Positions 1 to 64,000 of a DNA stretch of 64,000 nucleotides are shown piece by piece. The position numbers were made by a program, and so were the translations under genes. The stretch's first letter is position 1; every line of letters begins with the position of its first letter. The notes under the pieces are model-generated. The model ran no database searches, had not been told where the DNA came from, and was given only the letters and a program-made list of their open reading frames with translations. Source of the DNA: Styela clava. Taxonomy: Eukaryota. The stretch spans positions 19,778,001 to 19,842,000 of the forward strand of contig NC_135254.1 of the NCBI RefSeq assembly GCF_964204865.1, read 5' to 3'.

Positions 1-85
1 TTCCTCTTGATTCCCTTTTTACTACGGTAAATTTAAAAATATGAGAGTAAATTTTTCAATCTTCTGTGACAAAAATCCTATTTCT

Positions 86-2294
86 TACCTGCCCTGTCAT
101 CGACCAGTAGCTCCTCTAAAAGAAAGTTACAGAAATATTAGAGAAAATTCTGATCTTCCATTTAGGGGGAAGGAATATTTTAGTCAAAGATATTGCATGA
201 TTGATTTTTGACTGATTTTTGTTAAAATTTATCTTTTTAAATTTAGTTAAATTTAGTTTTTTTTATTTTACTTTTATATTTGACTCAGTTTTTGTCATTT
301 GAGTAAAACATCGCTGAAATGTTGAAGTAATCTAGTGTAATTAAGCATAGATTTTACAAAACTAATTTTAAAAATAAATAAAGAACTTTTATTTTGAAAT
401 CATCATTTTTTGGCAAAATTTCTTTTTCTGCATTAAAATTATTGTAAGTTTCATGAATATCCTTTATGATAAATTAATTAAAGATATAACTGAAATTAAT
501 CACAGAAAAAAAAAAATGGGACAAACATATATTCTCATACTTGATCACCATGATAAATGCTGTAGTAATAAATCCAGCAATGTTTCAGATGTATTTAAAC
601 AGGATTCCAACTTGCCAGGACACAAGGTATAATCAGCGGCTTGGGTGCATTAAAATATTTTTTTGAATATTTGAATCAGAAAAATAATGAACTAACCTGG
701 ATAATGTATGTTATAAGTATGATTAACTGCGATCAGAAATCGCCCTCGTAATAGCTGATTTAAGTCTGGCACAAGCACTTGATTTTCTGGAAAAAAATAT
801 CAAAATAATTTACTCATATTGACTTCAGATAAGCCAAAAATGAAGAAAATATTTAAACATATTATATACAATAGATTACATTTGGAATAGTAAAGCAATT
901 GGTTTTAGTCGTACCTACTTCATCTAAATTTCAAAATATGTTACTCCAACAGTTTGCATGAACTTGCATAATCATAAAGTAAAACAATTCAAACTGATAT
1001 AAATTTGATATATAAAATAATATATAAAATGGAACTAATTCGTTGAAATCATATGAAAATGCCTTATCCACTTCCTGGGTATAACTTCCGTAACTTAAAC
1101 AAATTCTAATCAGAATTATTGATGCACAAAATAGTAGCATCAGGGTCTTTATCGGAAAGATGAGATTATTCTGATCAGTTAATTACCATTCATTATTAAT
1201 AATTGTCATTGACTCATAGCTGTGGATATGAATGGTAACATGACAGGTTCTTCACTGTTCCATACATGCTTTAAGAGTTAATACATAATCATTGTATAGA
1301 AACCATAATTTTTTATTTCAACCGCAATTTTGCACAATCAAAACATAAGAAATCAAGTATAGTGCTTTATTCTTATGCTGAATTTACTAAATGTGTTGTC
1401 TACTGACCGGTTTGTGCAAATAATTGTTCATTGTTAGATGTTGTTACTTGACTGGTATGGTCCACGACTGGTGTCCGCAAAAATGCTTCAGCGTTGATGG
1501 CTGAAGACATAGCAATATTATGAATTAAACAATAGCAAGTGAGGCTATTGGGGGGGAGATCAGTCATTATAGATTATCAGAACTCTTGGAAAACTATTAA
1601 TAGAGAAATAGGAGTAATGATTATTACAGAGATAGTATTATTAATCAACAAAAAGATTGATGGTTATTTTCAAAATTTTCTGCTGACTGATAAAAATAAT
1701 CTTCAATAGGCTATACATTTTGCATTTATCTTGCATATGCTTGGACATTATTACACATCAGCATCGGGATATTATATATAAATGGCGATTTATTTATTTA
1801 TCCCTTGGATAAAAAAGACGATAAGAAGGTCTGTTTGGCAACTAACATTTCTCCGATTTGGTTCCAGAGTCTGGTCGGGTATGGCATTAGGTAATCATCA
1901 ATCATTCAGAATGCATGAAAATGGTTGGCAGGGAATATGGGACTGACCAGAAGATACATGAGCAACCTTCTAACAATTAATAGACAAAAACAAATTGCAC
2001 AAAATGACTACTCAAGAAATTCAAGCCTGATATTCCATGCACTGATGTGCCAGTGGTAGAAGTAGTTCAGTGTCAAGTACAGAAATAATAACATTCATCA
2101 TGATATAATTGATAGTTTTACCAAATAAATAGTTTTCAATAAAAAAAACAGTAATCTCAATAAAATATACAACCATTTTTGCAATGAAAAAAATCAAATT
2201 TTGTAAGTAAATTCTCCCAAAAATATCACCTTCATTTTCTGGCATCTCGTCAGTCTGCATATTTGACTGGCCTTCTCCAGGATTATCTTGTACT
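86..2294 (-). other. Possible fragments of a spliced minus-strand transcript, no coherent model
   Basis: Several AG..GT-bounded segments on the minus strand, e.g. ~697-787 (ENQVLVPDLNQLLRGRFLIAVNHTYNIHYP, cag/gttagt), ~89-115 (tttag/gtaag) and ~2230-2294. They could not be joined into one long frame. Confidence 0.25.
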
Positions 2295-2379
2295 GAAAGT
2301 ATGTAGTATAATATTAATTACAGAACAGCTTTGATATGTATAGCCATGATAACAACAAGTTTATTACAGTACAAATGTA

Positions 2380-2830
2380 GGGTCTCATGTAGTTTCGTAC
2401 CTAACATACTTCCAGTGGGCGTAGCATAACAATTTTTTCACGTGTCAATCCTAACCCCCACCTGACCATACCATCCAAAAATTACGTCACTACGACGTCA
2501 CAGTGACGTAATAGAGCCCTTCAAACTATGCGATTTGTCATCCAAGACGCGCAGACGAGAACCCGAAATCGAACAGCTATTTCTTCGTTTTCTCGTCGCA
2601 ACGATCCCGATAGGAGAGAGATCGCTGACGTTAGTCAGTTCTTTATCGTCGGCGCCGATGCCATTTCGGGCGATCGTACGAGAATTTGGCAAGCTCTATG
2701 ACGTGATTGTGATGTCGTAGTGACGTAATTTTTGGATGGCGTAGTCAGGTGAGAGTTAGGATTGGCATGTCAAAAAATTGTTATGCTACGCCTACTAGAA
2801 GTACGTTAGGTAAGAAACTACACGAGACCC
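2380..2830. mobile_element. Non-autonomous foldback MITE, ~140-bp imperfect TIRs, 8-bp TSD
   Basis: Begins gggtctcatgtagtttc and ends gaaactacacgagaccc. The arms are reverse complements (e.g. ccatccaaaaattacgtcactacgac / gtcgtagtgacgtaatttttggatgg). Flanked by direct repeat caaatgta at 2372-2379 and 2831-2838. Confidence 0.9.
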
Positions 2831-4384
2831 CAAATGTATATGATGCATTCAAGTCACTTTAAATACTTTTGAGACTGAGAAGTTTCTCATATCTTTTTTT
2901 AGAAAACCGTATATACAGATATAATACACACAAATTAAAAATGGAGAATTTTGGACAGCGAGCAAACCTTTGAAAATGTTTAAAACCTGAAAAATATCAT
3001 CACCAGCACAGGCAAAAAAAAATAACAAAAAATACTATCCTAGTCAAGAGAGGTTTGAGCCAGTAATATATAAACAAAAATGTGCAAATGCATTATACGT
3101 TCAGGCTGTTTTACATTTAAAACTGACTTAGGCAAATAATGACCAATTCAATCCGATACAAAGGTGACTTGTGAAATGAAATGTGATAAAGTGACAAAGA
3201 CAGTAAAAGCCATGAAAAACTACACAGTTACGGTAACTGCTGAATTGAGAAGGCTACTAAAGCAAAGCTTCGATTATTGCAATTACTGAATTATTTTGAC
3301 TAAATTGAATAAAGCGTATGAATCTTTGGTGACAAAAATCAATCATGAAAGAAATTTAACATACTGACATACAGAGTAATCTGTAAATAAATTTTCCATA
3401 ATACTATATTACCTGTACAAGAAGCAATTTGAGACACATTTTGCAATAATTGAAAAAATAGATTTACCATTTTCCCCATCAATCGATTGATTCTCTGTTG
3501 TTTCCATCACTCAATCAACATTGGACACGCTAGTGTTTAAACACTGATTGGTATCAGAGTACAGGAGTAGAATGGTGACAAGGGTTGCCACTTTTGCCTG
3601 ACTGAAAGAATCTAGTTTGACCTCAAAAAACTTCTAAAATCATCTAGACACAAAATAAAACAATCAAAATAGTCTATAATACAGTAATAACTAGCCTACA
3701 TATTATATCCAAGTACTGCTGTACTGTAGTTCTTAGACTAAATTTAATAAAGCATACAAACAGTCTATTACGGTATAACGTTACGGTACCGGTATCTGTA
3801 TATTGCATCATATTACAGTATTGGTACTAGTCTATTAGAGGTCAAACTTTTGTTTCTGTGTTCTTATTCCAGCTTACCGCCTTACAAGATTAACGTTTTG
3901 TTTGTTTCTGGCTGAATTTCTGCCCTGCTGCCCTGCCAATAATGTTTTCAAAAATAGATAAATATTTCTTGACTCCACAAAATTTTAGGTCTGGTACAGT
4001 TTAGTACCACATCCACTTCTACTTACAGTACAGCAGTACGGACTTAGTTGGTTAGGAATAACATATGCAAAATTCGCTAAGCTATGTCCCCACTGGAACT
4101 TGGAAGTACTTGCAACTTGAGACCCCAAAATAGGCTATTACACTGGCCATCTGGCTGACTGGCTGGAGTACGGTACCGGTACTGGTACTGTCATGCATTT
4201 CAAAAAATTTCAGGTAGTCTGTGTTCTGACTGTTCAGTTGTTTGTAAAGACGCTTGGATTTTATATCAGATATAAAAAGTCTTGGGATCGTGTTTGTTTG
4301 ATCACAAAATAATATCCGTCGGAGACCGAAGAATTATCGAATCGAAACTCAGGATTCTTTAGTGACACCCAGTGTCCCATCACT

Positions 4385-4526
4385 AATTAGGATTTACAGG
4401 AGAGGATAGGATTTACATATTTATCCCGGGGGAGAGGAAAGCCGATAAGACGGCTTATCCATGATCCATATGGCAAACCACGGCCTCTCGTCCGGTTATC
4501 ATTCCAAGTCGGTTATGGGGTTAGTT
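4385..4526 (-). mobile_element. Probable 3' part of a SINE-like retroposon, cut off by the hAT left end
   Basis: GC-richer segment that ends on the minus strand in a repeated gtaaatcct/atcct tail and abuts the hAT TIR at 4527. Family assignment is inference. Confidence 0.35.
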
Positions 4527-7350
4527 CAGTGGCGGCGCGTCAATAGGGCCAACCGGGGCAATGCCCCGGTTGTTTTTTCGGTATAATGGAAAATATTCGA
4601 AAAATACCTCAATATCGGCTGCACAGACTGTCTACACTAGCCATATTCTCCCGACATGGTTCATTTTTCGCTCGCAAAGCCTTCGCCGAACGTCGACGGG
4701 GCGACGCCGATTTTGTCCCGGTTGCTCATTGTATATCGTATTCTCTCTTTTATCTTCCACTCGCCGCGATTGTCTCGCTTGTTTTCTGTTTCTTTTACTA
4801 AATCATCGGGGCTAGCCCCGAAATTATGACGACACAATGCCGACGTTTCTTACAACAACGTGTTGACATATTCACGCATTCCTTCTCGTTCGTTGGTTGC
4901 TTGAAGAGTTGATAGTTTCCTCGCCTTCGTTTTTGTCGCTTGTTTCGCTATTTGAATCAGTTAGAGACCTTTAGTTCATTTGCTTTCGATTTTCCACATT
5001 CCTTTTGAGCTCCTCACTTCTTTCCGGCTTCGCATTTCTTATCCTTAGACCTCATAATGAATAAGGTTGATGCACTACTTCGCACTCCGTTTTCGCAGCT
5101 GCCGCTGGAACAAAAATTGGAGGTACAACGTCTTGGGCCTTATCAACCAAAAAATTGTTCACTGGAACAATCCCACGACGGAGGAAAGCGTCGGCGTACA
5201 TTCTGCGCAGAAACTTGGTATAAAAAACACGAATGGTTGTGTTACAGCGAGGACAAAATGCACTTTTTTGTTTTTATTGCCTACTTTTTGCTACCGCCCG
5301 TGACTCACGTTGGTGTAAATTTGGTTTTAGAGATCTTAAACATCTTTCCGAGCGTGCCAGAGATCATCAATCTTCTATGGAGCATCTGGACAATGCAGTA
5401 AAATACCGAACATTCGGAAATGTTAATATTGCAGCACAGTTGGATGAAGGACGCGCGGTTTCTATTCGTCGGCACAACCAAAACGTCGAGAAAAACCGCC
5501 ATGTTCTCGGTCAATTGATAGATGTTTTGAAGTTCATTGGTTGTCACGAGCTGTCCCTCCGTGGGCACGATGAACGGGCTGGCTCTTCTAATAGAGGGGT
5601 ATTTTTGGATATGGTGGAATACACCGCATCCCTAGATACAGTATTGGAAGATCATCTTGATGCCGCAACTGTTTCGAAAGGGACATCTAAGGATATCCAA
5701 AATGATTTGCTCGACTCAATGTATAAAATTTATTTACAACATTTGGCTCTGGAAATTGAGAATGCCAGTTCCTTTCGATTCAGTCTGACGAGACAACTGA
5801 CATCACGTGCGTTTCCCAACTGGCTGTAATTTTTCGGTTTGTGAAAGATGGCAAACCTACCGAGAGATTTCACAGCTTTGTACCAATCGTTGATCGCACG
5901 GCTTGCGGGATATCGGCTGTACTGAAAGAAGTGTTACAGCCTTACAACGCGAATTCAAAATTGATAGCTCAAACTTATGACGGCGCGGCAGTCATGAGTG
6001 GGTCGAAACATGGTGTTCAAGTTTATATAAAAGAAGATTTTCCTCATGCGCATTTTTTACATTGTTATGCACACCAATTTAACCTCGTTATTAAAAATAT
6101 GTGTCTTGATACCCCTCTCGTCCGTATATTTTTTGCAAATGTTTCGGGGTTTTCTTCAATTTTTTCCGTTTCGCCGAAGCGCTCTGACCTCCTTCGCCAG
6201 ATATGTAGCCGCCGTCTCCCAGCTTGTGCACCAACACGTTGGAACTTCCAATCACGCGTGGTGCAGGGCGTGTCCGAAATTAGGTCTGAGCTCATTGAGT
6301 GTTTCAATGGCATTCAGAGCTCTCCGGGTTGGGACGAACGCTCTGTGAGGGAGGCGGCAGGTCTAAAGCGTCTGCTAGAAGATGGTGAGTTTTCATTTTT
6401 TCTCCACAATATTCTATCACGTGGATGTATTATACGGCGCATTGCAGTCAAGGCTAATGGATGGAGCGTCTGTGCAGTTGTGTATTTCAGACTTCTGCGA
6501 TGCTGTATCTCGTATCCGGGAAACAATAAAATACGACGACACATGGAGTGCTTCTTTACGCCGCGGGCAAACAACGCAGCGTTTGATTTTGTCTGCAAAG
6601 GAATGCTGTGACATTCTGGTGAATCAAATAGGCGATCGTCTGCGCACTGAACACCTTGCCGCGTTCTCTTTGATGAACCCCAAAAATTTTTCAAAATTTG
6701 CACGTCAATTTCCCATCCATTTGTTGGCTACTGTCTCCAAATTTTACCCCATGATAAACGTGGGTAAATTGGAAAATGAATTGCGATGTATATACACCAA
6801 TCAAACTTTTTTGAACATCACATCAACTTGCGCGCTCTATGGGTTCCTCATAGATAACACTCCAGTAACTACCTTTCCGGCGTCTGCAAAATTTCTGGAC
6901 ATCATTTTGACGACGCCTATTTCTTCCGCCGACGCGGAGCAAACATTCAGCACGCTGAAGCGTATTAAAACGTATCTCAGAAACACAATGAAGCAAGATA
7001 GATTAAATTCCTTGGCTGTTTTATCCATTCACAGAGACGTTATTTCTGGGATGCATGACTTTAATCAGCGCGTTATTGAGCAGTTTGCTTCCAAGAAACC
7101 GCGCGTGTTGCCTACATGTTCAAGCAGTAGAAGTCTAGCAGCATATATATCTATGAGTGAGCGACGCATGTCCTTATCTTTGCATTACCGTTCCTTTCTT
7201 CATAGTAACGTTTTAAACCTTATTTAAGGTTTTGTCTGCTTTCCCGAAGTTTCTGTTAATATGTCATTGTATTTATCGAAGCATGGACTTGGTGGTGGCG
7301 TAAGATCGATAAGTAATAATATGATGCTGTAATCTGGCAATGGCGTTACG
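4527..7350 (+). mobile_element. hAT DNA transposon (ZMYM1-like transposase); left TIR present, right TIR not found
   Basis: Starts cagtggcggcgcgtc, a CAG hAT-like terminus, with subterminal ccgggg/gccccgg palindromes. GC content is higher than the flanks and it carries the transposase below. The right boundary is approximate. Confidence 0.85.
5057..7129 (+). pseudogene. hAT transposase (TTF-type zinc finger, DUF4371-like region, DDE core, hAT dimerisation domain), split by ~4 frameshifts
   Basis: Overlapping ORFs 5057/5233/5841/6382 join into one protein with WLCYS..ALFCFYCLLF, LRGHDE..SSNRG.F, SKDIQNDLL, DETTD (bridging frame), YDGAAVMSG, HCYAHQFNL, TRWN and TPISSADAEQTFSTLKRIKTYLRNTMKQDRLNSLAVLSIH. 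Frame breaks lie near 5256, 5764, 6400 and 7103. Confidence 0.92.
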
Positions 7351-7969
7351 TTTCAAGTTTGACAAATATGAATAACATTGATGATTTAAATCTAGTAATA
7401 TACAAGTAATATAATATGAATATTTTTCAAAACACAATGATTTAAATCGTAATTTTATGCCTCCATTCTGCCATTAGCCATTTTGATTAGTCAAGTATCC
7501 AGATTCGAGTATTGGCCCTGATCTAGTGAACCGTCAGTTATGCACCTGAATCTCACGCAATCATATTTTATCATGTTCCTATATATATATCAGTTTTTTA
7601 AGTCGAAATAATGTTCGCATACAACTAATTATCCTGCCCGCCCCGTACACTCAAGATGATAATTACTATTAAAGGAATATTTGCATTTTTCTCATCAGAT
7701 AAAATAATCGCTCGATTTATGTTGCATATGACAATAGATAAAAATATGACAATAGATAAAATATTTAATCGCTGCTATTGTTCAGAAGTACAGCTGAATG
7801 ATATGGTGAATTATTTTTATAATTACTGTATATCAATTGAATTTCCCCGACTTTTATTTCTACATTCTCTTCCAAATCATATATGATGATTCATATCAAT
7901 CTTGTTGGTTAATTATTGAATGAATAAGTTTCTCTTTGTGCTTATTGCTTTCATTTGTTTCAATTTTTA

Positions 7970-8055
7970 TTAACTCGTTTTTAATCTTGGTGTCGCAGAC
8001 TTATGATGACTATCTCTGGTCCTTCGCGACCTCCAGTCAATTGCAATGAAATCCA
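7970..8055 (+). repeat. Dispersed repeat (LINE 3'-end-like), second copy at ~37611-37685
   Basis: Both sites share actcgt..aatcttggtgtcgcagact.atga..gcgac...gtcaat.gc.atgaaat. Confidence 0.55.
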
Positions 8056-8395
8056 TTACTGTAACGCATAATTACTTTTTCCTATTTTGAATTTGTGTTG
8101 TGATTTCTTGCACGACGAAATAAACTTATTGTCTATTTTGAAATATTGGAATTGGCATTTTTTCGATGGTATCGATACATCTCTAGTAACTATCAAAAGC
8201 AATATTAATGTTTCGTATGACACCCACTGACAATAACATCTGCTAGATATAGCTACCATTGTTGTGTTTTTATTGTAAGTACTCGAACATAGCTCAGCAG
8301 CGACTGCTCGGACAGTTTTAGCTGTTTGGCAAAAAATGCGAACAAACTTTGTCAAACGAAAGAAATACACAAAACAGATTTTCTGACTAGAAAAT

Positions 8396-8401
8396 TTTAT
8401 T
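8396..8401 (-). terminator. Candidate polyadenylation signal AATAAA of the exon-array gene
   Basis: tttatt on the plus strand, ~40 nt downstream of the TGA at 8439-8441. Confidence 0.45.
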
Positions 8402-8438
8402 GAAAAAATTAAAGTTTCATCGTTAAAATCTTTTGAAT

Positions 8439-8477
8439 TCACGGAGGTGGAGGTTCCTCTAATTGTGAATATTTCAT
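8439..8477 (-). CDS. Candidate terminal coding exon of the exon-array gene (MKYSQLEEPPPP*)
   Basis: Strong acceptor tttctctactttcatttacag. Read in phase 0, like all upstream exons, it gives 12 codons plus TGA, followed by AATAAA. Confidence 0.55.
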   Translation of the reverse strand: MKYSQLEEPPPP

Positions 8478-11400
8478 CTGTAAATGAAAGTAGAGAAATG
8501 GTTTCAACGCTCGTTACCAAATAAATTTCATTAAGCAGCAATTTGTAATCAATATAACTCGAAAACAGAAATGGATATTTATAGATTAATAAATAAAATA
8601 TTTAAATTGAGTATTATTGCGATTAACAAAAAACAATATGCATATATATGTTATATGCTTTACATGCATTGTATGCTTCCTAAAACCCTCATGTATTCTT
8701 TTATTAATGAAGCGAAATTTGAATTTTGGTATCTGATGTTTTCAAATGTCAACTTTCTCCCTGAACTAATCAGTGTCATAAATATTCGCAAATCAGCATA
8801 AAGTTATTGGGCCGACGCCGCATGGTAACGAATACCATTCAAACAAATGTAAAAAAAATATGATGACAGTACATTTGCACCTGTAAATATTTGAGCCCAC
8901 GGGTCATTTAAACCTAAGGTCATTTTCACCCGAGATATATCTGTATAGGGCAGCATATGTACAATTGTCCCTGGTTACAAATGTGCGTGGGTGCGAATGT
9001 CTTGCTAATATATAATAGCTCAATAGTCGTATATCATATATATATATAGATACCTTGTCTTCGCCGTCCAAAACAGAATTTACATTTTCGGACAGAAGAC
9101 TAAGAATATCATCATCTCCAAATGAAACATCTTCTTCTTCCTATTAAATTCAGACTTTTTATTCAACACAAAACAAACTAAAATTTAATAAATGACATTT
9201 CATACTGCCTACTTAGATTATTTTCTAAATCTCCGTTTATGCATCTTTTAGATGTACGATAAAAAATTACAAACCACTGAAGCCAAATCAATTTTGTCCG
9301 GAAGGGAAATGAGAACATCTTTCGAAAGAAGTATTTCATCTAAAAGCTGTGGTAAGAAAATTAAACGTTTGTTAACAAGAAGAATCAAACGCTGTAACAA
9401 TTCCAGTTGACGGTTTATATATAAAGTTATTAAGCAAACGTCTCATTGTTGTAAATGTCATTCAAACAGATGTAAAATAAACTTAGTGACAAGACATGTG
9501 CACTTGTGGACGCATGCGGCCCGCAGTTTGGACCACCCTGACATAGATTGTTTATATTTATATGATCATCAAGGTTTCATTGAACAAAATGAGGCATTCA
9601 CTACTTTTGGGGAGCAAATAAATAAAGTTTGTCTCTAAATCTTTTGAAGTTATTCCTTTCCACGAGCAATTTAAACTCAACGTCATTTTCAACTACAATA
9701 ACTCAATAGTCGTAAATTTTATAGTTACCTTGTCTCCACCTTCCAAAGCAGAATTGGCCTTTTCTGGAATAAGACTAAGAATATCACAGTCTTCAAATAA
9801 AACATCTTCTTCGTCCTGTCAAATTTAAATATTGTAGTTTACAAAAAACAAGAACCTAGCTATACTATAATTCAACAGACATTTTGAAACATGATTCTTG
9901 TACAGTACTGTATATATTTAACTGTAGAATTGCGTTTGTTGAAGAAAAAATAAGTGAAAGAAACCCAATCAAAACTTCGAGTTCCACGTTTCCCAATAGT
10001 CCCACGTGTCTCATTTGTCTCACGTATCTAAATTAATATTTATACGCTATACAAGTAAATTTATATAATCAAACCTTGTCCCCAATGTCCAATGCATTTT
10101 CTGACAGATGACTAGGGATATCATCGTTTTCAAATGTTGTACGAACCATTCGGAAAGCGTCGCATTCAGCATTTTTTACTGGTGTTTGATATTTGTTTGA
10201 TGTGGTACCATCCTGGAAATAAAGATGCCTCTCGAAATAACTATATGGCATTTTCTTTAAATATATATAGATGATGAATTAATGAACAAGCTAAAAAACA
10301 AACCTTGTCTTCACAATCCAAGGCAGCCTTGACCTTTTCTGACAGAAGGCTAAGTACATCATCGTCTTCAGATGTAACATCCTCTTTGTCCTGGTAAATT
10401 TATATTTTGTAGTTTACACAAAACAAAGACCTAACTATAATTTAACTGACTTTTGAAACGAAGAATTAATCCAGTCTAAATGAATTCTAACACTGTATAT
10501 ATTTTCTTGGAAAGTTGCCGTTGGTGAGGAAAAAATAGGTGAAATGAACCCAATGTATAGGCTAAACGGTGTAAATTTCGTTACGACTCGCTCTACGTAT
10601 CCCACCTAACATTCTATATTACAGGTTAATTTACTTATACAGACCTTGTCTTCACTGTCCGATGCAGAATTGACATTTTCTGACAGAAGACTAAGGACAT
10701 CATCGTCTTCGAATGTAACATCCTCTTTGTCCTGTTCAATTCATATTTCGTAGTTTACACAAAACATGGACCTAACTATTTTATAATTCAACCGACTTTC
10801 GTAAGACGAGGAATTATTAATCTTGCTTATCTATACTCTTAGCTACTCTAAGAATTTGTAAATAATTAGATGAAGAATTTTGCTTGTTAAAGAAAAAATA
10901 GGTAGAATGGACTCAATATGCAAATAATTACGTAGATCAATTAACTAACTAATATTGTTTCATTCAACGAAATAATCCCACTCATGTATTTATTTATTGT
11001 AGTTCTTATATTTGGCAGGATGAAAAATTTACAAACCTTTGGAAGCAAATCAATATTGTCGAGAAAGGAAATGACAACAGCTTTGAAAAAAAGTATTTCA
11101 TCTGAGATCTGTGGCAGAAAAATTTTGTTAGTAAGGTGAATAGAACGATTGACAAGTCCAGTTGACGTTTTTGGAAACTTTATATATAAATTATATTGAT
11201 TGCTACCTCATTAAATTCAAATTTTTCATATGTTTTCACGATCATACAAAACAGGCTTTTATTCTATTGCCTCGTTTTTTTCATTTTATAACGAATCATT
11301 TAATGTCGATAATTACTCGGTACGATATTCTTGACCTCGAAAGCAAATATTTACGAAAAGCAGTGCATTCCTTTGTTGCAGAAAAATGCAAATTCCACTT

Positions 11401-14400
11401 GTTTTGTTAAATATTATTACGCTTTGGGAATATAGAACAACATTAGATATGGATAGATAACATTCCGGAAATAGATGCGTGAATCGTACATGGTGCATCA
11501 CTTGTACCACGTTTCCAAATTAATTATTATATATTACAGGTAAATTTATTTAAACAAACCTTGTCTCCACCGCCCAATGCAGAATTTACATTTTCGGACA
11601 GGAGACTAGGAATACATTCGTTTTCAAACGTTGAACGAACTTTTCTGATGCCGTCACATTCAGCAATATTGACTGGAGTTTGGTATTTCTTAGATGTGCC
11701 ATCCTGAAAATATAGATGCGTCTCGAAATACCTACTTCGTAATTTTTTCAAATATAAAAAATGAATTCAATTTGATTCTATTTAATATTGAGTTAATATT
11801 AAACAATCTTTGTCTTCGCCGTTCAAAGCAAAATTTGCCTTTTCCGACAGAAGACTGAGGACATAATCGTCTTCCAATGTAACGTCCTCTCCGTCCTGTT
11901 AAATTCATCTTTCGAAGTTTACACAAAACAAAGACCTAACTAAAATTTGCCCTACTGTTTGAGACGAGTGAATAATCCTATCTTTTCAAATTTAAGTACT
12001 GTATATATATAGCTGAAGAAGTGCGTTTGGTGGAAAAAAAATAGGTGAAAAAACCCAATAAAGAATGTCTCAAAAATTTCGTGTACGAATTGTTCCACGT
12101 GTCCGAAAAGTCCAACGTGTCTCATTTGTTCCACGTATCCCACTTAACATTCATATATTACAGGTTAATTTAATCAAACAAACCTTGTTTTTACCGACCA
12201 ATGCAGAATTGACCTTTTCTGACAGAAGACTAAGGACATCATCGTCTTCAAATGTAACATCTTCTTCGTCCTGTTTAATTCATATTTTGTAGTTTACACA
12301 AAACAAAGACCTAACTATAATTTAACGAACTTTTTAAAGACGAACAATTAATCCAGTCTATTCGAATTCTTGCGTTGGGTAAAAAAAAAAAGTGAAAGCA
12401 ACCCAATGGAGGGTGTCTCGAAAATTTCGAGTACGACTTGTTTCACGTGTCTCAGTAGTACATGGTGCATCCCTTGTACCACGTTTCAAAATCAATATTT
12501 AAATATTACAGGTTAATTTAGTTAAACAAACCTTGTTTTCACTGTCCAATGCAGAATTCACATTTTCTGACAGAAGACCAAGGATATCATCGTCTTCAAA
12601 GGTAACATCCTCTTCGTCCTGTTAAATTAATATTTTGTAGTTCACACAAATCAAAGACCTAACAAAAATTGCCCTACTTTATTAGACGAGTGAATAATCT
12701 TCTCTTTTCAAATTTTTGCAATGTATATACTTAAATGGAGAATTGCGTTTGGTGAAAAAAAAAATGAAAGGAACCCAATGTAGGGTGTCTCGAAAATTTC
12801 GAGTAGCCTACGACTTGTTCCACGTGTCCCAGCAGTACATGGTGCATCACTTGTACCACGTTTCAAATTAATATTTATATATTACAGGTTAATTTACCCA
12901 AAAACTTTCTCTTCGTCCTGTTAAATTTATTATATTTTGTAGTTTACACAAAACAAACACCCAACTATACTATAATTTGAAAGACATTTCAAGACGAAGA
13001 ATAAATCCAGTCTATTTATACTCCTGTACTGTATATATATATATTTAGCTGGAGAATTGCGTTTGACAAAGAATAATGAAGTAAAAGGAATCCAATGTAG
13101 AGGGTATCTAGAAAATATCGTGTCCCACTAGTTCCATGTGCCCCAATAGTCCCACGTGTCTCACTTGTCCCACGCATCCCACTCAGTATTTAAATATTAC
13201 AATTTAATTTACTTAAACAAACCTTGTCTTTAACGTCCAATGCAGAATTGCTATTTTCTGACAGGAGACTAAGAATGTCATCGTTTCCAAATGAAGCATC
13301 TCCGCCGTTCTGTTAAATTTTGTTATTTAACTCAAAACACAGACCTAACTGTTTTAAAATTTAATTTGTAAGACGAGGGATTAATCTTGCCGAACTACAT
13401 TCTTAGCAACACTTCGAATTTGTAAATAATTAGCTGAAGAATTCCACTTGTTGAAGAAAAAAAAAGTAGAATGAACTCAATATGCAAATAATTATGTAGA
13501 TCAATTAACAAACCACTAATATTTCATTCAACGAAATAATCCACTCCTGTGTTTATTTATTGTAGTTCATATATTTGTCAAGATGAAAAATTCACAAACC
13601 TTTGGAAGCAAATCAATATTGTCGAGAATAGAAATGACAACAGCCTCAAAAATTAGCATTTCATCTGAGATCTGTGGCAGAAAAATTAAACTTTTGTTAG
13701 CAAGGTGAATAAAACGATATAACAAATACAGTTGAAGCTTCTGGAAACTTTATATATGAATTTTAATGATTGCCAACTCGTTAAATTTGAATTTCCCATT
13801 CATTTTCACGATCATACAAAACAGGTTTTTATTCTATTGAGTTGTTTCTTCATTTTAAATCGAATGATTTAATATCGATGCTCGGTTATCGATGCTCAGT
13901 TACTCGGTTTAATATTCTTGACATCAAAAACAAATATTTATGGAAGACAGTGCATTCTTTTGCTTCCAGGAGATTGACAATTGTACTCGTTTTGTTAGAT
14001 ATTAAACAGTTTGGAAAAGTATAAGGCAACATAGAATATGGATAGATATTCTTGAGCATCATTCACCACTAACTGGTTTGAAGTTAGGTATATAAAATTG
14101 TACTTTAAAAATGTTGTACGAACTTTTCTGATGACGTCGCATTCAGCATTTTTCACTGAAGTTTGATATTTCTTTGATGCGGTGTCATCCTGGAAATAGA
14201 TGCGTAAATAGTACATGGTGCATTACTTGTACCACGTTTCCAAATAAATATTTATATATTTAAGGGTAATTTACTCAAACAAACCTTGTCTCCACCGCCC
14301 AATGCAGAATTTACATTTTCAGACAGGAGACTAGGAAAATATTCATTTTCAAATGTCGAAGGAACTTTTTTGATGCCGACACATTCAGCAATATTCACTG

Positions 14401-17400
14401 GAATTTGGTATTTCTTTAATGTGATGCCATCCTGAAAATATAAATGCGTCTTGAAATAACTACTTCGTAATTTCATTCAATATAAGAAATGAATCCAATT
14501 TCATTCTACTTAATATTGAGTTATTAATAAACAAACCTTGTCTTCGCCGTTCAAAGCAGAATTTGCCTTTTCCGACAGAAGACTGAGTATATCATCGTCT
14601 TCAAATGTAACATCCTCTTCGTCCTGTTAAATTCATATTTTGAAGTTCACACAAAACAAAGACCTAACTAAAATTTGCCCTACTTTTTGAGACAATTGAA
14701 TAATCCTATATTTTCAAATTCTTGCACTGTATATATTTAGCTAGAGAAGTGGGTTTGGCGGAAAAAAAAATAAGTGAAAGAAACCCAATGTAGGATGTCT
14801 CGAAAATTCCATGTACGTCTTGTTCCACGTGTCCCAGCAGTACATGGTGCATTACTTGTACCACGTTTCCAAATCAATGTTTAAATATCACAGGTCAATT
14901 TACTTAAACAAACCTTGTCTTCACCGTCCAATGCAGAATTTACAGTTTCGGACAGGAGACTAGGAAAATATTCTTTTCCAAATGTTGAAGGAACTTTTCT
15001 GATGGCGTCACATTCAGCAATATTTACTGGAGTTTGGTATTTCTTTGATGTGATGCCATCCTGAAAAAATAGATGCGTCTCGAAATAACTATTACGTAAC
15101 TTCTTCAAATATATAAAAAATGAATAAATGAACAAGCTGGTAAACAAACCATTTCTTCAATATCCAAAGCACAATTGGCCTTTTCTGACAGAAGATGAAG
15201 GACATCATCGTCTTCAAATGTAACATCCTCTTCGTCCTGTTAAATTCATTTTTTATAGTTTACACAGAACAAACACCCAACTATACTATAATTTGAACGA
15301 CTTTTTTGTGACGAAAAATAATCCAGTCTATTTATACTTTTCTACTGTATATATCTAGCTGGAGAATTGTGTTTGGCAAAGAAAAATGAAGTAAAAGGAA
15401 TCCAAAGTGGGGTGTCTCGAAAATGTCGTGTCCCACTAGTTCCATGTTTCCCAATAGTCTTACGTGTCTCACTTGTCGCACGCATCCCACTCAGTATCCA
15501 TATATTACAGTTTAATTTACTTGAACAAACCTTGTATTCAACGTCCAAAGCATAATTTACATTTCCTGACAGGAGACTAGGGATATATTCGCTTTCAAAT
15601 GTTGAACGAACTTTTCTGATGGCGTCACATTCAGCAATATTCAATGGAGTTTGGTATTTCTTTGATGTTATGCCATCCTTAAAATATACATGCGTCTTGA
15701 AATAACTTTTTCGTAATTTGTTGAAATATAAGAAAATAATTCAATTTCATTTTACTTAATATTGAGTTAATGATAAACAAACCTTGTCTTCGCCGCTTGA
15801 AGCAGAATTTGCCTTTTCCGATAGAAGACCAAGGATATCATCGTCTTCAAAGGTAACATCCTCGTCCTCCTGTTTAATTAATATTTTGTAGTTCACACAA
15901 ATCAAAGACCTAACAAAAATTGCCCTACTTTATTAGACGAGTAAATAATCTTCTCTTTTCAAATTTTTGCAATGTATATACTTAGTTGGAGAATTGCGTT
16001 TGGTGAAAAAAAATGAAAGGAACCCAATGTAGGGTGTCTCGAAAATTTCGAGTAGCCTACGACTTGTTCCACGTGTCTCAGCAGTACATGGTGCATCACT
16101 TGTACCGCGTTTCAAATTAATATTTATATATTACAGGTTAATTTACCCAAAAACTTCCTCTTCGTCCCGTTAAATTTATATTTTGTAGTTTACACAAAAC
16201 AAACACCCAACTATACTATAATTTGAAAGACATTTCAAGACGAAGAATAAATCCAGTCTATTTATACTCCTGTACTGTATATATATATATTTAGCTGGAA
16301 TTTGCGTTTGACAAAGAAAAATGAAGTAAAAGGAATCCAATGTAGAGGGTATCTAGAAAATATCGTGTCCCACTAGTTCCATGTGCCCCAATAGTCCCAC
16401 GTGTCTCACTTGTCCCACGCATCCCACTCAGTATTTAAATATTACAATTTAATTTACTTAAACAAACCTTGTCTTTAACGTCCAATGCAGAATTGCTATT
16501 TTCTGACAGGAGACTAAGAATATCATCGTTTTCAAATGAAGCATCTCCGCCGTTCTGTTAAATTTTGTTATTTAACTCAAAACACAGACCTAACTGTTTT
16601 AAAATTTAATTTGTAAGACGAGGGATTAATCTTGCCTAACTACATTCTTAGCAACACTTCGAATTTGTAAATAATTAGCTGAAGAATTTCACTTGTTAAA
16701 GAAAAAAAAAGTAGAATGAACTCAATATGCAAATAATTATGTAGATCAATTAACAAACCACTAATATTTCATTCAACGAAATAATCCACTCCTGTGTTTA
16801 TTTATTGTAGTTCTTATATTTGTCAAGATAAAAAATTCACAAACCTTTGGAAGCAAATCAATATTGTCGAGAATAGAAATGACAACAGCCTCAAAAATTA
16901 GCATTTCATCTGAGATCTGTGGCAGAAAAATTAAACTTTTGTTAGCAAGGTGAATAAAACGATATATCAAATACAGTTGAAGCTTCTGGAAACTTTATAT
17001 ATGAATTTTAATGATTGCCAACTCGTTAAATTTGATGTTCCCATTCATTTTCACGATCATACAAAACAGGTTTTTATTCTATTGAGTTGTTTCTTCATTT
17101 TAAATCGAATGATTTAATATCGATGCTCGGTTATCGATGCTCAGTTACTCGGTTTAATATTCTTGACATCAAAAACAAATATTTATGGAAGACAGTGCAT
17201 TCTTTTGCTTCCAGGAGATTGACAATTGTACTCGTTTTGTTAGATATTAAACAGTTTGGAAAAATATAAGGCAACATAGAATATGGATAGATATTCTTGA
17301 GCATCATTCACCACTAACTGGTTTGAAGTTAGGTATATAAAAATGTACTTTAAAAATGTTGTACGAACTTTTCTGATGACGTCGCATTCAGCATTTTTCA

Positions 17401-20400
17401 CTGAAGTTTGGTATTTCTTTGATGCGGTGTCATCCTGGAAATAGATGCGTAAATAGTACATGGTGCATTACTTGTACCACGTTTCCAAATAAATATTTAT
17501 ATATCGAAGGGTAATTTACTCAAACAAACCTTGTCTCCACCGCCCAATGCAGAACTTACATTTTCAGACAGGAGACTAGGAAAATATTCATTTTCAAATG
17601 TCGAAGGAACTTTTTTGATGCCGACACATTCAGCAATATTCACTGGAATTTGGTATTTCTTTAATGTGATGCCATCCTGAAAATATAAATGCGTCTTGAA
17701 ATAACTACTTCGTAATTTCATTCAATATAAGAAATGAATCCAATTTCATTCTACTTAATATTGAGTTATTAATAAACAAACCTTGTCTTCGCCGTTCAAA
17801 GCAGAATTTGCCTTTTCCGACAGAAGACTGAGTATATCATCGTCTTCAAATGTAACATCCTCTTCGTCCTGTTAAATTCATATTTTGAAGTTTACACAAA
17901 ACAAAGACCTAACTAAAATTTGCCCTACTTTTTGAGACAATTGAATAATCCTATATTTTTAAATTCTTGCACTGTATATATTTAGCTAGAGAAGTGGGTT
18001 TGGCGGAAAAATAAATAAGTGAAAGAAACCCAATGTAGGATGTCTTGAAAATTTCATGTACGTCTTGTTCCACGTGTCCCAGCAGTACATGGTGCATTAC
18101 TTGTACCACGTTTCCAAATCAATGTTTAAATATCACAGGTCAATTTACTTAAACAAACCTTGTCTTCACCGTCCAATGCAGAATTTACAGTTTCTGACAG
18201 GAGACTAGGGATATATTCTTTTCCAAATGTTGAAGGAACTTTTCTGATGGCGTCACATTCAGCAATATTTACTGGAGTTTGGTATTTCTTTGATGTGATG
18301 CCATCCTGAAAAAATAGATGCGTCTCGAAATAACTATTACGTAACTTCATCAAATATATAAAAAATGAATAAATGAACAAACTGGTAAACAAACCATGTC
18401 TTCAATATCCAAAGCACAATTGGCCTTTTCTGACAGAAGATGAAGGACATCATCGTCTTCAAATGTAACATCCTCTTCGTCCTGTTAAATTCATTTTTTA
18501 TAGTTTACACAGAACAAACACCCAACTATACTATAATTTGAACGACTTTTTTGTGACGAAAAATTAATCCAGTCTATTTATACTTTTCTACTGTATATAT
18601 CTAGCTGGAGAATTGTGTTTGGCAAAGAAAAATGAAGTAAAAGGAAAACAATGTGGGGTGTCTCGAAAATGTCGTGTCCCACTAGTTCCATGTTTCCCAA
18701 TAGTCTTACGTGTCTCACTTGTCGCACGCATCCCACTCAGTATCCATATATTACAGTTTAATTTACTTGAACAAACCTTGTATTCAACGTCCAAAGCATA
18801 ATTTACATTTCCTGACAGGAGACTAGGGATATATTCGCTTTTAAATGTTGAACGAACTTTTCTGATGGCGTCACATTCAGCAATATGCACTGGAGTTTGG
18901 TATTTCTTTGATGTTCTGCCATCCTTAAAATATACATGCGTCTCGAAATAACTCTTTCGTAATTTGTTCAAATATAAGAAAAGAATTCAATTTCATTTTA
19001 CTTAATATTGAGTTAATAATAAACAAACCTTGTCTTCGCCGCTTGAAGCAGCATTTGCCTTTTCCGACTGAAGACGAAGGATATCATCGTCTTCAAATGT
19101 AACATCCTCTTCGTCCTGTTAAATTAATATTTTGTAGTTTACACAAAACAAAGGTCTAACAAAAATTGCCCTACTTTTTGAGACGTGAATAATCCTATCT
19201 TTTTAAATTCTTGCACTGTATATATTTAGCTGGAGAAATGCGTTTGGTGAAAAAATAGGTGAAAGGAGCCCAATGTAAGGTGTCTCGAAAATTTCGTGTA
19301 CGACTTGTTCCACGTGTCCAAAAAGTCCAACGTGTCTCATTTGTCCCACGTATCCCACTTAACATTCATATATTACAGGTTAATTTACTCAAACAAACCT
19401 TGTCTTCACCGTCCAATGCAGAATTAGCCTTCTCTGACAGAAGACTAAGGATATCATCGTCTTCGAATGTAACATCTTCTTCGTCCTAACAAATTCATAT
19501 TTTGTAGTTTACACAAAACAAGAACCTAACTATACTATATTATAACGAACTTTTCAAAGACGAAAAATTAATCCAGTCTATTTGAATTCGTGTACTGTTT
19601 ATATTTAGCTGGAGAATTGCGTTTGGTAAAAAAAATCAAGTGAAAGGAATCCAATGTAGGTTGTCTCGAAGGTTTTTTGTACGACTTATTGCACGTGTCC
19701 AAGTAGTACATAGTACATCACTTATAGTATACCACATTTCCAAATTAATATTTATATATTACCGGTTAATTTACTTAAACAAACCTTGTCTTCACCGCCC
19801 AAAGCAGAATTTGACAGGAGATTAGGGATATATTCGTTTTCAAACGTTGAACGAACTTTTCCGATGGCGTCACATTCAGCAATATTCACTGGAGTTTGAT
19901 ATTTCTTTGATGTGATGCCGTACTGAAAAAAATAGATGCGTCTCGAAATACCTACTTCGTAATTTCTTCAAATATATAAAAATTGGATTAATGAACAATC
20001 TGGTAAACAAACCATGTCTTCAATATCCAAAGCAGAATTGCTCTTTGCTGATAGAAGACTAAGGACATCATCGTCTTCAAATGTAACATCCTCTTCGTCC
20101 TGTTAAATTTATATTTTGTGTTTAACACAAAACGAACACCCAACTATACTATAATTTAAACGACTTTTTGAGATGAAGGATTAATCCAGTCTATTTATAC
20201 TCTGATACTTTATATATAAGCTGAAGAACTGTGTTTGGCAAATAAAAATGAAGTGAAAGGAATCCAATGTGGGGTGTCTCGAAAATGTCGTGTCCCACTA
20301 GTTTCATGTTTCCCAATAGCCCCACGTGTCTCACTTGTCCCACGCATTCCACTCAGTATTTAAAGATTAGTTTAATTTACATTAGACAAACCTTGTCTTC

Positions 20401-23400
20401 AACGTCCAAAACAGAATTGGCTTTTTCTGACAGGGGACTAAGAATATCATCGTTTTCAAATGAAACATCTCCGCCGTTCTGTTAAATTCCAATTGTTATT
20501 TATCTCAAAAAACAGACCTAACTATTTTAAAATTTAACAGTATTTTGTAAGGCAAGGGATTATTCTTGACTAATTACGTTCTTAGCTACACTTCAAATTT
20601 GTAAATAATTACCCGGAGAACTTTTCTTGGTGAAGAAAAAATAAATAGAATGCAATCAATATGCAAATAACTATGTAGATCAATAAACTAACAACTCATA
20701 TTTCATTCACCAAAATAATCCCACTTCTGTGTTTATTTATTGTAGTTCTTATATTTGTCAAGATGAAAAAATTCACAGACCTTTGGAAGCAAATCAATAT
20801 TGTTGAGAAAGGAAACGACAACAGCCTTGAAAAATAGCATTTCATCTGAGTTCTGTGGCAGGAAAATTAAACTTCTGTTAGCAAGGTGAATAAAACGATA
20901 TAACAACTTCAGTTGAATTTTCTGGAAACTTTATATATCAATTTCAATGATTTCCAACTCGTTGAATTTAAATTTCCTATTTATTTCTACGATCATACAA
21001 TACAGCCTTTCATTTCTATTGAGTTGTTTCTTCATTTCATATCGAATGATTTAATATCGATTCTTACTCGGTTTAATATTCTTGACCTCAGAAACAAATA
21101 TTTGTGGAAGACAGTGCATTCTTTTGCTTCCAGAAGAATGACAATTGTACTCGTTTTGTTAGATAGTAACATAGGATATGGATGGATGCGTTTGAGCATT
21201 ATACACCACTAACTGGTTTGAAGTTAGGTTTATAAAAATGTACTTATAAAAATGTTGTACGAACTTTTCTGAAGACGTCGCATTCAGCATTTTTCAATGA
21301 AGTTTGGTATTTCTTTGATGCGATGTCATCCTGGAAATAGATGCGTAAACAGTAAATGGTGGTGCATCACTTGTACTACGTTCCCAAATAAATATTTATA
21401 TATTAAAGGTTAATTTACTCAAACGAACCTTGTCTCCACCGCCCAATGCAGAATTTACATTTTCAGACAGGAGACTAGGAAAATATTCATTTTCAAATGT
21501 AGAAGGAACGTTTTTGATGCCGACACATTCAGCAATATTCACTGGAATTTGGTATTTCTTTGATGTGATGCCACCCTGAAAATATAAATGTGTCTTGAAA
21601 TAACTACTTCGTAATTTTATTCAATATAAGAAATGAATCCAATTTCATTCAACTCACTATTGAATTAATAATAAACAAACCTTGTCTTCGCCGTTCGAAG
21701 CAGGATTTGCCCTTTTCGACAGAAGACCAGGGATATCATCGTCTTCAAATGTAACATCCTCTCCGTCCTGTTAAATTCATATTTCCTAGTTTACACAAAA
21801 CAAAGACCAAACTAAAATTTGCCCTACTTTTTTGAGACGAGTGAATAATCCCATCTTTTTAAATTCTTGTACTGTATATTTTTTAGCTGAACAAGTGCAT
21901 TTGGTGAAAAAAAAATAAGCAAAAAAACCCAATGTAGGATGTCTTGAAAATTCATGTATGTCTTGTTCCACGTGTCCGAATAGTCCAACGTGTCTCATTT
22001 GTCTCACTTATCCCACTCAACATTCCTATATTACAGGTTAATTTACTCAAACAAACCTTGTCTTCACCGTCCAATGCAGAATTGACCTTTTCTGACAGAA
22101 GACCAAGGACATCATCGTCTTCAAATGTAACATCCTCTTCGTCCTGTTAATAGTTTACACAAAACAAGGACCTAAATATACTATAATTCAACCATCTTTT
22201 AAAAGAGGAAAAATAATCCAGTTTATTTGAACGCTTGTACTGTTTATATTTAACCGGAGAACTGCGTTTGGTGAAAACAAAATTAGTGAAAGGAACCCAA
22301 TGCAGGGTGTCTCGGAAATTTCGTGTACAACGTGTTCCACGTGTTCCAGTAGTACATAGCGCATCACTTGTACCACGTATCCACATTCATATATTACAGG
22401 TTAATTTACTTAAACAAACCTTGTCTTCACCGCCCAATGCAGAATTTACATTTTCGGACAGGAGACTAGGGATATATTCGTTTTCAAATGTTGAACGAAC
22501 TTTTCTGATGGCGTCACATTTAGCAATATTCACTGGAGTTTGGTATTTCTTTGATGTGATGCCATTCTGAAAAAATATAGATGCGTCTCGAACTACTCGT
22601 AATTTTTTCAAATATAAATAAAATGAATTCAATTTCATTCTACTTAATATTGATTTATTAATAAACAAACCTTGTCTTCGCCGCTTGAGGCAGAATATGC
22701 CTTTTCCGACAGAAGACGAAGAATATCATCGTTATCAAATGTAACATCTTCTTCGTCCTGTTAAATAATTTTTTTGTAGTTTACACAAAACAAATACCTA
22801 ACAAAAATTACCCTATTTTTTGAGACGAGTGAATAATCCTATCTTTTGTAATTCTTGCACTGTATATATTAAGCTGGAGAAATACGTTTGATGAAAAAAA
22901 AATAAGTGAAAGGAACCCAATGTAGGGCGTCTCGAAAATTTCGTGTAAGACTTGTTCCACGTTTCCGAATAGTCAACGTGTATCATTTGTCCAACGTATC
23001 CCACTTAACATTTATATAGTACAGGTCTACTTAAACAAACCTTGTCTTCACCGTCCAATACGGAATTGATCTTTTCTGACAGAAGACTAAGGATATCATC
23101 GTTTCCAAATGAAACATCTTCTTCGTCCTGTTAAATTCATATTTTGTATTTTACATGAAACAAGGACCTAACTATGCTATAATTTAACCGACTTTTGTAA
23201 GACAAGGGAATAATTCAGTCTATTTGAATTCTTGTTCTGTGTATATTTAGCTGGAGAATTGCGCTTGGTAAATGAAAGGAACGGAGCCCTATTAGGGTGT
23301 CTCGAAAATTTCGTATCCCACTTGTTCCATGTTTCCCGATAGTCCAACGTGTCTCACTTATCACACGTATTCATATTCATATCTATATATTACCGGTTAA

Positions 23401-26400
23401 TTTACTTAAACAAACCTTGTCTTCACCGTCCAATGCAGAATTTACATTTTCGGACAGGAGACTAGGGATATATTCTTTTCCAAATGTTGAAGAAACTTTT
23501 CTGATGCCGTCACATTCAGCAATATTTACTGGAGTTTCGTATTTCTTTGATGTGGTGCCATCCTGAAAAAATAGATGCGTCACAAAATAATTACTTCGTA
23601 ATTTCATTAAATATATAAAAAATGAATTATTGCACAAGCTGGTAAACAAACCATATCTTCAATATCCAAAGCAGAATTCGCCTTTTCTGACAGAGGACTA
23701 AGGACATCATCGTCTTCAAATGTAACATCATCTTCGTCCTGTCAAATTTATATTTTGTAGTTTACACAAAACAAACACCCAGCTATACTATAATTTAAAC
23801 GACTTTTTGAGACGAAAAATTCATCCAGTCCATTTATGCTCTTGTACAGTTTATATTTAGCTGGAGATTTGTGTTTGTCAAAAAAAATGAAGTAAAAGGA
23901 ATCCAATGTGGGGTGTCTCGAAAATGTCGTGTCCCACTAGTTTCATGTATCCCAATAGTCCCACGTGCCTCACTTGGCCCACGCACCTCACTCAGTATTT
24001 AAATATTACAGTTTCATTTACTTAAATAAACAAACCTTGTCTTTACCGCCCAAAGCAGAATTTTCTGACACGAGACTTAGAATATCATCGTTTTCAAATG
24101 AAGCATCTCCGCCGTTCTGTTAAATTTTAATTTTTATTTAACTCAAAACACAGACCTAACTATTCTAAAATTTAACAGACCTTTGTAAGACAGGGAATCT
24201 TGCCTAACTACATTCTTAGCTACACTTCGAATTTGTAAATAATTAGATGAAGAATTTCACTTGTTAAAAAAAAAAGTAGAATGAGTTTAATATGCAAATA
24301 ATTATGTAGATTAATTAACTAATCACTAATATTTCATTCAACGAAATAATCCCACTCCTGTGTTTATTTATTGTAGTTATTATATTTGTCAAGATGAAAA
24401 ATTTACAAACCTTTGGGAGCAAATCAATATTGTCGAGAAAGGAAATGACAACAGCCTTGAAAAAGAGCATTTCATCTGAGGTCTGTTGCAGGAAAATTAA
24501 ACTTTTGTTAGCAAGGTGAATAAAACGATATAACAATTTTAGTTGAAGTTTCTGGATACCTTATATATAAATTTAAATGATTGCTAACTCATTAAATTTA
24601 AATTTTCAATTTATTTTCACGATCATACAAAACAGGCTTTTATTCTATTGAGTTGTTTCTTCATTTTAAATCGAATGATTTAACATCGATGCTTACCTGG
24701 TTTAATATTCTTGACCTCAAAAACAAATATTTATGAAAGACAGTGCATTCTTTTGTTTACAGGAGAATGACAATTGTACTCGTTTTGTTAGATTTAAACG
24801 GTTTGGGAATAGATAAGGTAACATAGAATATGAATAGATAATCTTGAGTATTATTCACCACTAACTGGTTTGAAATTAGGTATATAAAATTGTACTTATA
24901 AAAATGTTGTACGAACTTTTCTGATGACGTCGCATTCAGCATTTTTCACTGAAGTTTGGTATTTCTTTGATGCGGTGTCATCCTGGAAATAGATGCGTAA
25001 ATAGTACATGGTGCATTACTTGTACCACGTTTCCAAATAAATATTTATATATTGAAGGGTAATTTACTCAAACAAACCTTGTCTCCACCGCCCAATGCAG
25101 AATTTACATTTTCAGACAGGAGACTAGGAAAATATTCATTTTCAAATGTCGAAGGAACTTTTTTGATGCCGACACATTCAGCAATATTCACTGGAATTTG
25201 GTATTTCTTTAATGTGATGCCATCCTGAAAATATAAATGTGTCTTGAAATAACTACTTCGTAATTTCATTCAATATAAGAAAAGAATCCAATTTCATTCT
25301 ACTCAATATTGAGTTATTAACAAACAAACCTTGTCTTCGCCGTTCAAAGCAGAATTTGCCTTTTCCGACAGAAGACTGAGTATATCATCGTCTTCAAATG
25401 TAACATCCTCTTCGTCCTGTTAAATTCATATTTTGAAGTTCACACAAAACAAAGACCTAACTAAAATTTGCCCTACTTTTTGAGACAATTGAATAATCCT
25501 ATATTTTTAAATTCTTGCACTGTATATATTTAGCTAGAGAAGTGGGTTTGGCGGAAAAAAAAATAAGTGAAAGAAACCCAATGTAGGATGTCTTGAAAAT
25601 TTCATGTACGTCTTGTTCCACGTGTCCCAGCAGTACATGGTGCATTACTTGTACCACGTTTCCAAATCAATGTTTAAATATTACAGGTAAATTTACTTAA
25701 ACAAACCTTGTCTTCACCGTCCAATGCAGAATTTACATTTTCTGACAGGAGACTAGGGATATATTCTTTTCCAAATGTTGAAGGAACTTTTCTGATGGCG
25801 TCACATTCAGCAATATGCACTGGAGTTTGGTATTTCTTTGATGTTCTGCCATCCTTAAAATATACATGCGTCTTGAAATTACTCTTTCGTAATTTGTTCA
25901 AATATAAGAAAAGAATTCAATTTCATTTTACTTAATATTGAGTTAATAATAAACAAACCTTGTCTTCGCCGCTTGAAGCAGCATTTGCCTTTTCCGACAG
26001 AAGACGAAGAATATCATCGTCTTCAAATGTAACATCCTCTTCGTCCTGTTAAATTAATATTTTGTAGTTTACACAAAACAAAGGCCTAACAAAAATTGCC
26101 CTACTTTTTGAGACGAGTGAATAATCCTATCTTTTTTAAATTCTTGCACTGTATATATTTAGCTGAAGAAATGCCTTTGGTGAAAAAAAATAGGTGAAAG
26201 GAACCCAATGTAGGGTGTCTCGAAAATTTCGTGTACGACTCGTTCCACGTGTCCAAAAAGTCCAACGTGTCTCATTTGTCCCACGTATCCCACTTAACAT
26301 TAATATATTACAAGTTAATCTACTCAAACAAACCTTGTCTTCACCGTCCAATGCAGAATTAGCCTTCTCTGACAGAAGACTAAGGATATCATCGTCTTCA

Positions 26401-29400
26401 AATGTAACATCTTCTTCGTTCTAACAAATTCATATTTTGTAGTTTACACAAAACAAGAACATAACTATACTATATTATAACGAAATTTTCAAAGACGAAA
26501 AATTAATCCAGTCTATTTGAATTCTTGTACTGTTTATATTTAGCTGGAGAATTGCGTTTGATAAAAAAAATCAAGTGAAAGGAACCCAATGTAGGTTGTC
26601 TCGAAGGTTTTGTGTACGACTTGTTCAGTACATGGTACATCACTTATACCACGTTTCCAAATCAATATTTACATATTACAGGTTAATTTACTTAAACAAA
26701 CCTTGTCTTCACCGACCAGTGCAAAATTTACATTTTTTGATAGGAGGCTAGAGATATATTCGTTTTCAAATGTTGAACGAACTTTTCTTATGGCGTCACA
26801 TTCAGCAATATTCACTGGAGTTTGATATTTCTTTGATGTGATGCCATCCTGAAAATATAGATGCGTCTCGAAATAACTACTTCGTAATTCCTCAAATAAA
26901 GAAAATATATTAATAAACAAGCTGATAAACAAACCATGTCTTCAATATCTAAAGCAGAATTGACCTTTTCTGACAGAAGACTGAGGACATCATCGTCTTC
27001 AAATGTAACATCCTCTTCGTCCTAACAAATTCATATTTTGTAGTTTACCAAAACAAGGACCTAAATATACTATAATTCAACCATCTTTTAAAAGACTAAA
27101 AATTAATCCAGTTTCTTTGAATTCTTGTACTGTTTATATTTAACCGGAGAACTGTGTTTGGTGAAAAAAAAAATAAGTGAAAGGAACCCAATGTAGGGTG
27201 TCTCGGAAATTTCGTGTACAACGTGTCCCACGTGTCCCAGTAGTACATAGCGCATCACTTGTACCACGTATCCACATTAATATTTATATATTACAGGTTA
27301 CTTTACTTAAACAAACCTTGTCTTCACCGCCCAAAGCAGAATTCACATTTTTTGACAGGAGACTAGGGATATATTCGTTTTCAAATGTTGAACGAACTTT
27401 TCTGATGGCGTCACATTTAGCAATATTCACTGGAGTTTGGTATTTCATTGATGTGATGCCATTCTGAAAAAATATAGATGCGTCTCGAAATAACTACTTC
27501 GTAATTTCTTCAAATATAAATGAAATGAATTCAATTTCATTCTACTTAATATTGAGTTATTAGTAAACAAACCTTGTCTTCGCCGTTCAAACCAGAGTTT
27601 GCCTTTTCCGACAGAAGACTGAGGATATCATCGTTTTCAAATGTAACATCCTCTTCGTCCTGTTAAATTCATTTTTCGTAGTTTACACAAAACAAAGACC
27701 TAAGTAAAATTTGCCCTAATTTTTGAGACAATTGAATAATCCCTTATTTTTAAATTCTTGCACTGTATATATTTAGCTGGCGAAGTGGGTTTGGCAAAAA
27801 AAATATGTGAAAGGAGCCCAATGTGGGGCGTCTCGAAAATTTCCTGTACGTGTTGTTCCACGTGTCCGAATAGTCCGAAGTGTCTCATTTGTCCCATGTA
27901 TCCCACTTAACATTCATATATTACAGGTTAATTTACTCAAACAAACCTTGTCTTCACCGTCCAATGCAGAATTGATCTTTTGTGAGAGTAGACTAAGGAT
28001 ATCATCGTTTCCAAATGAAACATCTTCTTCGTCCTGTTAAATTCATATTTTGTAGTTTACATGAAACAAGGACCTAACTATGCTATAATTTAACCGACGT
28101 TAGTAAGACGAGGGATTAATCCAGTCTATTTGAATTCTTGTTATGTGTATATTTAGCTGATGAATTGCGTTTGGTAAATGAAAGGAACGGAACCCTATGT
28201 AGGTTGTCTCGAAAATTTCGTATCCCACTTGTTCCACGTTTCCTAATAGTCCAACGTGTCTCAATTATCACACGTATCCATAATAATTTTTACATATTAC
28301 AGGTTAATTTAAACAAACCTTGTCTTCACCGCACAATGCAGAATTCACATTTTCTGATAATAAACTAGAGATATATTCGCTTTCAAATGTTGAACGAACT
28401 TTTCTGATAGCGTCGCATTCAACATTTTTCACTGGAGTTAGGTATTTATTTGATGTGGTGCCATCCTGAAAATTTTGATGCGTCTCGGAATAACTATATC
28501 TTAATTTCTTCAAATATAGCAAATGAATTAATAAACATGCTGACAAACAAACCTTGTCTCCACAATCTAAAGCAGAGTTGTTCTTTTCTGACAGAAGACT
28601 AAGGACATCATCGTCATCAAATGTAACATCATCTTCGTCCTGTTAAACTCATATTTTGTAGTTTACACAAAACACAAACCTAACTATATTTTACCCGAAA
28701 AAATCAAAGACGAAAAATTAATCCAGTCTATTTGAATTCTTGTACTTTTTATATCTAGTTGGACTCAAACAAACCTCGTCTTCACCGTCCAATGCAGAAT
28801 TGACATTTTCTGACGGAAGACTAAGGACATCATCGTTTTCGAATGTTGTACGAACTTTTCTGATGACGTCGCATTCAACATTTTTCACTGGAGTTATGTA
28901 TTTGTTTGATGTGGTGCCATCCTGAAAATTTTAATGCGTCTCGGAATAACTATATCGTAATTTCTTCAAATATAGAAAATGAGTTAATAAACATGCTGAT
29001 AAACAAACCTTGTCTTCATAATCCAAAGAAGAATTGCCCTTTTCTGACAGAAGACTAGGGATATCATCGTCTTCAAATGAAACATCGTCGTCGTACTGAT
29101 AAATTTAGACTTTTTATTCCATACAAAACAAAGACCTAATTATATCATAATTTGAGATTTCGATACATGAGATTAATTTTGTCTATTAAACGTCTTGTAC
29201 ATATTTGACTTGAGAATTGCGTTTATTTCTTAAAAATAAATTAAATAAACCTAATGAACAGATAATTACATAGAACAATGAAATTGCGTCTAATCATTTA
29301 TTCAACAAAATTCTTGATTTTTGAAATAGACGTATGATTTTTATTACAGATCCTATATTATATCAAAATAATAATTTACATACCTGTGGAGGCAAATCAA

Positions 29401-32400
29401 TTTTGGCAGGAAAAGAAATGAGAACATCCTTGGGGGAGAGTATTTCATCAGAAAGCTGAGGAAGAATAAACTATTGTTAAAATCAAATAGAGCAATTGCA
29501 ATTTCCGAAACAATTTATGAGTGTTACCCCTGGTAATTCCGCAGTGTCGATGAAGTTTTGCAGTTACACAAAACAGGTCTCTAATGCAATTTATAGGTTT
29601 ACTGGTTTCCAGCAGAATGAAAATTCGACTCGTTTCGTTAAATATTACAAGAATAAATAATATTATTGGTATACTATTTGTAGGGCAACATTAGATATTG
29701 ATATATATATATATATATACAAGACTACATATTTTACACAAGTAACTTGTTGAAAATAGTCTACAAAAATGTGTTTAAGCGAAAAATGTTGTACGAACTT
29801 TTTTGATAGCGCCGCATTCATCATTTTTCACTGAAGTTTGGGATTTGTTGAATGTGGTGCCAATCTGAAAATAAATGCGTCTCAAAATTTTTCTTTAAAG
29901 TTTAGCAAATTAAAAAAAAAATAGAAAAATGCAATTTCATTCTATTCAATTAATCAGCATTCATTAACGAACATAAATATTGAAGAGATTTGATTCATGG
30001 GGATGAAAATGTGTATCTTTTATACTCCATCATCAAGCAAATGGAAAAAGAGTTACCTTCTACAAAATTGAAATTAGTGGAAATTTTAACACCAAAATCA
30101 TCAAATATTCGGAACCAACAGTTATTAAAAACAAGGCCTGCAATTGCCTCAATTGTGGGTACAATTTGCGCGTTTTGCTCGGTAAAATAGAGCCGCAGAC
30201 TGAAAATATGATAGAAGGTAAATTTCAGCATGATAATTGATGGATCGATAATTGGACACGTTAGTTGGACCTATGGATCGTTTCAATATGATGTTGTTGT
30301 TGTTCTTGTTCTTTGACACGCTATGAATAAGTGGACAAATTGCTTTGAAATTTTCAGTGGTTAAAGATTGATTTTTTTGCCAGAGCTATTACTTCAATTT
30401 TTTATTATTGAACACGAAGTGGACCTGTGGATCGTTTTACTTTTTCTTTGGACACCTAGTGGAAAACCTAAAAAGTCGATTTTATGCTAGCACTCTTCTT
30501 CTTGTTTTTAATCACGTGCTTATCGAACGTCGGCGGTGTGTAACAAAGTTCTTGCTTTCCCAACGGGGAATGGCGTACAGCGCCGTAGGTAAGAACTGCT
30601 TCTCCCTGATTAACGTGTCCCTATATTTTAGCATTGCTCTCTTGTTCCTAATATATTTCTGTTCTGAGGTTATAATTGGTTGTCTGTGACTTGTCTATTT
30701 CATATTCTAGCAAAATAGTGATCGCTAACATTGGAAATTCGATTTTTGAAATTTGGGTCGTGATATGTTTATAAAACTCAGATTTGGGCCCCGCTCAAAA
30801 AGTTCAAGAACCCCTGATCTAAAATAAAAAAGGTAAGAAAGAAAACTATAACTCACATTGTTATTTGGAACTACACTCCTGATTTTATCATCAACCATGC
30901 AGCCAGGTAAGTTCTGTGCAAAGAAATAAAAAATAGTTCAATATAAACTTGTGATTCACCAATGTTAGCAGAGCATATTCGTGATATAAAACTCACCGGA
31001 TATGAGATCGCACGAGGGAGCTCAACTATCGATTTTTGTATCTGAAAATATTTATTTCAAATTAATCAATTGAAATAAAATGTGTGAATAATAGAATAAA
31101 ATCAATCAATTACAATTTGGTCTGCCAAAGCATCGTTATCCAGTGAAGGTATCGTATCAACATTGTTGAAGGAACTTTTGACATAAGACACAGTAGTTTG
31201 CTGTTAAAAATATATATTGGTGAACATAAGTTATTTTCTAAAACAAAATGCATTCCGAGTTTATATTATAACTCTGCAAAGTAATAACCACCACATTTGT
31301 ATAAAATATACATAAGTGCATTTTCAAATATGGAAGCTGTCAATCAAATTGAGATATTTTTTTTGAAATTCGCTCACCGTTCTATATCGTTTTTCCCTTT
31401 TTGGAATGCGGCAACAGCAGCACAGCTGAAATATAAATGACTTGTTTCAATGGCAAGAAAACTTCTGCCTTGTGTTAGTAGTAATGGAACTATAAAACGG
31501 AGCGACGCAACAAAGCATATAATAGATATTATTTTGTAGCCAAGTGTTAATTAAGTATAATAATGGTATCTTACATAAAATACGATAAACTAATTTAATA
31601 TAAAAACCAATAATTTGAAATTAGTATTATATTTACCTTTTTGATATGGCCTGTGAACGATCGGAATATACTCTCATTCTATGAAATAAAATAAAAATAT
31701 TTAGTTGAGAATAAATAAAAGGACGTAGCTTGATAATAATTCTTTCTTCTACGTAGGAAGAAGTATGGAAGTAAACATTGGTTTGTCAAGATCTAGTTTG
31801 TAATCGACCTAAGTTCCCCGCTTGATTAACAATTCCAAGACGAATGAGTCATAAGTGCAACAAGGCATTCTCAAACAAGTATCGTCATATGCTATATTTC
31901 AAATTCTATTGGATTGCGCCAATCTCAATGAATACCGCTAAAAATTTACGTCAACATGCTACTTTAATCCAAATTTACATAATATGTAAACAACAAAACT
32001 CTAACGAGAATATCGGTCGGACCGAAGACTTATCGATCGAAACTGCGGTTTCGATTCATGACTCTATGGTGACACCGCGTGCCACACCACTAATTAATTA
32101 ATAACTCGCTTATTATACGACATAATTCATCCAAAATCGATAGGCTTCTGGTCCGAGATATGATGAATGCACATGCGAAATTTGGAGCAGATTCAACCAC
32201 GCTTTCATGAGATACTGCGTGCATCTAACAGACATACAGACAAATACCTATCAACATACTTACAGATCTAAAGATCGACTCGTATATTTCCTTTCCATGT
32301 GGGTACTAGTATATATAAAGCTTTCTCCGTTGCGAATAGGAAAAATACCTTATTGAAAACAATATGCCTTGCATAGGCTACTCTATTTTACGGAAGAAAT

Positions 32401-32594
32401 CTAAAAAAAAATTAAAATTTCCCCATTGTCATCTCAAATACTGTCCGACTACCAACACTACCCCTCAAAGTTTGTTAGAAGCGTGGTCTAGCACAGAGAA
32501 TGAAAAGTCCGCAATCACCCCTAACCAGATTTAAAAAAGACCCGATATTTCTTTATTACATTACCTTTGGATCACGTCCGTTATGAGAAATCAT
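8439..32594 (-). CDS. Uncharacterised giant acidic repeat protein built from ~69 phase-0 exons (~2,150 aa if all are included)
   Basis: ATG at 32594, six unique exons, 62 intact repeated exons, terminal exon 8477-8439. Exons have canonical AG/GT ends and lengths divisible by 3. No stop was found in phase 0 in the copies translated, whereas the alternative phases hit stops in the exons tested (29799-29864, 30997-31041). Confidence 0.72.
9054..29095 (-). CDS. Class A repeated exons, 87 nt / 29 aa, consensus DEEDVTFEDDDILSLLSEKVNSALDGEDK (variant NGGDASFENDDILSLLSENSNSALDVKDK), 32 copies
   Basis: Copies at 9054-9140, 9729-9815, 10304-10390, 10645-10731, 11809-11895 (donor lost), 12184-12270, 12532-12618, 13223-13309, 14537-14623, 15150-15236, 15783-15869, 16468-16554, 17782-17868, 18395-18481, 19029-19115, 19399-19485, 20013-20099, 20392-20478, 21681-21767, 22057-22143, 22671-22757, 23041-23127, 23652-23738, 24036-24116 (81 nt), 25330-25416, 25959-26045, 26334-26420, 26935-27021, 27573-27659, 27947-28033, 28553-28639, 29009-29095. 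Typical ends ttaacag / AAG|gtttgt. Confidence 0.8.
9275..29455 (-). CDS. Class C repeated exons, 72 nt / 24 aa, e.g. ISDEMLIFEAVVISILDNIDLLPK, 7 copies
   Basis: Copies at 9275-9346, 11037-11108, 13600-13671, 16845-16916, 20781-20852, 24411-24482 and 29384-29455, each with a cag acceptor and GT donor. The two terminal copies are the most diverged (LLDEILLSKDVLISLPDKIDLASV; LSDEILSPKDVLISFPAKIDLPPQ). Confidence 0.72.
10075..28921 (-). CDS. Class B repeated exons, 147 nt / 49 aa, consensus DGITSKKYQTPVNIAECDAIRKVRSTFENEYIPSLLSENVNSALGGEDK, 18 copies
   Basis: Copies at 10075-10212 (138 nt), 11560-11703 (144), 14285-14431, 14914-15060, 15531-15677, 17530-17676, 18159-18305, 18777-18923, 19785-19922 (138), 21429-21575, 22420-22566, 23416-23562, 25078-25224, 25707-25853, 26702-26848, 27317-27463, 28319-28465, 28775-28921. 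Typical ends ttttcag / AAG|gtttgt. Most appear inside the minus-strand ORFs of the track. Confidence 0.8.
14124..29864 (-). CDS. Class E repeated exons, 66 nt / 22 aa, e.g. DDTASKKYQTSVKNAECDVIRK, 5 copies
   Basis: Copies at 14124-14189, 17369-17434, 21265-21330, 24917-24982 and 29799-29864 (IGTTFNKSQTSVKNDECGAIKK). Acceptor is cag; the donor is inferred at AAA|gttcgt because it keeps phase 0 and read-through in the 29.8-kb copy meets a stop after six codons. Confidence 0.62.
30857..30913 (-). CDS. Unique coding exon 6 of the exon-array gene (NLPGCMVDDKIRSVVPNNN)
   Basis: tttctttgcacag acceptor, gtgagt donor, 57 nt, phase 0/0. Confidence 0.7.
30997..31041 (-). CDS. Unique coding exon 5 (IQKSIVELPRAISYP)
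   Basis: ttttcag acceptor, CCG|gtgagt donor, 45 nt; only phase 0 is open. Confidence 0.72.
31114..31200 (-). CDS. Unique coding exon 4 (QTTVSYVKSSFNNVDTIPSLDNDALADQI)
   Basis: tttttaacag acceptor, gtaatt donor, 87 nt, phase 0/0. Confidence 0.68.
31378..31425 (-). CDS. Unique coding exon 3 (LCCCCRIPKREKRYRT)
   Basis: atatttcag acceptor, ACG|gtgagc donor, 48 nt, phase 0/0. Confidence 0.72.
31637..31678 (-). CDS. Unique coding exon 2 (NESIFRSFTGHIKK)
   Basis: ttttattttatttcatag acceptor, AAG|gtaaat donor, 42 nt. Confidence 0.7.
31780..32285. mobile_element. Probable non-autonomous Helitron/Helentron-associated-like repeat in an intron
   Basis: Contains aaatttggagcagattc, a cagacatacagaca microsatellite-like block and related ends (cgatcgaa / agatcgac). 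A segment of similar character lies at ~30235-30600. Classification is inference. Confidence 0.3.
32565..32594 (-). CDS. Candidate first coding segment (MISHNGRDPK) within exon 32639-32565
   Basis: AAG|gtaatg donor; the ATG is in phase with downstream exons and preceded by an in-frame TGA. A further upstream donor (gtgagt at 32884-32879) suggests a 5' non-coding exon. Confidence 0.55.
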
Positions 32595-32950
32595 TCTTCA
32601 ATTGAAAGACATTACTCCGAAAGAAATTTTGACTCATTTCTAATCAACAAAATATGTCCGAGCAATCGTCTGCCAAACATATATACCACACGAGAGCTAC
32701 GTACCGACCAATTTTTATTTAGTACAGGGTATCAGCCCCCCAAAATATAATTTCGAACCATTTTATATCGTAAGCTACCCTTGTGGTTTAAAGATACGAA
32801 CTAAAAACAATTCATTTAATTTTTTGGTTCAACGTTTTGTGACGTAACAGTAGAAAAAGCGATTGTGAACTGCAAAGTACTCACAAGCTTGTGAAGAGCA
32901 AACAATCAGAGTCAAGCGAGAATGTCTCTAATGAGATAGTTGCGAGTGGG

Positions 32951-33164
32951 CAGTGGCGGGCCTAGGGGAGGGCCATAGAGGCAGCCGTACTGGGCAGCAC
33001 GTTATATGAGGGCAGCAGATCCAAGCTGTATAATTTTAGATGTGTAGGTGAAAGCTGACTTTTATTTATATATAACAACATTTATAATTTGTTTATCCCT
33101 CGAATTAAATATCAACAATATCAGAAATTCGCCCTGGGCAGTAGAAAAGTTTGGCAAGCCCCTG
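32951..33164 (+). mobile_element. hAT MITE (family X, short copy)
   Basis: Ends cagtggcgggcc and ggcaagcccctg with gggcagca subterminal repeats. TSD cgagtggg / tgagtggg (7 of 8 match). Confidence 0.85.
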
Positions 33165-33300
33165 TGAGTGGGGTTTTAGATAGCAGAAGATCCCTGGATT
33201 TCATGAAGGAAGTTAATGCTTTTATCATAAACATTTTCTGTGGTGCTAAACTAATTTAAATGTCTGAATTTATGGATTGAAATTTGTTTCTTGATTCGAT

Positions 33301-34210
33301 TTAGATACCATTTACTTCATCGTACTTCGCGTTCAACCTTCGTTGTGCGTTTGCCTCTGAGACTTTGATCACGCCCGATTGTACACGGATACTTACATCT
33401 CCCTTTTTCGCAATCAGGTCGTACAAATGCATTAAGCGCGTTTTAAAATAAGGAATCCAACTTTCTAAACGCCGACATCATACGACTTCCCCTGGTACTA
33501 CGCGAATGGGAAACTTCGAAAATGAAAGTTGATGAAATTAGATGGGTCAAAGAGGTAGAATTATACATGGGGTATTCGGTAAGGTTAAACGGGGTGGGCA
33601 AGATTTTTGGACCAGGGGCTAATAATATTGCCCAACTAGACTGGCGGAACATGTAAATGTGACGTGAAAAGTTACATTTTATGAACAATAATTACAGTGT
33701 TGCAAAAGTGGGAAACCATAAGCATCGTGCCAAAACTAAATTTAATCGCAATCTCAAAAACCCATTGAGCTTATTTTTTAGTCAAAACACCAAAATTTGA
33801 TTTTAGTTTGATTGCGGCTGCATCGTGTGGGTCAGATTGAATTACTCAACGGGTCGGATTTGGTCCGCGGGCAGTATTTTGCCCATGTCATGAATAGAAG
33901 GTGGGGTTATACATGAGGAGTTCAGGGAAATTTAGCGGGTCTGGATCGACATGGCGGTGGAGTAGAGAAGAGTATCTGGACCAAAGCTGAATTGAGCTGG
34001 AGGCACGCTGTGAATTATCACCAGTTCTGCATTTTCACCAACAATTGTTGGTCTCGGGTCTCGAAGAGGGTTACTCGTACCCAGCAGAGCTAATGCGTCG
34101 GACGATTCAGCATATCCACTTATCGAAAAAGATCGCGCGGAGACGTCGCACGTTTTGCACACTATGAATTGCGGTCAACCAAAATTGGAAGAAGCTATTC
34201 GAATACAGCT
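33301..34210 (-). pseudogene. Possible decayed paralogue of the last exon of the 46.7-49.5 kb gene
   Basis: Acceptor ttttcgtttag, then ELYSNSFFQFW / FIVCKTCDVSARSFSISGYAESSDALALLGTSNP / FKTRLMHLYDLIAKKGDVSIRVQSGVIKVS in different frames. These resemble EMYSVRYW / FLSCKSRSNLSAKF..PDLLAMLSLAAP / YGLKLVHHKYVIQQRRENMNCSQVGVIKTI. Interrupted by a Charlie-like relic at ~33695-33890. Confidence 0.35.
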
Positions 34211-34613
34211 CTAAACGAAAACGGGAAACGATAGGGACATCCCTAATATCGCTAGGCGGTAAGGGCGTTAAAAACGAGTAAATCCGCTTAGAAAAATAAT
34301 TTCATTACATGGTTAACAGGAATAGACAAAGTAATTTTCTCTGACGTTGAGCCCATTTTTGGCATACTTCTGCCGCAAAATCACAAAAGATTTATGATGC
34401 CTGGCTACCAATAACGTATATTGACAACCATGATAAATAGAATAGATTGTTAAGTCAAGATTAGAATACGCAATTTACTTTATTTTACTTCAATTCCTAT
34501 TGGTTTTATCATAACGTTGTGTTTTACCTCAACCAAAATAATGGCCCCAAATTTTTCTTCGACGTTGAGCCTCTTTCAGCTTCTTTGGCTTATTTTTACC
34601 TTTGTCAAATAAG

Positions 34614-35285
34614 CAGTGACGTCCCCAAATGGGACAAAAGGGGCAGCCGCCCCGGGCAGCACGTCGTAGGGGGTAGCAAAATCAAGCTGTAGAGTTGGCG
34701 TTATTACAAATGTTTTTCTCGATGCGTTTTTTTTTAAATAAAAGCTTACATTATGTGTTTAGTGTGACTGACCGTGGTGATGATGAGTCAACAATGTATG
34801 TTTCCCCGACTATTGACCCCAGAAAAATTCTTCTTATCCTATTTCATAATTGCAACATTTTTGGTGCTCATTTTAGGGGTTGTTTCGCGAGTTAACGCCT
34901 TAAAATGGTTTATATGTTTCAAACGATCAGTCCAATTCAAAATATTCAGCTCTGTTATTTAAAAGAACCAGTAGAAAAACATATTTGAAGTCTTCGATGT
35001 CAAATAAGCGCCTGTAAATTTTATCTTTGATCAGTATCGAAAAAAAATCCTGACGAGCAAGGTGAAAGAGGCTGTCGTTCAGACATTTATTGCCAGCAAA
35101 GTAGCAATTGGACAAAGAAATAAGCGTCTTGCTCATTGTTAATAAATGAGTTTTATCTTATACATGTGAGTTTGTATAACGACATCTATAATCTGTTTAT
35201 CTCCCGAAATATTTTTGAAGTTAGGGATAAGGGGCATCATTATTAAAAACTCGCCCCGGGCAGCAGAAAATTTGGCACGCCCCGG
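34614..35285 (+). mobile_element. hAT MITE (family X) with dimerisation-domain remnant
   Basis: Ends cagtgacgtcccc and ggcacgccccgg. Perfect TSD caaataag at 34606-34613 and 35286-35293. Internal KTYLKSSMSNKRL*ILSLISIEK. Confidence 0.9.
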
Positions 35286-38200
35286 CAAATAAGTTGCGTG
35301 GATCTCAATAGTTAATAGTTGTATGAAAATTTACCGTGGTTAAATGCTTTTTTATGAGATTTGCATTAAATCATTCTTTCTTGATGTTGGTTTTATACAA
35401 TGTCACAGAACTTTAAATGACAATTATTTAGCATTTTATAAGTGGAAAAATATTTTTTCCAGATGGTTCAATATTTATTTTTTACTCCACGTGACATGGT
35501 TGTTGAAATTAAGGTATCGGATTTAAAGCCATTCAAAAATTTCTGTAACTGTATAACTGTTTATGTGTTACCATCATAAATTACGGCTAGGTACTCAGTT
35601 TGAATTATCCGGGTTCTGGTGTATGAACTTATAAAACATGACGCAATAATATTGCCCAAACAGCTGCATGATTTAAAGCATATTCCACGTAGGCTTACGT
35701 AAATTGGATTTAATGCTTCAAGCTAGGATAGGTACGAACTTTTTGTCAGTTTTGAATTGAACGTAATGGGGGAGGCGCACCCTGGATACTCACACATACT
35801 GGGGTGTATGATATTTGCAAGACGATAGTAGGAACCATTCTGCTGTTTTTTTTATTACATGTTGTCAAGTACCAGTATTCGATCTGCAAGGACGGAAGAA
35901 TGCTACATAGCTCAAATTTGCATTCGATATGCATAATTCGACCCGCCTTAATTCTACCATTCGTTTAATTAATCTGTTGATTAGGGTTAATATTTTTTTC
36001 GATCGTTTAATAACGAATATGTGACATTCAGAAGTGTTGTTTCACTACAAGAGAAAAGTTAGGTTTCACCAAATATATATGTCAAGTCAAGTAGCAGATG
36101 ACGGGGTTTTGACAAATTATATATCTATCATTTCATTTTCGTGATAACGTTAGCGGACATAAACTGGTCGGAATGGGCTAATATATTGCAAGATAACCAC
36201 AATTCCTTTGGCGATCAAAACTGCATTTTGTTTGTCCGTTTGTTGTTGGTTTGTTTCTTTCAGTGTGACCAAAATAAAATATATTGATTGAACTGAGTGA
36301 TCCAGCACCGAAGCTACCTATAGGCTTAATTCGATCCGAACTATATCCAATTATAAATTGTCAGTCATCAAAAGGTCAAGATAAGTTAATATTAAAATAC
36401 CTTCAAGTCACGTCTCTGGCACTGACTGGATTTCATCCGTCGCTTCGATGACATTACTTCACCACACATACCGATTCGACCGTCATATTCGACCAAATAT
36501 GAACTGGCCAATATCTACTGATCATCTTCACTACACAAGAGATCCACCACAAACACTATAATAAATATCACATATTTATAAATACGCAAGAACGAACAGA
36601 TAAACAAGAGTAGATAATCCCGCTTCTCTGCTACATAGTTCTGTTAGGTAGCTAAATGAAATATTTCAGAAATTGATTGGTAAATGCGTTTGTGTTGTAA
36701 CAATGGACAGAAAATTAATTGTATTGTCTCGTATGAATAAATAAAATGTGACCGGTAATGGATGTTTCATCGAGCATCGACTTCTATATTTAATTCCATG
36801 ATATTGGCCAATCATCAAGAAGCTCATGATGATGTCACAATTGAAACTTAAGAAGCCATTCAGACACTTGTGTCACTCGGACAGTTTTTCAGATATGCTG
36901 GTTATCAATGGCTCGTTTTCTCGTTTCGCCACGTATTTGTAAGATTTTTAGTTCAGCTGCAGTAAGTCCCTTAGATGAGAGATGGTGTGACGCATGGCGC
37001 GGCGGTAAAGCGCATCGTGCTAAGCGTAAAGCGGATATATTTGACAACAAAGTCTGTGCCACCACTGTCCAACTCAACTAATAATTCCAGTTTGGATAAG
37101 ACATAAAAAAAGACTTTTTCATTGTTACTAAAATACTTTGGTCATTGTAATATTCCGGGTATTATTAATATATATTACAATAATACTTTATAAATAAGTA
37201 AACAATATTACCACATCAAATACAAAGTAATATATCCTCTCCCAAAACCACAAATCTCTTCTCCGATCTCGTTATCTGCGCGAAAATTTGACCAAGGCCA
37301 AAGTTTTTCTTTATTCGTAAAAATTTCTTATGGCTGGTTGTAAATAAAGTATCAACTATTAATTATGCATTAGCGTTCGTACAATCTGTTTCTGGGAAAC
37401 CGCCTAATTTTATTTGATTTTTTTTTCAAATTTAAAAATGATTTCTCGATTAGATTTTGCATGTGATAAATATAATGGTGAAGAAATACAAATGATTTAT
37501 ATGGTGAATTTTTTTAAGACTAGTGTGTCTTTCCTTTTATTTAATTAAGGTTTCCCAAATATATATATATACCATGTTTTTTATGTTCGTTTTTTTTAAT
37601 TGTTTTACTTTTGACTCGTGAATCTTGGTGTCGCAGACTAATGACCAGTTCTCAGCGACATCTTGTCAATCGCGATGAAATTCGGTATTCTCATGTATAA
37701 TAGTTTGTGATTGAAATATTTGAAGCTATTTTGTGAGTTGTCTAAACGTGGAAGTTTGGAAACGTTGGAAGTAATTAATAGACTGAGTGATGGAAAGACC
37801 TCATGATATACATCCATTAACTGTTTAGGAGGAGCATCGTCGAATCTTCTGAACCGCTCCACCGAAAACAAGCGGACCAATCGCACCCAGGCTAAGAAAC
37901 ACTGTCTTGTTGCATGATTAGGAATGGTTAGAATTCTAGAATTCAACTTTTTTTTTCAAATTATAGCTGTATGACACCACACAAAATTCGTTACGAGTAC
38001 GACCCGGTGGATGTTTGCAAGCGCAGTCATTTGCCGCTTGGAGTCTTCCGCGGCAGTGGATACATTCTGACATTTGTGCACCATTTTCGCAATATGTTGA
38101 CAGGGTTTCATGTTGCAATGGCTGTAGATGCATCGTGGTAATGTCCATCCATATCTGTAAGTCAGTTCCGGTAATCAAAGGAACCTGTCTAGGTCGAGTT

Positions 38201-38429
38201 ATACTTTGAAGACGCCACATATGTTACGGTATATTCCACGAGTAGGCTACATAACTTATGAGATATACTGATATAACTGCAGGATCTTGTAGCATAAAGT
38301 GTACCGTACTAGAGGATAAATAAAGGCCATATGAGTAAAATTTTACATACATTTCTTCATATATGTGTATACAGATTTCATATCCTTCCAAGAGCATATA
38401 AGTTAGTGATGTATTGTCTGCAATGGCTT

Positions 38430-38830
38430 TTGACAGTACTGCTTATACCTCGGCTGATTAATCCTGGATTGCTGTTCAATTCAATATTTATTGGATTTTC
38501 GTGATTTCCCTTTTTCTGACGCGACAACCATTGCTTTTTAACTCATTTGCTATACCATTCAATATTTTTTTCTCTCTTATATCTAAGGCAATTTTTGGAT
38601 TGTGACAAACGAGGTAAAAAGAACGGATTTGCCGAAGTTGATCTTCTGTTGGAGGTATGAATGTTTCTCAGTCTGGTAAAATAGCCATCAAATGTAATAG
38701 GTAGTAAATTATTGTGATATTCATGCATTAGCTTACAGACCTCTTATTTATGAATATCCGCAAGTTTTGGAATGATGGTTTGTCATTTTGGTCACTATGG
38801 AGGATTCTAATGACCTTATTCTGAAGCACT
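38430..38830 (-). mobile_element. 5'-truncated LINE (CR1/L2/Crack-like) ORF2 C-terminal fragment
   Basis: LQNKVIRIL followed by MHEYHNNLLPITFDGYFTRLRNIHTSNRRS..FFLPR, the typical post-RT tail of this LINE group. Confidence 0.7.
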
Positions 38831-38844
38831 AAGCAAGCTGACGA

Positions 38845-39485
38845 GCCAGAAAAATCCTAGTTACACCGCACGCAAGCCAAGTCATATTTATTAATCCCTC
38901 GCTTAATCGTTTGTTTTTCTTTTTCATCTGATCCTCTGCTAATAAGTGGTCATTTTGTACACGAAACTTGAAATAATGAAATACAATAATATACAGCAAT
39001 AATCGCGAAATTCGTTCAGGTTCATTCGCGGGCCGTTTTTCCAAAGTTCTCATATTTTTCATTTTGTCAAGACTAGTTTTTTATTTCACATTTTGTTTTT
39101 TCATATGGGTTTTCGATTGGTATCAAGTTGTTGTGTTTGATTATTACTCGATATGTTTATCCTCGGTTTGTGCGCTTGATATTCCAACGGTTGATGTTCT
39201 GACTCCTTTTCAGAAGGTGCCGTCTGTCGGGTATCCAATGTAGCAAAGAAAAATGATTTTTTGTGATTGGTTGCTAAATCTGTTGTAGGCAGCGCTGTTG
39301 TATATTTGACGTTTACGCTAGATATTCATATTTTTGAGCGCATAGAAAACAGTTCCAAACAGACTGGCAAGCCAGAAAATATCCAGTTTACACTCACACA
39401 TGCCAAGTTATATTAATTAAGCCCTCGCTTAATCATTTGTTCGTCTATTTTAGCTGATCCTCTGCTAATAGGTGGACATTTGTAA
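38845..39485. repeat. Diverged ~120-bp direct duplication (~38853-38960 and ~39370-39485)
   Basis: Both contain agccagaaaa..gccaagt..ccctcgcttaatc.tttgtt..ctgatcctctgctaata.gtgg.cattt. Confidence 0.75.
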
Positions 39486-40428
39486 ACTTGTTTTGGTATC
39501 CCAAGGGCATGACAGTGTAATGTCGTTGTACCATACAGTTCTTCAAATAGCCGCGTTTTTTATTACTTCAAATTGTTTCTAATTTTATTGTTGGAGAGTA
39601 GTAGAATAATTTTAGGTTAAAATACGTCCAACTAACTGTTAACTGAAGGCGCTTAAATTCACTCAATATGCTAGATAACGTCACTGCTACAAAGGCGGAA
39701 CACTGGACAAACTTGTGCGTGCACTGAAAAATATACACAAAGAGAAACTAATTCATAGAATAAAGCCGGGATAAAATAATGATTATGAGACGGAATGTGT
39801 TTGTGCGTTAAACTGTGTTTGAAAAGACAAAGATTTGGCGCTGGTTGATTTTAAATTTAGCCGACAGATTACTAAAATGCTTTGCTTTTATACATTTCGT
39901 ATCACATTAATGGAATTTGAAATTCAAAAAATAAATAAAAATACGCTCATTGCGTTAATGAGCCTTGTTGGCAGTAATTGTGACAAAATTATACCACTTT
40001 GAGCTTTTAAAAAAAAAAATGCGGATTCGGCTCACCTTCATGCAGGTACATCCTAGAACTCTTATTTGTAGTGCGATTGTTGGCGAAACACTGACCCGCA
40101 TTTTATTCGTGACCCGCCAAGGCACGAATAAAATAAAAATAAATGCTAACATATTAGTGATAAAAATTAATAAAACCGGCTTTAAATTGATCTAACAGTA
40201 ACTAAACTATTATATTGTACCGTCATTCATATTCGAATTGTTAATTTATCGTTCTCGGCCGGTATGGTCATTTTCGAAACCCCTAATCTTGGACGTATGT
40301 ATGCACCGCTGTGTACCGTTATTCAGCTATTGGCTCTGACGTAGTTTATGACCTAACAATGCATTTGGTCTGTTCATTTCTCGCAACGTCTCGTCTCTTT
40401 CGGAAGTGCATCTGCAGACTGTTTAGGG

Positions 40429-41694
40429 CAGGGTCGGCCAACATTTTTGGCCGACGGGCCACATTTAGTTTACTAAATGGTAAATTAACATGGAATATAT
40501 GGTAAATATTTTTCTAGTTTTGCTACACTGACTAAAAGTTAAGGACAAAAAAGTTAAAAACAAACAAAACCCTCGCATCAAACTTTCTCAATAATAAGAA
40601 CAATGAAAAAACGAAGATACTGTAAAGTCAACAAAGGTCTTTCTACGCGTAGATATTTTGGTGTGAAGTTTGAACAAGTTTTCAATATTTGCTGAAATGG
40701 ACGATGTAGCAATGCGAAGCCAATTTTTATATAACTGTCAGAAATTAGTGATCTCACTTGCTTATACAAGTAAGTGTTGACGAATAATGAGGTCAATAAA
40801 ACTGCCATTCTGTGAATCCTCTGAAATTCTTTCTTTAGAGACGTATTTTCTGTAAAATTGAGTAATGGCAAGTCTTTAAACCTCTCCTTTAAATTAGACT
40901 GTTAATTGTACGTTATTTAAGCGCCAAAGCAATCCAAAGTTGTCAACTCATCAATATTTTGCTTAATTGCCAAAACATCAAAGATTTTATGCATGTACAT
41001 ACCAGGCCTAAACCTACAGCATTGGCAATTATCATTTATGACCCCAGCATAGAGGGAGAAGGGGGCAGTCACCCCGGGCAGCACGTTATAGAGGGCAGCA
41101 GAACCTAGCCTAGTTTTTCACAGCTATTTCCGGTCCAATTTTTGATTAGCAGCAATTACACTATAAGTAAACAGAATAATCATCGAATTATTGGATCCGC
41201 ACTGAAATTTCCGAACATAATCAAAAACTTTGCATATTCTTTATTACTCATAATTGGCTATTCAATTGCTAGTTGCGAACGATCTTTCTCAAAGTTGAAA
41301 CAGATAAAAACATATTTAATGTCTTCGATGTCAAACCAGGGCCTGTTAGGTTTATCTTTGATCAGCATCGAAAAGGCATTCCTGACTAACGAGGTGAAAA
41401 AACTTGTTGTTCAGACATTTGTAGCGATTGGACATGTTTTTGCTAATAAATGTGTTCGATCTTGTAAATATGAGTTTGTTGCTTAGGTTGATGATTTATT
41501 TAATAAAACAAACGTTTTCATTTATTCTCATGCATAACAACATCTATAATTTGTTCATTCCACGAAATATTTTTTAAGTTAGATATATGGGGCAGCATTA
41601 TCCGAAACTCGCCCCGGGCAGCAGGAGAGTTCGGCACGCTCCTGCTCCTAGGCGGGCCACACGTGGCCCGCGGGCCACGGGTTTGACGACCCTG
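40429..41694 (-). mobile_element. Charlie/Buster-type hAT non-autonomous element carrying a nested family-X element
   Basis: Ends cagggtcggccaac and gtttgacgaccctg. Perfect TSD gtttaggg at 40421-40428 and 41695-41702. Minus-strand remnant AVLLTSLFVNTYLYKQ resembles the GTF2IRD2/SPIN-type transposase C-terminus. Confidence 0.88.
41046..41644 (+). mobile_element. hAT family-X element nested in the Charlie element; hAT dimerisation domain remnant
   Basis: Same gccccgggcagca subterminal motifs and right end (ggcacgctcctg) as the 32951 and 34614 copies. ORF 41142-41486 contains FPNI..SIASCERSFSKLKQIKTYLMSSMSNQGLLGLSLISIEK. The left end is degraded. Confidence 0.82.
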
Positions 41695-42174
41695 GTTTAG
41701 GGGTTATACGTGAACTAGATGCTATTTTATTAGTTGCTCACATACAATGCCGTTCAGAAAACAAAATCTTTGAGACTTAAAAAATAAAAACCTAGAAATA
41801 ACAATGATGCAGTGTGGAAGTGCCTTAATGTGGTTGAAAGCTGATCGAAAAATATCAATTTCAGAGTGGAATTCCCTCCAAACTCTTTGAAACCGTAAAA
41901 TAATTTACCGCTTCATCCTAAACAATTTTTTGTTATTCATACGCGTGTTTTCGTACTCTAATTTCATAAAATCGAGTGCCATAAAAAGTCCCTGATAGAA
42001 GTGCTGCATAATAAAGCCAAAAAAAAACACCAACACCAACAGAAGCTTTTAGGATTTGTTCCAGTTTCTTATAGATACAAACATCAATTAAATATCTGTG
42101 ACCCACCCTCTTCTGTTCGCGATAAAAATATAATTTTTGACCCATTCATTGAAAAAGGTTCGCCATCTCTACAA

Positions 42175-43345
42175 TAAACCTTAGTCATCCGAAACCCATC
42201 CTACGCGCAAAATTGAAAGTGGAGTGAACAAAACAATTTTAACATTGGATCTTATGAGGAATGTGATCACCAGCGCGGAGATTTGCCTTTTTTGTGATTT
42301 TCTAGTTATCTTTCGTTGTAAACGTGGGCAGTTTCATATATAGAGTGATTTTTAGATATTCTTCGATATTTTTATGACGATAAACATGGTCAAGTTTTTG
42401 ATAATCGTTCATTGAAATTTTAATGGGCGTGGTGTTGCCGCTGACGTCACTCCACCTAGTCCTACATGACAATCTTCCAACCGGTGTATGCGCGCTGACT
42501 GCAGCGCTAATGTCGCCTTGGGTACAGTACCGTACCGGTAATGGGAGCGTGTAACATTGACAGTCTTTTACCATTTCACTCGCGTTTGTTTACTGGTTTT
42601 ACGCACATATACCTGTACAGTTAGCAACTATCTACTGAAGGCATGCTGACTTGTTATTTATTTTAAACCACCAGTACGTACCAAGGGGGTGAAAACTAAA
42701 TCATAACGGAAATGTTAGCAAATAGATCTCGGTAAGATAAGTTGTATACAAAAACAAATATATATCTCCAATCTATTACAATAATCAGTACCGGTATCTT
42801 AACTAGGTTAAAAAACATGTCAGCATGCCATAGAGAAAGGTCGCTTGCTGTATCCGTAGGCGTAGGGTATGCGCGAAGCCAGTAAGGAAAAGTGAATCTG
42901 ACTGAATAAGTGAACAGACTGTCATTCCGGCTAAACTTTACTAACTAAAATAGGCCTTCAATTAAACGTCAAACACGGTATGTTGTGGTTCGGTATCCTG
43001 TTATAACAATATAAGAAACAAGAGCAGTTGGAGCGCATATTTTACAGACCACAACCCGTTGGCAGAATGTCATGATGTAGTGAGAAAGACGCCAGCGGAA
43101 ACACCACGCTCCTTTGAATTTCAATAAAAGATTATCAAAAATCTTGACCATGTTCATCATGATAGAAAAATATAAAAAGATATGCTATCCTTAAAACTGC
43201 ACATGTCTACAATAAAAAATAACAGGAAAATTCAAATTTCTGCTCTGGTGATCCCCTATCCACAAAATAGCTAATGTTAAAATCGTTTTGTTTATGCCAC
43301 TTTTATTTTTCGCGCGTAGGATGGGTTTTAAATGACTAAGGTCTA
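42175..43345. mobile_element. Foldback element with ~500-bp imperfect TIRs
   Basis: taaaccttagtcat..aacccatcctacgcgc pairs with cgcgcgtaggatgggtt..atgactaaggtcta. Inner pairs: catggtcaag/cttgaccatg, tgatcaccag/ctggtgatc and ggcatgctgac/gtcagcatgcc. Confidence 0.88.
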
Positions 43346-43616
43346 TGACGAATTTTTATTGAAAAAACTAAAATGAACAAGAACTAAAAATGAGATATCT
43401 TTTTATTTTCACGAATAAAGCAAACGCAAACGATAGTTCCAGATGAACGACTCCAGCTATAAATGCACTTGCTTCCAAACAATTCAGTATGTGTATTGTA
43501 ATTTTTGAAAATTGGGTAGCCTCGTCGTGAGCTGTCATGCGTGGCGTTGTTAATTAAGTAAGATTCTGATACACCCGTTCTTCGTCAGTAGCGGTAGCGC
43601 AGGGGATACTTAGAGA

Positions 43617-44010
43617 CTTTAGATTGAACATTAGGCCAGGTATCAAGAGGGCACGTAGAGAATTTAGATTGAACATTAGGCCAGGTATCAAGAGTTCGAG
43701 CCCCACCGAGTTGTAGGGCAGGATCAACACACAATACAGGTGGTCGGGATAAAAAAAAAAAGGAGCCGGTGATTGGACAGCAGGCCCATGAAAATAAAAA
43801 TGATGAAGGTGGTGGTGGTAGAAACCTGGGTAGACAGCAGCAGGCAAGCCGCCAAGTAAAGATGATGCCATCGAAGTGTCGAAATTGTGGGGGAAGGATC
43901 AGCACACAATACAGGTGGTGGTGGTAAAAAGGGAACCGATGGCAGAGCGACAGCCCAGGAAAATAAAAATGATGAAGATGGTAGTGGGAACCTGGGTGGA
44001 GACAGTGTCG
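43617..44010. repeat. Nested short direct duplications (32-bp exact repeat; ~175-bp diverged pair)
   Basis: tttagattgaacattaggccaggtatcaagag occurs twice. ggatca.cacacaatacaggtggt..gaaaataaaaatgatgaag.tggt..acctgggt occurs at ~43721 and ~43897. Confidence 0.8.
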
Positions 44011-44314
44011 AGAAAATAAAAGAGTGTGCAGAAAGAATAGAAATCAGCTAGTGCGAGTGCGGTCCCAGGGAGGAAAACAATAAAAACGAGCAAGCGATCG
44101 TAAGTCAAGTAAGTAAATAATAATAAGTAGATAATATACAATACAAGTAAAATGAAATACGGCGATCCGGCATTGCAGGAAAAGGAGAATGAATGTCAAC
44201 ACATACCCACGCATACTTGCGTGGTGCAATACCAATCAATATCAACTGACGCAGCAAGGAGATGAAGCAAAGGAGGTAGCTAGGGGCATATTGTAGAGCG
44301 TATATGCTGTAGGC

Positions 44315-45418
44315 CAGGCCTGCCCAACCTTTTTCGTCTCACGGGCCACTTTCACGTGACGAAATTCGTTGCGCACCGCAAGCGTTTGTACCAAACATTA
44401 ATATATATCAGCTAGGCCCTGATTTCGGTATAGGTAATTTACATAATACATAAAAGACAAGTTTATTACAATAAAATCAATCAAGGTAATTATTGCTTTT
44501 TGGTTACTGCGTAGAGCTGGCAAATTATTCGAGTATCAAGTCGAATATTAGAATAGCAGTTTAATATTCGAATATCTGGTAACACGGGAGTGGACATTAC
44601 ACTGGTGGGCCGCCGAATCAAAGAATCAATTATTACACTTGCGGTTTTTTGACGACCACACGAGGCCACACACATCACGTCAAAATTGAGTGTTATATTT
44701 GCGTTATAATGTTTTCATTCATTCGCAGCTATGATACTGCCTCAACGTTTAAATTAGCATAACGTGCACCAATGTCACGGGAATATCAAGTTTACGTGGG
44801 CCGTTTCGTAAAATTTGAAATACCAATACAAGTATTTAATAAAGCAACATTACACAGCTTTGAATAGCCTATATATACTGATTTGTGACTAATATGTAGC
44901 AATGCCATAAGTCAATTTCATCAGAATTATTGACGGATACGCAGTGACGACATTTCCGAAATATGATTTAACGCAAACATAACATAAACAAAAATACAAA
45001 CCGAAAAGGGTGAGTCCCGGGATCAGTAGCAAAGATATTGTTGAATTTTTGCTTTACGTTGGCAATAAAGACGATCAAAGCCGACACGAAAGAAATCAAT
45101 CAGAATGAGAATAATTTGCAAACTCAGGCTTCAAATTCGTTCTTATAATTGCGCTCAGCGTTCGTCCCCATTTATCGCCCAATATCTTCCGAGTTGGTAG
45201 AACAGAACGCACAGTTTTGCAAGAAATAAAAAGAAAAATGACGTCGATGTCCACCAAGGTGCATACGTAATAATAAGAACCCGCACTTGAATGTAGATAG
45301 ATGGCAGAATAAGCACATCAAATTCACGAAATATATAATATAGTAAAAATTTGCCCACAAACTTTAAAAGGCGGACCGCAAAAAAACAGTCCGACGGGCC
45401 GCGTGTTGGGCAGCCTTG
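44315..45418. mobile_element. Charlie-type hAT MITE
   Basis: Ends caggcctgcccaac and gttgggcagccttg. Perfect TSD ctgtaggc at 44307-44314 and 45419-45426. Confidence 0.9.
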
Positions 45419-46676
45419 CTGTAGGCAATATGCTTTGTGTAAAAAAATATTATTGCCAAGTGCAAAGCGAAATAAAGATCGCAGAAAATCGACTTTTTCA
45501 AAGTATACAATGTATTCAATTTCTACTAGACTCCGTATGGCGAGCGACTCGTACGAAAATATTTTATCGTTGAGTAAGTCTGTTTGCTCTCTTTTAATTT
45601 GGTGTTAGCAAAATGTAATTTGGTGGATATAAAACATCTCTATTTGAGTATTGGAAAATTTATGATGAGTAATAACCTAAATCATTGCTCAATTCAATGT
45701 CTATGATGAAAATGTCAAAATGGTTTTGTATGATAATAAAGAAATAAAATCGCATAAACTGCAATAAATGTATGTATCTATCACACTTAATGAATAGATA
45801 AAAAAAATCTTAGATTCATATTTGTTGAATGCAATGAACTGATATTTTCATACATATTGTAGACAAAAAAAACTAGGATAATCATTTTTTTAAATATTTA
45901 TTCTTCTTAAATAATCTTATAACCTTATTTACATTGTAGCGTACCGACAGTCTATGAAAGAATTATCCAGGTTCAGAATATCTTCCAATATGATCTGAGG
46001 TCAAGTTTCCTCTCAATATTCACTTAAATTTATACTATTCTGTTCTATTTATTAATTATCCTCCAATGAAACGGTTAATACAACCAAATACTCCAAAGAA
46101 ACGGAAAGCACACAACAAAAACAACAATACCCGGCAGTGAAATGTAAGTTAACTTATGACAGGCATTTTAAAAGACGATAAACAATTCTATATGTGCACA
46201 ACATTTGAACACAACTGATGATAGCTAATTTTATGATAAAACTGAAAATACAACACTAAATGAACTGCAATGGCATCGCACTCAAACCAAAACATGATCC
46301 CATTGTCCAGCACAAAACATCTAACCAATCCCAATCCAACAGTCACAAAACCACAAACAAAAATCCCCGATCACTCACCGGAGACCAGAGGCACTCCCTC
46401 AGACACTCAAAACCAAACATCCAACCAAAAAACAACCACACTGTACCATCCACAGCACACGCTAACAGGACACCAAGGGGCAGATCGACAGTGTCACCAG
46501 AGCCATTATATCACAGCGCCCTCAGTGTTAAAAATATAGCAATAATATCACATGACATCATTTAAAAGATAAAACAAGGGTCGTCGCAACATCAAAACTT
46601 TATTTGAACTGGATTTTTTACCAGTTGTTGCAAGCTATCAAACGTTACTAACGCCATATTTTTTTAAATTACCAAC

Positions 46677-49530
46677 TCAAATTGTCTTGATAACGCCCAC
46701 CTGCGAACAATTCATATTTTCTCTGCGCTGTTGTATAACATATTTGTGGTGAACTAACTTTAACCCATAGAGTAGAGACGCGTCGGACAAGATAACTTGC
46801 TTACTTTTCCACGTTAATTTCGAAGCACGTGTTATTACTTGCAATCGCGATATTGCCCACAAAGTCGACATTGTTAACTGATTAGACGGCGCTGCGAGAG
46901 ACAACATTGCCAACAGATCCGGCATTCCTGAGAGAGTCGACATTACTGAAATTGTCGGCATAATGAACTTTGCTGACAGATTTGACCTACTTTTACAACT
47001 TAGAAATTCCTCCCAATAGCGCACAGAATACATTTCCCGAATAACGAATAAAACTATATATTCATAACTATGTCTACTAACGCCTGATATAAAACTCGAT
47101 AGGGAATGTAAAACAATCTGTATTATCCAATATTACTTCGTAAAAAAAATATGCCTTTTATTCATGTTGCTCCTTTAATTTTTGAGAAACTCATTCTACA
47201 CATGCAAGAAATTGTACATAATTTCAACAATGAACAATTCAACATATCAGCAGCATTCTTTCTTCTTTGTTTATTTCCAAAAAGTCGATCTGGTCACTTT
47301 TTTTCTGCAATCGCATTTGCATGGTTTCTGCAATTATAATGCAAAAATGAAAGATATAAAATATTTTACGCTGAGTGGATACAATATATTTTTTAGTTAT
47401 TTTATTTAGTTTTTTTTTTCAATCACTATTGGCATTTCATCTATAAAGTACTTGTTGACCCAATAGTGAAAATATTACAGAAAAATAATACAATAAAACT
47501 TGTCAATAACGTTTGCTGTAAATGTTAAACACATACATTTTTGCAGAAAACTGAACTCAATATACTTATACTGGAATAATTCAAACTTACAATATAAATA
47601 AAATATGAGAATAATTCACAGTTGGGATATTGGTCTACCTTAATTGTTATATCTCCCTTGTACAGCCTTCCATTTTCTTTGTAGATTGTCAACAGCTCAC
47701 CAACGCACCAAATAGTCTGACACTCGCATTCGGATCTCTTATTGGAGGTTTGACGCGGATAAAATTCAGAATCGCTTGAATCTTCGGGGTAAAGTTTTCG
47801 CATACTATTATTTGTATTGTAATATTTTTTTAGCTGGCCACATGACCCTTGAGGAGACCTTGAAGAATAAAATATTTTTTAAATGTATCAAGAATTAATA
47901 ATTAATTTATGTATTTGGAGTAATAACTTCAAATTAAAAAAAAAAAAAACTGTCTGGTGCATACTGAATAGTAACGTTTTTTCGAACTACTTGGCGTAGT
48001 CATTTCCCTCAACTTATTACACAGAGGGTTTATTGTCTTATTATCGTTGATCCGGCTAGGGTTCCACATAGCGACTGTCAGAACAGCGACTGTCATAATG
48101 GCGACTTCATAATAGTGACGTAATCAAGTGAGTGACTGTCAAAACAGCGGCTGTCATTATGGCGACCGCAATAAAACAGCGACTGTTATGATATCGTTAG
48201 TCCAAATAAAATGTTGTTTTAAAGTCCCTTTCGGTTTCAACTTTTTACTACGCACTGTTTGCCTGTTTGTGCGTGCATACGTGTGTAGAGAGGTTCCTAA
48301 CTCTAACTCTAACACGAGTTAAGTCGCTATCATAAAACAGTTGCTGTTTTAATGCGGTCGCCATTATTACAGTCGCTGTTTTGGCGGTTGCTATCCGGCC
48401 TGGATACCCGTTGATCCTATGAAAATTGCAATTATGGAAATTATTCAAATTCCAACACCCTAATATTACTTGGGAATACAAAATTGGCGTTTGTAAGCCG
48501 GGATTTACTGGTCATTTGGAACTTGCAACTTGGTATAAATAAATCTCTATAATACCATTTTCTAATAGAGTTATATTGAAGCAGATTATTTTTAAGATAA
48601 CTTTTTTAATGCAAACAGAGGTTGTAATCGTTTGGTGTCGCGAGCTGTGCGCTTCCAAAGTACAACTAAAGCCACCTGAATAAATGACATGGAAGCGCAT
48701 TGTACGTAGTGAAATTTACCTGCATTCGACCGTGACAAGTTTGATCGGCCTGTATAATTCAACCATTTTGTTGCATCTAGTCGATCCATAACGAGAAATG
48801 TAAGAGCATTTTCTGTCTTTGCAATTCGTTTTCTTACCTGTTCCCTGCCCAATTTGGCATACGTCATCTGGTCCTGATGAATAACTGTCGAAATATAATA
48901 TATGATGGTGGAATAGTTTAATTCCTGACACAGGGAAAATTTTCTTCTTTTAATTAATGTTTTGATACCGGAAATTATTGATTACTATTAAATTTTACTG
49001 AAGTCTGAGTCATCAGGTGTACCAGCACCAACTGTATTGAATGTACAGAAACAAAATATTATAAAACTTCGCGAACTTGTCACATACACCATCTGAATTA
49101 GAGTCTAATGTGAAAACAAATCTGTTTGCATTTGAGAACCCAAAACATTAAATTTAATATTTTTAATGCAAGCTATCTGTCAAAACGCTTGTTACAAAAT
49201 AAACGTTCTATTTATTTTTTCAGTTTTAAAACTCCATCTTTTAGTATCATCTGTCAAAATTTGACTGAAAATGTAATGATTACCTGCTGAGCTGTGCGCA
49301 TTTGGGATGTTTGCCGTAAACAAAGTTCTTATCTTTGCCGAAAGCAAATTCCAATGCCTCAGTTGGAGTAACCTGTAATGTATAAGAATACTTTATTTTT
49401 TTGGTATTATATTCTATTTACAACATAAATTGTATTAATGAATACATGCCTCTTTATCAAATTTAGCAAAGAATTCTGACGGAACGAATTCTCGCATATT
49501 TTTCCATGCAACAGCTCGAACTTCCGCCAT
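46677..49530 (-). CDS. Uncharacterised ~288-aa protein, 8 exons
   Basis: Exons 49530-49450, 49372-49284, 48884-48838, 48776-48720, 48675-48602, 48546-48509, 47804-47701 and 47053-46677 splice into one open frame of 867 nt: MAEVRAVAWKNMREFVPSEFFAKFDKE-VTPTEALEFAFGKDKNF..-HMRKLYPEDSSDSEF..-VLFVIREMYSVRYWEEF..QVGVIKTI*. Intron 1 needs a GC donor and some other sites are weak. Confidence 0.5.
48054..48408. mobile_element. MITE with inverted arrays of agcgactg-like subterminal repeats, 9-bp TSD (Mutator-like)
   Basis: cgttgatcc at 48045-48053 and 48409-48417. The left arm has (ac)agcgactgtc repeats and the right arm has acagtcgctg; the centre has ctaactctaactctaac. Lies in intron 6 of the 46.7-49.5 kb gene. 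Confidence 0.8.
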
Positions 49531-51559
49531 TAAAAAGATTATAACAAACAATATTTTCAGCATCATCTTGTAGTAAACAGTTTTAATAGTGTTCAGATGG
49601 AAAATAGGAATAAAGTTCTAAAAAGTACTATAAATTAACAAGCTCATATATGTAAGTGTAATAGCCTACCACCTATAAATACACGTATATTTTGGTTTTT
49701 CTGAAGTATTTAAATAAGGCGACCTTCATTAGAGGGAGTTTATTGTACAAGAGAAAAATAAAACTTATTTGAACGTAGTCACCAAACTTCTATTTTCAAA
49801 TTATGCTCACATTTAATAAGAGGGCCATGTTCTGGCATCTGGCAATAAAATTTATGTTTACAAGATAAGAAAGCGAACTGAGGCAAAACCAATATAACTT
49901 GATATGTGTGTTGAAACAGTGATTGTGTAATGTACATTTGAAGATAGGCTTTGGAATCATTCATTGAATGAAAATCTTGTTTATATTATCCAATATTTGA
50001 TGTATTTCCCTGAGTAATTAGAAGATGGAAAGTATTATTAAATATCTATTATAAGTTATATGAAGTTAGATAAAGACGATTACGCTCCAAACCATTAACT
50101 TTATACTACTTTCAACCACAACAAAAAACACGGAACAAAACAAGCATTTTTTAAATTTACATCGCATCTAAAATCGCTTATATACGTTTTCTATAATGAC
50201 AACAAGCACTATTGTCGAGAAAAATAGAAAATGCTTCAACGTAATTGAAGTTTTTTTTATTTAAATTATGGTAATATACTTCCGAACTCTTTGAATCTTT
50301 GAAATATAAGAAAATCAAACAAATCTGACCATTAGTTGCGAAAAAAAGCTTTTTTCATCTCGTTAAGAACTATATCACACAAAGAATAACAAGAATTTAG
50401 AAAATATTTCACAAGCGTGTTTTGTCAACAATATATATATATATATTACCAAGACAAATAAAAAGGCATCATCTATAACGGGAACATTTCTTGTAGAACT
50501 GTGTAAGAAAATGTGTTTCGAAACTGCTTGTTTTTGTACCTTAAAGACGTTATCTGATCCGCCATTCTTACCATCGAATAAACAGACATTTATTATACAT
50601 AGGTTGTTGAAAAATTTGACATTTTACAAAATACTCCGAGCTATAAATGCTTCCGCCATTAGTGATTGTATAAAATAATTTTAAATTAATAACGAGATAA
50701 ATGCAGAGCTCTCGTCAATTGTGGTAACATTTATCAGTCCTGTTTATGAAAATGTGTTTGGTATACTTGTTTTTGTGTTTTAAAGACGTTAAACTGATTC
50801 ACCTTTCTCACAATTGCATAAACAGATCTTTAATAAACGTCACTACCTTCAAACTTTGTTATACCGCATTCTATGATGTAATGGACTGATACATATTGTT
50901 ACTTAATCTGACAAAGACCCAAGATGAAATTTGTTCAAAACATTTTATTATCTATCTTCAAATAAATTTATATTTGCGTGTGCAATCTATTTGCAAATTT
51001 ATTAGCCTACCACCTATACACGTATATATTTTGTTTCTCTGAAGACTTTCAATAAGGCGACCTTCATTAGAGGGAGTTTATTGTAATAAAACTTATTTGA
51101 ACGTAGTCACCAAACTTCTACTTTCAAATTATGCTCATATTTATTAATAAGGGGGCCCTGTTCTGGCATCTGTCAATGAAAATGATGTTTACAAGATAAG
51201 AAAGCGAACTGAGGTAAAAACGAGATGCTGATATCCTTATATTCGATTTTTTATTTAGCCCACTGACCACATCACATTGAAAACGAGAGAAATTATTCAA
51301 TTATTTTATCATAACGCATATTTCGCCGTTCTTTAAAAAACAAGCTGTGCAACGTCCAATATAACTTTATATGTGTGTTGAAACAGTGATTGTGTAATGT
51401 ACATTTGAAGATAAGCTTTGGAATCATTCACTGAATGAAAATCTTGTTTATATTATCCCATATTTGATGTATTTCCCTGAGTAATTAGAATATAGAAAGT
51501 ATTATTAAATATCTATTATAAGTTATATGAAGTTAGATAAAGACGATTACGCTCCAAAC

Positions 51560-53343
51560 CAGCGGTTCCCAAAATGGGCAAAAACGTCTCCTTGTGGGCG
51601 TTTGCGATGACTTGGAGGGCGCATGTGGCGATTTGGGCAATTGGGGGGCGCTGGCCGTCAAACTGGCCGATTGGGGGCGCTGACATCAATACGGGAACTC
51701 ACAAGAAGTGTGATAATTTATGTCATTTACTGCTATGTTTTGGTTCAAACTAGCTTGGTTGTTATTCCGGCGTTGGAAATTTGTCGCTTAATGTAGAATA
51801 GGTATTATGACTTTTTTAAATCCGTATTGTTTCATAATAGTACTAGTCTAGCGCATACGGTATATGCTTTCTTCACCATCCACTCAACGTTTCGTTGTAC
51901 TGTATTGAATAACAGCTTCATTTTACTATCGGGTACTATGGTGCTTTGAAGTGGTATAGTGTTAGTGGCCTACAACACCCTTATGTTATAATTTTGGTTT
52001 TGTTAAGAGCAACACGTGAGAGCTGGGCATCTGATCGAACTGACCTACGCCAAATAGGACCATCTGCATGTTGCGACAAAACTGGTTCATTTTTATTTCT
52101 TGGGTCATTGAATAATAAGGCTACATAAATAATACATAAATTGGCAAAGATCTAGCTATGTTGTGTTTGACATTGTTTAATTAATGTCGGTTTATCATTT
52201 GTGTTGCGTATGTTCAAACTATCGAATGCAGTAACTTAAGCAGCATATTTAACTGATTTATAATAAAAACATTATACAGCGTGGTCCCCAAAAAACGAAA
52301 CCATCAATTTCCCAATTACTTCTACGAAAATGGAGTGAAATATTTAATTTTGTCTACACTTGAACTTCTGTTTGCGTATGTTTGTGCCTAAAAGTGTCGG
52401 AAAATCTAGGACGTTTCGCACAAAAACTATGTTGTTTCTAGATTTAGAATATGTTCCAAATGATCTCTTCGGCATTGAAAAAAGAATTTTATTATTTTTG
52501 TCATTGTCATTCATTGTAACATTGTCAATCACTCTTCTTTGAGTATTTCTCTATTTTATTTCTGCAATTGCAGCCTTGAGTTCACCAATTGTTTGAGACT
52601 TGTCCTTCGAACACGTTACATATCACAATCTGAGAGATTTCAGTCCGATAATTAAGGTGCCCACTTTTCTCTCAAGAGAGCAAGCGTCTGGTTTGATGTA
52701 TCGGGGGGTCGCCTCGTCATGCTGGAACCACTGCTGGTCACCTCTATCAATCCCTCAAGTAATGTGCAGATTTTTTTCGGCACAACCACATAATGTTCTG
52801 TATTTGTACTCTTTCATTTCCATGTCCGGACAGCAGAAGGTGCGCTGTGACTGAAAACCAAGTGAGTGGTTGAACATTTTGCGAAACTTCCGAGTATAAT
52901 CATACGCAAACAGAAGTTCAATTTAATCATTTTTTTGAGATAGTTGGGTACCACTGGTTTTATACCTTCAAACCCAAGTTCAGTCTTTCATCTCTCTGGC
53001 AACAGAATCAAATTGAAATATCATGACGTGTTAGATCGTGTCAAAAGTTTTTTTATCGCTCTTGCCAGCTCATTCTCGGTAGAGCGAGTATTTACTGCAG
53101 TGACCGCACTTTTACATATTTAAGAGAGATTTCCTCGACAGTGTGAGACGAGACTGAAGACTGTTTTTGACTGAAATGAAGCCAGATATTATCAAGCTGA
53201 TGGTAATTCACTAGGCCCAACCTTCACATTATACTAATGATAAATGGAGAATAAAGTTACTTTGACTTTTTTGTTAGGGGGGCGTTTGCAAGTTAAAAAG
53301 TCGTCCAAGAGGGCGCTGGCTGAAATAAGTTTAGAAAACACTG
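51560..53343 (+). mobile_element. Charlie/Buster-type hAT element inserted into one array unit
   Basis: Ends cagcggttcccaaa and tttagaaaacactg. TSD ctccaaac at 51552-51559 and 53344-53351. The empty site gattacgctccaaaccattaa is present in the three sibling units. C-terminal remnant LRLFLTEMKPDIIKLM..AQPSH* is SCAND3/ZBED5-like. Confidence 0.93.
52277..52960 (-). mobile_element. Degraded Tc1/mariner-superfamily element nested in the Charlie element
   Basis: Terminus ta|cagcgtggtccccaaaaaacg. Minus-strand remnants QQWFQHDEATP (cf. WFQQDGA.PH around the second catalytic D) and SQTIGELKAAI. The right end is approximate. Confidence 0.6.
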
Positions 53344-56300
53344 CTCCAAACCATTAATTTTATACTATACTTTAAACCACAACAAAAAAAACAGAACAAA
53401 AAAAGGATTTTTTTAAATTTACATCGCATCTAAAATCGCTCATATACGTTTTCTATAATGACAACAAGCACTATTGTCAAGAAAAATAGAAAATGCTTCA
53501 ACGTAGTTGAAGTTTTTTATTTAAATTATGGTAATAGACTTCCGGACTTTTGGTTCTTTGAAATATAAGAAAATTAAACAAATTTGACCATTCTTTGCAA
53601 AAGAAAATCTTTTTTTCTCGTTAAGAACTATCACACAAATAATAACAAAAATTTAGAAAATATTTCACAAGCGACCAATACCCACTTGAATAAACAAGGA
53701 TATTACATAAGCTCTGTGTTGTGTGCCTTAGCAACCCTGTACGACTTTGTGCAGAACTTATGTATTTTTCTTGGTATTCTTCTTTCTGGATGAATGTCAT
53801 GAATTCTATACTTCTTTTCCGCGCTTTCTGTCTGTTTTGCCTGTTTTTTCTTGGGTAGAAGAGAAAATGTTTGGACGTTTATTTATATTTCCACTACACA
53901 AGACAAAAACTTTATGACTGCGTTTTTATTTCTGATAAGAGATTCTTATATGTAGTACTTTGATAGCAACAGCTAATGAGACGTTGCCTGCATTTTTCAA
54001 CTCGCGTTAAGTATTAAATAACTCAAAACAAGTATTATTGACGAAGAGAGTTATAAAAAATGTTGAATATAAATTCTTTCACTTTTCATCGGTAATGACA
54101 ACAATTTGTCAATGCAATCTAGTTTGAACAAGGGATTTTTGAGTGGAATCGAGCTCAGACGATAGTGGCAATTTTTGTCAATAGAAAATATACATTACCG
54201 AGACAAATAAAAAGGCATCATCTATAACGGTAACATTTCTTATAGAACTGTTTCAGAAAATGTGTTTCGAAACTGCTTGTTTTTGTACATTGAAGATGTT
54301 ATCTGATCCGCCATTCTTATCATCGCATAAACAGACATTTATTATACATAGGTCGATGAAAAGTTTGACATTTTACAAAATACTCCAAGCTATAAATGCT
54401 TTCACTATTAGTGATTGTATATAATAATTTTAAATTAATAACGAGATAAATGCAGAGCTCTCGTCAATTGTGGTAACATTTCTCAGTCCTGTTTATGAAA
54501 ATGTGTTTGGTATATTTGTTTTTGTGTATTGAAGACGTTAAACTGACTCACGATTTCCACAATCGCATAAACAGATCTTTAATAAACGTCTGTACCTTCA
54601 AACTTTGTTATACCGTATTCTATGATGTAATGGGCCGATACATATTGTTATAAAATTATTCTGACAAAGACTTAAGATGAAATTTGTTTAAAACATTTTA
54701 TTCTCCATCTTCAAATAAATTTATATTTGCGTGTGCAATCTATTTGAACTTTACTTCAAATCTCAATAAAGAAATTTTTCAGATTTGTTTACTTCAAAAA
54801 TAATTTGCTAATTACAAATTTACCTCTTTAGATCTCAATAAAATATTTAGCTATTGACTTTACGATTTTTTTCGATGTCTCCAATTTTAGATATTGCTAC
54901 CAAACTAGTATATTAAATCTAGTCATGAGACAGAATAGACATTGTATCAATTTAAAAATCATAAACCTGTTCTGGCATCTGTCAGTAAAAATTATGTTTA
55001 CAAGATAAGAAAGCGAACTGAGGCAAAAATGAAATGCAATGATCTTCTTATATTCGATTTTTTATTCAGCTTACTGACCACATCACATTGAAAACGAGAG
55101 AAATTATTCACTTATTCTATCATAACGCATATTTTGCCGTTCTTTAAAAAACAAGCTGTGCAACGTCCAATATAACTTTATATGTGTGTTGAAACAGTGA
55201 TTGTGTAATGTACATTTGAAGATGAGCTTTGGAATCATTCATTGAATGCAAATCTTGTATATATTATCCAATATTTGATGTATTTCTCTGAGTAATTAGA
55301 ATATGGAAAGTATTATTAAATATCTATTATAAGTTATATGAAGTTAGATAAAGACGATTACGCTCCAAACCATTAATTTTATACTACTTTCAACCACAAC
55401 AAAAAACAGAACAAAAAAAGCATTTTTTTAAATTTACATCGCATCTAAAATCGCTCATATACGCTTTCTATAATGACAACAAGCACTATTGTCAAGAAAA
55501 ATAGAAAATGCTTCAACGTAATTGAAGTTTTTTATTTAAATTATGGTAATAGACTTCCGGACTCTTTGAATCTTTGAAAGATACGAAAATTAAACAAATT
55601 TGACCATTCGTTGCAAAAGAAAATCTTTTTTTTCTCGTTAAGAACTATCACACAAAAAATAACAAAAATTTAGAAAATACTTCACAAGCGACCAATATCC
55701 ACTTGAATAAACAAGGATATTACATAAGCTCTGTGTTGTGTGCCCTAGCAACCTTGTACGACTTTGTGCAGAACTTATGTATTTTTCTTGGTATTCTTCT
55801 TTCTGGATGAATGTCATGAATTCTATACCTTTTTTCCGCGCTTTCTGTCTGTTTTGCCTGTTTTTTCTTGGGTGGAAGAGAAAATGTTTGTACGTTTATT
55901 TATATTTTCACTACACAAAACAAAAACTTTAAGACTGCGTTTTTATTTCTGATAAGAGATTCTTATATCTAGTACTTTGATAGCAACAGCTAATGAGACG
56001 TTACCTGCACTTTTCAATTCGCGTTAAGTATTAATTAACTCAAAACAAGTATTAATGACGAAGAGAGTCATAAAAAATGTTAAATATAAATTCTTTCACT
56101 TTTCATCGGTAATGACAACAATTGGTCAAGGCAATCTAGTTTGAACAAGGAATTTTTGAGTAGAATCGAGCTCAGACGATAGTGGCAATTTTTGTCAATA
56201 AAAATTATACATTACCGAGACAAATAAAAAGGCATCATCTATAACGGTAACGTTTCTTATAGAACTGTTTAAGAAAATGTGTTTCGAAACTGCTTGTTTT

Positions 56301-58094
56301 TGTACATTGAAGACGTCATCTGATCCGCCATTCTTACCATCGCATAAACATACATTTATTATACATAGATCGTTGAAAAGTTTGACATTTTACAAAATAC
56401 TCCGAGCTATAAATGCTTTCACTATTAGTGATTGTATATAATAATTTTAAATTAATACCGAGATAAATGCAGAGCTCTCGTCAATTGTGGTAACATTTCT
56501 CAGTCCTGTTTATGAAAATGTGTTTGGTATACTTGTTTTTGTGTATTGAAGACGTTAAACTGATTCACGATTTTCACAATCGCATAAACAGATCTTTAAT
56601 AAACGTCTGTACCTTCAAACTTTGTTATACCGCATTCTATGATGTAATGGACCGATACATATTGTTATAAAATAATTCTGACAAAGACCTAAGATGAAAT
56701 TTGTTTGAAACATTTTATTCTCCATCTTCAAATAAATTTATATTTGCGTGTGCAATCTATTTGCACTTTACTTCAAATGTCAATAAAGAAATTTTTCAGA
56801 TTTGTTTACTTCAAAAATAATTTGCTAATTACAAATTTACCTTTTTAGACCTCAATAAAATATTAATCTAATGACTTTACGATTTTTTTCGATGGCTTCA
56901 ATTTTAGATATTGCTACCAAACTAGTATATTAAATCTAGTCATGAGACTGAATAGACATTGTATCAATGTACAAATCATAAAACTGTTCTGGCATCTGTC
57001 AACAAAAATTATGTTTACAAGATAAGAAAGCGAACTGAGGTAAAAACGAAATGCAATGATCTTCTTATATTCGATTTTTTATTCAGGTTACTGACCACAT
57101 CACATTGAAAACGAGAGAAATTATTCACTTATTCTATCATAACGCATATTTCGCCGTTCTTTAAAAAACAAGCTGTGCAACGTCCAATATAACTTTATAT
57201 GTGTGTTGAAACAGTGATTGGGTAATGTATATTTGAAGATGAGCTTTGGAATCATTCATTGAATGAAAATCTTGTATATATTATCCAATATTTGATGTAT
57301 TTCCCTGAGTAATTAGAATATGGAAAGTATTATTAAATATCTATTATAAGTTATATGAAGTTAGATAAAGACGATTACGCTCCAAACCATTAATTTTATA
57401 CTACTTTCAACCACAACAAAAAAAACGGAACAAAACAAGCATTTTTTTTAAATTTACATCGCATCTAAAATCGCCTATATACGTTTTCTATAATGACAAC
57501 AATAACTATTGTCAAAAAAATAGAAAATGCTTCAACGTAGTTGAAGTTTTTTATTTAAATTATGGTAATAGACTTCCAAACTCTTTGAATCTTTGAAATA
57601 TAAGAAAATCAAGCAAATTTGACCATTCGTTGTAAAAGAAGGCTTTTTTTTGGTTAAGAACTATCTCACAAAGAATAACAAGAATTTAGAAAATATTTCA
57701 CAAGCGACCAATACCCGTTTGAATAAACAAGGATATTACATAAGCTCTGTGTTGTGTGCCCTAGCAACCTAGTACGACTTTGTGCAGAACTTATGTAATA
57801 TCCTTGGTATTCTTCTTTGTGGATGAATGTAATGAATTCTATACTTTTATTCCGCGCTTTCTGTCTGTTTTGCCTGTTTTTTCTTGGGCAAAAGAGAAAA
57901 TGTTTGTACATTTTTCTATATTTCCATTACACAAGACAAAAGCTTTATGACTGCGTTTTTATTTCTGATAAGAGATTCTTATATGTAGTACTTTGATAGC
58001 AACAGCTAATGAGACGTTGCCTGCCTATATCAATTCGCGTAAATTAAGCATTAATTAACTCAAAAAAAGTATTCATGACGAAGAGAATTATAAG

Positions 58095-58200
58095 AATGTT
58101 GGGACCCCCTAAAGCAGGGGAGTGCAAACTGCGACCCGCGGGCCTAATGCGGCCCGCAGAGAAAAATTGTGCGGCCCGTGGTGAAGTGCCAATTTTGAAG
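58095..58200 (+). mobile_element. Left end of another Charlie-type hAT element terminating the 2-kb array
   Basis: caggggagtgcaaactgcgacccgcgggcctaatgcggcccgc with gcggccc subterminal repeats; no matching right end found. Isolated Charlie-like right ends also occur at ~9515-9540 and ~30785-30816. Confidence 0.65.
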
Positions 58201-59971
58201 GATGTATCCACTAAACGAGCTTTAACTTAAATTAATATGGAACGTGTGAGCAACTCCAATCACCTCGGGTCGCGAACCTTATGATAGTACTCGAGTGCCA
58301 CTGTTATATCAGTGGACCTAGCTAGCAAGATCCTGTTGGAAAATACACAATGTTATAAAAACGTGTTTTCTTCTCACGGAATTTGTTTAAAGTCGGTGTG
58401 ATAATGAATTTAAACAGCAGTTTTTTAAAATTTTGCGTTTAAACCCTTTTTTTATTTCTGCCAGGACCTCGAATAATGCCATACGATCAATAACAAAAAA
58501 AATATATTTTTGAGCTTGCATCTGCAGTAGAAACTCTACCTACAAAGGCTCTGGATACGAAGAATCCAACATACGAAAATTATTTTTGTAAAAATATTGC
58601 TTCGACTAACGTGAGAAACATTAGGCCCAAAAACGAAAAAACGCGTATAGTAACATTTGTTTATTTTGGGTTAATTTAATGCAGTGCATGAAGCACGGAC
58701 GTCCAATAAGAATTTATTATTCGAATATCGCGAACTTCGATTAATGTTCTTTTTGTTTGTAAGAATACCGAATATGGCGGACATATCCTAGCGCCGCCGT
58801 CAACGTTTAGATTTAACTAAAACATTTTGAAAGCATGACTTGAAGCGCTTATAACACATCAGGATGGTTTTGATTGGAAATATTTTACAATCATTATCGT
58901 ATGTTTTGATTTTGTCGAGATAATTTGCGGCCTCGGCAAAATAGCTAAAAGCAAATTGTGTCGTAATTAATTGTTTCCATCCTTCGACCATGAGGACAAA
59001 TTTGTTCATTTCTTACAATTTACAGCGTATAAAATAGCTGTTAAATATTATTAAATATCTATTGCGAATCGTTATTGACTTTGTTGATGACAATATCGTT
59101 AAGTTTTGGTTGGCGGTATTAATTTATGTTCAAAAATATAATTATAACCACCGACATGAAATATTTAAATCAGCGCCACTTCGAAAAATAAAAAAGGATT
59201 TCCGCTATCAATTCTCTGTTATTTGCAGTTGTGAATTTGGGAATCAGGTTCACTCATTTGATAATGACGATGATCGCGTAATTACATTTGCGTTTTACTG
59301 CTTCAACGAACGGTGTCGTGATCACTACAAAAAGTCCATGTCCGTGGTAGCTGCCCTGTCACACGGTAATCAACAATCTGCCATTCCATTGGCCCGTTTG
59401 TTTCCCACGGGCACGTACAATAAGTCTCACTCAGTTTCAGCTGAGAAGACGATGAATACGCGTAACAGTTAAAACTAAAGAAAGTAAAATGAAAAAATAC
59501 ATAAAACTGCAAAATAAAAATAGTACATTCTAATTTTGAATTTCATGTGCGTGTGCACATTTTCGTACATTTCGTTCTCTCCTAGACTTCAACTTCTAAC
59601 GCCTTCTCCGACCGCCGTCGAAATCATATTTATCAAAACAACACAGCGCCAGGGATGGTCAGGGATAGTATATATGACTGAAAATACATGCTAAACCAAC
59701 AATAAGTCATTATAAAGGAGTATTTCCTGTCTGAGCTGAGTCGACATTTTTAGACATCTGACAGGCGATTTTGAAATCCACGCTATTTATAGAATTCGCA
59801 CTTTGCGTCACGGCTGGATGGTTCTATCGCTTCTCTCATATCAGGCGATAACGTCAACAAAGAGCTAAGAGCGATATTAACAGTAGTTTACCGAGTACAA
59901 AATTAAGCGTAAATATTCTCTCATATGAGCTTAGCCGCTGTAAGAGGGTTTTAATTATCATTGAATGGCAC

Positions 59972-60481
59972 TAGACCTTATTCATTAAAAACCCATCCTA
60001 CGCGCAAAAAAAAGTGATGTAAAAAATTTTTTTTCAACTTTAGCTCTTACGGGGAATGTGATCACCAGAGCAGAAATTTGCATTTTTTGTAATTTTCTAG
60101 ATATCTTTCATTGTATACGTGAGCAGTTTTGAGGATAGAATATTTTTTACATTTTTTTTGATATTTTTATCATGATAAACATGGTCAAGATTTTTGATAA
60201 TCGTTCATTAAAATTTTAATGAGCGCGGTGTTTCCGATGACGTCATTCTCACTAGACCATGAGATTCTGCCAACGCGCCGTGCTCTGTGGGATATGCGCT
60301 GCAAATGCGGCCCTAATGTCGCTTTGGATCCGTGTCCGTCCGGTATTGGAAGCGTTTAACATTGATAATCTATAACCCGTACCATTTCTATCACGTTTGT
60401 TTACTGGTTTTACGCATTTATACCTGTACAGCTAGCAATCATTTACTGAAGGCATGCTGACGTGTTATTTAAACCACCGGT
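59972..60481 (+). mobile_element. Single TIR arm of the same foldback family as 42175-43345
   Basis: tagaccttattcatt..aacccatcctacgcgcaaaa..gtgatcaccag..catggtcaagatttttgataatcg..ggcatgctgac..aaaccaccggta is colinear with 42175-42680. Confidence 0.85.
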
Positions 60482-60986
60482 ATAATAATAATCTTTATTT
60501 TGATTTACCCCAAAAAACATACACATAACAAATAATGAACACATAAATCAAACACACAGAATAATGGGAAATCGGGAAAACAGGCAAAACCAGGAGTAGG
60601 GTTTAAAACACGTATAAATAAATACATGTGCCTGTTCACCCATGATATTACACTCACAAACATATTACAAAAAAAGATAAAAACACGAACGTGTTATCGT
60701 TCCAACGTTCGGGCATCTAACTTCTGTTACAAACAAAATGCAGGTGCGTAGGTTCTAATTTAAAACTGTTTACGTCGAAACGGACATGATTCGGGCTGTG
60801 TTTATTAAATTGGCGTAAACAAGTGCAAACTAGTGAGTTAGATAAAAGCAGTGTCAGAATGAGTAATAAATAAATCGAAATGTCTTTTGGTTGATTTCCT
60901 CTTTGTAAATAAAATCCGACGTTGTGATGTGCTGTAGTGTGCTAGGTGCAATGTTTCATAGAAAATGCCTGTCCATCTCTTTTTCC

Positions 60987-61340
60987 TTAGTTCTTTGCGA
61001 AGCAAGTATGTAAAATTGGAATCTTGGGTAGCCCGTACAGCAATGCCAAAGTAGTCTTTATTATCCGAATCTTATTATTTCGTTGTCCATCATTTAGAAT
61101 GTTGATTGTTTCTAATTTTTGTATTCCATTTGTTTCCACTAACCAAGTTGTTATCTTCGGCGCTATTACTTTTTGTTTAGTTTTCAATTCTAGTATTTCA
61201 CCTGTTTACCCTTCCATGCCTCTAGCTGAGACTTAAAACGAAGTCCACGACTAGATTCCTAAAAGGATCGAAACCTCGCAATATACTCGTAACAGATCGT
61301 CCACCATTTAACTTTAAATCCAATCTTTTATCCATAAACT
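60987..61340 (-). mobile_element. Possible Penelope-like retroelement remnant
   Basis: The minus ORF contains LLYGLPKI, matching the Penelope RT motif (R)LYGLPKIHK. Otherwise degraded. Confidence 0.45.
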
Positions 61341-61914
61341 TCTTTAATTCCAGTGGATGGGCTTTGCTGATGTTGATATTACGCGATACAGATTACAGAT
61401 ACCGAAACATACAACGCGTAGTCTCTTCAAGCTGACACGTCCGCATCCGACGACGGTCGGAACCTTTTGTCCGACCGTACCAAGGCTGCAAGAGGTGAAA
61501 ACTAAATTATTTAGTAAATACTGAAATAGGCCTACGAACAAAAATGTTGGCCATCTTGCCAATAGGCAGGACAAGTTGTATGGTACCGGTATACAATTTC
61601 TCACGATTTCTAATGTTCTACCAATTCCTTCACCAGCTCTGGACATACCCTATGTTGTAGGCATTTAAGGGATCCCCTTGTTAGATATTTGATGGACAAA
61701 GTGGGGGCAAGTGTCAGTCTTCGCAAGACGGTTGTAACTGCCGTATTTGATCTTTTAAATGGTACCAATGCGACCAATGCGAATACATTCTTTCAGAAAC
61801 TGAATTGTTGAATTATGTTGGAACCCATTGCCCAGGTGCGCTTTCATACTTGAAAAGTCGCTTCCTACCACTATTAAAGAATAAGGTATGGAAATACAAA
61901 AATAACATCGGTCG

Positions 61915-62342
61915 CGGCTGGACGAACAACAATTGTGAATCTCTTAATTAATCATGCAATTAAAAGAACAACGGAATGGAAGCAGAAGAAACTTCCTGAT
62001 CTAATAAAATTACTGGGTAAATTGGTTTGCTCATCTTATACTGATGTCCAAAAAGCATTCGTTGGAACTGGTCCATATCATTTGCAATCCAATTTTAAAA
62101 GCGCGTTTTCTCTAGAGCCCCATAACTGGTCAGAAATGTCTTCTAACCAAAGAAAACAGCATACTGAGTCCTTCCTCAAAGCCCAAATAAATATATCTGA
62201 AAAAGTCAGTAAATCGACCAATGAACAACTTATTATAAAATTACCACCACTAAATGTGGGTAAAAAGAAAGGTCAAAGAAAACGAATGAAAGCCGAAAAA
62301 CCTCGCAGCCATTCATTAAAAAAGTTATCATTGGATATTTGA
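61915..62342 (+). pseudogene. C-terminal fragment of a Mutator/MULE-like transposase
   Basis: GWTNNNCESLN (frameshift) INHAIKRTTEWKQKKLPDLIKLLGKLV..DVQKAFVGTGPYHL..W and a basic tail KKKGQRKR. TNN.CES.N matches the MULE catalytic-E motif. Confidence 0.65.
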
Positions 62343-63494
62343 TTTTATGAAATGAATATGACGTTTTTGTAGCAACTTATCTAAAAGGACTAAAATATTA
62401 TCACTGTATATTACTATCTGTATATTACTATCTGCGGTAGTCCGGTATATTGAAAAAGTTTTTCAGCATTATGATTTTTTTGACTTGGGCAGTTTTTTGT
62501 GCTTGTATACTATCATTTTAAGCTATATAAATTGCTAATTTATTTTTTGCAATTTTGTTTAGTATTCAAGTTCTTTGCTTGATATTTATCATGTTTTCTT
62601 CGATTTTCGTCATTTTGTTCTGTAAATTTAGAAAAATAAGAGAATAATTCAGGTACTTTGTAGACTAATATGATATGTAAAGTTAATAATGCCCCGAGCA
62701 GATGTTCAAATTATCTATCGAACCAAGAAATTATTGCCCCATCTAACATGAATACTACAATATTTTTGTCATTTTATTGCATTTTCCTTTCCGATTTTAT
62801 ATGTAACTGCAATACCTAATATTTTTTCTGCCAAGATGTTTGGTATTTTTTTATACCACTTTCTTTTTATTTCTATGTTAAGTTTCCTTATTTTTTCATC
62901 TTCAAGTCATCCATACTTAATGAAACTAGCCTAAAAAATACTACAATCACAATTTCTTAAATCATTGTAATCATATATTTTTGGCGCATTTACTGCAAAA
63001 AACATGAAGTCATGTTTTTGAAGGAATTCGTCTGCTTTACAAATGCGTCTTTCTAGCAAAAATAAACGAATTCGAGCATTGGCTGATTGAGCATATACTA
63101 TATGTAAAGATAGTACTATTTATTATGTAATTTGTCTACGAATATCGTATTCATTGGGGGCACGTTTTCCAAAATGAAAAAAAAAAATCATCCCTGGCAA
63201 GTAACTTTGACCTTTTGAGGAGGAATCGGCTTTGTATTTGCTGTAGCATTACTGATTTTCCAGAGTTTGTTATGCCTAATATAATGCAATGCACACATTC
63301 AATTAGAAATACTGGAACTGTATAAAATCGTTTTTTCAACCGGGACACTAGACAAAGATCTAAGGATTAAATTAATACAGTAGTTTTTATTCATAGTTAG
63401 GGAAGAATAAAAAGAAGAAAAGACTTGATAAGAGAGAAGTTTAACGAAAAAGATTTGGAATCACATGACTTTTACACCTACAACTTATTCATCA

Positions 63495-63850
63495 AATGTT
63501 TTGTCCACATGTACAATATGTATTTTGTCCACATGTATCCCATTTATCATACATACCATTTAACAGATGTTTTGTCCATCAATAGCTCATTCGTGAAAAC
63601 TTTTCTTTTCTTACCTGTCGTTCAGGGATTTTGTACACATACATCTGGATAACCAGATATTTTGTCCATATATATCTCGTTTCCCTGATGAAACAACAGC
63701 TCATTCGCGAAGTCGAAGTGTTTTCTCTTCATACATTTGGTCCAGAGGTTTTGTCCACATTTATCTCATTCGCCGGACATTTTGTCCACATGAATCCCGT
63801 TTATCATACATCTCATTCACCAGATATTTTGTCTATATATATTTCGTTTC
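63495..63850. repeat. Degenerate array of ttttgtccacat motifs with longer sub-repeats
   Basis: About 8 copies of ttttgtc(c/t)a(c/t)at; atcc..tttatcatacat and cagatattttgtc each occur twice. Confidence 0.65.
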
Positions 63851-64000
63851 GCCGGTTGTGCTTCATTAATTATCAACATGAGTTTACCTGGTGGCAATCA
63901 TGCATTATTGAGTTGGCTCCATGTCGCGCATACTGTAGATTTGTCTTTTGATGTCGCACGCCCTATATATCATCCATCTAACGTTGATTTCCAGTTTTTG

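What the first reader, a model, noticed from the sequence alone, without database searches (positions are those of the whole stretch)
8439..32885. Hidden giant gene: ~60 tandemly amplified, interchangeable phase-0 exons encoding an acidic repeat protein
Seen: what looks like a 21-kb satellite is a series of 64 exon+intron units on the minus strand in four classes (32 x 87 nt, 18 x 147 nt, 7 x 72 nt, 5 x 66 nt, plus 2 x 12-nt remnants). 62 keep AG and GT ends. They are bracketed by six unique phase-0 exons with an ATG and a terminal exon with stop and AATAAA. Knowledge: symmetric phase-0 exons can be skipped or duplicated without frameshift, as in the titin PEVK region, where many small exons tune the length of a disordered segment. 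Inference: a lineage-specific, length-tunable protein of up to ~2,150 aa whose size and charge could be set by combinatorial splicing and by copy-number change. I recognise no family for it.
Basis: partly seen in the sequence, partly recalled or inferred. Interest (0 to 1): 0.88.

Follow-up and report, generated by a model that had tools for sequence, protein, structure and literature searches.

The report
Giant acidic repeat gene, sea squirt
The apparent 21-kb satellite is a real gene of the sea squirt Styela clava. NCBI already lists it as an uncharacterised 2,100-residue protein. It was built by repeated tandem copying of small frame-neutral exons that encode a very acidic protein with no known relatives.

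Summary
On the minus strand, 9.0-29.9 kb holds 62 AG/GT-bounded, stop-free, phase-0 exon copies: 32 of about 87 nt, 18 of about 147 nt, 7 of 72 nt and 5 of 66 nt. There are also two 12-nt remnants.

The gene is not hidden. A profile of the 147-nt exon peptides found XP_077969262.1, "uncharacterized protein LOC120344762 [Styela clava]", 2,100 aa. It maps exactly onto the window as 66 coding exons, all phase 0 and all GT-AG.

Selection keeps the frame:
- 0 stops against about 9 expected.
- 61 non-3n indels in introns and none in exons (P about 1e-10).
- The only exon indels are 9, 6 and 6 nt.

Residue-level constraint is weak (omega about 0.4-0.8).

The protein is 231 kDa with pI 4.1 and net charge -277. 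It has no signal peptide or membrane span, and its head is basic and Cys-rich. No Pfam, NCBIfam, PDB or sequence relative turned up, so it is an orphan.

The closest analogues in architecture are titin PEVK and NBPF/Olduvai. Interest is moderate.

The parts
36401..36469 (-). First coding exon of the public model (ATG, 23 codons, donor GTATTT). Short upstream out-of-frame ATGs precede it.
   Evidence: Exact mapping of P0001; sequence read
30857..31678 (-). Five unique phase-0 exons (31637-31678, 31378-31425, 31114-31200, 30997-31041, 30857-30913) with near-consensus donors (GTAAAT, GTGAGC, GTAATT, GTGAGT, GTGAGT). They include the LCCCC/basic stretch.
9054..29864 (-). Array of 59 coding repeat exons used in the public model: 30 A (87 or 81 nt), 17 B (147, 144 or 138 nt), 5 b (66 nt) and 7 C (72 nt). 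It is organised in five super-repeats, each opening with b-C. Introns are 86-135 nt, 254-305 nt, or longer.
22420..22757 (-). Two intact exon copies (A 22671-22757, B 22420-22566) with AG/GT ends and an open frame. The public model skips them, leaving an 897-nt intron.
11809..11895 (-). An A-type exon copy whose donor GT has become GA. It is not used in the public model and is a decaying copy.
16155..16166 (-). 12-nt remnant of an A exon (internal 75-nt deletion) with its acceptor mutated to GG. Its twin at 12906-12917 keeps AG and GT.
8439..8477 (-). Terminal coding exon (12 codons) with its TGA stop. An AATAAA follows at 8396-8401.
12523..19393 (-). The youngest block duplication: 12523-16151 against 15774-19393, 96.6% identical over 3.6 kb. 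Older blocks are 80-89% identical.
15409..15491 (-). Example of the G-rich tract of three 18-nt units found 40-140 nt downstream of the donor in the introns of about 290 nt. It belongs to a genome-wide 9/18-nt minisatellite family.

Best explanation
This is a genuine protein-coding gene of the sea squirt Styela clava (RefSeq LOC120344762). It was assembled by nested tandem duplication of small exon+intron units. Shown: 66 coding exons spread over 28 kb, all phase 0 and all GT-AG, together encode 2,100 aa. The repeat part consists of a 29-residue acidic module (A), a 49-residue module (B) and a 24-residue hydrophobic-acidic module (C). The last 81 nt of B are 80% identical to the tail of A. A fourth class, b, is a truncated B that uses an internal in-frame GT as its donor. 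These units were copied first as A/AB units of about 620 nt and then as blocks of 3.2-3.9 kb; the youngest pair of blocks is 96.6% identical. Selection has removed stops and frame-breaking indels from the exons while tolerating many amino-acid changes. Inferred: the product is an intracellular, largely disordered or loosely helical polyanion (net charge about -277). It carries some 50 copies of an acidic-cluster plus amphipathic-helix motif, and a short basic, cysteine-rich head (with an LCCCC stretch beside basic residues) that may anchor or target it, possibly through palmitoylation or as a nuclear signal. I think it most likely acts as a long multivalent scaffold, spacer or cation buffer whose length and valency depend on exon number. 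Because every exon is frame-neutral, unequal crossing-over between blocks, and possibly exon skipping, can change length without destroying the protein. The stated confidence is for 'real translated gene built by exon-block amplification'. The specific role of the protein deserves no more than about 0.3.
For: A profile of 15 B-exon peptides (A1) searched against 1.84 billion proteins hit one 2,100-aa protein with 52 matching stretches. NCBI names it XP_077969262.1, uncharacterized protein LOC120344762 [Styela clava]. That protein maps 100% onto the window as 66 phase-0 GT-AG exons. A tree-aware count gives 301 exon substitutions and 0 nonsense changes against about 9 expected; the class P values are 0.011, 0.020 and 0.48, with a product of about 1e-4. 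In five paralogous block alignments, introns carry 78 indel events, 61 of them not multiples of 3. Exons (31.5% of aligned bases) carry 3, all multiples of 3 (binomial P = 9e-11). Exon columns have no gaps and higher identity than flanking introns (0.83-0.88 against 0.55-0.70). Parsimony changes per site in exons are about half those in gap-free intron columns. For A exons, NG86 dN/dS is 0.38 in the predicted frame against 1.2 and 0.8 in the shifted frames. Exon GC is 39.5% against 30.3% for introns, and there are 0 stops in 1,972 codons in frame 0 against 53 and 203 in the other frames. AlphaFold2 on the B module gives one long low-confidence helix (pLDDT 55).
Against: The RefSeq entry is a computed model whose supporting evidence I could not see. 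Residue-level constraint is weak: tree-aware omega is 0.7-0.8 and not individually significant (p about 0.15). For B exons a shifted frame gives a lower dN/dS than the predicted frame. Block-pair substitution divergence differs only modestly between exons and introns (8.1% against 10.4%). Of the 65 donors, 55 are GTTTGT, GTTCGT or GTCTGT, which lack the usual purine at +3. The copies share ancestry, so the P values overstate independence. The proposed function rests on composition and motifs only.
Confidence: 0.8

Rival explanations
1. The array is a young, non-functional tandem repeat. Its open frame persists through recency and sequence homogenisation, and an automatic predictor strung the copies into a gene. 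It is not translated, or is only a non-coding RNA.
For: There is no expression evidence. Omega is near 0.7-0.8 by the tree-aware count. The introns themselves are fairly conserved between copies (73-89% majority identity). The donors are non-consensus. No homologue exists anywhere.
Against: Sixty-one frame-breaking indels fall in introns and none in exons (P about 1e-10). Zero nonsense changes are seen against about 9 expected. The AG/GT ends are kept in 61 of 62 full-length copies. Older blocks are only 80-89% identical, which leaves enough time for decay. Copies that did lose a splice site are visibly decaying. The public model also joins a small exon 4.7 kb upstream; I take that as a sign of transcript support, but it is my inference.
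Confidence: 0.1
2. The gene is real, and its main point is isoform diversity: a titin-PEVK-like or Dscam-like system in which many of the 60 interchangeable exons are chosen combinatorially, by tissue or by individual.
For: All exons are phase 0. The repeat-exon donors are uniformly weak-looking while the unique exons have near-consensus donors. B exons keep an in-frame internal GT that b exons use as their donor. The public model skips two intact exons. G-rich tracts sit downstream of the weak donors, where G-runs are known intronic enhancers in vertebrates (my own knowledge).
Against: No read evidence is available. RefSeq lists the protein without an isoform label, and no second model of similar length exists in the 5.8-billion-protein collection. 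The skipped pair could be a mapping artefact, because neighbouring A exons begin with the same bases. The G-rich tract is the least conserved part of the intron and belongs to a dispersed minisatellite, so it need not be a splicing signal.
Confidence: 0.15
3. The protein is a secreted acidic matrix or mineral-binding protein, like shell or otolith matrix proteins, and the annotated 5' end is wrong.
For: The protein is extremely acidic and repetitive, with one conserved Cys per B module. The first exon is uncertain.
Against: The mean hydropathy of the first 30 residues is -1.1, and the most hydrophobic 19-residue window sits inside a C module and contains acidic residues. There are only 5 N-x-S/T sites in 2,100 aa.
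Confidence: 0.05

Closest known systems
Titin PEVK region (vertebrate TTN)
   Same: Both have many small exons, each encoding one roughly 28-residue low-complexity module. Both have whole blocks of exons duplicated or triplicated inside the gene. In titin the length of a flexible segment is set by exon number; human PEVK has 113 annotated exons and a block triplication (PMC6469411). That PEVK exons are differentially spliced is from my own knowledge and from the abstracts listed.
   Different: There is no sequence relation. P+E+V+K+A makes up about 33% here, against the threshold of 0.54 or more used to define PEVK exons in PMC6469411. The array is the whole gene, not a segment flanked by Ig/Fn3 domains. 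It is far more acidic. Splicing diversity is unproven.
NBPF genes / Olduvai (DUF1220) domain arrays in primates
   Same: Both are lineage-restricted proteins built by recent tandem amplification of multi-exon higher-order units, with near-identical blocks prone to copy-number change (my own knowledge).
   Different: No Pfam match to that family was found. Units here hold 7-16 exons of four classes rather than exon doublets in triplets. This is a single locus in the genome, not a dispersed gene family.
Treacle (TCOF1) and Nopp140-type acidic repeat proteins
   Same: Both have a repeated acidic, CK2-site-rich module with one repeat per exon, and are intracellular and largely disordered (my own knowledge). 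The protein here has 75 [ST]xx[DE] sites.
   Different: No sequence or Pfam match was found. The alternating basic blocks are absent. Copy number here is far higher. Nucleolar targeting was not tested.
XP_077969262.1 / LOC120344762 (RefSeq model of this very locus)
   Same: It is identical to the window at all 66 exons.
   Different: It is an unnamed computed model. No paper in the searchable library mentions it, and its exon architecture and evolution have not been described.

Membership tests
Titin PEVK-type exon array | Exons rich in Pro, Glu, Val, Lys (and Ala): ratio of at least about 0.54 per exon (criterion of PMC6469411) | tested here: not met
   P 3.1 + E 10.1 + V 6.7 + K 8.3 + A 5.1 = about 33% of residues; criterion read
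Titin PEVK-type exon array | Many small exons of one phase, each about one repeat module, with block duplications | tested here: met
   66 phase-0 exons, modules of 22-49 residues, 3.2-3.9-kb duplicated blocks
Titin PEVK-type exon array | Documented differential inclusion of the repeat exons | not testable with these tools
NBPF / Olduvai | Match to the Olduvai (DUF1220) domain profile | tested here: not met
   The Pfam scan of P0001 lists only repeat-inflated hits in which no single stretch passes; none is Olduvai
Treacle / Nopp140 acidic repeat proteins | Match to the family profile; alternating acidic Ser-rich and basic blocks | tested here: not met
   No such Pfam hit. The repeat zone has 480 D+E against 194 K+R, with no basic blocks
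EF-hand or other known Ca-binding domain | Profile match to a Ca-binding domain | tested here: not met
   No Pfam, NCBIfam or PDB-sequence match
Real protein-coding gene (general) | Selection against stops and frameshifts in the proposed exons relative to introns | tested here: met
   0 stops against about 9 expected; 0 of 61 non-3n indels fall in exons
Real protein-coding gene (general) | Spliced transcripts or peptides | not testable with these tools

The most novel reading that the evidence does not exclude
The locus is a chordate example of a tunable exon cassette array. Individuals would differ in exon-block copy number, and tissues would choose among about 60 interchangeable frame-neutral exons, including an internal in-frame donor in the 147-nt class. 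That would give a wide range of lengths and charges from an orphan gene, with the weak GTTTGT donors and the intronic G-rich minisatellite tracts acting as the control points.
Probability: 0.12. Interest if true: 0.7.

Novelty: new member of a known kind. Interest (0 to 1): 0.36.

Why it matters
The case shows cleanly how a very large protein can arise from almost nothing. A few short frame-neutral exons were copied in nested tandem blocks, and selection acted mainly on the reading frame rather than on the residues. The youngest blocks are 96.6% identical and every exon is phase 0. That makes the locus a natural place to study exon-number polymorphism, unequal crossing-over inside a gene and, if it occurs, cassette splicing in a close invertebrate relative of vertebrates. 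For annotation, it explains a stretch that looks like a 21-kb satellite and ties it to an existing RefSeq model. That model has an uncertain first exon and leaves out two intact exons.

Tried and rejected
- **Short transcript-derived proteins:** a search for 50-159-aa proteins sharing words with a B exon found no candidate. This is not evidence of absence.
- **Homologues:**
  - The profile search gave a second hit, P0002 (566 aa, from a metagenome; E 2.6e-14 summed over 10 weak repeats). Profile-profile comparison gives 5% probability, and its Pfam hits are repeat artefacts, so I rejected it.
  - The whole-protein search found only the query itself.
- **Known families:** the Pfam, NCBIfam and PDB hits (RXLR_WY, MMS19_C, DUF7195 and others) have no stretch that passes on its own. 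I rejected them as repeat-inflated.
- **PF27571:** this precomputed Pfam label on P0001 could not be looked up.
- **ESM Atlas:** On one B exon it returned only unnamed or phage clusters, which I took as noise.
- **EF-hand reading:** I checked the acidic loop at exon junctions by eye, and it does not fit.
- **Unique exon as founder:** the unique 87-nt exon (31114-31200) is not the founder of class A at the DNA level (22 of 87 identical).
- **Intronic G-rich tract as alternative exon:** I considered this reading and rejected it. All three frames are open there because of composition, it is the least conserved part of the intron, and it is a dispersed minisatellite.
- **Joined protein:** Exons were searched by reference, and the only joined sequence used was the public protein, by its id.
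Full report
**What is there.** The window is AT-rich eukaryotic DNA with no N. Between about 9 and 30 kb, repeat finders show nested direct repeats with spacings near 350, 620, 1,000 and 3,245 nt. I listed every minus-strand segment that follows AG, stays open in phase 0 and ends before GT. Lengths of 87, 147, 72 and 66 nt stand out. Motif-anchored scans then recover 62 units in four classes:
- Class A: 32 copies of 87 nt. One is 81 nt, and one (11809-11895) has lost its donor.
- Class B: 18 copies of 147 nt, with variants of 144, 138 and 138 nt.
- Class C: 7 copies of 72 nt.
- Class b: 5 copies of 66 nt.

Two 12-nt remnants of class A lie at 16155-16166 and 12906-12917. None of the motifs occurs elsewhere in the window. 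A six-frame search of the whole 377-Mb genome with a B-exon peptide finds matches only inside this locus.

**It is an annotated gene.** I aligned 15 B-exon peptides by reference (A1) and searched the profile against 1.84 billion representative proteins. Two proteins matched. The first, P0001, is 2,100 aa with 52 matching stretches. NCBI calls it XP_077969262.1, "uncharacterized protein LOC120344762 [Styela clava]". This agrees with an earlier agent's note that the genome is Styela clava.

P0001 maps onto the minus strand of the window without a single mismatch, as 66 coding exons:
- Every exon is a multiple of 3 and in phase 0. Every intron is GT-AG.
- Coding sequence is 6,300 nt spread over 28,028 nt.
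- Exon 1 is 36401-36469, followed by a 4.7-kb intron.
- The last exon is 8442-8477, followed by TGA, and then AATAAA at 8401.
I cannot say which first exon is right.
- The public model omits two intact exon copies (22671-22757 and 22420-22566), the donor-less copy and the remnants.

The only joined protein I used is the public one, by its id.

A search for short proteins that might come from transcript assemblies found none. The case therefore rests on the RefSeq model, whose supporting evidence I cannot see, and on selection among the paralogous copies.

Four tests support coding:
- *Stops.* On trees of the copies, parsimony counts 301 substitutions in A, B and C exons and no nonsense change, where about 9 are expected. 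Class P values are 0.011, 0.020 and 0.48.
- *Indels.* In five alignments of paralogous blocks, introns carry 78 indel events, 61 of them not multiples of 3. Exons make up 31.5% of the aligned bases and carry 3 events, of 9, 6 and 6 nt. The chance that none of 61 frame-breaking events falls in exons is 9e-11.
- *Rates.* Exon columns are gap-free and more alike than flanks (0.83-0.88 against 0.55-0.70). Changes per site are about half those of gap-free intron columns.
- *Composition.* Exons are 39.5% GC and introns 30.3%. Frame 0 has no stop in 1,972 codons, while the other frames have 53 and 203.

Three points count against strong constraint:
- Tree-aware omega is 0.7-0.8 and not individually significant.
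- Pooled NG86 gives 0.38 for A but 0.70 for B, where one shifted frame scores lower.
- Block-pair divergence is 8.1% in exons against 10.4% in introns.

The copies share ancestry, so the P values are generous. Even so, the pattern is clear: the frame is protected and the residues much less so. That pattern is what a disordered repeat protein should show.

**How it was built.**
- The exon order in the public model is six unique exons, then five super-repeats that each open with b-C followed by mixtures of A and A-B, then a short tail and the last exon.
- Self-alignment shows a 3.6-kb pair of blocks at 96.6% identity (12523-16151 against 15774-19393). Older pairs are 80-89% identical.
- The last 81 nt of the B consensus are 80% identical to the last 81 nt of A.
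- The b exons match the first 66 nt of B (58 of 66). They stay similar for about 15 nt past the in-frame GT that serves as their donor, and then diverge.
- So B is a specific head joined to an A-type tail, and b looks like a truncated B that uses an internal GT.
- Copies that lost a splice site or most of their body are left out of the model and are decaying. The array evolves by birth and death.

**Introns.**
- Fifty-five of 65 donors are GTTTGT, GTTCGT or GTCTGT, while the unique exons use donors nearer the consensus.
- The introns of about 290 nt carry three 18-nt G-rich units, 40-140 nt downstream of the donor.
- A DNA search of the genome shows that this tract, and only this tract, recurs on many chromosomes as arrays with a 9- or 18-nt unit. 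It is a dispersed minisatellite.
- It may have favoured unequal exchange, or it may act as a G-run splicing enhancer. Both readings are inference.

**The protein.**
- It is 231 kDa, with pI 4.1, 493 acidic against 216 basic residues, no Trp and 1.7% Cys.
- The first 116 residues are basic (pI 9.6) and hold 7 Cys, including four in a row next to basic residues.
- No segment looks like a signal peptide or a membrane span.
- AlphaFold2 on the B module with its 15 paralogues gives one long helix at low confidence (pLDDT 55).
- Pfam, NCBIfam and PDB-sequence searches give only repeat-inflated or insignificant hits. The 5.8-billion-protein search returns only the query. The second profile hit is not a relative.
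- The family is an orphan within what these collections hold. They hold few tunicates.

My best guess at function is an intracellular polyanionic scaffold, spacer or cation buffer with about 50 acidic amphipathic motifs, targeted by its basic Cys-rich head. This is inference from composition, and I give it no more than about 0.3.

**Comparison with known systems.** In architecture the gene works like the PEVK segment of titin: many small one-module exons and block duplications (PMC6469411). It also resembles the exon-block arrays of NBPF genes. It is a member of neither: its composition fails the PEVK criterion and no profile matches. No paper in the searchable library names the locus.

**Verdict.** It is a new member of a known kind, of moderate interest.

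Noticed in passing
window 5057-7227 (+): A decayed hAT-type transposase, split over three or four overlapping ORFs. Pfam matches DUF4371 and the hAT C-terminal dimerisation region. It lies just downstream of the gene's 3' end.
   Followed up: partly
window 41142-41483 (+): A second hAT dimerisation-domain remnant.
   Followed up: partly
L015 (G000:C3:2930000-2938000) and onward to about C3:2971200: A tandem array, with a period of about 3.75 kb and at least 11 units, of full-length signal recognition particle RNA genes (Rfam RF00017, 263-269 bits). Each unit also carries the same 9/18-nt G-rich minisatellite found in this gene's introns.
   Followed up: partly
L013 (G000:C5:21112500-21115000), L017 (G000:C1:18733500-18736000): Long arrays (13-128 copies) of the 9/18-nt unit TGTCCCACT / CGTGTCCCACTTGTCCCA. 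This is a dispersed minisatellite family of this genome.
   Followed up: partly
window 36470-36560 (-): Two short out-of-frame upstream ATG reading frames precede the annotated start codon. The true start and 5' end are unverified.
   Followed up: no
P0001 (database record): The protein collection lists a precomputed Pfam label, PF27571.1, for this protein. It is absent from the Pfam copy available here and could not be identified.
   Followed up: partly
window 48071-48166: A degenerate 15-nt tandem repeat, 6.3 copies, 67% matches.
   Followed up: no

What the first reader, a model, noticed from the sequence alone, without database searches (positions are those of the whole stretch)
28775..28921. 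The 147-nt exon class is a fusion of two ancestral exons and keeps the old donor as an internal in-frame switch
Seen: class B equals the 66-nt class E, plus the first bases of E's intron (gttcgtacaacatt, now read VRTTF), plus the 3' part of class A from ACATTTGAA onward. E's intron and A share the microhomology ACATTT. This edge copy is the clearest intermediate (..CDVIRK-VRTTF-ENDDVLSLPSENVNSALDGEDE), as is 10075-10212. Many B copies keep AAA|GTTCGT at nt 66 and others have GTTCCT. Inference: a microhomology-mediated deletion exonised intron sequence. Use of the internal donor would yield a 22-aa basic module instead of the 49-aa basic+acidic module without changing frame, a second layer of combinatorial splicing that alters net charge.
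Basis: partly seen in the sequence, partly recalled or inferred. Interest (0 to 1): 0.7.

Follow-up and report, generated by a model that had tools for sequence, protein, structure and literature searches.

The report
Fused exon with a silent donor
In a sea-squirt gene built from about 60 repeated exons, one exon type is a patchwork of two other exon types, likely joined by a small deletion, and it still carries the old splice signal inside, but the RNA examined reads straight through that signal, so it is likely a leftover and not a switch.

Summary
On the minus strand, exon B (28921-28775, 147 nt) is the 66-nt exon E, plus the first 9-15 nt of E's intron, plus the last 72 nt of exon A. The join lies in a shared 5-6 nt (ACATT/ACATTT). 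B's upstream intron is E-type and its downstream intron A-type. The gene is Styela clava LOC120344762 (2100 aa, acidic, uncharacterised). The likeliest origin is a 709-nt microhomology deletion in an E-C-A unit that also removed exon C, followed by tandem amplification to 18 copies.

The switch is not supported. Spliced RNA contigs confirm that E uses AAA|GTTCGT. In four runs from three studies, B copies with that site are read through it, and no joint from B nt 66 to an A exon appears. The one joint at that place fits E-C-A to the letter. The donor is invariant in 5 of 5 E introns, but its +5 G is lost in 8 of 18 B copies. The 'basic' half has a median charge of +1. Rare use is not excluded, because contigs drop minor variants. 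A well-documented case of a known kind of event.

The parts
28775..28921 (-). Exon B, upstream edge copy, 147 nt, 49 aa, phase 0
   Evidence: full length in RefSeq model XP_077969262.1, aa 192-240
28856..28921 (-). E-derived part of B (nt 1-66)
   Evidence: 80-89% identical to 5 E exons; tree
28841..28855 (-). Exonised start of E's intron, read VRTTF; begins with the relic donor GTTCGT (28855-28850)
   Evidence: 14 of 15 nt equal to all five E introns; read through in RNA contigs
28841..28846 (-). Overlap shared by E's intron (+10 to +15) and A (nt 16-21); ACATTC in this copy
28775..28846 (-). A-derived part of B (72 nt)
   Evidence: 5 of 72 differences to A10731, 11 to the nearest B; tree
29799..29864 (-). 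First exon E (66 nt), donor AAA|GTTCGT; other E copies start at 24982, 21330, 17434, 14189
   Evidence: E24982-to-C24482 joint in RNA contigs
29384..29455 (-). First exon C (72 nt); the exon class lost in the fusion
29009..29095 (-). First exon A (87 nt), spliced to B28921
   Evidence: X4 253-nt contig
29075..29783 (-). Counterpart, in the intact E-C-A unit, of the 709 nt that the inferred deletion removed
   Evidence: inference
10075..10212 (-). Downstream edge copy of B (138 nt), internal ATG|GTTCGTACAACATTT, read through
   Evidence: records 1, 17, 27 and loose ends at 22449
10645..10731 (-). A exon closest to the 3' part of B28921; follows a C exon
9054..29864 (-). Whole exon array, starting E-C-A and ending C-A
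31114..31200 (-). Unique upstream exon U3 with a weak resemblance to B
8439..36629 (-). Host gene LOC120344762: first exon 36629-36401, five unique exons 31678-30857, the array, last coding exon 8477-8439

Best explanation
Exon B is a chimera of exon E, the start of E's intron and the 3' part of exon A, likely made by a microhomology-guided deletion, and its internal splice donor is read through in the RNA examined and is likely a silent relic. Shown: the three-part make-up, the E-type upstream and A-type downstream introns, use of the donor in E, read-through in B. Inferred: the gene had one E-C-A block, which was duplicated in tandem. In one copy, 709 nt between ACATT(T) in E's intron and the same letters in A were lost, taking the rest of the intron, exon C, the next intron, A's acceptor and A's first 15 nt. 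The join happened to be in frame, so 9 intron nt became V-R-T. The fused exon was then amplified to 18 copies by unequal crossing-over. Inferred and untested: the old donor (AAA|GT, no G at -1) loses to A's donor (AAG|GT) 81 nt further on, and it has also lost the T run that follows it in E introns. Released from selection, it has decayed in 8 of 18 copies.
For: Junction alignment. Intron alignments: introns before B match the intron before the first E; introns after B match A-to-A introns. Array ends are E-C-A and C-A with the unique flanks, and no B touches a unique flank. Trees: B 5' halves form one side against E (88/87), with edge copies nearest E; B 3' halves sit among A exons, one B origin not rejected, p-AU 0.27. 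Overlap chance 0.003-0.01. RNA: E-to-C joint at nt 66 in X1 and X3; C starts as loose ends at that site in X1 and X10. At the +5 position, downstream of the internal site, depth carrying G is about 37 of 81 (X1), 49 of 58 (X4), 1604 of 2410 (X9), 47 of 63 (X10) (table 3). B10212 is read through in X1, X4 and X9. B28921 is spliced to A29095 and read to nt 84 in one X4 contig of depth 3 that carries its private C at nt 81. A full B end is followed by a C start in X10, as expected for B11703. The only one of 12 joints at nt 66 fits E-C-A exactly. The first 16 intron nt are identical between the first E and all 4 inner E, against 50-53 of 66 in the exon; +5 G is lost in 8 of 18 B, 2-3 changes on trees. 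RefSeq uses 17 B exons, all full length.
Against: No outgroup gene was found, so the direction of change rests on parsimony; the trees are unrooted. Unique exon U3 matches the B profile at 7.3 bits (5 of 3000 shuffles; 24 comparisons), a weak hint that a B-like exon could be old. The internal GTT codon is invariant in 18 of 18 B, though 6 of 49 codons are invariant anyway. The RNA data are contigs, which drop rare variants; 13 loose ends and 185 pieces were not shown, and 42 joints. The contig on B28921 passes the site by only 18 nt and retains part of an upstream intron. The E-C-A reading of the one joint is deduced from lengths; the letters between were not printed.
Confidence: 0.75

Rival explanations
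1. The internal donor is a working alternative 5' splice site that yields a 22-aa form of B in some tissues or stages and tunes the protein's charge.
For: The same nine letters work as a donor in E. The 81-nt difference keeps the frame. 10 of 18 B copies keep GTTCGT, and GT is kept in all 18. Internal and terminal donors tie at 6 of 9 consensus matches in the two edge copies. Only six runs of unknown tissue were laid, all as contigs.
Against: No B-nt66-to-A joint among the 12 joints, whose joint table was complete, including X9 with contig depths up to about 460. GTTCGT copies are not depleted in read-through depth. +5 G was lost 2-3 times. Another in-frame GT at nt 118 scores as high or higher. 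Switching all ten GTTCGT copies would change net charge by 25 of -277.
Confidence: 0.1
2. B is the older exon, and E, C and A arose when about 700 nt inserted into one B copy with a 5-6 nt target-site duplication, activating a cryptic donor.
For: Deletion at a microhomology and insertion with a duplication give the same junction. U3 resembles B across the junction at protein level. The trees are unrooted.
Against: It needs a ready in-frame donor, an in-frame exon C and an in-frame acceptor in the insert, whose end 30 nt show no inverted repeat. Both array ends are non-B, which needs an extra event. A exons are more diverse than B 3' halves (13.3 against 8.9 differences per 72 nt). U3's DNA match is as good to E plus intron as to the edge B copies, does not extend to A, and is in another frame.
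Confidence: 0.1
3. The fusion is real, but B28921 is not a preserved intermediate: it is a later recombinant or a second fusion whose 3' part was taken from an A10731-like exon.
For: Its 3' 72 nt are nearer A10731 (5 differences, shared ACATTC) than any B (11); 16 inner B form a starred clade without it. 5' and 3' trees disagree for B25853, B18923 and B28465, so exchange between copies occurs.
Against: One origin of B is not rejected (p-AU 0.27). Both edge copies share E-like and A-like states, as expected where array ends escape homogenisation.
Confidence: 0.3

Closest known systems
Imprecise intron loss by genomic deletion with microhomology (PMC3296678, passages read; PMC3698931 and PMC4443532, abstracts read; PMC4683709, passages read)
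   Same: A deletion between short direct repeats leaves intron letters in the coding sequence and joins two exons.
   Different: Here the deletion also removes a whole exon (C) and an acceptor. Parent and product exons coexist in one gene, and the product was amplified to 18 copies.
Alternative 5' splice-site exons derived from constitutive exons (PMC1876488, abstract read)
   Same: Two donors in frame, an old one and a new one, in one exon.
   Different: The new donor came by fusion and not by point mutation, and use of both donors was not seen.
Tandem exon duplication with alternative (mutually exclusive) use (PMC8373072, search listing only; Dscam recalled)
   Same: Many homologous phase-0 exons in tandem.
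   Different: Listed joints link neighbouring exons and the RefSeq model includes 59 of 62, giving a long repeat protein and not a choice of one exon.
Styela clava LOC120344762, XP_077969262.1, uncharacterized
   Same: It is this gene; its 59 array exons match my translations letter for letter.
   Different: The model skips A22757, B22566 and A11895; its name says nothing of the origin of B.

Membership tests
Imprecise intron loss by microhomology deletion | Former intron letters retained in frame in the exon | tested here: met
   transcribed as exon
Imprecise intron loss by microhomology deletion | Short direct repeat at both ends of the lost segment | tested here: met
   5-6 nt, chance 0.003-0.01
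Imprecise intron loss by microhomology deletion | Flanking introns come from the two parent exons | tested here: met
Imprecise intron loss by microhomology deletion | Direction shown by an outgroup | not testable with these tools
   no homologue or paralogue found
Alternative 5' splice-site exon | Two donors with a frame-preserving distance | tested here: met
   81 nt
Alternative 5' splice-site exon | Both donors used in transcripts | tested here: not met
   only the distal donor seen in 4 runs from 3 studies; contigs cannot exclude rare use
Alternative 5' splice-site exon | Alternative donor conserved by selection | tested here: not met
   +5 G lost in 8 of 18 B against 0 of 5 E; GTT invariance not unusual
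Mutually exclusive tandem exon cluster | One exon chosen per cluster; neighbours not joined | tested here: not met
   the five array joints listed join neighbours; RefSeq includes 59 of 62
Mutually exclusive tandem exon cluster | Variable exon skipping across transcripts | tested here: inconclusive
   42 joints hidden; RefSeq skips two exons that look intact

The most novel reading that the evidence does not exclude
A deletion-born exon keeps its parent's donor as a tissue- or stage-specific in-frame switch in 10 of 18 copies, most likely the two edge copies that retain 14-15 nt of the old intron, so that one gene tunes the length and charge of a 2100-aa acidic repeat protein copy by copy.
Probability: 0.08. 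Interest if true: 0.6.

Novelty: new member of a known kind. Interest (0 to 1): 0.25.

Why it matters
The parents (E, C, A) and the product (B) of an exon fusion sit side by side in one gene, so the event can be read without an outgroup. It is also a natural experiment on donor choice: the same nine letters act as a donor in 5 E copies and are read through in B copies. If the switch were real, it would show a direct route from a genomic deletion to regulated alternative splicing; present data point against that.

Tried and rejected
Homologue searches: B exon against longer proteins found none (the 2100-aa protein lay outside its length range); P0001 found only itself. The two other profile hits, P0002 and P0003, are unrelated repeat proteins matching 17-18 positions and were set aside. 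Pfam: 0 families for 8 exon translations; three precomputed Pfam accessions listed for P0001 were not followed up. Own-genome searches showed no second locus (lower bounds). No run is on record as RNA; six guessed-RNA runs of the twelve listed were laid and gave spliced joints. The joint 22145-22501 in X4 looked at first like use of the internal donor. It was rejected because it lands 2 nt into the acceptor (C exons end in AG, B nt 65-66 do not) and the contig's lengths add up to B end 22, E 66, C 72, A 87. Homology of C to A was not significant. No ESM Atlas result was obtained, so look-alikes of the protein remain unchecked. Papers: no hit for the gene id or for three mechanism searches; supplements were not read. 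No earlier scan findings were returned.

Full report
Setting. The window lies in a 377-Mb genome. The minus strand carries an array of 62 phase-0 exons between 29864 and 9054, in the order ECABABAABABAABABECAABAABAABECAABAABABABECAABABABECAAAABCAABACA: 5 E, 7 C, 32 A and 18 B. A profile of 16 of the 18 B exons found one true relative among 1.84 billion proteins: XP_077969262.1, uncharacterized LOC120344762 of Styela clava, 2100 aa. It uses 59 of my 62 exons letter for letter and skips A22757, B22566 and A11895. The protein has net charge -277, 23% D+E, and no clear membrane segment (best 19-residue hydropathy 1.67). No second locus was found in the genome and no other homologue in the databases.

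Observation. B28921 nt 1-66 are 80-89% identical to the five E exons. Nt 67-80 equal the first 14 nt of all five E introns, and nt 76-147 align without gaps to A nt 16-87. The overlap is ACATTT in 15 of 18 B and 17 of 32 A. In this copy it is ACATTC, shared with A10731, its nearest A (5 of 72 differences, against 11 to the nearest B). An overlap of 5-6 nt at a random junction has probability about 0.01-0.003. Introns before B match the intron before the first E, and introns after B match A-to-A introns. The chimeric make-up is therefore shown.

Origin. In every intact unit E is followed by C and then A, so the simplest event is loss of 709 nt from an E-C-A block (inference). Insertion with a target-site duplication gives the same junction, and no outgroup was found. 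Fusion is preferred for three reasons. The array begins E-C-A and ends C-A next to the unique flanks, with no B touching them. All splice sites pre-exist under deletion. A exons are more diverse than B 3' halves. In trees, B 5' halves form one side against E (88/87), with the edge copies nearest E. B 3' halves sit among A exons: 16 inner B form a starred clade, the two edge copies are unresolved, and one origin is not rejected (p-AU 0.27). Against this reading, the unique exon U3 matches the B profile weakly (7.3 bits, 5 of 3000 shuffles, 24 comparisons); its DNA match is in another frame and does not extend to A. Whether B28921 is a preserved intermediate or a later recombinant with an A exon is open.

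RNA. Twelve runs were listed, none on record as RNA. Six guessed-RNA runs were laid as contigs; they give joints with intron ends, so they behave as spliced RNA. (24300-38400, four runs of one study) lists 15 of 57 joints, five in the array: E24982 to C, B25224 to E, and three A to B. All join neighbours, and E splices at nt 66 as predicted. laid four runs from three studies on one GTTCGT-type B and its next A at 80% likeness, so that most paralogues fall there. Its joint table (12 rows, none hidden) has one joint at nt 66, in a 689-nt X4 contig. That joint lands 2 nt into the acceptor, as a C exon's final AG would, and the lengths add up exactly to B end 22, E 66, C 72, A 87. It is E-C-A by deduction; the letters between were not printed. 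Loose ends at nt 66 in X1 and X10 are C starts. Downstream of the site, G at +5 carries about 37 of 81, 49 of 58, 1604 of 2410 and 47 of 63 depth units (rough contig depths), so GTTCGT copies are read through in all four runs. B10212 is read through in X1, X4 and X9. B28921 itself is spliced to A29095 and read to nt 84 in one depth-3, partly processed X4 contig that carries its private C. In X10 a full B end is followed by a C start, the one context where the old donor would restore the ancestral junction. Limits: contigs drop rare variants, 13 loose ends and 185 pieces were hidden, and tissues are unknown.

Selection and charge. The first 16 intron nt are identical between the first E and the four inner E copies (which are related to each other), while the exon is 50-53 of 66 and the following intron 64-66 of 104. 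In B the +5 G is lost in 8 of 18 copies, with 2-3 changes on trees. The GTT codon is invariant, but so are 6 of 49 codons in the 15 full-length copies, and an in-frame GT at nt 118 scores as well. The terminal donor has one more consensus match than GTTCGT in the inner copies and ties in the two edge copies. The 5' half has median charge +1 and the 3' half -3; switching all ten GTTCGT copies would shift 25 of -277.

Comparison. The event matches imprecise intron loss by genomic deletion with microhomology: PMC3296678 (passages) describes such a case in Drosophila; PMC4683709 (passages) finds it rare; PMC3698931 and PMC4443532 (abstracts) cover microhomology-linked and imprecise loss. It differs in removing a whole exon and in later amplification. 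It has the anatomy of an alternative 5' splice-site exon (PMC1876488, abstract) but fails the test of dual use. No paper in the library names the gene; three mechanism searches returned nothing; supplements were not read.

Verdict. Fusion real (origin by deletion about 0.85); switch unlikely (about 0.1). Combined confidence 0.75, interest 0.25, new member of a known kind.

Noticed in passing
window 11560-11430 (minus) and run X4 689-nt contig: In this assembly the E exon before C11108 is deleted, leaving its acceptor stub joined to the E intron. The X4 contig has B-E-C-A-A-B10212, and its A after C is identical to A22143. This suggests array polymorphism between individuals, or a chimeric contig.
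   Followed up: partly
window 12920-12909 and 16165-16154 (minus): Two truncated A copies of 12 nt followed by GT; the first keeps its AG acceptor and could be an in-frame micro-exon, the second has GG. Neither is in the RefSeq model.
   Followed up: no
window 11895-11809 (minus): A exon whose donor reads GA; skipped in the RefSeq model.
   Followed up: partly
window 22757-22420 (minus): RefSeq skips A22757 and B22566 although their splice sites look intact: possible real exon skipping or haplotype difference.
   Followed up: no
window 31425-31378 and 8477-8439 (minus): N-terminal exon with four cysteines and basic residues (like a palmitoylation site; recalled motif); C-terminal exon with YSQL and four prolines (YxxL-like; recalled). 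No membrane segment found.
   Followed up: no
window 29994-29865 versus A-to-B introns: The GTTTGT donors of inner A exons may come from the intron upstream of E, since the edge copies A9815 and A9140 have different donors and share a different intron start.
   Followed up: partly
window 29600-29540 (minus): The first E-to-C intron holds a stretch resembling the intron end before A exons, possibly a decayed acceptor (seen by eye).
   Followed up: no
window 49570-47270 (minus): A probable separate small gene with a signal-peptide-like start and cysteine-rich exons (read by eye).
   Followed up: no
window about 49700-58100: Another set of multi-kilobase direct repeats, unrelated to the exon array.
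   Followed up: no
window 13223-19700: Recent multi-exon duplications of about 3.2 kb, with exact repeats up to 337 nt.
   Followed up: no
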